This document shows, in pieces, positions 1 through 36,549 of a DNA stretch of 36,549 bases (positions are counted from its first letter, which is position 1; every line of letters begins with the position of its first letter). The notes below the pieces were generated by a model. The model saw only the letters and a list, made by a program, of their open reading frames with translations, did no database searches and was not told the origin of the DNA. The stretch spans positions 1 through 36,549 of the forward strand of contig JAWSUI010000037.1 in NCBI GenBank assembly GCA_033551855.1, in the 5' to 3' direction. A program made the position numbers and the translations under genes. The stretch comes from Deferrisomatales bacterium. Its GTDB lineage: Bacteria; Desulfobacterota; Deferrisomatia; Deferrisomatales; JACRMM01.

Positions 1-614
1 GGGGGGGGCCGCCGGCCGCAGGCGGAGCCGTGTTCGTGGCTGCAGCCTGCCTGGCGTGGGCGGTGGACAACAATCTGACACGGCGAGTGGCTGCCGGCGA
101 CCCCCTGCAGGTGGCGGGGGTGAAGGGGCTTGCGGCGGGTGCGGTGAGCCTCGTGCTCGGGCGGTGGGCGGGGGGAGAGCTGCCGGGCCCCGGCGCGGCC
201 GCTGCCGCCGGTGCGGTGGGTCTGGTGACCTACGGCGTGAGCCTCGCCTTCTTCGTCCTCGCCCTGCGGCACCTCGGGGCGGCGCGCACGGTCGGGTACT
301 TCTCGGTAGCCCCGTTCGTCGGCGCCGGGCTGTCCCTCCTGCTTCCCGGGGAGGGAGTGACGGCGGCTCTTCTCGCCGGGGGGGCTCTCACCGCTTGGGG
401 TGTGTGGCTCCATCTGACGGAGCGCCACCCCCATGAGCACAAGCACACGCCCGACGTCCACGAGCACTCCCACCGGCACGGGGAGCACCACCGGCACCCT
501 CACCCCCAGGGGTCGACCGGGGAGAGGGTTCACGCCCACCCGCACGCCCACACCCGGTTGCTGCACCGCCACCCCCACTATCCCGACCTGCACCACCGTC
601 ACCGTCATCGCTGA
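1..614 (+). CDS. DMT/EamA-family transporter with His-rich C-terminal tail (5'-truncated by window edge)
   Basis: Hydrophobic EamA-like helices (WAVDNNLTRR, YGVSL...ALRHLGAART..YFSVAPFVG) followed by a ~67-aa tail with 24 His ending HPHYPDLHHRHRHR. Confidence 0.85.
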   Translation, partial: GGPPAAGGAVFVAAACLAWAVDNNLTRRVAAGDPLQVAGVKGLAAGAVSLVLGRWAGGELPGPGAAAAAGAVGLVTYGVSLAFFVLALRHLGAARTVGYFSVAPFVGAGLSLLLPGEGVTAALLAGGALTAWGVWLHLTERHPHEHKHTPDVHEHSHRHGEHHRHPHPQGSTGERVHAHPHAHTRLLHRHPHYPDLHHRHRHR

Positions 615-747
615 AAGGCATCCGGCTGCGCGGCCCCCGAACCCGGCATCGCGCGGCGAACTGAGGTTTCTTCGGTAAACGACCGGGTGGGCCCGCCCAC
701 TCCGGCAGACGATGCCGGGCTCCACGGTGGGAGCGCTCCGGCGCCGC

Positions 748-943
748 ATCCGGAATCCTCGCGATGTTGCGGCTCCCAAGCAGCTGCTCCCGTCGAGCGG
801 CCGTCCGCCTGCGTGGTCGGGCCCACCCGATCGTGCTTGGAGACGAGTACCCGGTCATTCCCCGGATGGGCCAGAATTGACCCCCTGGGCCCCTTCCCCC
901 AGAATGGGTTGCACTCCCCGCGGCCGCCGTTGGCCGGATTCGG
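748..943 (+). repeat. Degenerate copy D of dispersed TIR-bounded intergenic element
   Basis: Left end atccggaatcc (748-758); gcctgcgtggtcgggccc (807-824) matches copy C at 16/18; agacgagtacccgg resembles the copy A core; right end tggccggattcgg. Length is similar to the other copies but the sequence is much decayed. Confidence 0.4.
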
Positions 944-950
944 AGGCCCC

Positions 951-1289
951 GTGAAGGAAGACGATCGCCCATCGCCGGACCTGTTCTTCTTCGCCGCCGC
1001 AGACGAAGTGGACCTCGCCCGGGAGAAGGCCAAGGCCCGGGAGTTGCGCCAGTCCCAGTGGTGGAAGCGTCGTCGTTCCTCCGGTCGCTGCCACTACTGC
1101 GGGTGTGCCGTCCCCCCACGGGAGCTCACCATGGATCACGTCGTGCCCCTGATCCGCGGTGGGAAGAGCGTCAAGGGCAACGTCGTGCCCTGCTGCCACG
1201 AGTGCAACGCCAAGAAGAGGTATCTCCTGCCGCTGGAGTGGGAGGAGTACCTGGAGAAGCTCGCTCGGGGCGACGGCGGGGGGACGTGA
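951..1289 (+). CDS. Small HNH endonuclease (112 aa)
   Basis: CHYC...TMDHVVPLIRGG...NVVPCCHECN motif (CxxC/DH/N/CxxCN); GTG at 951 preceded by GGAGG (942-946). Confidence 0.9.
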   Translation: MKEDDRPSPDLFFFAAADEVDLAREKAKARELRQSQWWKRRRSSGRCHYCGCAVPPRELTMDHVVPLIRGGKSVKGNVVPCCHECNAKKRYLLPLEWEEYLEKLARGDGGGT

Positions 1290-1396
1290 CGGCAGCCGTC
1301 GAGGGTTCTCAGGCGCACCGGAGCGGGTCGCGGGTGGCGCGCCGTCGCCCATGGGACTCCCGACCCCGTGCCCCTGGGAGGCGGTGGATCGCGGCG

Positions 1397-1607
1397 GCCC
1401 GGATTCCACGATCACATTCTCCGGCGGGGCCGGGAAGCCATGGAGCGCAGCCCCGCACCGGCTGGACCGACCCGCCGAGTCCGGCGTAAACGAGTGAAAC
1501 CCGGCGCGCCGGGTCCCGCCGGGACACCTCCTCGCATGGCCGCGGATTGCGGGGCGGAGCCGAGGGGCTCCCCAGCTCCGCCCTGCTCCGAGACGGGGAA
1601 TCCGGGC
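1397..1607 (+). repeat. Copy A of dispersed TIR-bounded intergenic element (MITE-like or structured RNA)
   Basis: TIR gcccggattccacg (1397-1410) / cggggaatccgggc (1594-1607), 13/14 match; core acgagtgaaacccggc...gccgggacacc aligns over ~150 nt with copies B and C. Confidence 0.8.
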
Positions 1608-1684
1608 GGCGGCGCCTGCTTTTCCCCACCTTGCAATTATGTTACCGTAGATGGTGCAAATTTCCCTGCTTCGGAGGCCCGGTC

Positions 1685-4435
1685 GTGCAAAGGAAACTTC
1701 CCCTCTTCGCGCTGGCGCTGGCCGTTCTCCTCTTCGGTCTGGTGCAGGCGTTTCCCGGGTCGACCGGCTCGAGCGGCCCGGCTGCCTTCCATTCACTCGG
1801 GGACCCGTTTCCCCGGATCGTCCACCAGGTCTTCTACCACGTCGAGAAGAAATACGTGGCGCCGGAGCGCGCGTCTCCGAGAGGGCTCGTCGAAGGGGCG
1901 CTGCGCGCCCTGGAGACGCAGTATCCGGAGGTGCTGGTGGACTTCGACGAGGCGGCGGGCGCCGCCCGGGTGCGGGTCGATGAGGCGGAAAGGACCTTCG
2001 ACCTCTCTCCTGCGGCACGCTTCAGTGTCGCGGCCGACGTGCTCAACACCGCGCTCCCCTTCGTCAGCACCCATCTCGGGCCGGGGGTGGACCGAAGCGA
2101 GCTGTACTACGTCGCCCTCAACGGCGCGCTCGGGGTTCTCGACCCCCACTCCAACGCCCTGAGCCCCAAGCACTTCAGGGAGTTCATGATCGGAACGCGG
2201 GGCAGCTTCGGGGGCATCGGTTTCGTCTTCGGAATCCGCGACGGTGACATGACCATCATCACCCCCATCGAAGGGACTCCGGCGGATCGGGCCGGCCTGC
2301 GCAGCGGAGACCGGATCCTCCTGATCGACGGGGAGCCCACCATCAACATGCCCGTCGACGTCGCGGCGAACAAGATGCGGGGGGAGCCCGGAACCCAGGT
2401 GGTCCTCACGATCTCCAGGGAGCAGTGGCCCGAGCCCCGAGAGATCCCCTTCACTCGGGAGGTCATCCACGTTGAAAGCGTCGAGAGCTACGTGCTGGGG
2501 GGAGCCCAGGAGCCGGTGCTCTACGTGAAGGTGAAGAACTTCCAGAAGGACACCACGGACGAGCTTCGCAAGGCCGTGAAGGCTGCGGAGGCGGCCAATC
2601 CCGACCTCAGGGGGATCGTCCTCGACCTCCGGAACAACCCAGGGGGGCTCCTGGAGCAGGCCGTGAAGCTCTCCGACGGCTTCCTGGATTCCGGTGTGAT
2701 CGTCTCCACCAGGGGCCCCGAGAAGGACGCGAATTCCCGGGCCGAAGCCAAACGGGGTAACCTGATTACCCGCAGGCCGGTGGTGGTGCTGGTGAACCAG
2801 GGAAGCGCCTCGGCCTCGGAGATTGTCACCGGCGCCCTCCGGGAGTCCCGGGCCCTGGTGATCGGGCAGAAGACCTTCGGCAAGGGTTCCGTCCAGAAGC
2901 TCTATCCACTCACGGACGGCGGAGCCCTCAAGCTCACCGTCGCGCAGTACCTGACCCCCGGAGACGTCTCGATCCAGTCGATCGGGGTGCAGCCCGATAT
3001 TTCCGTGTACCCCGTCCAGGCCGAGACGGGCAGGGCGCGCATCGGTCCTGCGCCGAGCCACGTGGAGGAGGCGGATTTCGAGAACGCGTTCCGGGAGTGG
3101 GGAAACTCCGCCCACTTCCAGGGCGCCGAGGTCCCGTACTACGAGGCCGCCGGGGCCGAGGAAGGCGAGCGAAGCTTTGCGGAGTTGAGCCGGGAGGAAA
3201 AACTGGCCCGGCTCGAGACGGATTTCCCCTTGCGGCTCGCCCGGCGGGTCCTGTCCCGTACAAAGCCTGCGGAGCTGCCGCGGACGCGGGCCGCCTTGCT
3301 CGAGGCGGCCGCGCCGGTGCTCGAGCAGGTGCGGGCCGAGGAGGATCGCAGGATCTCCGCCGCCCTGCAGGACCTGGGTGTGGACTGGACCCAGGGCCCG
3401 GCGGTACCGGAGGGCGAGCTCGTGGTGGAGGCAGGGCCCGAGGTGCGCCTCGAAGGAGGTGGGGAGGGCGAGGTGACATTGTCCGTCCGGAACACCGGGG
3501 TGAGCCCGGCGTACCGGGTGTGGGGGCGGAGCGAGTCGGACAACCCTCTGCTGCGGAATCTCGATTTCGTCTTCGGCACGGTGGGCCCGGGGGAGACACG
3601 CTCCTGGTCGGGCCGGATCTCCGTGCCCCGGGGAGCCCTGGACCGTTGGGACACCATGAGGCTGGCTCTCCGGCAGGGGGAGGGGGCAGCGGCGGGTGAG
3701 GGACTGGCAAAGGTTCGGATGGCGGCGGCGCCCCGGCCGGAGTTTGCCTACGTCTATGAGCTGTCGGACGAGAATGTCGAGGATCGCTCCCGGTCCGGTG
3801 ACGGAATCCTGGAGGAGGGAGAGCGGGCCCGGCTCCTGGTGCGGGTCATCAACCGCGGCGGGGTAGCAAGCCAAGCGGTGGAAGTGAACATCCGGGGAGA
3901 CGAGAAGGAGCAGCTCTACCTGGAGACGGCGCGCCGCCGCATCGAGGGGCTGGAAGCCGGTGCGTCCGCCGAGGCTGCCATGGTGTTTCGCCTGGTGAAG
4001 GCGGACGACGAGGGGAAGGTTTCGGTCATCCTGAGTCTTGCGGATCGCGAGTACGGGAGTTTCTTCTCCGACACCTTGGTGTTCGAGGCGGGCCGGCCGT
4101 ACCAGGCCCGGGATACACGCAAGCCGCCGGTCTTGGACTTCGAGACGGCGCCCCCTCTGCGGACCTCACAGGAGTCGGTCGTGCTCGAGATCCAGGTCAC
4201 GGACGACGAGGAGGTCAAGGAGTTCTATGCCTATCTGGGAGACAAGCAGATTGCCTACGAGCGAAACCGAGAGGGTGGGAGGAAGCTCCCGGTCCGCTTG
4301 GAGGTCTCCCTCGAAAAGGGCTCCAATCGTATCGTGCTCGCGGCCCGGGATCAGAAGGACCTGCAGACCAATCGGACGCTGTTCATCTACCGGAAGGACG
4401 GCGCCCCCGACAACCCGGGCCTGGGGATGCGGTAG
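1685..4435 (+). CDS. Long S41 (tail-specific/CtpA-like) serine peptidase, MXAN_5808-like, with PDZ domain and C-terminal beta-rich/Ig-like extensions
   Basis: Signal/anchor helix; PDZ (FGGIG..PIEGTPADRAGLRSGD); LDLRNNPGGLL, SASASEI (catalytic Ser), TFGKGSVQ (catalytic Lys); GTG 1685 after GGAGG. Confidence 0.9.
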   Translation: MQRKLPLFALALAVLLFGLVQAFPGSTGSSGPAAFHSLGDPFPRIVHQVFYHVEKKYVAPERASPRGLVEGALRALETQYPEVLVDFDEAAGAARVRVDEAERTFDLSPAARFSVAADVLNTALPFVSTHLGPGVDRSELYYVALNGALGVLDPHSNALSPKHFREFMIGTRGSFGGIGFVFGIRDGDMTIITPIEGTPADRAGLRSGDRILLIDGEPTINMPVDVAANKMRGEPGTQVVLTISREQWPEPREIPFTREVIHVESVESYVLGGAQEPVLYVKVKNFQKDTTDELRKAVKAAEAANPDLRGIVLDLRNNPGGLLEQAVKLSDGFLDSGVIVSTRGPEKDANSRAEAKRGNLITRRPVVVLVNQGSASASEIVTGALRESRALVIGQKTFGKGSVQKLYPLTDGGALKLTVAQYLTPGDVSIQSIGVQPDISVYPVQAETGRARIGPAPSHVEEADFENAFREWGNSAHFQGAEVPYYEAAGAEEGERSFAELSREEKLARLETDFPLRLARRVLSRTKPAELPRTRAALLEAAAPVLEQVRAEEDRRISAALQDLGVDWTQGPAVPEGELVVEAGPEVRLEGGGEGEVTLSVRNTGVSPAYRVWGRSESDNPLLRNLDFVFGTVGPGETRSWSGRISVPRGALDRWDTMRLALRQGEGAAAGEGLAKVRMAAAPRPEFAYVYELSDENVEDRSRSGDGILEEGERARLLVRVINRGGVASQAVEVNIRGDEKEQLYLETARRRIEGLEAGASAEAAMVFRLVKADDEGKVSVILSLADREYGSFFSDTLVFEAGRPYQARDTRKPPVLDFETAPPLRTSQESVVLEIQVTDDEEVKEFYAYLGDKQIAYERNREGGRKLPVRLEVSLEKGSNRIVLAARDQKDLQTNRTLFIYRKDGAPDNPGLGMR

Positions 4436-4456
4436 AACGGCGCTGAAACGTCCACG

Positions 4457-5347
4457 ATGACAGGGCCTGCCATCTCACGGTCGGGGTTTGTAGGCCTGCT
4501 GGGCCGGCCGAACGTGGGCAAGTCCACCCTGCTCAACCGCCTCCTCGGCCAAAAGATCGCCATCGCGAGCTCCAAGCCCCAGACCACGCGGAACCGGCTG
4601 GCGGGGGTCCTCAATCGGGGACCGGTGCAGATGGTGTTCTTCGACACTCCCGGGGTTCACGAAAGGGCCAAGCTCATCAACCGGTTCATGGTCCGGGAGG
4701 CGCTGTCCTGCCTCCCCGACGTGGATGCCGTGGTCTTGCTGGTGGACGCCGCCGAGGGGGTGCGAGGCGACGACCGAGCCTTGGCGGCCCGGCTGCGGTC
4801 CTCTCCCGTGCCCGTCTTGTTGGCCGTCAACAAGGTGGACATCGGCACGGCGACCACGGAAGTCTTTGTGGACCTGCTCCCGTTTCACTCGTGTCATCGC
4901 CTCTCGGCCGTTACCGGTGAGGGTGTGGAGGGACTCCTGGAGACGCTGGCAGCCCTGCTGCCGGAAGGACCCGAGTATTATCCCGAGGATATGCTCACGG
5001 ACCGCAGCGAGCGCTTCATCGCCCAGGAGTTCATCCGGGAGAAGGTCTTCGAGTTGATGGGCGAGGAGATCCCCTACAGCGCGGCGGTCACGGTGGAGAG
5101 CTGGGAGGAGAGGGACCACGGCCTGGTGGTCGTCCACGCGACGATCCACGTGGAGCGCGAGAGTCAGAAGGGGATGGTGATCGGGAAGGGTGGGGGGCTG
5201 ATCCGGGAGGTGGGGCGCCGGGCTCGGCTGGATCTGGAGGCACTGCTGGGGGTGCGGGTGTTCCTGGACTTGCACGTGAGCGTGGACAAGAACTGGACCA
5301 AGGATCCCCGAGGCCTGCGGCGCTACGGGTACGAGGTGGAGCCGTGA
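4457..5347 (+). CDS. era: GTPase Era
   Basis: GRPNVGKSTLLN, KPQTTR, DTPG, NKVD; KH domain EEIPYS...SQKGMVIGKGG. Confidence 0.97.
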   Translation: MTGPAISRSGFVGLLGRPNVGKSTLLNRLLGQKIAIASSKPQTTRNRLAGVLNRGPVQMVFFDTPGVHERAKLINRFMVREALSCLPDVDAVVLLVDAAEGVRGDDRALAARLRSSPVPVLLAVNKVDIGTATTEVFVDLLPFHSCHRLSAVTGEGVEGLLETLAALLPEGPEYYPEDMLTDRSERFIAQEFIREKVFELMGEEIPYSAAVTVESWEERDHGLVVVHATIHVERESQKGMVIGKGGGLIREVGRRARLDLEALLGVRVFLDLHVSVDKNWTKDPRGLRRYGYEVEP

Positions 5348-6684
5348 TCGTCGCCATCGTGGGCCGGCCCAACGTGGGCAAGTCCACCCTCTTCAACCGC
5401 CTCGTCGGACGGCGTCAGGCGATCGTGGAAGACGTGCCCGGAGTGACGCGGGACCGACATTACGCCGAGGTGGAGTGGGGCCCCCGCCGCTTTCACTTGG
5501 TGGATACGGGGGGGCTCGAGACGGATGCGGGGGACGAGCTCATCACCCTCACCAGTCGACAGGCCCGTTACGCCGTGGAGGAGGCCGACCTCATCCTGTT
5601 CGTGGCGGACGTGCGCCAGGGGCTGCTGCCCGCCGACCGGGATATCGGCCGCTACCTGCGGCAGCGGTCCAAGGACGTGATCCTCGTGGTGAACAAGGTG
5701 GACGGCCCCACCACGGAGTCCGCCGCCCTTGAGTTCCACGACACGGGGTTCCCGGACGTCATCCCGGTCTCGGCGGAGCACGGCCGCGGGGTGGGGGAGC
5801 TGGTCGGCGCCGTGGAGGAGCGGGTCCCGGTCTCCGCGCCCCGTCCCCACGCCGAGGACGAGGCCGTGCGGGTGGCTGTGCTCGGCCGGCCCAACGTAGG
5901 CAAGAGCTCCCTCGTCAACCGCCTCCTCGGGGAGGAGCGCCTCGCCGTCAGTGCCGCGGCCGGAACCACCCGGGATCCCATCGACACCCAGGTCCGCGCC
6001 TTCGGCCGCGACTACGTGCTCATCGACACCGCGGGCATCCGCCGCAAGACGCGGGTGGAGGCGGGTGCGGAGCGGTGGAGCGCGCTCCGCGCCATCCGCG
6101 CCATCGACCGTGCCCACGTGTGCCTGATCCTGATCGACGCCACCGAGGGGTTCACCGACCAGGATGCACGGATACTCAACCTGGCCCAGAAGGGGGGACG
6201 GGGGGCCGTGCTCGTGTTCAACAAGTGGGACGCGGCGGCCAAGGACGCGAAGACCTTCGACCGCGCGGCCAAGGAGTTGCGGGCCCGGCTCGGGCCCCAC
6301 GGCCACGTGCCCATCCTGAGCCTGTCGGCACTGACGGGCCAACGTGTTCCCAAGGTCTTCGAGGCAGTGCAACGGGTGCACGCCGAATGGGTCAAGCGGG
6401 TGCCCACCTCCCAGGTGAACGCCTTCCTCGAGGCGGCTCTGCGGGAGCTGGCCCCCCCCGTCGTCGGGGGCAAGCGCACCCGGATCTACTACATGACTCA
6501 GGTGACCACGGCCCCCCCCCGGTTTGCCGCCTTCGCCAGCCACGGGGCCGGTGTCCCTGTGTCCTACGAGCGGTTCCTGGTGAATCGGCTCCGGAATGTC
6601 TTCGGGTTCGAGGGGGTTCCCCTCACGATTCGTTTTCGCAGCAGGTCTCGGCCGGGGGACGGGGCGGGGGGCGAGGCCCGGTAG
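5344..6684 (+). CDS. der: Ribosome biogenesis GTPase Der (EngA)
   Basis: Two tandem G domains (GRPNVGKST/DTGG/NKVD and GRPNVGKSS/DTAG/NKWD) plus KH-like end (FGFEGVP); GTGA overlap with era. Confidence 0.97.
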   Translation: MIVAIVGRPNVGKSTLFNRLVGRRQAIVEDVPGVTRDRHYAEVEWGPRRFHLVDTGGLETDAGDELITLTSRQARYAVEEADLILFVADVRQGLLPADRDIGRYLRQRSKDVILVVNKVDGPTTESAALEFHDTGFPDVIPVSAEHGRGVGELVGAVEERVPVSAPRPHAEDEAVRVAVLGRPNVGKSSLVNRLLGEERLAVSAAAGTTRDPIDTQVRAFGRDYVLIDTAGIRRKTRVEAGAERWSALRAIRAIDRAHVCLILIDATEGFTDQDARILNLAQKGGRGAVLVFNKWDAAAKDAKTFDRAAKELRARLGPHGHVPILSLSALTGQRVPKVFEAVQRVHAEWVKRVPTSQVNAFLEAALRELAPPVVGGKRTRIYYMTQVTTAPPRFAAFASHGAGVPVSYERFLVNRLRNVFGFEGVPLTIRFRSRSRPGDGAGGEAR

Positions 6685-6754
6685 GAGGACGGCGGCCGCG
6701 GCCCCGGAAGGCCTGCCCCGGCGCGAGGTGTGCGATCCGACAGAAGGACATCGG

Positions 6755-7954
6755 GTGAGCGAGTGCGATGCCGTGCCGTCGGTGACGGTGCAGGAGCTCC
6801 GAGAACGTGCGGCCCGGTTCCAGGTGCACCTCGCTGCCGAGGGTCTGGCCGGGGCGGTCCTGGTGCAGAACGTGGACCGCTACTACTTCTCGGGAACCAT
6901 GCAGGCCGGGTATGTGGTGGTCCCGGTGGAGGGGGATCCCCTCGTCCTCGTGCGGCGGGATCCCGACCGCGCCGGCCGGGAGAGCCCCCTGCCGGTGCAG
7001 GCCCTCGGAAGCTTGCGGGACCTGGCCGGTCGGATCCGAGCGTCCCTGGGCGAGCTCCCATCCCCCGTGGGCGTGGAGGAGGACGTGCTTCCGGCGACCC
7101 AACGAAACCGCCTGGAGGCTCTCCTTGCCGGGGTCGAGCTCCGGGACGCCTCCCGGGCGATCCAGCGGACCCGGGCCGTGAAGAGCCCCTGGGAGGTGGA
7201 GCGCATTCGGGAGGCCGCCCGGGCGGTAGCGGAAGCGGTGGAGACGGTTCCCCGCTACCTCTTTCCCGGGGTGTCCGAGCTGGAGCTCTCGGCCCGCGTG
7301 GAGTGCGAGCTTCGGCTGCGGGGTCACGGAGGCCTGGTGAGGATGAGAGGGTTCAACCAGGAGCTCTTCTTCGGACACGTCATGGCGGGGGCGGCCGCCG
7401 CGCAGCCGTCCTTTCTGGATGCTCCCACCGGAGGGCTCGGGGCGGCGCCGGCCCTGGCCCAGGGGGCGAGCCGCCGGCCCATCCGGCCCGGGGACCCGGT
7501 GGTGGTGGACCTCGTGGGAAACAGCGCCGGGTACCTCTCGGACCAGACACGGATCTTCTCCTTGGGAGAGCCCCGGGAGCCCTTTGGTCGGGCCTTCGAG
7601 GCGGCTCTGGCGGTGGAGCGGGCCGTGGTCGAAGCGGCCCGGCCGGGAGTGCCGGCCTCCCGACTCTACGAGGCGGCGCTGGAGGCGGCTGCCGCCTCTC
7701 CCTTCGCCGGGCACTTCATGGGGGAGGTCCAGAGGGTGAGCTTCGTGGGGCACGGCATCGGGCTGGAGGTCGACGAGCTCCCGTTCCTGGCCCGTGGATT
7801 CGATGCGCCCCTCGAGGAAGGCATGGTGTTCGCCGTGGAGCCGAAGTTCGTGTTCGCCGGCAGGGGGGTGGTGGGGATCGAGGACACGTTTCGGGTGGGT
7901 GCCGACGGCGCGGAACGGCTCACCCCGTCGCCCCAAGTGCTCACCGTGGTGTGA
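6755..7954 (+). CDS. Xaa-Pro peptidase family (M24B) metallopeptidase
   Basis: Creatinase_N-like N-terminus, RAVKSPWEV linker, full D-D-H-E-E ligand set (VVDLVG, YLSDQTR, GHGIGL, AVEPK, GIEDT); start estimated at GTG 6755 after AAGGA. Confidence 0.9.
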   Translation: MSECDAVPSVTVQELRERAARFQVHLAAEGLAGAVLVQNVDRYYFSGTMQAGYVVVPVEGDPLVLVRRDPDRAGRESPLPVQALGSLRDLAGRIRASLGELPSPVGVEEDVLPATQRNRLEALLAGVELRDASRAIQRTRAVKSPWEVERIREAARAVAEAVETVPRYLFPGVSELELSARVECELRLRGHGGLVRMRGFNQELFFGHVMAGAAAAQPSFLDAPTGGLGAAPALAQGASRRPIRPGDPVVVDLVGNSAGYLSDQTRIFSLGEPREPFGRAFEAALAVERAVVEAARPGVPASRLYEAALEAAAASPFAGHFMGEVQRVSFVGHGIGLEVDELPFLARGFDAPLEEGMVFAVEPKFVFAGRGVVGIEDTFRVGADGAERLTPSPQVLTVV

Positions 7955-7964
7955 GGAGGGTCCC

Positions 7965-8189
7965 GTGGGCGGCTGGAGTCGGGGCAAACTTCGGCAGTGG
8001 TGGTGGATCGCGTTCGTCCTGGGCGCGTTCATGATCAACTACCCCTTCCTCCACATCTTCAACCGGCCGGTCCAGATCTTGGGGTTTCCCCTCCTCGTGG
8101 TGTACTTCTTCGTGGGTTGGGCCGGGAGCATCGCGGTCATCGGCCTCTACGTCTGGGCCCTGGGCCGAGCCCCACCCGAGGAGGAGTAG
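7965..8189 (+). CDS. Small two-helix membrane protein (74 aa), probable accessory of the SLC5/SSS-domain kinase
   Basis: GGAGG SD, two hydrophobic segments (NYPFLHIFN..ILGFPLLVVYFF..W); its stop abuts the next ATG (TAGATG). Confidence 0.75.
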   Translation: MGGWSRGKLRQWWWIAFVLGAFMINYPFLHIFNRPVQILGFPLLVVYFFVGWAGSIAVIGLYVWALGRAPPEEE

Positions 8190-11100
8190 ATGCTCCTCAC
8201 CCCCACGCGGGTTGCCTTCATCGCGTTCGGGTACCTCCTGCTCCTGTTCGGAGTGGCGTACTGGGCCGAGCGCCGGAAGGACCGGGGGCGGAGCATCATC
8301 TCCAATCCCCTCACGTACGCCTTGTCCATCGCGGTCTACTGCACGTCGTGGACGTTCTACGGCAGCGTGGGGCGGGCCGCCGTCTCGGGGTTCGAATTTC
8401 TGGCGGTCTACCTCGGTCCCACCCTCATCGCCTTTTCCTGGTGGGCCCTCCTCCGGAAGATGGTGCGGATCGCCCGCGCCAACAACGTGACGTCCCTGTC
8501 GGACTTCCTGGCGTTCCGCTACGGGAAGAGCGGAAAGATCGGGGCTCTCGTCACCGTCATGGCCGTCCTGGGCAACGCCCCCTACGTAGGCCTGCAGCTC
8601 AAGGCGGTGTCGAGCACCTTCGAGCTCCTGACCCAGGCGTCCGACGGCGGCCTCGTCCGGGCGCTCTCCCTGCCGAGTCCCTTCTACCAGGACACCGCCT
8701 TCGTGGTGGCGATCGTCCTGGCCGTGTTCGGCGGGATGTACGGCGCCCGGAGCCTCGACCCCTCGGAGCGCCACGAGGGAATGGTCGCCGCCGTCGCGCT
8801 GGAGAGCGTGGTCAAGCTGCTGGCCCTTCTCACGGTGGGGGCGTTCGTGACCTGGTGGGTCTTCGACGGCTTCGGCGACATCTTCCGGAGGATTGCCGAG
8901 CATCCGGAGCACGCCAGTCTACTGACCTTCGGCCGGGGGGAGCCGGGTGCCTTCGCAGCCTGGTTCACGCTGATCTACCTCTCGATCGCGTCGGTCATGC
9001 TCCTCCCTCGCCAGTTCCACGTGATGGTGGTGGAGAACTGCTCGGAGGAGCACATCCGTGGGGCCATGTGGCTGTTCCCGCTCTACCTGTTCCTCATCAA
9101 CATCTTCGTGGCGCCGATCGCATTCAGCGGCCTCCTGGTCTTCGGCGACGCCACCCTGGCCGACAGTTTCGTGCTGACCTTGCCCCTGCACCAGGGCTCG
9201 CAGATCCTGGCCCTGGTGGCGTTCCTTGGGGGGCTCTCTGCGGCCACGGGCATGGTGGTGGTCGCCTCGGTGACGATCGCCACCATGGTGCTCAACAACC
9301 TGGCCATGCCGATCCTTCTGTGGATCGGCTGGCCCAGGAACTTCGCTCCCTATCTGATCCACATCAAGCGGGCGGGCATCGTGGGGGTGATCCTCCTGGG
9401 GTACGGCTACTACCGCCTCCTGGGCGAGCAGTTCATGCTGGTGAACATCGGGCTCTTGAGCTTCGCGGCGGCGGCCCAGTTCGCCCCGGCCGTGATCGGG
9501 GGGCTGTACTGGCGCAACGCCACGGCCCGGGGGGCGATGGCCGGCCTCCTGCTGGGGTTCGCTTCCTGGGTGTACCTGTTCCTGGTGCCGGCCCTCGGTC
9601 AGGCCGGCTGGCTGTCCCCGCACTTCCTGGAAGAGGGGCCTCTGGGCCTGTCCCTCCTCCGCCCCACCGCCTTTCTCGGGCTCGAGGGGCTCGACCTGTG
9701 GTCCCACGGCCTGTTCTGGTCGACCTTCTTCAACGCAGGGGCTTTCATCGCCGTGAGTCTGTTCACCCGTCCTTCGGTGACGGAGGCCGAGCAGATCCCG
9801 CGCTTCGTGGACGCCCTGGGTCGGCCCGAAGGGCGCCGGGTCGGGCTCCGGATGGCCCGAGCGCCTTCCGTGGGCGAGCTCGAGGGGTTGCTGGCGAAGT
9901 TCATCGGCCCGCACCGGGCCCAGGAGAGTTTCCAGGCATTCTTCGGGGCGAGGCCGCAACAGGCGGACGCCGTCGTTTCCGACCACACCATGCTCGAGCT
10001 CAGAGCCTTCGTGGAGCGGACCCTGGCAGGTGCCGTGGGACCGGCCGCGGCGAGCCAGGTGGTGGAGCGCTACCTGGCGCTGAAGGGGACCACGTTCGAG
10101 GAGATCTTCGATGTCTTCGGCGCGGTGTCCCTCTCCCTGGAGGAGAGCCGGGAGGAGCTTCAGCGGCGGGTGGTCGAGCTCTCGGTGCTCTTCGAGGCGT
10201 CCAAGCGGGTGGCGGCGACCCTGGACGAGGGGGAGGCGATCGGGGCGGTGCTGGACCTGATCGCCGCAGAGTTCGGCCTGGAGTGCCACGGGGTCTTCCT
10301 GATGGAGGCAGGGCGGCTGCGGCCGCGCCTCACCCGGGGTTGTCTGAAGAGCTACGACCGAGCCCTCGATGGGGAGCCCGAGCCCCACTCCTACGTGGGG
10401 CAGGCGGTCCTGGGCCGGAAGACCGTCTTCCTGTCCGACGCAGCGCTGGTGGGACGGACGGTGCCCCTCGAGGTGCGCGAGACCCCGGGCCTCCGGTGCA
10501 TCATCGCCACCCCCATCGTGCACGAGGACCAGGTGCTCGGGGTGCTGGTGGCCTCGAGTCATACCCGAAAGGGGTATTTCTCGGAGAAGTTCGTGGAGGC
10601 CTTCGAGGCTCTGGCGAGCGAGCTCTCATTGGCCATCCTCAACGCCCGCCTCTACTCGGAGGTCCGTGAGCTCAACCGCACCCTCGAGGAGAAGGTGAGG
10701 GACCGCACCCGGGAGCTCGAGAGCGCCAACCGGGACCTCCAGGAACTGGACCGGCTCAAGAGCCAGTTCCTCGCCAACATGAGCCATGAGCTGCGCACCC
10801 CGATGAACTCCATCCTGGGCTACACCCAGCTCGTCCTCGACGAGGTGGATGGCCCGGTGACCGGCGAGCAGCGCAAGAGCTTGGAGCGGGTGGAGAAGAA
10901 CGCTCAGCACCTGCTGCGCCTGATCAACGACATCCTCGACCTCTCCAAGATCGAGGCCGGCCGGATGGAGTTGGAGATTCATCCCTTCGACCTGGGACAG
11001 TTGGCCGTGGAGGTGGTGGACGATCAGCGGACCCTGGCCGAGAGCAAGGGGATTGCCTGTCGCGCCGTGCTGGAGGCGGGAAACCTGCGGGTCGCCGCGG

Positions 11101-11468
11101 ATCCCAACAAGACCCGCGAGGTGTTGAACAACCTGGTCAACAATGCTATCAAGTTCACCGACAGCGGGTCGGTCACCGTCACCGTGGGGCCGCGGCGGCG
11201 CGACCGCCGGGTCGGTGTTCGGCTCACGGTCGCCGACACCGGGATCGGGATCCCTGCCAGCGCGCAGACGGAGATCTTCGAGGCCTTCAAGCAGCTGGAC
11301 GGCACGATCACTCGGACCCACAGCGGCACCGGCTTGGGCCTGAGTATCGCCAAGCGCCTGATCGAGATGCACGGGGGTGCCATCGAGGTGGAGAGCCGCG
11401 AGGGCGAGGGGAGCCGTTTCACGGTATGGCTCCCGCGCCGGCAGCTCTCCGAGAGGAGTGGGGCGTGA
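8190..11468 (+). CDS. Sodium:solute symporter (SLC5)-STAC-GAF histidine kinase, CbrA/CrbS-like
   Basis: YALSIAVYCTSWTFYGSVG and LPRQFHVMVVEN typical of CbrA/CrbS SLC5 domains; STAC-like ERTLAGAVGPAAA; GAF; H-box FLANMSHELRTPMN; N/G1/F/G2 boxes. Confidence 0.92.
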   Translation: MLLTPTRVAFIAFGYLLLLFGVAYWAERRKDRGRSIISNPLTYALSIAVYCTSWTFYGSVGRAAVSGFEFLAVYLGPTLIAFSWWALLRKMVRIARANNVTSLSDFLAFRYGKSGKIGALVTVMAVLGNAPYVGLQLKAVSSTFELLTQASDGGLVRALSLPSPFYQDTAFVVAIVLAVFGGMYGARSLDPSERHEGMVAAVALESVVKLLALLTVGAFVTWWVFDGFGDIFRRIAEHPEHASLLTFGRGEPGAFAAWFTLIYLSIASVMLLPRQFHVMVVENCSEEHIRGAMWLFPLYLFLINIFVAPIAFSGLLVFGDATLADSFVLTLPLHQGSQILALVAFLGGLSAATGMVVVASVTIATMVLNNLAMPILLWIGWPRNFAPYLIHIKRAGIVGVILLGYGYYRLLGEQFMLVNIGLLSFAAAAQFAPAVIGGLYWRNATARGAMAGLLLGFASWVYLFLVPALGQAGWLSPHFLEEGPLGLSLLRPTAFLGLEGLDLWSHGLFWSTFFNAGAFIAVSLFTRPSVTEAEQIPRFVDALGRPEGRRVGLRMARAPSVGELEGLLAKFIGPHRAQESFQAFFGARPQQADAVVSDHTMLELRAFVERTLAGAVGPAAASQVVERYLALKGTTFEEIFDVFGAVSLSLEESREELQRRVVELSVLFEASKRVAATLDEGEAIGAVLDLIAAEFGLECHGVFLMEAGRLRPRLTRGCLKSYDRALDGEPEPHSYVGQAVLGRKTVFLSDAALVGRTVPLEVRETPGLRCIIATPIVHEDQVLGVLVASSHTRKGYFSEKFVEAFEALASELSLAILNARLYSEVRELNRTLEEKVRDRTRELESANRDLQELDRLKSQFLANMSHELRTPMNSILGYTQLVLDEVDGPVTGEQRKSLERVEKNAQHLLRLINDILDLSKIEAGRMELEIHPFDLGQLAVEVVDDQRTLAESKGIACRAVLEAGNLRVAADPNKTREVLNNLVNNAIKFTDSGSVTVTVGPRRRDRRVGVRLTVADTGIGIPASAQTEIFEAFKQLDGTITRTHSGTGLGLSIAKRLIEMHGGAIEVESREGEGSRFTVWLPRRQLSERSGA

Positions 11469-11842
11469 GCGCGACGGTGCTGGTGGTCGAGGACAACGAG
11501 GACAACCGCGCCCTGGTGGTGAAGGTCCTCACCCGGCAGGGGTACCGGGTTCTCGAGGCGTCGAGCGGCGAGGAGGCCCTCGACCTGGCCGCCCGCGAGC
11601 ACCCGGATCTCGTGCTCATGGACCTCAACCTGAGGGGCATGAGCGGCTTCGACGCCACGCGCCGCCTCAAGGAAGACCCTGAGTTGCGCGGGGTTCCGGT
11701 GGTGGCGCTCACCGCGTACGCCATGGTGGGCGACCGGGAACGGGCCCTGGCCGCCGGGTGCGACGGGTATCTCTCCAAGCCCGTGGACGTGCGCCGGCTC
11801 CCGGAGACGGTGGCCGGGTTCCTCCAGGAAGGGTCGTCGTGA
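11465..11842 (+). CDS. Single-domain response regulator (DivK-like)
   Basis: VLVVEDN, LVLMDLNL, VALTAYAMVGDRERALAAGCDGYLSKP; GTGA overlap. Confidence 0.92.
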   Translation: MSATVLVVEDNEDNRALVVKVLTRQGYRVLEASSGEEALDLAAREHPDLVLMDLNLRGMSGFDATRRLKEDPELRGVPVVALTAYAMVGDRERALAAGCDGYLSKPVDVRRLPETVAGFLQEGSS

Positions 11843-12912
11843 GCAACCCCCCGAAGATCCTCGTCGTGGACGACAACCCGGACAACGTGGAGCTCCTGTC
11901 CAAGCGCCTCGTGGCGGCGGGGTACCGCACGTGCGAGGCCAACGACGGGGAGGAGGCCCTCCTGAGGGTGGCCGAGGAGCACCCGGATCTGATCATCCTG
12001 GACGTGATGATGCCCAAGCTCGACGGCTTCGAGGTGTGCCGCCGTCTGAAGACCGAAGACGGCACCCGGGCGATCCCCGTCATCATGCTCACGGCCAAGC
12101 GGGAGGTGCCTGACAAGATCCGGGGACTCGATACCGGAGCCGACGACTACGTCACCAAGCCTTTCAACCCCCAGGAGCTCATGGCCCGGGTTCGGAGCCT
12201 GCTCCACCTGCGCACACTCCAGGACAAACGCCTCACGGAGGAGAAGCTAGGTGCCCTGGGGCAGATGGCCGAGGGGGTTGCCCACGAAGTGCGCAACCCC
12301 ATGGTGACCATCGGGGGGTTTGCCCGACGGATTCGCGACCGCCTCCCCGAGGGCGACGCCCTTCGCGAGTATGCCGAACACATCATCAAGGAGGTGGAGC
12401 GACTCGAGTCCATGGTGGAGGAGATCGTGCGCTTCAAGGCCCTGATGATCTCCCCGTACGAGCCGGTGGACCTGGCGGAGGTGCTCGAGGAGGCTCTGGC
12501 GAAACGAGAAGGTCTGGTCCAGGGGGGAAGGGTCGAGATCGTGCGCTCCTACGATCCGGACCTGCCCCCGATCCAGGGGGATCGGGGAAACCTCTTGATT
12601 GCCTTGGGAAACCTGATCCAGAACGCCCTGGAGTCGATGGAGCCCGGAGGGGTTCTCGCCGTGAGCCTCTCCCGGGATGCGGAGGCGATTCGGGCCCGGT
12701 TCCGGGATACCGGGTGCGGCATCCCCAAGGCCGAGCTCGCGAACGTCTTCGACCCCTTCTACACGTCCAAGATGACCGGTGCGGGTATGGGGCTCACGAT
12801 GGTCCACCGGATCGTGACCCGTCACGGGGGCGACGTCGACATCGCGAGTGAGCCTGGAGTGGGCACCACGGTGACCTTGCGCCTGCCCCTGCGGCAGGCA
12901 AAGCCCATCTGA
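11839..12912 (+). CDS. Receiver-histidine kinase hybrid (REC-HisKA-HATPase, NtrB-like kinase core)
   Basis: ILVVDD..LDVMMP..GADDYVTKPF; AHEVRNP H-box; NLIQNA, DTGCGI, FDPFYTSK, GAGMGL. Confidence 0.92.
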   Translation: MSNPPKILVVDDNPDNVELLSKRLVAAGYRTCEANDGEEALLRVAEEHPDLIILDVMMPKLDGFEVCRRLKTEDGTRAIPVIMLTAKREVPDKIRGLDTGADDYVTKPFNPQELMARVRSLLHLRTLQDKRLTEEKLGALGQMAEGVAHEVRNPMVTIGGFARRIRDRLPEGDALREYAEHIIKEVERLESMVEEIVRFKALMISPYEPVDLAEVLEEALAKREGLVQGGRVEIVRSYDPDLPPIQGDRGNLLIALGNLIQNALESMEPGGVLAVSLSRDAEAIRARFRDTGCGIPKAELANVFDPFYTSKMTGAGMGLTMVHRIVTRHGGDVDIASEPGVGTTVTLRLPLRQAKPI

Positions 12913-12959
12913 CGGCCGTGCCCCGGTGAGGGGCCGTGACGGGGAGAGCCGGGGTTCTT

Positions 12960-13070
12960 CATCGGCATCGGTATCGGGATTGCCGACGACCTTCGACCCG
13001 GACTCCGAACCCGCGATCGAACCCGATCCTGATGGGAAAGGGGATGGGGATGCAGATCCCCGACCCGACG
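12960..13070. repeat. Degenerate hexamer repeat tract (ATCGGN and complementary NCCGAY units)
   Basis: atcggc atcggt atcggg followed by cgaccc ggactc cgaacc..cgaacc cgatcc and gggatg gggatg. Confidence 0.55.
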
Positions 13071-13165
13071 GGGGGAGCCCCGGCGGCCAGCCCCCGTCCC
13101 CGCGAGAGGAGCGAGCCGGTGTGCACGCAAGCGGGCCGCGCGTCCGGCCCACGGTCTCAGGGGCT

Positions 13166-14092
13166 GTGACCTCCGCGGCGGGCGGGCAGACCGCGCAGCG
13201 CGCTGCGCCGGACCTTCTCGGGGTGTTCCTGGACCACCTCCTGGTGGAACGCGGTCTCTCCCGCAACACGGTCGACGCCTATGCCCGGGACGTCTCGGCC
13301 TTTCTCGCCTTCCTGGGCGGCGCCGGCCGCCCCGAGGCCGACACGGCGCGAGGCCGCGATGTGCTCTCTTGGCTCAAGGCGCAGCGGGCCCGGGGGCTCT
13401 CGGCCCGCACCACCGCCCGGCGATTATCCGCCCTCCGGGCCTTCTACAGGTTTCTGGTGCGGGAAGGGCTCGCCGGAGAGAACCCCCTGGAACGCCTGGA
13501 GTCGCCCAAGCTCTGGAAGACCCTGCCCCGCACCCTCTCCGCCGAGGAGACCCGCGCCCTCGTGGAGTCCCCTCGGTCCCAGGACCCCCAGGGATTGCGG
13601 GACCGCGCCCTCCTCGAGCTCCTGTATGCCTCCGGCTTGCGTGTTTCGGAGGCAGCCGGGCTCACCCTCGACAGGGTGGAGCTGTCCCTGGGGTTTGTGC
13701 GGCCCCTCGGGAAGGGGTCGAAGGAGCGGATCGTCCCCGTGGGCGGGCGGGCCCTGGAGGCCCTTCGCGACTACCTGGAGCAGGGCCGGCCTCTGCTGCT
13801 CAAGGGACGGCGCGACGGACACGTGTTCCTGAGCCGGTTCGGCCGCCGCCTGTCGCGCCAGTCCTTGTGGAAGCGCGTCAAGCAGGCGGCCCGCGCGGCG
13901 GGGGTCAGCAGCTCGGTGAGCCCCCACACCCTGCGCCATTCCTTCGCGACCCACCTCCTGGCGGGCGGCGCCGACCTGCGCAGCGTGCAGATGATGCTGG
14001 GGCACGCCGATCTGGCCACCACCCAGGTCTACACCCACATCACCCGCCAGCGGCTCCTCGATCTGGTGCGCAGGCACCATCCGAGGAGTTGA
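13166..14092 (+). CDS. xerD: Site-specific tyrosine recombinase XerD (start approximate)
   Basis: VERGLSRNTVDAYARD, RDRALLELLYASGLRVSE, GKGSKER, SPHTLRHSFATHLL, LGHADLATTQVYTH, C-terminal HHPR. Confidence 0.93.
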   Translation: MTSAAGGQTAQRAAPDLLGVFLDHLLVERGLSRNTVDAYARDVSAFLAFLGGAGRPEADTARGRDVLSWLKAQRARGLSARTTARRLSALRAFYRFLVREGLAGENPLERLESPKLWKTLPRTLSAEETRALVESPRSQDPQGLRDRALLELLYASGLRVSEAAGLTLDRVELSLGFVRPLGKGSKERIVPVGGRALEALRDYLEQGRPLLLKGRRDGHVFLSRFGRRLSRQSLWKRVKQAARAAGVSSSVSPHTLRHSFATHLLAGGADLRSVQMMLGHADLATTQVYTHITRQRLLDLVRRHHPRS

Positions 14093-14334
14093 GTCGCCCA
14101 CCGCTTCCCATCCCGCCCCGCGAGGCGGCACAAGAGCGCCGGACCTCGCCGGCGCCTCCCCCTTGGGGGCCCTGCGGTAGACCGCCGGGGCCTTCCCCCG
14201 GCCGCCGGTGGCTGCAGGATCCCGGGCCTGATGGGCCGCGCGGGTTGACTGCGGGGCTTGACCGTTGCAGGGCGGGGGGCTCTATGGTACTGCTCAGGAT
14301 CGAACCACCCCACGACCAAGGCGCGGAGACGTCC

Positions 14335-14784
14335 ATGACCCAGAAATCGACCCCCCCTGCAGCGGTGCGTGAGGCGATCCTCACGGAGAGTCTGGAGACT
14401 TTGGAGCGATCCCTGACCGAGTCGCCCCTGGCGCAGGAGTTGGGGATCGTGTTCACCGAGTTCGAGCCCGGGCGAGCTACGGCCCGCCTGCCGGCCAGCC
14501 CTAAACTGCCGAATTTTCTCGGATACACCCACACGGGGGCCGTCTTTGCCCTGGCGGAGCAGGTCATGGCCGCGGCGGCCAACTCCTTGGGGTATGTGGG
14601 GCTGCCGCTGAACTGCGAGATCCACTTCCTCAAGGGGGCCGACCCGGGGGAGGCCTTGGAGGCCCGCGCCCGGGTGGTGGACACCCAGGGCCGGATCGCC
14701 CGCGTCTCGGTGGACGTGCTCCAGGGCGCCACCGAGGTGGCCCGGGTGACGGAGATGGTCTTCCTGCGCACCGGCGGGGCTTGA
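14335..14784 (+). CDS. PaaI-family hotdog-fold thioesterase
   Basis: PLAQELGI, NFLGYTHTGAVFALAE motif; ATG after GGAG. Confidence 0.8.
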   Translation: MTQKSTPPAAVREAILTESLETLERSLTESPLAQELGIVFTEFEPGRATARLPASPKLPNFLGYTHTGAVFALAEQVMAAAANSLGYVGLPLNCEIHFLKGADPGEALEARARVVDTQGRIARVSVDVLQGATEVARVTEMVFLRTGGA

Positions 14785-14791
14785 AGCGCCC

Positions 14792-15967
14792 GTGACGATT
14801 CCCGAAGCGATCCGCAGGGCGGCCCGGGAACGGGCCGAGCTCGCCACCCGCCTGCGGAGGGAGCTTCACCGGATTCCGGAATTGGCCCTCCAGGAGCTCG
14901 AGACCACGCGGTTCGTGGAGGGGTTCCTCGCCGAGCGCGGGATTTCCTTCGAGCGCGCGGCCGTTGGGACCGGGGGAGTGGCGGTGTTGGGCCGGGGCGA
15001 GCCGTCGGTGTTCCTGCGCGCCGATCTGGATGCTCTGCCGGTGGCCGAGGAAACGGGTCTCCCCTTCGGGTCGGTCCACCCAGGACGGATGCACGCCTGC
15101 GGGCACGACGCCCACGCGGCCATGCTGCTGGCCGTCGCCGATGCCCTGGCTGCCGGGTCGATCCCCCTGCCGGGGCGGGTGGTGTGCGTCTTCCAGCCGG
15201 CCGAGGAGGGGCCGGGGGGATGCCGGCGCCTTCTCGAGGAGGGGCTCCTTGAGCGCTTCCCTGCCCGGTTCGCGGCGGCTCTCCACGTGTGGCCCGGACT
15301 GTCGACGGGCGCGGTGGGCCTCTCACCGGGGCCGGTGATGGCCAGCATGGACCGCCTGCGCCTCGCGTTCCACGGCCGCGGGGGGCACGGGGCCCACCCG
15401 CACGCCTGCATCGACCCCGTGGTGATGGCCGCGGAGGGGGTGCTCGCCCTGCAGACGGTGGTCAGTCGCCGGATCGACCCCCTCGAGCCCGCGCTCCTGA
15501 CCCTGGGGGCGATCCACGGCGGCACCGCTTCCAATGTCATTCCGGACCGGGTGGATCTCTTGGGGACCGTGCGGGCCTACTCCGCGGAGGTTCGAGAACT
15601 CCTGCTCGCGGGAATCCGCCAGGTGGGAGAGGGGATCGCCGCGGCCCACGGTGGCCGGTTCTCCTGCATCGTGGACGAGGGGTACCCGGTCACGCGCAAC
15701 GACCCCGAGGGCTCACGGAAACTGTCCGAGGGCCTCCGGGCCGTACTCGGCGAGGAGGCCCTCGTTCCCTCCGCCCGTACCATGGGGGCGGAGGACATGG
15801 GATTCCTGCTGGAGCGGGTGCCCGGCTGCTACCTGCAGTTGGGAGCCAGCGCCGACCCGGCCCGGGCCGAGCCCCTGCACAGCCCCCGTTTCGACCTGGA
15901 TGAGGAGTGTCTGGCCGTGGGGATCTGCGCACTCTTGACGGCGGCCTGGGTCGGTCTCAACGCCTGA
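14792..15967 (+). CDS. M20 family amidohydrolase
   Basis: LRADLDALP, MHACGHDAH, FQPAEEG, GGHGAHPH, GAEDMG, LHSPRF. Confidence 0.93.
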   Translation: MTIPEAIRRAARERAELATRLRRELHRIPELALQELETTRFVEGFLAERGISFERAAVGTGGVAVLGRGEPSVFLRADLDALPVAEETGLPFGSVHPGRMHACGHDAHAAMLLAVADALAAGSIPLPGRVVCVFQPAEEGPGGCRRLLEEGLLERFPARFAAALHVWPGLSTGAVGLSPGPVMASMDRLRLAFHGRGGHGAHPHACIDPVVMAAEGVLALQTVVSRRIDPLEPALLTLGAIHGGTASNVIPDRVDLLGTVRAYSAEVRELLLAGIRQVGEGIAAAHGGRFSCIVDEGYPVTRNDPEGSRKLSEGLRAVLGEEALVPSARTMGAEDMGFLLERVPGCYLQLGASADPARAEPLHSPRFDLDEECLAVGICALLTAAWVGLNA

Positions 15968-16604
15968 CCGCCCGCAGTACCCGCGACCCGCAGGCCACGG
16001 ACTTCGGAAGCCACGACTCCAGTAGCCGTGCCCGCTCCTCCGGGGCGAGGAGCCCCCCGTCCGGGCGCAGGTCTCGCACGCGCCGGGTGATGCTGTAAAG
16101 GCTCACGGCGGCGGCCACGGAGATGTTCAGGCTCTGGGCGAAGCCGGCCATGGGAATGGTGTAGGCGCCGTCGCACAAGGCCCGGGCGCCGGGGCTGACA
16201 CCGCGTTTCTCGTTTCCGAGCACCAGAGCCACGGGCTCCTGGACCGGCACCTCCTCCAGGGGCAGGGCGGCGGGGTCCAGCATCGCGGCGTAGAGGTGAA
16301 ACCCCAGGCTCCGGAGCTCCGCCGCGCACTCGGCGAAGCTCTCGTGTCGGTGCAGGCTGAGCCACTTGTGGGCCCCCAGCGTGATGCGGCGGCTGAAGGC
16401 GAAGTCCTCCTCGGTCTCCACGGCGTGGACGTGCTGCACGCCCAGGGCCTCGCAGGTCCGCAACACCGCACTGGTGTTGTGGGGGTGGTGCAGATTTTCC
16501 ACCACCACCCGCACGGCCCCCAGGCGGCGGTGCAGCACGCCCTCGATCTTTGCCCACCGCTCGGGGCGCACTGCCGCCCGCAGGATCCTCTTCGCCCGTT
16601 CCAT
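15957..16604 (-). CDS. trmH: SpoU/TrmH-family tRNA (Gm18) 2'-O-methyltransferase
   Basis: VVVENLHHPHNTSAVLRTCEALG, LVLGNEKRGVS, IPMAGFAQSLNISVAAA. Confidence 0.85.
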   Translation of the reverse strand: MERAKRILRAAVRPERWAKIEGVLHRRLGAVRVVVENLHHPHNTSAVLRTCEALGVQHVHAVETEEDFAFSRRITLGAHKWLSLHRHESFAECAAELRSLGFHLYAAMLDPAALPLEEVPVQEPVALVLGNEKRGVSPGARALCDGAYTIPMAGFAQSLNISVAAAVSLYSITRRVRDLRPDGGLLAPEERARLLESWLPKSVACGSRVLRAVRR

Positions 16605-16619
16605 CGCCGGAGGATAGCA
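16605..16619 (-). promoter_or_regulatory. Extended -10 (TGcTATCCT) 6 nt before the trmH ATG; candidate leaderless promoter
   Basis: Minus strand reads TGC TATCCT ccggcg ATG with no adjacent SD. Confidence 0.5.
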
Positions 16620-16713
16620 GAGCGACCCTCCCGACGGGAAGGCGTCCGCGGCCCGCCCCATGCCCGACGTGCCGGCGCCTCCCTTGATCGTGGCTCCGTA
16701 CGGGGATCGCGGT

Positions 16714-17577
16714 TCACGCCGATACGGCGCGGAACACCGCGGAGAAATCCTCGTCGTCCGCGCCCAGCGCCCGGGCTGCCTTGAAACATTCGTTGGCTGC
16801 CGCGGCCGTCGGCAGGGGCTGGGCAAGGCGATCGCCGAGCGCCAGGGCGAGGCGCAAGTCCTTCTGGGCATGCTTCAAGGGGAAGGAGGGCTCGAAATCC
16901 CCCGCCAGCATCTTCGGCCCCTTCTGGGCGAACAGGGGGTTGGCCAGGGCGCCGGCAGACAGCACGTCCAGCAGCCCGTCGCAGGAGAGCCCCGCCCTTC
17001 TTGCCAGGGCCATGGCCTCGCACAGGGCCACCATCATCTCTCCCATGACGAGGTTGACGACGAGCTTCATCGCGGCCCCGGCACCCACGTCCCCCAGGTA
17101 CAGACACTTCTGCCCCAACACCTCGAGGGCGGGGAGCACGTCGTCGTACAGGGGGCGGTCGCCGGCCGCCAGGATGACCAGGGTCCCGTCCTCGGCCGGC
17201 TTGCGGCTCCCGGAGACGGGTGCCTCGAGGAACCGCCCGCCCTTGGCGCGCACCGCGCTCGCGATGCGGCGGGAGGTTTCCGGGTCGACGGTGGAGAAGT
17301 CCACGTAGCCCTTCCCGGGGCCCATGGCCTCGAGAACGCCGTCGTCCCCGAAACACAATTGCCCGGAGGCCGAAGGGTCAGCGACCATGGCGAGGGTCAC
17401 GGGGCAGGCCCGGGCCACCTCTCCGGGGGTCCTCCCCAGGCGGGCCCCGACGCCGGCCAAGGGGCTGCACCGCTCCGGGGTCCGGTTCCAGACGATCACC
17501 TCGTACCCTGCTCTCAGGAGGTTTCGCGCCATGGCGCTGCCCATGATGCCCAGGCCCAGAAATCCGAATCGGTCCAT
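16714..17577 (-). CDS. NAD(P)-dependent beta-hydroxyacid dehydrogenase (glyoxylate/succinic semialdehyde reductase-like)
   Basis: GFLGLGIMG, WNRT, FLEAPVSGSRKPAEDGTL, MKLVVN, FPLKHAQKDLRLAL. Confidence 0.92.
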   Translation of the reverse strand: MDRFGFLGLGIMGSAMARNLLRAGYEVIVWNRTPERCSPLAGVGARLGRTPGEVARACPVTLAMVADPSASGQLCFGDDGVLEAMGPGKGYVDFSTVDPETSRRIASAVRAKGGRFLEAPVSGSRKPAEDGTLVILAAGDRPLYDDVLPALEVLGQKCLYLGDVGAGAAMKLVVNLVMGEMMVALCEAMALARRAGLSCDGLLDVLSAGALANPLFAQKGPKMLAGDFEPSFPLKHAQKDLRLALALGDRLAQPLPTAAAANECFKAARALGADDEDFSAVFRAVSA

Positions 17578-17794
17578 TGGGGGAGCCCTCCGTTCCTTCC
17601 GCAGCGGGTGCCGGGGAGACAGCGGCCCCCGGGAGCTCTGACGGCGCGGCCCCTTCGGGTCGCGCCCGGGAAACACTCTACCAGGAGCCCCTCCGGAAGG
17701 CGACTTCCGGGCACGGCCTGGTGTAGAATGCAAAATCTTGCCGCCGCGCGGCAGCCCGCCGGGAGGGCGTCGGTGCCTCTCCGGGGGAGTGCCC

Positions 17795-18208
17795 ATGCTG
17801 TTCGGGAGCGAGCGCGTGTTTGCTCGACTGGTCCTTCTCTTCACCGTGGTCCCCGCCCTGGAGATCTACCTCCTGGTCCGGGTCGGGTCTGCTGTGGGAG
17901 CGCTCAACACCGTGCTCCTCATCGTCGCCACCGGGGTGGTCGGTGCCCATTACGCCCGGCTCCAGGGATTCCAGGTGATCGGCCGTCTCCAGGAGAGCCT
18001 TCGGGAGGGTCGTCCCCCGGGGGAGGAGATCGTGGATGGCGCCCTTCTCCTCGTGGGCGGAGCGCTCCTGCTGACCCCCGGGTTCCTGACGGACGGCCTG
18101 GGGTTCTCCCTGATCTTCCCGGCCACACGGACCCGTTGGAAGCTCCTCTTCGTCGAGTGGCTGCGCCGCAAGGTCGAGCGGGGGGAGATCGTGGTGCGGC
18201 GATGGTGA
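17795..18208 (+). CDS. fxsA: FxsA family membrane protein
   Basis: PALEIYLL..VG, ARLQG, GGALLLTPGFLTD..G; -10-like TAGAAT at 17724-17729. Confidence 0.9.
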   Translation: MLFGSERVFARLVLLFTVVPALEIYLLVRVGSAVGALNTVLLIVATGVVGAHYARLQGFQVIGRLQESLREGRPPGEEIVDGALLLVGGALLLTPGFLTDGLGFSLIFPATRTRWKLLFVEWLRRKVERGEIVVRRW

Positions 18209-18281
18209 CCACAGGTCCCTGACCCGACGGGCTCGATGGCTGTCCTGGCCCGGTTCCACGCGAACCGGCCTCCCCTGCCGC

Positions 18282-18313
18282 GGCACCTGCCTCGCACAGG
18301 GCAGGTGCCTTTC
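18282..18313 (+). terminator. Candidate intrinsic terminator downstream of fxsA
   Basis: Perfect 10-bp stem ggcacctgcc / ggcaggtgcc, 8-nt loop, short TTTC tail. Confidence 0.45.
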
Positions 18314-18357
18314 GGGCTTTCCCCGGGAACCCCTCACTCTGCCTCCCAGGATTCCGC

Positions 18358-18630
18358 ATGGAATGGAAGACGATCGTCACGACCTTTGGTCTGGTGTTCC
18401 TGGCCGAGTTGGGGGACAAGACCCAGCTCGCTACCCTGAGCTTCGCCGCCGGCGGCCGGAGCCCCCTGTCGGTGTTCCTGGGGGCGTCCTTGGCCCTGGT
18501 GCTCGCGAGTCTCCTGGCGGTCCTCCTCGGAAGTGTCGTTGGGGCGTGGCTTCCTCGAAATTGGGCGCGTCTGGGCGCCGGGGCGTTTTTCATCGGGGCC
18601 GGCGTGCTGATCCTTCTGAATCGGGGCTGA
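18358..18630 (+). CDS. Half-size TMEM165/GDT1 (UPF0016) family protein, putative Mn2+/Ca2+ transporter
   Basis: FLAELGDKTQLAT signature, three hydrophobic helices, 90 aa. Confidence 0.9.
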   Translation: MEWKTIVTTFGLVFLAELGDKTQLATLSFAAGGRSPLSVFLGASLALVLASLLAVLLGSVVGAWLPRNWARLGAGAFFIGAGVLILLNRG

Positions 18631-18634
18631 GCCG

Positions 18635-20584
18635 GTGCTCGACGCCGTAGACCTGAGCAAGTCCTACGGGGGGCAGGCCGTCCTGGACAGGGCCTCCTTC
18701 CAGGTGGGGGAAGGGGAGCGGCTGGCCCTGGTAGGACCGAACGGTGCAGGAAAGACGACCCTCCTGCGAATCCTGGCGGGCGAAGAGCGGGCGGACGAGG
18801 GTGAGGTGCGGCGCCGGCGCGGCCTGGTGGTCGGCTATCTGCGCCAGGAAGCCGACCCGGCGTCGGACCAGCCCCTGCTCGCCTACGTGGAGGACGTGGC
18901 CGAGGACGTTCGCTCCATGGAAACGGAGCTGCGGGAGATCGAGAGCCGCCTGGGCGAGGGGGGGAGCGATCCGCGCCTCCTGGAGCGGTACGGGCACCTG
19001 CAAACCCGCTTCGAGCATCTGGGCGGCTACGCCCTCAGGGCCCGTGCGGAGCGGATCCTGGCCGGCCTGGGGTTCGGGCCCGAGGAGCACCCCGCCCGCC
19101 TCTCCTCCTTTTCCGGCGGCTGGCGGATGCGGGCCGCCCTCGCTCGGATCCTCCTGCGGGAGCCGGACCTCGTCCTCCTGGACGAGCCCACGAACCACCT
19201 GGACATCGTGAGCCTCGAGTGGATCGAGGGGCACCTTCAGGACAGCCCCAGCGCGTTTCTCGTCGTGAGCCACGACGTGGCCTTCCTGGACCGCGTGGTG
19301 AGGGGCGTCCTGGCCCTGGAGGGGGGGCGCATCGTCCGCACCCAGGGGGGCTTCGCCCAGTACCAGGCGGAGCGCCGGCTGCGGGAGGAGCAGGCGCGGG
19401 CCGCCTACGAGAACTGGCAGCGCCGCCGCGCCCAGACCGAGGCGTTCGCCGACCGGTTCCGGTACAAGGCCTCCAAGGCGCGTCAGGTCCAGTCACGGCT
19501 GCGACAGCTGGCGCGTGAGGAGGCCCCGCCTCCGCCCCCCCCGGCTCCCGTGGCCCTGACTCTCCACCTGCCCCAGCCGGAGCGGTCCGGCCGCACCGTG
19601 GCGGTCCTGGACGACGTGGACGCCGGGTATGCGGGGAAACCCGTCTACCGCGGCCTCACCTTCCGGATCGAGAGGGGGGAGAAGGTGGCTCTCATCGGCC
19701 CCAACGGGGCCGGCAAGTCCACCCTGCTCAAAGTCCTGGCCGGATCCCTGCCCCCGCTGCGGGGCCGGGTGGAGTACGGACACGCGGTGAGCGTGAGCTA
19801 CTTCGCCCAGCACCAGCTCGAGCAGTTGGACCCGGGTCGCACGGCCCTCGAGGAGATGCGCTCCCTTCCCGGACTGCGCAGCGAGCTCGAGCTCCGCAGC
19901 GTCCTCGGGTCGTTCCTCTTCTCCGGGGATGCCGTCGACAAGCGGGTGTCCGTGCTCTCGGGGGGGGAGAAGAGCCGTCTCGTGCTCGCCAAGCTCCTGT
20001 CCGACCCGGGGAACTTCTTCCTCCTGGACGAGCCTACCAACCATCTGGACCTGCAGGCGTGCGAGGTCCTCAAGCGGGCCCTCGAAACCTTCTCCGGGAC
20101 CCTTTGCTTCATCACCCACGACCGGGACCTGATCAACCGCACCGCGACGCGGGTGGTGTACGTCGACGGTGGGACACTGAAGGAATACCTGGGAACTTTC
20201 GACGACTTCGTCCGAAAGCGGGCCGAGGAGGGGGAGGCATCGACGGTTGGCCGGCCCGGTGCCGCGGGGGAGGGCACCCCGGCGCGACCGGGCCGTAGGG
20301 ACGCGAGGCGTGCCGAGGCCGAGCGTCGGGCGCACGCGCGTCGGGAGACCGGCCCCCTGCGGGAGGAGGTCTCCAGGCTCGAAGCCCAGATCGCCGCTGC
20401 CGAGGTGCGCTTGGGCGAGGTGGAGTCCGCCCTCGCGATCCCGTCCACCTACGCCGAAAGCGATCTCGCGTCGTCCCTTTCCCGGGAGCGGGCAGAGCTG
20501 TGTCGAAAAGTGGAGGAGCTCACCCGCACCTGGGAGGCGGCGGCTACGGAGCTGGAAAAAAAGGAGCGGGCGTTTCAGGGATAG
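18635..20584 (+). CDS. ABC-F family ATPase (YheS/Uup-like)
   Basis: Two NBDs (GPNGAGKT/FSGG/LLDEPTNHLD; GPNGAGKS/LSGG/LLDEPTNHLD), linker KARQVQSR, C-terminal coiled coil, no TM domain. Confidence 0.93.
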   Translation: MLDAVDLSKSYGGQAVLDRASFQVGEGERLALVGPNGAGKTTLLRILAGEERADEGEVRRRRGLVVGYLRQEADPASDQPLLAYVEDVAEDVRSMETELREIESRLGEGGSDPRLLERYGHLQTRFEHLGGYALRARAERILAGLGFGPEEHPARLSSFSGGWRMRAALARILLREPDLVLLDEPTNHLDIVSLEWIEGHLQDSPSAFLVVSHDVAFLDRVVRGVLALEGGRIVRTQGGFAQYQAERRLREEQARAAYENWQRRRAQTEAFADRFRYKASKARQVQSRLRQLAREEAPPPPPPAPVALTLHLPQPERSGRTVAVLDDVDAGYAGKPVYRGLTFRIERGEKVALIGPNGAGKSTLLKVLAGSLPPLRGRVEYGHAVSVSYFAQHQLEQLDPGRTALEEMRSLPGLRSELELRSVLGSFLFSGDAVDKRVSVLSGGEKSRLVLAKLLSDPGNFFLLDEPTNHLDLQACEVLKRALETFSGTLCFITHDRDLINRTATRVVYVDGGTLKEYLGTFDDFVRKRAEEGEASTVGRPGAAGEGTPARPGRRDARRAEAERRAHARRETGPLREEVSRLEAQIAAAEVRLGEVESALAIPSTYAESDLASSLSRERAELCRKVEELTRTWEAAATELEKKERAFQG

Positions 20585-20666
20585 TGGCGGGGCAGGCTGT
20601 GGGCGGCTCAGTGGATGGGAGCCGGGAGCGGAGCGCAGGTCGCACCGGCCGGTGACGCCGGATACC

Positions 20667-20885
20667 TCACCCCCCGGTCTTTTCTTTCTCCCCGGTCTTG
20701 TCTGCGATCTCTTCGGGCTTTTCGGGGGTGACGTCGATGGCGTCAGGCTCGTTCATCGCCCTCTTGAAACTCTTGATGCCCTTGCCCAGTCCGCCCATCA
20801 GCTCGGGGATCTTCTTCCCGCCAAAGACCACCAGCACGATGACCAGGATGATCAGCCACTCGCTACCGCCCGGCATGCCGAACAT
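20667..20885 (-). CDS. tatA: Twin-arginine translocase TatA/E subunit
   Basis: [41 protein letters not shown]. Confidence 0.95.
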
Positions 20886-20955
20886 GGGAAACTCCTCAGG
20901 AAGCGACCCCGGCAGGACGGCGGTGCGCAGGCCCCGGGGCGTGGCCGGCGGTGGG

Positions 20956-20984
20956 AGGATAGCACAGTCGCACGGGGCCACCAA
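20956..20984 (-). promoter_or_regulatory. Candidate sigma70 promoter of tatA
   Basis: TTGGTG-17 nt-TATCCT with TGn extension on the minus strand. Confidence 0.5.
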
Positions 20985-20995
20985 CGGCAAAGCCC

Positions 20996-21209
20996 ACCCG
21001 GAATCCCCGGCCACATGCTCGGCAAGCGGGTTCCGGGAGCCCCTGCGTTTCGCCCTGCAATCTGCGTCAATTCGAAGGGGTGTCCCGGCAAGCCCCCGCT
21101 GTGCCGGGCTTCACCCGTTGCGCCGGAGTCGGCCGGCCGGTCCCAGCAGTACGGCGCTGCTCTCCGGGGCTCCCGGACTCCGGCCCACGATGTGGTGGAG
21201 GATCCAGGT
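20996..21209 (-). repeat. Copy B of dispersed TIR-bounded intergenic element
   Basis: ~45-bp imperfect TIRs (acccggaatcc..ccacat..tccgggagcccc / ggggctcccgga..atgtgg..ggatccaggt); core acgggtgaagcccggc...gccgggacaccc on the minus strand. Confidence 0.8.
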
Positions 21210-21277
21210 CACCGGGGACCGGCGTCTCTGCCTCCCACCGGTCTCATCCCTCGGAATGACCGCGGGACACGGGCCTC

Positions 21278-22630
21278 TCAGTGCTGCTCGTACCCCCGGG
21301 CAAGGTTCTCGAACGCCGTGAACTCGCTCAGGAAGGCCAGCCGTACCATGTCAGTGGGACCGTGACGCTGCTTTCCGACGATGATCTCGGCGATCCCCTT
21401 TTCGGCGCTTTCCTTGTTGTAGACCTCGTCCCGGTAGATGAACATGACGACATCGGCGTCCTGCTCGATGGCTCCCGACTCCCGCAGGTCCGAGATGAGC
21501 GGGCGTTTGTCCGCCCGGGACTCCACGCCGCGGTTGAGTTGCGAGAGAGCCACCACCGGCACGGAGAGCTCCTTGGCCAAGCCCTTCAGGGAACGGGAGA
21601 TCTCGCTGATCTCCTGCTCGCGCACGTCGTAGGAGCCCCGACCCCGCATCAGCTGCAGGTAGTCCACGATGATCATCCCGAGGTTGGCCTCACTCTTGAG
21701 GCGCCGGGCCTTGGCGCGTAGGTCGAGGGTTGTGATGCCGGGGGTGTCGTCGATGAAGATCGGGGCTTCGGCCAGGGTTCCTGCGGCCCGCGTGAGCTTG
21801 GGCCAGTCCGAGTCCCGGAGCATCCCGCGCCGCAGGCGGTGCGAATCCACGCGGGCCTCGGCGCAAAGCAGGCGCATGACGAGCTGCTCCTTGCTCATCT
21901 CGAGGCTGAAGAATGCCACGGGGGTTCCCGTCTCGATGGCCGCGTACTGGGCGATGTTGAGCACGAAGGACGTCTTGCCCATGCCAGGGCGGCCGGCGAT
22001 GATCACCAGATCGGAGGGCTGGAACCCGGCAGTGAGCTGGTCCAGGTCGTGGTAGCCCGTGGGAACCCCCGTGACCAGGTCCTTTTTCTCGTAGAGCTCT
22101 TCGATCTTGGCGAACGTGTCCTTCAGGATGTCCTTCACCCGGGTGAAGGAGGGCCGCACCTTCCGGGCCGTGACCTCGAAGATCGCCTGCTCTGCCCGGT
22201 CGAGGTACTCCCCCACCTCGGCTTCCGACCCGTACCCTTCGCTGGCGATCGCCGTGGAGACCCAGATGAGCTTGCGCAGAATGGACCGGTCCCGGACGAT
22301 CCGGGCGTAGTGGACCGCATTCTCCACCGACGGCACCTGGTTGGTCAGGCCGGCCAGGTACGCGGCACCCCCCGACTTCTCCAGCAGGCCCTTCTGGCGA
22401 AGGGCCTCGGTCGCGGTCACCAGATCGATCGGCGAGCCCCGGTCGAAGAGCTCGAGCATGACCTCGTAGAGAAGCCGGTGGCCGGTGCGGTAGAAGTCCT
22501 CCCGGTCCAGGAGCTCGGTAACGTGGGTCAGGACGTCGTTGTTGAGGAGGACCGCGCCGAGCACCCCCGCCTCGGCCTCCAGGCTGTGAGGGGGAACCCG
22601 CTGGAGGGCGCCGGCATCCTCGGGGGCCAT
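21278..22630 (-). CDS. dnaB: Replicative DNA helicase DnaB
   Basis: PPHSLEAE, AGRPGMGKT, FSLEM, IVDYLQLM, LSQLNR, SDLRESGAIEQDAD; no intein. Confidence 0.98.
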   Translation of the reverse strand: MAPEDAGALQRVPPHSLEAEAGVLGAVLLNNDVLTHVTELLDREDFYRTGHRLLYEVMLELFDRGSPIDLVTATEALRQKGLLEKSGGAAYLAGLTNQVPSVENAVHYARIVRDRSILRKLIWVSTAIASEGYGSEAEVGEYLDRAEQAIFEVTARKVRPSFTRVKDILKDTFAKIEELYEKKDLVTGVPTGYHDLDQLTAGFQPSDLVIIAGRPGMGKTSFVLNIAQYAAIETGTPVAFFSLEMSKEQLVMRLLCAEARVDSHRLRRGMLRDSDWPKLTRAAGTLAEAPIFIDDTPGITTLDLRAKARRLKSEANLGMIIVDYLQLMRGRGSYDVREQEISEISRSLKGLAKELSVPVVALSQLNRGVESRADKRPLISDLRESGAIEQDADVVMFIYRDEVYNKESAEKGIAEIIVGKQRHGPTDMVRLAFLSEFTAFENLARGYEQH

Positions 22631-22638
22631 GGGCTCCC

Positions 22639-23091
22639 TTACTCCTCCCCTTCCTTTTCCACCACGACCGTGACCTTGGCCTTCACGCTCCCCGGGAGCT
22701 TGAGGGTTACGGGAAATTCCCCGAGTGCCTTGATAGGGTGGTCCAAGGCCACCTGCTTCCGACTCACCGCGTACCCCTTCTGCGCCAGGGCCTCCTCGAT
22801 GTCGAGGTTGGTAACGGAGCCGAAGAGCTGCTCCTGCTCCGAGGCCTTGCGCCGGAAGACCAGACGAGTCCCGGTCAGGGCTGCTGCGAGCTCCTGCGCC
22901 TTGGACACCTCCCGCAGGCGCTTCTTCTCGAGGGCCTTCTTCTGATGCTCGAGAGCCTTCACGTTCCGGGGATCGGCGATCATGGCCATCCCCCGGGGAA
23001 CCAGGTAGTTGCGGGCGTATCCGTCCTTGACGGAGACCACGTCCCCGACGGTGCCCAGGTTCTCGACGGATTCCTTCAGAATGACCTTCAT
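22639..23091 (-). CDS. rplI: 50S ribosomal protein L9
   Basis: MKVIL...LG..GDVV.VKDGYARNYLVP; LFGSVT. Confidence 0.98.
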   Translation of the reverse strand: MKVILKESVENLGTVGDVVSVKDGYARNYLVPRGMAMIADPRNVKALEHQKKALEKKRLREVSKAQELAAALTGTRLVFRRKASEQEQLFGSVTNLDIEEALAQKGYAVSRKQVALDHPIKALGEFPVTLKLPGSVKAKVTVVVEKEGEE

Positions 23092-23122
23092 CGGAGCGCC
23101 TCCTGTGGGCCGTTTCTTGGCA

Positions 23123-24082
23123 TCAGGTGTGGAGACCTGCCTCCGGGGGCCGGGGCGACCAGCGGGCTCGAAAATCGAACCAGAGATCGAAGGCCCCCAG
23201 GGCAGCCACCACGAGCATCAGGGGAAGCTGCACGAACAGCAGGATGTAGGCTGCGACACGCAGGAACCGTGGCAGACCTCGTGCCGTGAACAGATGATGG
23301 ATCACCGCGAGCCCCTGGAGAAAGTAGATCCCCAGGGCCACCACGAACACGTTCAACGCCAACGTCCCCAGGGGGCCGCCGGCGAAGAGGGCCAGGAGAC
23401 CCGCCCCAATCAGGCCCCAGATCCAGGACTCCGGGGCTCGCCACCCGGACCAGACCCCTTCCCCGGCTTCCACGGCGCCTCTCCGGGCGAGCAGGGCGTT
23501 CACCCAGCCGGTCAGGATGGCCAGGACCGCGTAGAGGCCCGGAAACGTCAACGACAGCACGCGCCGAGTCTGCTCCGCCCAGGACTGGACGGCCAGGGCG
23601 GCCTCCGCATCGGCATCTCCCTGGAGGAGAAACGCACCGGCCTGCTCCACGGCGTGACCCAGGGCCTGATCCAGATAGTCCAGGGGACCCAGCCCCGACC
23701 CGACCGCGAGAAACCCCAGGGAAAGCCAGAAGGCCGCGATGGCCAGGAGCGCGTAGGCCCCCACGACGACCTCTGGTTTCGCCCGGGCACGCAGGGCAAG
23801 GCCCAAGGCGCACCCGCCGGCGGCAAACTGGGAGGCGTACACCGCGGTTGCCACGGGCCCCGCCAACACGTAGAGCACCGCTCCCCCGCACCCGACGGCG
23901 ACCCCGGCTCCCCGAAGCCCCTGGCCCAAGGCCGTCCGCGCCAGGGGGAGGGGGCTCACCAGGGCGCCGAGGAAGCCGAAGGGGGGCAGCCAGAGCGAGG
24001 AGACGAAGAGGCCGCCGGAGAGCAGCCCGGCCCCGGCGGCGGGCAGCCAGGGCGGGGGCCCGGGAACGGTTGGCTGACTCAC
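23123..24082 (-). CDS. DUF2232/YybS family membrane protein
   Basis: Multi-TM protein with [30 protein letters not shown]; characteristic position between rpsR and rplI. Confidence 0.88.
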
Positions 24083-24318
24083 GCCTTCAGATTGCTCGTG
24101 AAGGGCAGGAGGGCGACGTTGCGGGCCCGCTTGATCTCCACCGCCAGCAGTCGCTGATGGTGGGCGCAGTTGCCGCTGATCCGGCGGGGCACGATCTTCC
24201 CCCGGTCCGAGAGGAACTGGTTCAGCACGGTCGGCTGCTTGTACGACAGCGAGACGTCCTTGTGGGTGCAAAAGCGGCAAACCTTGGGCCGCCGCTGGCG
24301 ACGAATGGGTCTGGCCAT
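24079..24318 (-). CDS. rpsR: 30S ribosomal protein S18 (zinc-binding form)
   Basis: CRFC...YK...[20 protein letters not shown]...[12 protein letters not shown]. Confidence 0.97.
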
Positions 24319-24397
24319 GTCCGGGTCTCCTTTGCTTCTCTCAGGGAGCCTGCGGGCGCCCTGGATCTGTCTCCTGCAAGGGGGCACCCCTCGGGGG

Positions 24398-24874
24398 TCA
24401 GCCCTCGTCCTCTCCGGTCTGCTCGCCGCTACCTTCCTTTTCTTCGCCGCGTTCGGCAGGGGTCGGGGCCACCGTGGGGGTCGGGGCCACCGTGGGGGTC
24501 GGGGCCACCGTGGGGGTCGCCGTCACCTGCTCGGGCGCGATCTCCACCGGCTCCGGCAAGGCGTTGGGGTCGATGGCGTCCGCCAGCTTCAATGTCTGGA
24601 ACTTCACCACGGTGTCGAGGAGGTTGAGCCGGCGGTCGAGCTCGCTGGCCACCCGGGGTATGCCCGCATACTCGAGGATGAGATAGTAGCCCTTGCGGCG
24701 CCCCTTGAGCTCGAAGGCCAGGTCTCGCAGGCCCCATCGCTCCGTCTTGAGGACACGGCCCTCGTTCCCGGTGATGATCTCCCGAACCTTTTGGATCATG
24801 TCCTCGGTGCCTTCGACTCCCAGCTCGGGGTCGAAGATCATCAAGGTTTCGTACCGCCTCCAGATCTCGGCCAT
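24398..24874 (-). CDS. rpsF: 30S ribosomal protein S6 with extended C-terminal tail
   Basis: [34 protein letters not shown]. Confidence 0.95.
24459..24519. repeat. Perfect 18-bp tandem repeat (~3.4 copies) in rpsF
   Basis: ggggtcggggccaccgtg x3 plus ggggtcg; encodes (PTVAPT)3. Confidence 0.95.
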
Positions 24875-24930
24875 GCTGTTCTCCTCTCGGGTTGGCAGCC
24901 CCTGGCCGGGCCAGGAGCAAGGAGAGGCGG
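24875..24930 (-). ncRNA. S6:S18-binding rpsF leader (cis-regulatory RNA)
   Basis: Minus strand CUCCUUG, then a 9-bp hairpin (gcuccuggc/gccaggggc), then ugccaac-CCG-AGAGGAG. CUCCU can pair with the SD and the CCR lies in the internal loop, matching the known rpsF leader architecture. Confidence 0.75.
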
Positions 24931-24958
24931 CCCCTGCGGCCGCCGGTGTGAACCGTGC

Positions 24959-24987
24959 CTTATACAGGATCGCCGGTCGGGGTTCAA
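24959..24987 (-). promoter_or_regulatory. Sigma70 promoter of the rpsF operon
   Basis: TTGAAC (24987-24982)-17 nt-TATAAG (24964-24959). Confidence 0.7.
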
Positions 24988-25032
24988 GACGCAGGACAGA
25001 CGCAGGACGTAGTTCGGTGTTCCTGCGCGTCC

Positions 25033-26331
25033 TCACAGATCTCCCATCACGGAGAGCACCTGGGCCTTGGCCAGCATGTAGTCGCGCAGCGAGCGGGCGT
25101 GGTCCGTTCGGGCCACGGTGAGGGCCAGCTGGGCATCGGATACGTCGAGAAGGATGGCCACCCCGTAGCGGTACGAGGTCTCGGCAAGCTCCAGCGCCTT
25201 CTCCGCCTGCTCGATGTTGAGGCTCGACGCGGGGATGATCTCGGAGGCCTCGGCCAACGCGTCCAGGGCGACCTTTGCCTCGAGGGTGATCTCCTCCCGG
25301 AGCTGGGAGGCCGCGAGGTCCACGTCGCGCAGCTGGCTGCGGGCCTGGGCCACCAGGCCACGGGTCCTCCAGCCGTCGAAGAGGGGGAAACGCAGGGTCA
25401 GGCCCGCGCCCCAGCGCTCGCGATCGGTGTCGAGGCGGTCGACGTGCCGCGACGCGAAGCCGTACTCGGCGTCGAGATCGATCCCCGGCTTGTCCTCGGC
25501 CCGCGCGATCTGGAGGTTTCTCTCCGAGACCTCCCGGGCCGCTTGCAGCGCGGCCAACTCGGGGCGCCGCGCCACGGCCCGGTCCACGACCTCCTCCAGC
25601 GTGAGCGTCGCCAGCGGAACGTACTCCAGGGAGCCATCGGCCTCCAGCGGCTCGGTTTGCTCCCGCGCCATCAGGTTGTTCAGTCGGGACCGGGCTTGTC
25701 GAACCCGGTTGCGTGCCTGGATCACCGGGGTGCGGGCGTTGGCCACATCCACTCGCGCCCGGATCACTTCGAGCTCGTTCACCACCCCCGCCTCGAAGCG
25801 CTTCTGGGCGACGTCGAGAACCCGCTCCCGCTGTTCCAGCCGCTCTTCCGCCACCTCCACCAGGCGCTGGCTCAACAGCAGCTCATAGAAGGCATCGTGC
25901 ACTTGGATCGTGACCACCCGCTCCGCGCCGGCCAGCTCCTCCCGGGATTGCCTCAGGGCGGCCTCCGCCGCGCGGACGGCCGCGGAAACCCTCCCCCAGC
26001 TGAACACGTTCTGGCGCAGGGTGGTCCGCACGGCGTAGTTGTCGGTCACCTCCGGCCGTATCAGGGACGAGAACTCGCTGTCGCGCACGCTCTCGTCGTA
26101 GCTGCGGCGGTAGCTCCCCTCGAGCCCCACCTGGGGGTAAACCTGGCTCTTGATCTCCTGGATCTGTCCCCCCTGGGCCGCCAGGCGCTCCCGGGCGCGC
26201 AGGACGTCGTGGTTGCGGGTCAGGGCAAGGGCCACCGCCTGGTCCACGTTGAGACGCGCCTCCTCCTGGCCCCTCGCGGGGGAGCCCAGGACTACGAGGG
26301 CGCAGAGGAATGCGAGCCGGAGTCGGTGCAT
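25033..26331 (-). CDS. TolC-family outer membrane efflux protein
   Basis: Signal peptide MHRLRLAFLCALVVLGSPARG; two OEP repeats (AVALAL..N, RFEAG...LEV, RRPEL, FPLFDG, YRYG...LDV). Confidence 0.9.
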   Translation of the reverse strand: MHRLRLAFLCALVVLGSPARGQEEARLNVDQAVALALTRNHDVLRARERLAAQGGQIQEIKSQVYPQVGLEGSYRRSYDESVRDSEFSSLIRPEVTDNYAVRTTLRQNVFSWGRVSAAVRAAEAALRQSREELAGAERVVTIQVHDAFYELLLSQRLVEVAEERLEQRERVLDVAQKRFEAGVVNELEVIRARVDVANARTPVIQARNRVRQARSRLNNLMAREQTEPLEADGSLEYVPLATLTLEEVVDRAVARRPELAALQAAREVSERNLQIARAEDKPGIDLDAEYGFASRHVDRLDTDRERWGAGLTLRFPLFDGWRTRGLVAQARSQLRDVDLAASQLREEITLEAKVALDALAEASEIIPASSLNIEQAEKALELAETSYRYGVAILLDVSDAQLALTVARTDHARSLRDYMLAKAQVLSVMGDL

Positions 26332-26417
26332 GGGGCTCTCCCCTGGGCGGCCGCGCGGGCACTGCCGGCCGGCGGGCAAAGAGAGTTTGCGGGACGGGGC
26401 CGGCGGCAGGACAGGCG

Positions 26418-27557
26418 TCACGGTGCCCGCCCGTGCCGGGGTAGCCGGCGCAGCTCCTCCAGGACGGTGTCGATCTCCTGGGCGGTCGTCTCCCTGCCGA
26501 GGCTCCAGCGCACCGCCCCGGCCGCGCGGCCGGGTTCGACCCCCATGGCCTGGAGCACGTGGGAGACGTGAATCCGCCCGGAGTGGCAGGCCGAGCCGGT
26601 GGAGGCCGCCACGCCCGGCAGACCCGCCAGGACCTCGCTGCCGAGGCGCCCCAGAAAGGAGACGTGCAGGGTGTTGGGCAGCACCGCGGACGTGCACCCG
26701 TTCCGGACGACCCGATCGCCGAAGAGCTCCTGGAGCCCGACCCAGAACCGGTCCCGGAGCTCCCGGGTCCGAGGCATCCCGAGGTCGCCTCCGGCCAGGG
26801 AGCAGGCGGCCCCCAGGCCGGCCGCCAGGAACGCGCTCTCCGTCCCGGCCCGCCGGCCCCCTTCGTGGCCGGCACCGTGGATCAGGGGGTGCAGGGGGGT
26901 CCCCTCCCGGACGTAGAGGGCACCTACTCCCTTGGGGGCACACAGCTTGTGGCCCGCGAGGGAGAGCAGGTCGACTCCGAGCTCGTCCACCCGGGAAGGG
27001 ATCTTCCCCACCGACTGGGCCGCGTCGGTGTGCAGGAGCACTCCGGCCTCTCGGCAGTACCGGGCGATCTCCGCCAGGGGCTGCACCGTCCCCACCTCGT
27101 TGTTGGCGTGCATGACGCTCACGAGCACCGTGCGGGGTCCGAGGGACCGCCGCACGTCCTCCGGGTCCACTCTCCCGCCGGCGTCCACCGGCACCCGGGT
27201 CACCCGCGCCCCCAGAGCCTCGAGCCACCGGCAGGGCTCCAGCACGGCGAGATGCTCGACGGCGGTGGTCACCAGGTGGTCCCCCCGCTCACGCAGGGCG
27301 AACCACGCGCCCTTGAGGGCGGCGTTGTTGGCCTCGCTCCCGCCGCTGGTGAGCACCACCTCCCCCGGCGTGCAGCCCAGGAGGTCCGCCACCCGACCCC
27401 TGCCCGCCTCCAAGGCCTCCCGCGCAAGCACGCCGGCCCAGTGAGCGCTCGACGGGTTCCCGAACCCGTCGCGGAGGAGGGGTTCCATGGCCCGGAGGGC
27501 CTCGGGCGCCACGGGGGTGGACGCGTTGTAGTCGAGATAGATGCGGCGTTCCGCCAT
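26418..27557 (-). CDS. Cysteine desulfurase (group I, IscS/NifS-like)
   Basis: IYLDYNAST, FGNPSS, TSGGSEANN, MHANNEVG, HTDAAQ, AGHK (PLP Lys), STGSACHS (catalytic Cys). Confidence 0.93.
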   Translation of the reverse strand: MAERRIYLDYNASTPVAPEALRAMEPLLRDGFGNPSSAHWAGVLAREALEAGRGRVADLLGCTPGEVVLTSGGSEANNAALKGAWFALRERGDHLVTTAVEHLAVLEPCRWLEALGARVTRVPVDAGGRVDPEDVRRSLGPRTVLVSVMHANNEVGTVQPLAEIARYCREAGVLLHTDAAQSVGKIPSRVDELGVDLLSLAGHKLCAPKGVGALYVREGTPLHPLIHGAGHEGGRRAGTESAFLAAGLGAACSLAGGDLGMPRTRELRDRFWVGLQELFGDRVVRNGCTSAVLPNTLHVSFLGRLGSEVLAGLPGVAASTGSACHSGRIHVSHVLQAMGVEPGRAAGAVRWSLGRETTAQEIDTVLEELRRLPRHGRAP

Positions 27558-27571
27558 CGCTTCGCTCCCGG

Positions 27572-28018
27572 TCACGCGTCCCGGCTGCGGGGCTCCCCCA
27601 GCCGTTCGATGTTGACGCCGGCCAGCGCCTTGACGGGGCAGGCGAGCTCGCACTGGCCGCACGCGGCGCACTTCTCCGCCGTGAACCGCACCTCCATGGT
27701 GCGGTGGTCCACCGCCAGCGCGCCGGTGCGGCACACCGCGGTGCAGGCCCCGCAGTGAACGCATCGCTCCTCGTCACGGCCGATGTTGTCGGCGATCAGT
27801 GTCACCTCGACCCCGGCCTGCTCCAGGTAGGCCACACCCCCGGCCACCCGCTCCGGGCCTCCCCGGAGCTCCAGGATCAGTCGCCCCTCGAGCCGGGGGA
27901 AGATCTTCGCCTCCAGGATGTTGAAGACCAGGTCGAACTCCCGGGCCAGGCGATAGATCACGGGCTGATACATCACGTCGGGCTTGAAGACCAGGAGGAC
28001 GTTCGTCGAGATCTCCAT
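27572..28018 (-). CDS. NIL domain-2x[4Fe-4S] ferredoxin (MA1822/MJ0099-like)
   Basis: NIL domain (QPVIYRLAREFDLVFNILEAKI) plus CVHCGACTAVC and CAACGQCELACP. Confidence 0.92.
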   Translation of the reverse strand: MEISTNVLLVFKPDVMYQPVIYRLAREFDLVFNILEAKIFPRLEGRLILELRGGPERVAGGVAYLEQAGVEVTLIADNIGRDEERCVHCGACTAVCRTGALAVDHRTMEVRFTAEKCAACGQCELACPVKALAGVNIERLGEPRSRDA

Positions 28019-28073
28019 GGACACTCCCTTCCCCCCGGCCGTCCTGCGTCCGCCTTTCGGCGGCGGGCGAACG

Positions 28074-28916
28074 TCAACTGCGCAGCGCCACGAGCTCCAC
28101 CTCCCCGACGGCGGCCAGCCGGTCCCCCAGCACCGCGAAGGCCCCCCGCACGCCGGGGACCGTCAGGGCCCACTCCACCGCTGCCGCCAGATTCCCCGGC
28201 TCCCGGACGCGATTGGCGACGGCGGTAGCCACCGCGTCCGCCAAGGCCGGGTCCGCCGCCACCGCGGTGGCGGCGTCAGCCCGGCCGTAGCTTAGGCTCG
28301 GGCCCACCGTTCCCGACGAAGTGCAGACCCCCAAGGGCGCGCTCCCCGGCGCTACCCGCAACCCGATCCGGCCGGAGAACGGAGATCCCCCGGCGAAGAG
28401 GCCGACGATCGTCTCGTCGGCGAGATCGAGAAAGACGTCCCCACCGTTCTCCACCAGGACCTCGAGCGACCAGCGGCGCAGCTCCCGTCCTACCGCCCCG
28501 GCGAGGGCTCCCGCCACCGCGGCCATGGGACCCACGCCCGCCGCCTGGCCCGCCGCGTACATGGACGCGATCACCGGCGGCAGGACCCCGCCGGGCTCCG
28601 ACAGGGGAGTCAGGGCCGTGGCGAAGGCCGGGCGGTCGGCGATGTGCGCCTCCACCTCGCGCCGGGCCCGCCGCGCAGCCTCCAGGGCTTCCGGTGAGAG
28701 GTCCCGGTCGGCTCGGAGGTAGAGATCCGTCGTCTCCACCCGCACCCGGAACGCGGTGCGCGGCCCGGCCGTCCGGGCGAAGGACCGATAGGTGCGCTCC
28801 CCCGCTCCCGGCCCGACGGGCGTCGCCGGGGGATCGACGAGGGAGCAGGTACCTCTGCCCGGCGACCCGTGACCGATGGGCCCGCCGGCCGGTCCCGTCC
28901 CCGGATCAGCGTGCAC
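28074..28916 (-). CDS. UPF0280/COG2122 ApbE-like protein (MA1715-like); start approximate
   Basis: ETTDL, VGPMAAVAGA, VENGGD, GVCTSSGTVGPSLSYGRADA, LADAVATAVAN. Confidence 0.9.
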   Translation of the reverse strand: MHADPGTGPAGGPIGHGSPGRGTCSLVDPPATPVGPGAGERTYRSFARTAGPRTAFRVRVETTDLYLRADRDLSPEALEAARRARREVEAHIADRPAFATALTPLSEPGGVLPPVIASMYAAGQAAGVGPMAAVAGALAGAVGRELRRWSLEVLVENGGDVFLDLADETIVGLFAGGSPFSGRIGLRVAPGSAPLGVCTSSGTVGPSLSYGRADAATAVAADPALADAVATAVANRVREPGNLAAAVEWALTVPGVRGAFAVLGDRLAAVGEVELVALRS

Positions 28917-30168
28917 CGTCGGCCGCCTCCCCGCTCTCCGGCCTTCGCTCGAGGCTCTCGACCCGTAGCCCCGTGCCCGTGGCGGTTCCCGCCCACGAGA
29001 CGCTGGCAAGCGGGACCTGCGGTTCCCCCAGGGTAAACCGCCCGGTGGAGATCCACTCCTTCAGGAGCTGCGCGATCTCCCGGGCCCTGGGAATGCTCGA
29101 GAGCGGCGAGGCCGGCACGTCCTTGCCCCGGACTGCGATCGTGCCCGCCTGGAGGTCTGCGTAGGTGACCTCCCCCAGGGGCTCTCCCTCGCCCTGGGGG
29201 TAGTCGCGGCCGTAGTCCACGACCGGGCACGTGATCTCCCGGTTCGAGACTCCGGTGAACCAGGCGAGCTCCTCGTGGAGCACCGGGATGGGCACGCCCA
29301 GGCCCACCATGAGGCTCGTCCCGTATCCCACCAGGCTGGCGCCCCGGAGGAAGCGGGGGTCCATCGCCTTGAGGTCCCCGGTGACCATCAGGGTTCCGGC
29401 TCCGCCGCGGGGCACGCCGCGCGCGTTGCGGGCGGCGGCCGGGGCGTGCTGGGTGCCGGCCCAGGAGATCACCCCCGGTGCGCCCCCCAGGAAGATCCGG
29501 GTGCCGGTGCCGAGGGTCCAGTAGTAGGGGTCGTTGAGCAGGGGGCTGAGCTCCCCGGCGGACGAGAACGTGGCGTTGGCCATCCGGGGCCGGAGCACGC
29601 CCATGTAGGTGTAGATGGTCCGATCCGAGAGGTTCACGGCGCAGTTGTAGTTCTGGTAGGCGTTGCGGGGGTTCACCAGGAGGGCGTTCCGGAAGTCCGC
29701 GAGCCGCATCTCGGACCGGTGCTCCCGCAGCGGGTAGCAGTCCGTGCCGTAGGACGTCGCCCGCAGGGTCACCTTCCGGCCCGCCACCAGGTCCTCGATG
29801 ACGTGGCCGCCGCCGTACGCGAAACGGCCGGGGTGGACCCGGTTGAGGGGGTCGTCCTCCGCCACCTGGGTGGCTCCCACGTAGCAGTCCACCGCGGCGA
29901 CCCCGGCGTACGCCTCCACCTCGTTCAGCCAAACCTTCGCCGCCTTCATCTTGGGCCGCGTGTGCCCGAAATTGAGGAACGCCCCGGAAGAGCACATGGT
30001 GCCGAAGGTGCCGGTGGTCACCACGTCCACCCGCCGGGCCGCCGCCTTGGCCCCCTCGGTGCCTACCACGTCGACCATCTCCTCGGCGGTGACGACCACC
30101 GCCTTGCCGGCGCGGATCTTCTCGTTGATCTCCGCTATCGTCTTCTGGACGGGGGGACGGTCGGGCAT
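28906..30168 (-). CDS. DUF39/COG1900 homocysteine biosynthesis protein (L-aspartate semialdehyde sulfurtransferase, MA1821/MJ0100-like), without CBS domains
   Basis: KTIAEINEKI..GKAVVVTAEE, VDVVTTGTFGTMCSSG, YGGGHVIEDL, YGTDCYP, NPRNAYQNY, LSPLLNDP; 420 aa. Confidence 0.92.
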   Translation of the reverse strand: MPDRPPVQKTIAEINEKIRAGKAVVVTAEEMVDVVGTEGAKAAARRVDVVTTGTFGTMCSSGAFLNFGHTRPKMKAAKVWLNEVEAYAGVAAVDCYVGATQVAEDDPLNRVHPGRFAYGGGHVIEDLVAGRKVTLRATSYGTDCYPLREHRSEMRLADFRNALLVNPRNAYQNYNCAVNLSDRTIYTYMGVLRPRMANATFSSAGELSPLLNDPYYWTLGTGTRIFLGGAPGVISWAGTQHAPAAARNARGVPRGGAGTLMVTGDLKAMDPRFLRGASLVGYGTSLMVGLGVPIPVLHEELAWFTGVSNREITCPVVDYGRDYPQGEGEPLGEVTYADLQAGTIAVRGKDVPASPLSSIPRAREIAQLLKEWISTGRFTLGEPQVPLASVSWAGTATGTGLRVESLERRPESGEAADGAR

Positions 30169-30252
30169 GGGGGTTCTCTTTCTCTTTCCTGGCGCGTCGG
30201 GGCGCCCCGAGTCTCCCCCAAGTGGGGGCCCGAGGTCCAGGGGGTCGTGTCT

Positions 30253-30439
30253 CCCAGGATTCCCCCCCTGTTCGGCGAGGGGCGTCCGGAAGCCCCGACG
30301 TTTCGCCCCGCGACCCGCGGCACGTCGAATGGGTGTCCCAGGCGCCCCGGTGCGCCGGGCTTCACCCGTCTTCGCCGACTCGGGCCCGACCGTGCAGGCT
30401 GCCTGGCCTCCGGCGCCGGGACTGGGGTACCATCCGGGC
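30253..30439 (-). repeat. Copy C of dispersed TIR-bounded intergenic element
   Basis: Minus strand acgggtgaagcccggcgc..gggacacccattcg..ccgcgggtcgcggggcgaaacgtcggggcttccgga..ggggaatcctggg aligns with A and B; the other end is decayed (atccgggc 30432-30439). Confidence 0.78.
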
Positions 30440-30440
30440 C

Positions 30441-30776
30441 ATGACACCGGAAGAGCGCTCCTGCCTCCTGGACGACCTGCAGCACGGGCGGACCTCCCGA
30501 AACCGGGAGTTGGAGCGGTTCGCCCGGCCCCCGGAGCGCGCGGTGCTCTCGGGTTACCGGATGGTCAAGGCGCTCCTGGGCGACGTGAGCCGGCCCGGGG
30601 TCCGGGTCCACGCTCGGTGGGTTCGGGGGGGAGAGAGCCTGGCCGTCGCCCTGGAGGATCCGGCGCTCCGGTACCGGCGCACGCTCCTCCTTTCCCCGTG
30701 GGAGGCGGCGTTCCTCGGCGGCGCGGGGGGGCCTGGGTTCGTCTTCCCCGTTGAGCGCCTTCCGGAGGTCCGGTGA
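30441..30776 (+). CDS. Hypothetical protein (111 aa) coupled to cysteine desulfurase
   Basis: Natural-looking composition, ATG start, GTGA overlap with the downstream desulfurase, TACCAT 7 nt upstream. Confidence 0.7.
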   Translation: MTPEERSCLLDDLQHGRTSRNRELERFARPPERAVLSGYRMVKALLGDVSRPGVRVHARWVRGGESLAVALEDPALRYRRTLLLSPWEAAFLGGAGGPGFVFPVERLPEVR

Positions 30777-31909
30777 CCGCCCCTGGCGACCGGGCGTACC
30801 TGGACTGGAACGCCTCGGCTCCCCTCAGGGCCGAGGCCAGGGACGCGCTCCTCGCGGCTCTGGACCGCTTCGGCAACCCCTCGAGCCCCCACCGGGAGGG
30901 CAGGGAGGCGAGGGCGCTCCTCGAGTCGTCTCGCGAGGACGTTGCGGCGCTCATGGGGTGCGAGCCGGGTGAGGTGGTCTTCACCAGCGGCGGCACCGAG
31001 GCCAACAACCTGGCCCTGGCGAGCCTGGCGGCCGGGGCCCGGCTGCGGTGCTTTGCCGCAGCGCGGCTGGAGCACCCCAGCGTGCTCCGTCCCCTCGAGG
31101 CGCTGGTGGACAGCGGCTGGGAGGCCCGCTGGATGCCCCTGGGGGAGGACGGGTGCGCGGAACCCTTTGTCTCTGCAGAGGTCGGTTTCGGGGTGCTCCA
31201 AGCGGCGAATCACGAGACCGGGGCCCTCCAGCCGGTGGGGCAGTTCCGAGGGGAGGCCGAGGAGGCGGGCCTCCCCTGGCACTGCGACGCGACGCAGGCG
31301 TGGGGGCGTGTGCCGCTGCGGGCGGGCGACCTCGGGTGCGCCACCGCCAGCCTCTCGGGGCACAAGCTCGGGGCGGCCAAGGGGGTGGGAGCCCTCTTCA
31401 TGCGCCGGGGCGGCAGAGTCGAGCCCCTCCTGTTGGGGGGCGTCCAGGAACGGGGGCGGCGGGCGGGGACCGAGAACCTTCCCGGGATCGCCTCCCTGGC
31501 GGCGGCCTGTGCTTGCGCGGCCAGGGATCGGGCGGCGGACGCGGCGTGGACGCAGGGGCTGCGGGACCGGGTGGTGAGCGCCGTCCAGGGCCTCGTGCCC
31601 CTGGCTTGGTGGAACGGGCCGGAGGACCCGGCGCGGCGGCTGCCGAACACGGCGAGCCTGTCCTTCCCGGGGATCGACGGGGAGACCCTCGTCCAGGCCC
31701 TGGACCTGGAGGGGGTCGCGGTGTCCGCCGGCACCGCGTGTGCCTCCGGCGCCGGGGAGCCGTCGCCGGTGCTGGCGGCCCTGGGAATCTCGGAGTGGCG
31801 GGTCCGCGGGGCGATCCGGGTGAGTCTGGGGCCCACGAGCCGCCCCGAGGACGTGGACCGCTTCCTGAATGCCCTGGCCCGGGTCCTGCCCCGGCTGAAG
31901 GGGGAGTGA
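30773..31909 (+). CDS. Cysteine desulfurase (group I), likely sulfur donor for MnmA
   Basis: YLDWNASAP, GNPSS, TSGGTEANN, ANHETG, HCDATQ, SGHK, SAGTACASG. Confidence 0.92.
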   Translation: MTAPGDRAYLDWNASAPLRAEARDALLAALDRFGNPSSPHREGREARALLESSREDVAALMGCEPGEVVFTSGGTEANNLALASLAAGARLRCFAAARLEHPSVLRPLEALVDSGWEARWMPLGEDGCAEPFVSAEVGFGVLQAANHETGALQPVGQFRGEAEEAGLPWHCDATQAWGRVPLRAGDLGCATASLSGHKLGAAKGVGALFMRRGGRVEPLLLGGVQERGRRAGTENLPGIASLAAACACAARDRAADAAWTQGLRDRVVSAVQGLVPLAWWNGPEDPARRLPNTASLSFPGIDGETLVQALDLEGVAVSAGTACASGAGEPSPVLAALGISEWRVRGAIRVSLGPTSRPEDVDRFLNALARVLPRLKGE

Positions 31910-32012
31910 GCGCAGGGCGTGGGGCAGCGGACCGCGGACCGACGACCGTGGGCGGGGCCCACCGGGCCGGAGGCCGGGCGCAGAGAGCACGGGGTGCAGG
32001 GCGTGGAGCCGG
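31910..32012 (+). repeat. Degenerate heptamer tandem repeats
   Basis: gcgcagg gcgtggg gcagcgg accgcgg accgacg accgtgg, and a second 7-periodic block from ~31978. Confidence 0.55.
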
Positions 32013-32061
32013 AGGCGGGGGACGCGAGGGACCGGGAGGAGGGGGGGCGGCCAGGCCGGGT

Positions 32062-33135
32062 ATGACCGGGAGCGGGTCGCGCAGGATCGCCGTGGGGCTG
32101 AGCGGCGGGGTGGACTCCTCGGTGGCCGCCGCGCTCCTGGTGAAAGAGGGCTGGGAGGTGGTGGGACTCACCCTCAAGGTGTGGGACCGGTCCCGGTGCT
32201 GCTCCCTCGAGGACGCCGATGACGCGCGCCGCGTGGCGCGGCACCTGGGGATCCCGTTCTACGTCCTCGACGCGCACGCGGCCTTTGCCGCCGATGTGGT
32301 GGAGCCCTTCGTGCGCTCCTATGCCGGGGGCCGCACCCCGAACCCCTGCGTGCTGTGCAACCGCCGCATCAAGTTCGGCTGGCTCCTGGACCGGTCCCGG
32401 GCTCTGGGGTGCGGCGCCCTCGCCACCGGACACTACGCCCGCCTGGAGGGGGAGGGGCCCGCGCGGCGCCTGCGCAAGGGCGCGGATCTCGCCAAGGACC
32501 AGTCCTACTTCCTCGTCCCGGAGGGGCCGTCGGTCTTGGAGAGGCTCCGCTTCCCCCTGGGGGGGATGACGAAGGCAGAGGTGCGCCGCTTCGCGGCGGA
32601 ACGGGGGCTCCCGGTGGCCCGGAAGGCCGAGAGCCAGGACGTGTGCTTCCTCCCCGAGGGCGGGCTGGCTTCCTTCCTGGAAGATCGGCTGGGCACCCGG
32701 CCGGGGGACATCGTGGACGCCGAGGGAACCGTCCTGGGGCGTCACCGGGGCGTGCACGCCTACACGGTGGGCCAGCGCCGAGGGCTGGGGGTGGCGGCGC
32801 GGGAGCGGCTCCACGTGCTCGCGGTGCACCCCGGAAAGGGGCAAGTGGTGGTGGGGCCCCGCCGAGAGGCGCTGGCCCAGGGCCTGCGCACCGGCGAACC
32901 GGTCTGGCTGGCGAGACCCCCGGACGGCCCCCGGCGGTGTGCCGTGAAGATCCGGTCTGCCGCACCCGAGGTCGCGTGCCGGGTGGAGGAGCGGGACGGA
33001 GGGCTTCTTGTGACCTTCGTCGAGCCCCAGTTCGGCGTGGCCCCCGGACAACTCGCGGTCTTCTACGAAGGCGACGTTGTCCTCGGAGGGGCATGGATAG
33101 AGGAAGCGGTGACCGCCGTGGGTCGTGGCCGGTAG
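32062..33135 (+). CDS. mnmA: tRNA-specific 2-thiouridylase MnmA
   Basis: SGGVDSS PP-loop, TPNPCVLCN, ATGHYA, KDQSYFL, ESQDVCF, YTVGQRRGLG, APGQ. Confidence 0.97.
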   Translation: MTGSGSRRIAVGLSGGVDSSVAAALLVKEGWEVVGLTLKVWDRSRCCSLEDADDARRVARHLGIPFYVLDAHAAFAADVVEPFVRSYAGGRTPNPCVLCNRRIKFGWLLDRSRALGCGALATGHYARLEGEGPARRLRKGADLAKDQSYFLVPEGPSVLERLRFPLGGMTKAEVRRFAAERGLPVARKAESQDVCFLPEGGLASFLEDRLGTRPGDIVDAEGTVLGRHRGVHAYTVGQRRGLGVAARERLHVLAVHPGKGQVVVGPRREALAQGLRTGEPVWLARPPDGPRRCAVKIRSAAPEVACRVEERDGGLLVTFVEPQFGVAPGQLAVFYEGDVVLGGAWIEEAVTAVGRGR

Positions 33136-33399
33136 GACGGGGGACGGAGGACGGTTCATTGGGTGGATTGGGTGGATTGGTGCAAGGGCAGCACCTGCCG
33201 GTGCAAGCGTTGGTAGGGTGGGTCGAGGGCAGCGGACCCACCAGAGGTGGGCAGGGATCGGGGGGCGGGGGACGGAGGACGGAGGAGCGAGAGGCTGAGA
33301 GTTGAAGACGGAGAACCCAAGGATGTCGTCCACCGCGGATCACCTCATCACCCCTCAGGCGTCACCGCTCACGGCTCAACGGTCACCGTTCACCCGTGA
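33136..33399 (+). repeat. Heptamer and nonamer repeat tracts between mnmA and mtaB and in the mtaB 5' end
   Basis: gacggNN x3 (33136-33156); attgggtgg x2.5 (33158-33180); gacggag x2 (~33270); NNNNTCA heptamers x6-7 (33351-33399). Confidence 0.7.
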
Positions 33400-34723
33400 C
33401 GCCCGGGGGGCTGCGGCGACGCTTCGCGTCTCGGTGGTGACCCTCGGGTGCAAGGTCAACCAGTGCGAGTCCCGGGCCCTGGAAGAGAGCCTCGGCGACC
33501 GCGGGCACGTCGTGGTTCCCTTCGGCGAGCCCGCCGACGCCGTGGTGATCAACACCTGCACGGTGACGCACCGTTCGGACCGGGACGCCAGGGCCCTCGT
33601 CCGCCGAGCCCGGCGCACGGTGCCCGGCGCACGGGTGGTCGCCACCGGGTGCTACGCCCAGGTCGCCCCCGGGGAACTGGCTGCCCTGGGTGTCGACGCG
33701 GTAGTCGGCAACAGGGAGAAGAACGCGCTTCCGGAGCTCTTGGAGGCCGGGGTCGGCGGCGTTCTCGTGGGGGGCGTTTCGCAGGCGGGGGTTCTGGCCC
33801 CTGAGCCGGTGCACCGGTTCGAGGGCAGGTCCCGGGCGTTCCTCAAGGTCCAGGACGGCTGTGCGTGCTTCTGCGCCTACTGCATCGTGCCCTACGCCCG
33901 GGGCCCGTCCCGCAGCCTGTCCCTGGCCGAGGTCGGCTCGGGCCTGGGGCGGCTCCGGGACTCGGGGCACCAAGAGGTGGTGCTCACCGGTGTCCATCTG
34001 GGGTTCTGGGGACGGGACCTTGCGCCCCCGCGGGCCTTCGGTGAGCTCCTGGACGCGGCGGAAGCCTCGGGCGTCCCCCGGGTTCGGCTCTCCAGCTTGG
34101 AGCCCGGCGAGCTCACCGACGAGGTGGTCCGCCGGCTGGCGGGCTCCGCGACCCTCTGTCCCCACCTGCACGTCCCCCTCCAGTCCGGCTCCGACCGGGT
34201 GCTGGCGGCCATGGGCAGGCCCTACACCGGGGCGGAGTTTCGCAGGCGGGTCGAGGCGGCCGCCGCAGCGGTGCCGGGCCTGTGTCTGGGGCTGGACGTG
34301 ATCGCGGGCTTCCCGGGGGAGGACGAGGGCGCGTTCGAGGAGACCCTGGGGCTGCTCGAGGCGATCCCCTTCGCCTACCTGCACGTCTTTCCCTTCAGCC
34401 CCCGGAAGGGGACCCGGGCGTGGGGCCTTCCTGACCGGGTTCCGCCGCCCGTCGTCGCCGCCCGGGCGCGCCGGCTGCGGGAGCTCTCCGGCGTGCGCCG
34501 GAGAGCGTTCGAGCGAAACCACCGGGGATCGGTTATGCTGGCACTCCCGGAAGGGTGGGCATCCCCCGGGGTGCTCTCCCTGCGCACCCGCAACTACATC
34601 GAGGTCCGCGTCCCGTGGGCCGGGCCGCCGCCGCGCGAGGAGGTTTTCGTCCGGTTGGAGCGGCTGGAGGACACCTGGGTCGCGGGCCGCTGCACCGGCC
34701 CGGACGCTGCCGGAGGAGAGTGA
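33323..34723 (+). CDS. mtaB: tRNA t6A37 methylthiotransferase MtaB
   Basis: TLGCKVNQ, NTCTVT, TGCYAQ; radical SAM KVQDGCACFCAYC; LTGVHLG, HVFPFSPRKGT. Confidence 0.93.
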   Translation: MSSTADHLITPQASPLTAQRSPFTRDARGAAATLRVSVVTLGCKVNQCESRALEESLGDRGHVVVPFGEPADAVVINTCTVTHRSDRDARALVRRARRTVPGARVVATGCYAQVAPGELAALGVDAVVGNREKNALPELLEAGVGGVLVGGVSQAGVLAPEPVHRFEGRSRAFLKVQDGCACFCAYCIVPYARGPSRSLSLAEVGSGLGRLRDSGHQEVVLTGVHLGFWGRDLAPPRAFGELLDAAEASGVPRVRLSSLEPGELTDEVVRRLAGSATLCPHLHVPLQSGSDRVLAAMGRPYTGAEFRRRVEAAAAAVPGLCLGLDVIAGFPGEDEGAFEETLGLLEAIPFAYLHVFPFSPRKGTRAWGLPDRVPPPVVAARARRLRELSGVRRRAFERNHRGSVMLALPEGWASPGVLSLRTRNYIEVRVPWAGPPPREEVFVRLERLEDTWVAGRCTGPDAAGGE

Positions 34724-34726
34724 GCC

Positions 34727-35425
34727 GTGGACATGCGCCGCCGTGAGGATCTCCGGGATCTGGAGGAGCACCTGGGCTATCTCTTCGAGCGGCCCGAGCT
34801 CCTGGACCAGGCCCTCACCCACAAGTCCTACGCCAACGAGGCGGAACAGCCGGTGGCTGACAACGAGCGCCTGGAGTTCCTCGGGGACGCCGTGCTGGAT
34901 CTGATGGTGTCGCACCTGCTCTTCGACATCGCCCCGGGCCTTACCGAAGGCGAGATGTCGAAGGTGCGCGCCTTCCTCGTGAAGGAAGAGAGCCTCCGGC
35001 GCGTGGCGCGGGCCTTCGACCTGGGTGCGTACCTGCGGCTGGGGAAGGGGGAGGAGCAGACCGGGGGCCGCCACAAGGCCTCGATCCTGGCCGACACCTT
35101 CGAGGCGCTCCTGGCGGCCGTCTATCTGGACGGCGGGTTCGAGCTCGCCTACCGCTTCGCGGAGGGCATCTTCCAGCCCATCATCGCGGAGGCCGGCACC
35201 GAGGTCATGGACCGGGACTACAAGACCCGCCTCCAGGAGGTCTGCCAGGCCCGGTACGGCAAGGCCCCCGCCTACCGCCTGCTGTCCGAGTCGGGGCCGG
35301 ACCACGAGAAGGTCTTCGAGGTCGAGATCGTCCTGAGCAACCGCTCCCTCGGCCGGGGGCGGGGCCGCAGCAAGAAGGAGGCCGAGCAGCGCGCCGCCCA
35401 GGACGCCCTGGGGGTCCTGGAGTAG
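34727..35425 (+). CDS. rnc: Ribonuclease III
   Basis: ALTHKS, NERLEFLGDAVL, ADTFEALLAAVYLDGG; dsRBD DYKTRLQE..GPDHEK..SKKEAEQ. Confidence 0.98.
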   Translation: MDMRRREDLRDLEEHLGYLFERPELLDQALTHKSYANEAEQPVADNERLEFLGDAVLDLMVSHLLFDIAPGLTEGEMSKVRAFLVKEESLRRVARAFDLGAYLRLGKGEEQTGGRHKASILADTFEALLAAVYLDGGFELAYRFAEGIFQPIIAEAGTEVMDRDYKTRLQEVCQARYGKAPAYRLLSESGPDHEKVFEVEIVLSNRSLGRGRGRSKKEAEQRAAQDALGVLE

Positions 35426-35540
35426 GGGCACCCGGACGAGGGCATTTTACCCGATCGGGTTGGAATCCTACCCGTTCGTAGCCTTCACAAGCGCAGCCCG
35501 GTGTGGCCCACTGAGCATAGAGCCTCCCGGAGCGGACGCC

Positions 35541-36038
35541 ATGAAGCCTTGGGTGCTGACCCTCCTGATGTTCGCGGTAACAGGTGAGGGGTGCTCCCGC
35601 GGGGCCGACCCCGAGAGCCCTCCCAGGGCGGAGGCCGGCGAAAGGGTTGCGGCGGCGGAGGGTGCCGTGGCCTTTTCACCGGACCAGATGGCGCGGACGC
35701 TCCCCCCCCCCCGCTGGGAGTTGCCCGAGGCTCCGCCGCTCAGCAGCGCGTTCGATCCCCTGCCCGACTACCTGGAGTATGAGGACGAGGCCGTGGGTAT
35801 CGTTCTGGTGTTCGTCCCCGGCGGGTCCTACTTCATGGGAAGCCCGGCGGACGGGGGCCGGTACGATGAACAACCTCTCCACCGGGTGTCTGTCTCCGAT
35901 TTTTGGATCGGCAAGTACGAGGTGACCCAGGGGCAGTGGGCGACGGCCATGGACTGCCGCACCACCCAGCGACTAGCGTGTCCACCCGGAGTGAGGAGCC
36001 CCTTCATCGGCTTTCGGATTGCGATCTCGTCCCCGTAA
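35541..36038 (+). pseudogene. FGE-sulfatase (SUMF1-like) domain protein with a large in-frame internal deletion
   Basis: N-terminal motifs VPGGSYFMGS, DEQPLHRV, IGKYEVTQGQW join directly to the C-terminal CR...R...IGFRI; the central RLPTEAEWE, GLYDMxGNVxEW and RGGSW motifs are absent. Confidence 0.65.
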
Positions 36039-36549
36039 TCCGCTGAGGCTGCTGCCTCGCCGGGCCTCCTCTCCGCCGGTGAGGTCAGGCCTCGGCCCGC
36101 TCCTCGAGGGCGTGGCCGAACTGCTGGCAGGTGCCGGTCCCTTCAGAGGACGTCACCACCTGCTCGTCCAGCCAACTCGAGTAGGGCACGGAATAACCCC
36201 CTCCGCGGGGTTTTCCGGTGAGATCTCTCGGGGGCGGCCTCTTCGAACCATCAAAAATCACTGCGCTTTTCGAGCTCCGAGATTCGGAGCCCCCTCCATG
36301 GGGCGCACCGCAGGCCGTCTTTCAACGGCCTGCCGGTAGGGGCAGGGGAACGCTGGGACGTTGAGAGCGTCATCCGCGACGTCAGGGGGCGCGGAATCGG
36401 AGGCCGGGAGATCTCTTGGGATGAGGAGGATCGGGGGGGCTGCCCGGCGGTGGGAGGCGCTTTCTTGCTGCAAACCCTGAAGGACGTACCGATGCCAGCA
36501 ATTCCCGCTTCCGGCGGGAAAGGGGCGTGTCAACGTTTCCGACAAGAAG

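Follow-up and report, generated by a model that had tools for sequence, protein, structure and literature searches.

The window, by which we mean the whole stretch of 36,549 nt that was analysed, carries three copies of a 208-bp non-coding MITE, likely (with a probability of about 0.75) moved in trans by a DDE transposase of the IS1380 family that is predicted to target the −35 region of promoters. The right end of the element typically lies 13–14 nt before a −35 box of the sigma70 kind (TTGAC type), with a −10 box 16–18 nt further on. The sites beside the copies are read as promoters here and are promoter-like by their sequence. Neither this constant spacing nor the connection with an IS1380-type transposase had been noticed in the initial annotation of the window, which was made from the DNA letters alone. 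The genome to which the window belongs is designated G000, while G001, G002, etc., are congeners and other relatives with which it was compared.

When the 141-nt core common to the three window copies (A, B and C) was used as an nhmmer profile, 175 hits were obtained in the genome at E ≤ 1e-5; a profile of the complete 208 nt located the family at 213 distinct loci in the 4.24-Mb genome, with 78 full-length copies amongst them. The high genome-wide copy number extrapolated from the window by the initial annotation is, therefore, real. In an alignment of 63 copies, the 208-nt unit has sharp edges, conservation falling at both ends, and the family copies are about 82% identical to their own consensus. 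This consensus carries the terminal inverted repeats (12 nt) previously claimed, CCAGAATCCACC on the left and CCTGGATCCACC on the right (the right one, in the assessment of the family as a MITE, also given as GGTGGATCCAGG). The two ends differ from one another (CCAGAAT... on the left versus CCTGGAT... on the right). With 208 nt, the element has the short size of a MITE (less than ~500 bp) and cannot hold a transposase.

The three window copies are true members of one family, far beyond chance. Copy A, which is 80% identical to the genome consensus, was matched by nhmmer from 1400 to 1605 (E 5e-42; model positions 2–207) and copy B from 21207 to 21000 (E 2e-45; model positions 2–205), and the match of copy C (30401–30255; E 5e-26; model positions 60–207) lacks the first ~59 nt. 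Copy C is genuine, but the limits first given for it (30253–30439) extended too far on the 5′ side (Table 1). A fourth, degenerate copy had been proposed at 748–943 (“copy D”), but this is no copy of the family, its score against the profile staying at −2.8 bits even when only 908 nt are searched; it overlaps an element of a different, likewise dispersed MITE family, which yields more than 100 blastn hits, with 74 near-full copies and duplications of ~8 bp. The ends of this second family, taken from consensus and flanks, are GGTTCTTCCGG.../...CCGGATGAxCC. Upstream of A, the probable relic of an older copy is a weak nhmmer match (model positions 143–204; 4.2 bits, E 0.006 in the 908-nt search), and the orthologous site of G002 has a right end on its own.

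Table 1. Copies of the 208-nt MITE in the window, their neighbouring sites and the element of the second family. “+13”, “+15”, etc., count from the right end of the copy.
Feature	Position	Strand	Details
Second, unrelated MITE family, ~208 nt	665..872	+	Overlapped by “copy D”; not a member of the 208-nt family
Probable relic of an older copy	1329..1394	+	Right ~65 nt only; ends GGCGGTGGATCGCGG, 4 nt before A
Left target duplication of A	1395..1398		CGGC, 4 bp; doubles as the spacer between the older relic and A
Copy A, full-length MITE, 208 nt	1399..1606	+	Left end CCGGATTCCACG, right end GGGGAATCCGGG
Right target duplication of A	1607..1610		CGGC, read from the sequence
Promoter-like site of the S41 peptidase gene (start 1685)	1620..1648	+	TTTTCC, 17 nt, TACCGT; first hexamer starts at +14 from A
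Promoter-like site of tatA	20956..20984	−	TTGGTG (20984–20979), 17 nt, TATCCT (20961–20956); first hexamer starts at +13 from B
Copy B, full-length MITE, 212 nt	20997..21208	−	dnaB–tatA spacer; imperfect duplication
TGGAC beside C	30235..30239	−	At +15 from C, where other copies have TTGAC
Copy C, 5′-truncated	30254..30401	−	Model positions 60–208; upstream of a HcyBio-family gene (28909–30168, −)

Exact target duplications directly flank the 208 nt in 43 of the 78 full copies (4 bp in 34 cases and 5 bp in nine), whereas 1000 shuffles of the right flanks averaged 1.4 and never exceeded five. In the congeners, exact 4-bp duplications accompany 11 of 18 copies (G001) and four of eight copies (G002). 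In addition, there are eight tandem arrays with spacers of 4–5 nt. In arrays C107, C19, C2, C47, C6 and C1, an exact repeat of the spacer, or of its 4-nt core, stands beside the array, and in arrays C4 and C80, the spacer matches the flank at three of four nt. The 4-nt spacer shared by tandem copies indicates repeated insertion into one target. Comparison of orthologous loci, as initially proposed, brought empty sites to light: copy B is missing from the dnaB–tatA spacer of G001, G002, G003 and G004, there is no full copy A at the orthologous S41 upstream site in G001–G005, and the HcyBio upstream site corresponding to that of C is empty in G002 and holds a partial element in G001. In a near-identical DNA dataset (X1), from which this DNA may stem, the contigs gave no joint across B, and the extra depth inside the element came from other copies. 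The inverted-repeat ends and target duplications thus identify the family as a MITE rather than as an RNA gene or REP, and the presence/absence pattern at orthologous loci is that of a MITE as well. Of the readings offered at the outset (“MITE/REP-like or structured RNA”), that of a MITE is upheld; the REP-like and RNA ones find no support in view of the duplications, the empty sites, the location upstream of promoters, the nil result in Rfam and the distance of Y1 genes from all copies.

The distance to the promoter is seen in 152 right flanks of 80 nt: 28 of them have a TTGAC beginning at +14 and 18 have one beginning at +15, the genome frequency of TTGAC being 0.00044 per base; the other 74 positions hold 19 occurrences in all. 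TTG starts at +13 to +16 in 89 of the 152 flanks (three control windows: 5, 9 and 3), and together with TAnnnT at 16–18 nt in 46 of them, a +13 to +16 range that was picked after the data had been seen and was later borne out on G001, G002 and IS copies. In the congeners, the flanks of 13 of 18 copies (G001) and eight of nine copies (G002) have the TTG. A position matrix of the right flanks displays C-TTG at 13–16 and T/A at 37–42. Furthermore, the spacing follows the length of the duplication, TTG being at +14 beside 17 of 25 copies with a 4-bp duplication and at +15 beside all three with a 5-bp one. In the window, a strict consensus promoter scan reported no site beside A or B. The hexamers and the 17-nt spacer of the S41 promoter-like site are conserved in G002, G004 and G005; the tatA promoter-like site is kept in G001 and G002, both of which lack B, and the TGGAC beside C belongs to a motif that four genomes share in a by-eye alignment. 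All three window copies face the downstream gene, as had been observed at first; genome-wide, this orientation prevails without being universal, since 182 of the 204 copies with a called downstream gene are co-directional with it and 22 are opposite, as judged with a crude GC3 gene caller.

The MITE might have inserted at random, with survivors restricted to copies just upstream of promoters, in which case the pattern would stem from selection after insertion and not from targeting. We deem this unlikely. Only two of the 213 copies are inside called genes, as expected of purifying selection, and 63 of the 152 flanks have no TTG in the expected place (+13 to +16). Selection cannot, however, yield a distance that is sharp to one base (46 TTGAC occurrences at +14/+15 against 19 elsewhere) or a single orientation, and it explains neither the reuse of the same 4-nt target by tandem copies nor the shift of the spacing with duplication length. 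A portable promoter or regulatory cassette, where the −35 and −10 boxes would belong to the repeat and be carried along with it, agrees with an element that faces the gene and is followed by a promoter-like site, but it is very improbable: both boxes are located beyond the target duplication, the sequences of the 9-nt and 17-nt spacers vary between copies, and the same promoters are present in relatives without the element. Moreover, scanning inside A or B revealed no promoter-like or terminator-like site.

The prospects of a multicopy structured RNA gene or leader are slimmer still. The ends and the inner arm can pair, three inner-arm pairs (28–34 with 175–181) are changed on both sides in 17–33 of 105 sequences, and B folded as DNA reaches −57.5 kcal/mol (z = −2.26). 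This z-score is modest, however, and RNAalifold retains 16 pairs over 208 columns; paired inverted sites for one transposase would co-vary likewise. The Rfam search that had been recommended gave no match at the gathering score in the window, the best sub-threshold one being noise (E 0.39). The copies are situated ahead of the promoter that serves the gene they point to, not inside transcripts, and the target duplications and empty sites also speak against an RNA. Least probable of all is the mobilisation of REP/BIME-like elements by a Y1 (RAYT) transposase, around the gene of which REPs cluster: the genome has 11 Y1_Tnp (PF01797) matches and the element is palindromic and intergenic, but no Y1 gene occurs within 3.8 kb of any copy (the nearest is 3.9 kb away), four of the 11 matches are on contigs without any copy, and the 4–5-bp duplications and 12-nt terminal inverted repeats of the element are features that REP elements are not known to have.

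We return to the IS1380-type transposase predicted to move the MITE. As stated in the initial annotation, the window has no transposase, at least none that matches the PF13701, PF01609 or PF01797 profiles over its contig, and no IS1380 gene (PF13701) was found in the G000 assembly or in G001. In G000, there is no pair of left and right ends 0–6 kb apart save internal-insertion variants; a 12-mer end search with two mismatches was too noisy, and the ORFs beside partial copies gave no lead. A transposase with the same ends, which the initial annotation had suggested looking for, was encountered as a fragment before the right end in G002 and not in G000 or G001. In G002 (C7), a C-terminal PF13701 fragment (E 4.5e-8; 32.2 bits, just below the Pfam cut-off of 34.7), of which the N-terminal part is masked by a run of N, is followed 218 nt on by CAGGCGGTGGATCCTGG, the right end of the MITE of G002, and beyond it by TGTC, 9 nt, TTGACG, 17 nt and TAAATT. 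The match between the MITE and this PF13701-linked end concerns the right end only, with 17 nt identical; the left end was recovered for no full-size IS, and the comparisons are between right ends. A pattern scan of genome contigs, from which the own and near genomes were possibly left out, pointed to one MAG only, G002.

Within the phylum, 30 of 401 genomes contain relatives of the 95-aa fragment of G002. Nineteen of their right ends (GGTGGATTnnGG type) have enough flank, and TTG occurs at +13 to +16 in 13 of these. Two of full length, L067 (a gene of 506 aa) and L072, reach 104.8 and 103.9 bits, respectively, on PF13701 and have right ends of the form GGTGGATT..GG. The IS1380 family, to which ISEcp1 belongs, is known for ends starting with CC and duplications of 4–5 bp; here too, the ends start with CC and the duplication is 4–5 bp, and PF13701 transposases stand next to right ends of this kind in G002 and the relatives. 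Other possible partners were discarded: the three PF01609 transposases of G000 have unrelated inverted repeats, the ends of the IS1380 copies in G010 differ, and the taxonomically nearest IS1380 copies (G005 and G008) have a similar end, CCTGAATCCGTGA, with no convincing −35 at +14.

It is likely that the position of the copies before promoters was chosen by the IS1380-type enzyme. The transposase would make a staggered cut, of which the edge on the promoter side would always fall 9 nt before the −35 hexamer and the other edge 4 or 5 nt farther away. The asymmetry of the two ends would set the orientation of insertion. The ensuing duplication would rebuild the target and leave the same promoter open to further hits, so that one promoter could be hit again because its target had been restored. 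Landing in this way would spare the core promoter and the gene, which may have allowed the high copy number. As the assembly includes no IS1380 gene and the copies agree with their consensus at only 82%, the family is probably an old one that no longer moves in this genome.

TnGBS conjugative elements, the ISLre2 family (p-MULT 3) and the ISKra4 group (p-MULT 4) are described as inserting 13–17 bp before promoters of the sigmaA type, where one orientation, with a particular end beside the promoter, prevails, a preference attributed to inverted-repeat asymmetry (Guerillot et al. 2014, PMC3942029). The MITE resembles them in the distance of its right end from the −35 box (13–14 nt) and in its orientation (182 versus 22). 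These systems are, however, Mutator-like (on the IS256 superfamily side), whereas the ends here are linked to a PF13701 transposase, and the present element differs further in its 4–5-bp duplication and in being a non-coding 208-bp derivative with more than 200 copies. Correia elements of Neisseria and MITEAba12 are classical bacterial MITEs, likewise small, non-coding, intergenic, with inverted repeats, duplications and many copies, and mobilised in trans by a related IS. Classical MITEs use short sequence targets, e.g., TA for Correia, unlike the fixed distance and orientation to a promoter seen here. IS1380-family members, such as IS1247 and ISPme1, have one DDE transposase (Pfam DDE_Tnp_1_4), while the element here is gene-less. 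A 5-bp duplication is listed for IS1247 (PMC3281130, Table 2), and IS1380 copies are reported to be over-represented between co-directional genes (PMC9208149). Our literature search returned no report of IS1380 members aiming at promoters.

For the annotation of the window, the three copies and the second family at 665–872 should be masked as mobile-element relics and not taken for RNA genes. If the targeting is real, a DDE family unrelated to TnGBS/ISLre2 has converged on their promoter docking, and a second system would be at hand for the question of whether a bacterial transposase recognises promoters by way of the DNA itself, of region 4 of the sigma factor or of the alpha subunit. Tentatively, and with more doubt than confidence, we suggest that a branch of IS1380 and its MITEs find promoters through contact with the RNA polymerase–sigma70 complex or by their own reading of the −35 box, cutting 9 bp upstream, and that the TnGBS trick was thus invented independently for a second time; the relics would then mark about one-tenth of the promoters, have replaced the upstream (UP/activator) region and have rewired expression. 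A transposase that inserts at a set base before promoters and leaves them unbroken would also be a candidate promoter-tagging tool, and in this uncultured lineage of Thermodesulfobacteriota, every copy points to a likely promoter.

The three intergenic copies A, B and C, which the initial annotation had aligned with each other, are genuinely similar, and the pairs B/C and A/B were found independently by a repeat scan. The whole window gave no Rfam match at gathering scores. The 141-nt core that A, B and C share served to build a first nhmmer profile, which yielded 175 matches (E ≤ 1e-5) spread over 66 contigs of the own genome (4.24 Mb in 132 contigs; 69.6% G+C). We delimited the unit in an alignment of the 63 best-matching copies, extended by 130-nt flanks: per-column conservation is about 90%, with an abrupt onset and end at the two edges of a 208-nt stretch that begins with CCAGAATCCACCACC and finishes with GGTGGATCCAGG. 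An inner arm, GGAGTCCGGGAGCCC, has its inverse repeat near the opposite end. The 208-nt profile identified 213 distinct loci (E ≤ 1e-5; 107 and 106 on the two strands), 78 of which are full-length elements. Median identity of the full copies is 82% to the consensus and 72% to one another, which suggests that the family is not young.

Copies of the two dispersed families in the window
Feature	Position	Strand	Basis
Copy A	1399-1606	+	208-nt profile
Copy B	21208-20997	-	208-nt profile
Copy C	30401-30254	-	208-nt profile; without the first 59 model positions
Second-family copy	665-872	+	extended alignment

The supposed degenerate fourth copy (D) had to be removed from the family: the stretch 620-960, searched alone, scores -2.8 bits against the profile, and it holds a member of a separate ~208-nt family. 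A blastn search with bases 741-872 yielded over 100 matches and, in an extended alignment, this second family runs from GGTTCTTCCGG to CCGGATGAxCC, flanked by A/T-rich duplications of roughly 8 bp (e.g., CAACTTTA and TGATTTTC). It is palindromic and dispersed, with 74 near-full copies in the genome, and is unrelated to the 208-nt MITE; the two are of equal length but have different ends and duplication lengths. Five copies of the latter share an insert of ~121 nt at model position ~100 (C31:10563-10683, and in contigs C14, C23, C47 and C3), which is in turn a dispersed repeat, matched about 25 more times elsewhere; it is either a third small element, nested in these copies, or a composite that has spread. 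The window also includes a 77-nt inverted repeat (27316-27392 and 30941-31017; 81% complementary, 3.5 kb apart), the arms of which lie inside two genes of opposite orientation that are probably paralogues, and at least three tandem 18-nt units, GGGGTCGGGGCCACCGTG, at 24459-24527.

The 208-nt element is a transposon relic, a real, high-copy MITE that is ordinary in kind. This option, one of those proposed in the initial annotation, is borne out by target duplications and by presence or absence at orthologous sites in the family of 213 loci. Identical sequences of four or five bases occur on either side of the 208 nt in 43 of the 78 full copies (CGGC in copy A), while left flanks compared with shuffled right flanks gave 1.4 on average and at most 5. 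The element is present in many copies in each of two other species of the genus, G001 and G002, where exact 4-bp duplications border 11 of 18 and four of eight copies, respectively. One weak match, real but partial (model positions 28-190), exists in G005, which belongs to another genus and is related at the family level; the element was not found in the remaining 37 genomes searched.

Copy B occurs in the dnaB-tatA spacer of the window genome only; G001 and G002 share the promoter-like TTGGTG-17 nt-TATCCT of this spacer, but no element precedes it there. Likewise, the full element A is located upstream of the S41 peptidase gene in the window genome only, while G002 carries there a solo right (gene-facing) end, GGCGGTGGATCCTGG, at an equal distance from the same promoter-like site; a probable relic similar to this solo end lies 4 nt before A. 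Upstream of the HcyBio gene, copy C in the window genome corresponds to a partial copy in G001 and to none in G002. Short-word arrays fill two of the relatives' spacers: a palindrome of CGGTAT / GATACC words between dnaB and tatA in G001 (L096) and a run of CCCCCGA words upstream of S41 in G005 (L103).

A multicopy structured RNA, the other option proposed, is unlikely. RNAalifold kept 16 pairs over 105 copies from three species, and three inner-arm pairs show changes on both sides, but such two-sided changes are also expected where one protein binds two sites in inverted orientation; the fold of copy B as DNA is just 2.3 sd better than shuffles, and Rfam at E ≤ 1 returned noise. A REP/RAYT system does not fit despite 11 matches to Y1_Tnp (PF01797) in the genome, since none is within 3.8 kb of any 208-nt copy and the element has duplications. 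Of the 11 places (e.g., C45:1787-2110 and C42:23342-25093), several fall within open reading frames 300-360 aa long.

For the MITE, flanks were analysed in the 152 copies with the right end present. Counted in bases past that end, TTGAC starts at +14 in 28 copies and at +15 in 18, against a genome-wide TTGAC frequency of 0.00044 per base and without a comparable peak in the left flanks. The right-flank position matrix features C-T-T-G at 13-16 and a weaker T/A signal at 37-42, the putative -10 box after a 17-nt spacer. TTG at +13..16 occurs in 89 copies (5, 9 and 3 in three control windows) and is absent in 63; TTG plus TAnnnT at 16-18 nt occurs in 46 (control windows: 0, 5 and 0). The hexamer boxes are outside the target duplication and the spacer sequences vary between copies; therefore, the boxes belong to the target and not to the element. 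TTG is at +14 in 17 of 25 copies with a 4-bp duplication and at +15 in all three (a small number) with a 5-bp duplication, so that the gap between duplication and hexamer is constant at 9 nt. According to a crude gene caller of our own, based on GC3 (3306 genes), the next gene past the right end is co-directional with the element in 182 cases and opposite in 22, and two of the 213 copies are inside a called gene. In eight tandem arrays, copies are 4-5 nt apart; the spacer, or its 4-nt core, is repeated exactly beside six of them (e.g., CGGA in C6, CAGC x3 in C2 and GATC in C47), and matches at 3 of 4 nt in the arrays of C4 and C80. Such spacer reuse is what repeated insertion at one rebuilt target would be expected to give. 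Random insertion with selection acting afterwards accounts for neither the one-base-sharp distance nor the set orientation, the target reuse or the shift of the distance with duplication length; we infer that the transposase targets insertion.

In the window, the sites beside A (TTTTCC/TACCGT), B (TTGGTG/TATCCT) and C (TGGAC) match a promoter weakly, and a strict consensus promoter scan reported none beside A or B, but conservation across genera speaks for function of the putative promoter sites of both. Upstream of the HcyBio-family gene (30170-30253, minus strand), CTGGAC(C/T)T is followed after about 17 nt by GGGAGACTCG. This motif, kept in the window genome, G001, G002 and G005, is not a sigma70 consensus and could represent a promoter of a different type or a signal in a leader.

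IS1380 elements have ends starting with CC and generate 4-5-bp duplications, and this family was considered as a source because the MITE shares both traits. The own genome has no match to the IS1380-type transposase domain (PF13701) and no pair of left and right MITE ends an IS length apart; its three PF01609 transposases were rejected as partners, as their ends differ from those of the MITE. In the order, PF13701 matches exist in five of 21 genomes, including G002, where a 95-aa C-terminal fragment (E 4.5e-8; 32.2 bits versus a cut-off of 34.7) has its N-terminal part masked by a run of N. At 218 nt past the fragment stands CAGGCGGTGGATCCTGG, the right end of the G002 MITE copies, after which come TGTC, 9 nt, TTGACG, 17 nt and TAAATT. 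In another relative, G008, an IS of 1684 bp with ends CCTGAATCCGTGA/TCACGGATCCAGG encodes a 444-aa PF13701 transposase. A search of 401 genomes of the phylum with the 95-aa fragment gave matches in 30; a GGAT(C/T)-type motif, mostly GG(T/C)GGTGGATTnnGG, is located 100-530 nt behind the match at 21 of 22 loci inspected. TTG is found at +13..16 in 13 of the 19 relatives' right ends with at least 45 nt of flank (two of the 19, L065 and L086, are doubtful as ends), and several have plain TTGACA and TATAAT-like boxes. Against PF13701, two of the relatives' transposases reach scores above 100 bits. The G002 fragment and the right ends in the phylum thus associate the right end and the docking habit with a branch of IS1380, a link made via right ends.

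For TnGBS, insertion 15-17 bp ahead of sigmaA promoters has been reported (Guerillot et al. 2014, PMC3942029). That paper describes the same behaviour for ISLre2 and for part of the ISKra4 group (13-17 bp in a figure legend), and orientation is proposed there to be set by the asymmetry of the two inverted repeats. Those transposases are Mutator-like, whereas the right end of the MITE goes with an IS1380 branch. For IS1247 of the IS1380 family, a 5-bp duplication is tabulated (PMC3281130, Table 2); IS1380 copies are described as over-represented between co-directional genes, with nothing more on position in the relevant passages (PMC9208149). A full-text literature search, with most subscription journals outside its coverage, found no paper on promoter-aimed insertion by IS1380. 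The 208-nt MITE is notable for promoter-aimed, oriented insertion, in print so far for another transposase superfamily.

Follow-up and report, generated by a model that had tools for sequence, protein, structure and literature searches.

Known members of the L-ASST system (short for L-aspartate semialdehyde sulfurtransferase) are MA1821, MA1822 and MA1715 of Methanosarcina acetivorans, DvMF_1464, DvMF_0262 and DvMF_0044 of Desulfovibrio vulgaris Miyazaki, and Dde_3007 of Desulfovibrio alaskensis (PMC5764234; PMC4045070; PMC12068725). The three-gene core was demonstrated genetically in Desulfovibrio (PMC5764234; PMC4045070), and redundancy of L-ASST with the classical route was described in M. 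acetivorans (PMC5764234; PMC4045070; PMC12068725). This literature describes DUF39 as bearing a persulfide in vivo, the NIL-ferredoxin as the proposed electron supplier and COG2122 as a helper in sulfur loading; the source of the persulfide is given there as a proposal only (PMC5764234), and the sulfur species used is stated to be unclear (PMC12068725). In this study, we analysed a candidate core of this kind, together with the genes around it, in a Deferrisomatales bacterium; the window, that is, the whole stretch of DNA analysed, comprises 36,549 nucleotides of contig JAWSUI010000037.1. Five genes, all on the minus strand, occupy positions 25033-30168 (table 1). The homocysteine pathway itself was already known; the cysteine desulfurase behind its core sets this locus apart.

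The core and its surroundings

Table 1. Coordinates, strand and profile evidence for the genes of the locus and of the neighbouring divergent block.
Feature	Coordinates	Strand	Evidence
DUF39/COG1900a (HcyBio), predicted L-aspartate semialdehyde sulfurtransferase catalytic subunit, 420 aa	28906..30168	-	PF01837 501.7 bits (cut-off 26.2)
UPF0280/COG2122 ApbE-like protein	28074..28916	-	NF003323 261.1 bits (10 bits under cut-off 271); own profile matches PDB 2o34, E 3.6e-63
NIL-domain ferredoxin, 148 aa, two 4Fe-4S motifs	27572..28018	-	PF09383 58.6 bits; Fer4 models
Group I cysteine desulfurase, GSACH-motif subfamily (CSD_A), 379 aa	26418..27557	-	PF00266 214.7 bits
TolC-family outer-membrane channel, orphan, 432 aa	25033..26331	-	PF02321, two stretches; TIGR01844 154 vs 225.15
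Second group I desulfurase (CSD_B), unrelated to CSD_A	30773..31909	+	PF00266 160 bits; separate clade
MnmA, CxxC-C type (start codon inferred)	32062..33135	+	NF001138 401.6 vs cut-off 284; motifs NPCVLCN, SQDVCF
mtaB methylthiotransferase and rnc (RNase III)	33302..35425	+	TIGR01579 361.1 vs 357.05; PF14622

Judging by sequence, DUF39, UPF0280 and the NIL-ferredoxin very probably constitute the known aspartate-semialdehyde sulfurtransferase route to homocysteine. The PF01837 domain comes with NIL-ferredoxin and COG2122 partners and with two conserved cysteines, Cys59 in TMCSSG and Cys144 in TDCYP; the preliminary description had noted both motifs, and the two cysteines proved invariant in 48/48 aligned rows and presumably correspond to Cys54 and Cys131 of MA1821. 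The Cys of LGVCTSSG in UPF0280 is nearly invariant (47 rows), the conserved part of this protein starting near residue 40 if the putative GTG start is used, and all eight Cys in the two CX2CX2CX3C motifs of the NIL-ferredoxin are invariant in 45 rows. A domain profile search of the DUF39 protein found neither a CBS nor a ferredoxin domain. The C-terminal CBS domain of the methanogen form is thus missing, and is not required for the bacterial form, because Dde_3007, as described in PMC4045070, also lacks it. The core had been called methanogen-type; the three families were correctly named, but they are equally bacterial, given the Desulfovibrio genetics and the DUF39 matches in 219/301 genomes of the phylum. 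Homocysteine is the precursor of methionine, and the DUF39 core is an already described anaerobic route to it. Identity of the DUF39 gene with MMP16/ComF was rejected because TIGR03287 reached 132.6, well under 363.95; sequence profiles retrieved no solved structure for DUF39, and it had no plasmid match.

DUF39 and UPF0280 share 11 bp, provided that translation of UPF0280 begins with the GTG at 28916, and 55 bp separate UPF0280 from the NIL-ferredoxin; the common orientation of the five genes and the gaps of 14 bp before the desulfurase and 86 bp before TolC were confirmed as first reported. A promoter or terminator uncoupling the desulfurase had been named in advance as counter-evidence; none was matched in 24500-31000 (0 sigma-70-like promoters and 0 intrinsic terminators, against 0.2 and 1.6 in shuffles), which is weak evidence because GC is 70%. 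An Rfam scan of 22000-32000 gave 0 matches at E 1, and therefore no known riboswitch in that stretch, while intergenic RNA folds were not above shuffles (z -0.57, 0.77, -0.95). A divergent plus-strand block, CSD_B-mnmA-mtaB-rnc, begins about 600 bp upstream of DUF39 and had been overlooked; the CxxC-C type of its MnmA follows the definition in PMC8584467.

TolC, which lies between the desulfurase and rpsF, is likely a positional neighbour or passenger unrelated to sulfur. It does not have the adjacent adaptor and pump of tripartite efflux or type I secretion. The preliminary description had counted it in the sulfur operon; tolC stands directly behind the NIL-ferredoxin also in three genomes without a desulfurase at that place (G001, G008, G014), an adjacency independent of the desulfurase. 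TolC is also retained more often (7/14 loci of the order, vs 4/14 for the desulfurase), and therefore family-level synteny alone explains retention.

The desulfurase and its linkage

By its PF00266 match and catalytic residues, CSD_A is a group I cysteine desulfurase, with His102, Lys204 and Cys324 intact in a class-V fold. It falls under every equivalog cut-off (NifS 399.7/530.75, IscS 326.6/548, DndA 324.1/480), so that orthology to any of the three was rejected, the true NifS being on contig C1; nor is a selenocysteine lyase favoured (PDB match weaker than that to IscS; NF040779 105.5 vs 525). Its subfamily usually neighbours ArsR/rhodanese, DsrE or Sqr-like genes (44/80 loci), as well as metallo-beta-lactamase-fold genes; a Cys/Met PLP enzyme occurs in nine of these 80 loci (seven MetB-like, two MetY with MetX), and DUF39, UPF0280 or NIL-ferredoxin in none. 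CSD_A has an origin separate from that of the core and is likely a later, optional addition 14 bp behind it.

Within the family, the desulfurase directly follows the NIL-ferredoxin in five of eight genomes; these linked genomes, from three genera, keep a gap of about 11-25 bp, and their desulfurases are 67-71% identical to the window copy. Two genomes carry it elsewhere: G001, of the same genus and 95% complete, has DUF39-UPF0280-NIL-tolC and a 77% identical desulfurase on another contig, and in G004 the orthologue lies amid sulfur genes (ThiI-like, cysN, cysD and cysH, with metY 11 kb off). G008 and G014 show the same DUF39-UPF0280-NIL-tolC block and no match to CSD_A at E 1e-90. Six of the seven family copies adjoin sulfur-assimilation genes. 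Conserved linkage of a desulfurase to DUF39 across lineages was not observed: it lies within 6 kb in 0/88 other loci of the phylum, 0/80 metagenome loci (38 of them with 4 kb downstream) and 3/40 loci of a Bacillota sample, in none of the last directly after the core. We first took the linkage to be restricted to a single family, a view dropped after UPF0280 and NIL-ferredoxin had been made the centre of the survey (35 genomes matched by NIL-ferredoxin, neighbours read from the DNA of 15). The slot after the NIL-ferredoxin holds mostly sulfur-insertion genes (19/35 families), and in 7/35 other families a desulfurase of a clade other than CSD_A; the linkage is thus recurrent, though not obligatory. 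Since mnmA takes the slot in 9/35 families, the role of the other desulfurases in that position may be in tRNA thiolation, and this recurrence beside NIL-ferredoxin/COG2122 is confounded by the mnmA block; in three of five cases with long flanks (G021, G102, G105), no mnmA, mtaB or nifU was found in 6.4-9.4 kb after the NIL-ferredoxin. Absence of the linkage elsewhere, which was to count against the original proposal, thus applies around DUF39 and fails around the NIL-ferredoxin.

Sulfur supply and competing readings

We tentatively favour, with considerable doubt, a role in which CSD_A feeds cysteine-derived sulfur to the DUF39 route as an optional supplement. Presumably co-transcribed with the core, CSD_A would release sulfur from cysteine onto Cys324 in a PLP-dependent manner; DUF39, UPF0280 and the NIL-ferredoxin would turn aspartate semialdehyde into homocysteine by reductive sulfur insertion, and MetX/MetY would be supplemented, not replaced. 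Delivery to COG2122/DUF39 might occur, somewhat improbably, as sulfide freed by reduction or, slightly less probably again, by direct persulfide transfer. Such a supply is favoured by the gap kept in five genomes and by the other clades in the same slot, by the sulfur-gene setting of the G004 orthologue, by the Cys/Met enzymes of the nine subfamily loci, and by the long-flank cases free of mnmA, mtaB and nifU. It is also favoured by dsrA, not found in 21/21 order genomes in a search without a positive control, by cysD, not found in three of five linked genomes, and by precedent, IscS being able to donate sulfane sulfur to LarE, another Fe-S sulfur insertase (PMC9283937). Against it stand the unlinked copy in G001, G008 and G014 without a match, the DUF39-centred counts, the subfamily's absence near core genes, and the better retention of TolC. 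The host genome moreover holds cysDN, APS reductase, sulfate uptake and CysK-like genes, and it has another five matches to PF00266 with E no higher than 1e-45. The pathway, going by the title of Allen 2015, reportedly uses hydrogen sulfide. Prediction of a DUF39, UPF0280 and desulfurase complex scored 0.00 in two runs against a mark of 0.32; the controls were not folded, and the result is counted neither way.

The same data bear on a neutral neighbour: the family ancestor would have gained the gene once, in the transcribed stretch separating NIL-ferredoxin from tolC, and its product would contribute to the cell's general pool of persulfide without any particular link to homocysteine. We regard this as unlikely, if less so than the readings that follow. 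The six order copies do form one clade (support 0.999; 100 for five copies in a second tree), the gene is unlinked in G001 and G004 and retained no better than tolC and rpsF, and linked copies differ from the consensus of the family in 8-9 of 133 columns but unlinked copies in 3-5 (median outside the family 3, 90th percentile 9), which fits relaxed selection; yet six of seven family copies sit beside sulfur-assimilation genes, and other clades fill the same slot in 7/35 families. That CSD_A instead builds or repairs the two 4Fe-4S clusters of the NIL-ferredoxin is doubtful. Adjacency recurs with the NIL-ferredoxin and not with DUF39, an Rrf2 gene is present in three of the seven other NIL-desulfurase cases, and group I enzymes usually build clusters, according to PMC7585200; the block, however, has no scaffold gene of an ISC/NIF cluster-assembly operon (CSD_A is flanked by NIL-ferredoxin and tolC), a full nifU-nifS pair over cut-offs lies on contig C1, and the subfamily usually sits beside rhodanese, DsrE and Sqr-like genes instead of scaffolds.

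The original proposal went further, to a relay that bypasses free sulfide and MetA/B/C. In its obligate five-gene form, from cysteine to homocysteine and with TolC included, it is highly improbable and is largely refuted by retained classical genes and patchy linkage. Co-orientation, short gaps and the lack of a terminator match speak for it; yet the genome check gave metX, metY, two MetB/MetC-like genes, assimilatory sulfate genes and nifU-nifS. Across the order, metX is over cut-off in 19/21 genomes, including all five linked, and metY is matched in 21/21 (19 over cut-off; split in linked G007), so no bypass is needed; linkage is moreover lost in a same-genus genome, and TolC adjacency does not depend on the desulfurase. 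A more far-reaching reading assigns to cysteine desulfurases the place, so far empty, of upstream sulfur donor to the DUF39 pathway in bacteria without respiratory sulfide, with a persulfide path from Cys324 over the COG2122 Cys to DUF39 Cys59, at least two separate origins behind the NIL-ferredoxin, and Tyr206Cys, which two branches of linked copies show, as partner adaptation; this seems an improbable generalization. If the desulfurase role is false, what remains is the known pathway in one more ordinary copy, into which a gene was inserted locally. Otherwise DUF39, COG2122, NIL-ferredoxin and desulfurase provide a four-protein kit for the question of cysteine versus sulfide as donor.

Comparison with described systems

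The window shares with L-ASST the same three families, the two conserved DUF39 Cys and a NIL plus ferredoxin partner; its DUF39 has no CBS domain, as in Dde_3007, and it adds a co-oriented cysteine desulfurase and tolC behind the core, an arrangement for which our literature search found no report. With IscS, NifS and DndA, CSD_A has in common the PLP lysine, the GSAC catalytic Cys loop and full-length alignment to E. coli IscS, but differs by its sub-cut-off scores, the GSACH motif, the lack of an adjoining scaffold and the ArsR/rhodanese-DsrE-Sqr-like context of its subfamily. The phylum's NIL-ferredoxin-(rrf2)-desulfurase-mnmA-mtaB-rnc block likewise places a desulfurase right behind the NIL-ferredoxin, and the window carries desulfurase-mnmA-mtaB-rnc on the opposite strand; CSD_A, however, belongs to a different clade, has no Rrf2 alongside and shares its block with DUF39.

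Genes of the locus and their known pathway

All five genes named in the preliminary description are present on the minus strand, and the 14-bp and 86-bp gaps flanking the desulfurase (CSD_A) are correct. The block on the opposite strand, divergent from DUF39 and comprising a second desulfurase (CSD_B), mnmA, mtaB and rnc, had been overlooked.

Features of the window
Feature	Coordinates	Strand	Remarks
DUF39/HcyBio	30168-28906	-	PF01837, 501.7 bits
UPF0280	28916-28074	-	NF003323, 10 bits short of cut-off; profile matches PDB 2o34
NIL-ferredoxin	28018-27572	-	two CX2CX2CX3C motifs
CSD_A desulfurase	27557-26418	-	His102, Lys204, Cys324 retained
TolC	26331-25033	-	
111-aa ORF	30441-30776	+	overlaps CSD_B start; no Pfam or NCBIfam match
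18-bp copies x3 in tandem	24466-24520		TPTVAP repeat, C-terminal tail of ribosomal protein S6

The GC3 of CSD_A (0.92) is similar to that of its neighbours, and a search of the genome with TolC at E 1e-10 gives TolC alone. The locus yielded no match to a promoter, a terminator or Rfam, which at 70% GC is weak evidence. Homologues of the 111-aa ORF occupy the same position upstream of DUF39 in 4/14 order loci.

The three-gene core is an already known pathway. Passages of PMC5764234 report that methionine rescues Desulfovibrio vulgaris mutants in DUF39, NIL/ferredoxin and COG2122 and that MA1821 bears a persulfide in vivo, with COG2122 proposed as its loader; Cys54 of MA1821 is described as essential in part of PMC12068725. 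DUF39 of the window lacks a CBS domain and scores far under the MMP16/ComF cut-off; Dde_3007 is likewise without CBS in a section of PMC4045070. The same section describes the family as devoid of conserved cysteines, a statement that our alignment does not support, both motifs noted earlier being kept there (Cys59 and Cys144, invariant in 48/48 rows). DUF39 matches occur in 219/301 genomes of the phylum and in 138/401 of a second (Bacillota sample).

Distribution of the desulfurase linkage

NIL-ferredoxin, desulfurase and tolC are consecutive in five of the family's eight genomes (G000, that of the window, G003, G005, G006 and G007; three genera), but not in G001, of the same genus as G000, or G004; the G002 contig stops too early for linkage to be read. 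CSD_A orthologues lie elsewhere in G001 (77% identity), near what is presumably a transketolase gene, and in G004 (72%), adjoining ThiI-like, cysN, cysD and cysH genes. NIL-ferredoxin is directly followed by tolC in G001, G008 and G014, and TolC is found in 7/14 order loci versus a co-oriented desulfurase in 4/14. Six order copies of CSD_A form one clade (support 0.999; the G007 row, whose match runs over a stop, was left out), and the core-gene tree, with weak inner nodes (43-91), does not group the linked genomes. A single gain followed by relocations or losses would be the simplest reading.

The neighbourhood survey suggested for DUF39 and desulfurases gave no linkage conserved across lineages. 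No desulfurase lies within 6 kb of DUF39 in 88 phylum loci outside the order (L065-L090, L175-L176, L184-L243; 28 plus 60 long-contig picks among the 150 DUF39 matches listed, one weak second copy excluded; for 77 the downstream DNA extends to 4 kb or more) or in 80 metagenome loci (38 of them having 4 kb of downstream sequence); three of 40 second-phylum loci, picked from 138 matched genomes, have one, none immediately behind the core. DUF39 clusters with other sulfur-insertion enzymes: a LarE-family gene (TIGR00268) lies within 6 kb on the same strand in 32/88 loci, other common neighbours being NIL-ferredoxin (23), ThiI-like (22), Rrf2 (16), CysK (15) and MnmA (11).

Among 60 families, each represented by one genome, NIL-ferredoxin lies within 1.5 kb of UPF0280 in ten and downstream of it in eight, five of which continue into a desulfurase. 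In a pooled, not randomly sampled set of 35 families with DNA after NIL-ferredoxin, the next 1.4 kb holds a desulfurase in seven, mnmA in nine, mtaB in ten, any of these or a ThiI-like gene in 19, and no queried gene in 12. None of the seven desulfurases belongs to the CSD_A subfamily (branch support 100), nor are they united in a single supported clade. They are followed by mnmA-mtaB in G030 and mtaB in G220; mnmA, mtaB and nifU were not found behind them in G021, G102 and G105, and in G032 and G056 the view is limited to 1.5 kb after NIL-ferredoxin. These seven cases could stem from an old NIL-ferredoxin/desulfurase/tRNA-thiolation block; CSD_A of the window is a separate arrival in that slot. 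As mnmA stands directly behind NIL-ferredoxin in nine of the 35 families (L438, L441, L444, L446, L451, L452, L073, L076, L432), this ferredoxin may also serve tRNA thiolation.

Classical routes and sulfur supply

A cysteine-to-homocysteine relay bypassing free sulfide and MetA/B/C had been proposed. G000 (100% complete) does not rely on such a bypass: metX (NF001209) and metY (TIGR01326) exceed their cut-offs, two MetB/MetC-like genes fall under specific cut-offs, metA was searched for and not found, and cysD, cysN, APS reductase, sulfate uptake and CysK-like genes are present. metX exceeds its cut-off in 19/21 genomes of the order, all five linked ones included, and metY matches in 21/21 (19 over cut-off; split in G007). 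An obligate bypass is thus highly improbable. cysD matches in 10/21 order genomes, three of the five linked ones giving no match; dsrA was found in 0/21, in a search that had no positive control. One cysK-like gene of G000 is seemingly split over two frames (contig C48, L178:15653-16579).

G000 also encodes nifU-nifS, and a PF00266 search of it gives six matches at E 1e-45 or better; that CSD_A supplies clusters to the NIL-ferredoxin, with its two cluster-binding motifs, seems to us rather improbable. In both G000 and G004 (L173, L181) about 4-5 kb separate metX from nifU-nifS, and coordinates point to the same spacing in further genomes of the order.

Among the best 80 of at least 575 confirmed CSD_A relatives, from many phyla (L091-L170), DUF39, UPF0280 and NIL-ferredoxin were found in none. 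Their loci hold ArsR/rhodanese (39), DsrE (18), Sqr-like (12) or metallo-beta-lactamase-fold (10) matches, any of these in 44, a MetB-like gene in seven and metY with metX in two; these neighbours mark CSD_A as a desulfurase of the persulfide-module type. The subfamily, marked by a GSACH motif, is widespread, and a full-text search found no paper devoted to it. One relative (L156) is fused with a methyltransferase domain, and in G163 (L429:6913-10044) a related desulfurase lies two genes upstream of UPF0280, a membrane-protein gene in between.

Linked CSD_A copies depart from consensus at 8-9 of 133 columns versus 3-5 in unlinked ones, and Tyr206Cys occurs in three of four linked copies versus 1/75 outside rows; specialisation and drift are both compatible with this, and the genomes compared are kin. 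A neutral insertion is conceivable, if on the unlikely side. We tentatively favour a supply role: CSD_A would be transcribed together with the core and would pass cysteine sulfur, as released sulfide or persulfide, to the DUF39 route, in parallel with MetX/MetY. A precedent is Thermotoga LarE, which receives sulfane sulfur from IscS (excerpt of PMC9283937).

Comparison with known systems

Full-text searches, with most subscription literature outside their reach, found no paper tying a desulfurase to the DUF39 pathway in bacteria; neighbourhoods of archaeal L-ASST, the L-aspartate semialdehyde sulfurtransferase, are the subject of S1 Fig of PMC12068725, which may bear on the novelty of the link. 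Part of that paper calls the sulfur species used by L-ASST unclear. The locus is a lineage-specific variant of a known pathway and a useful test system for the L-ASST sulfur source.
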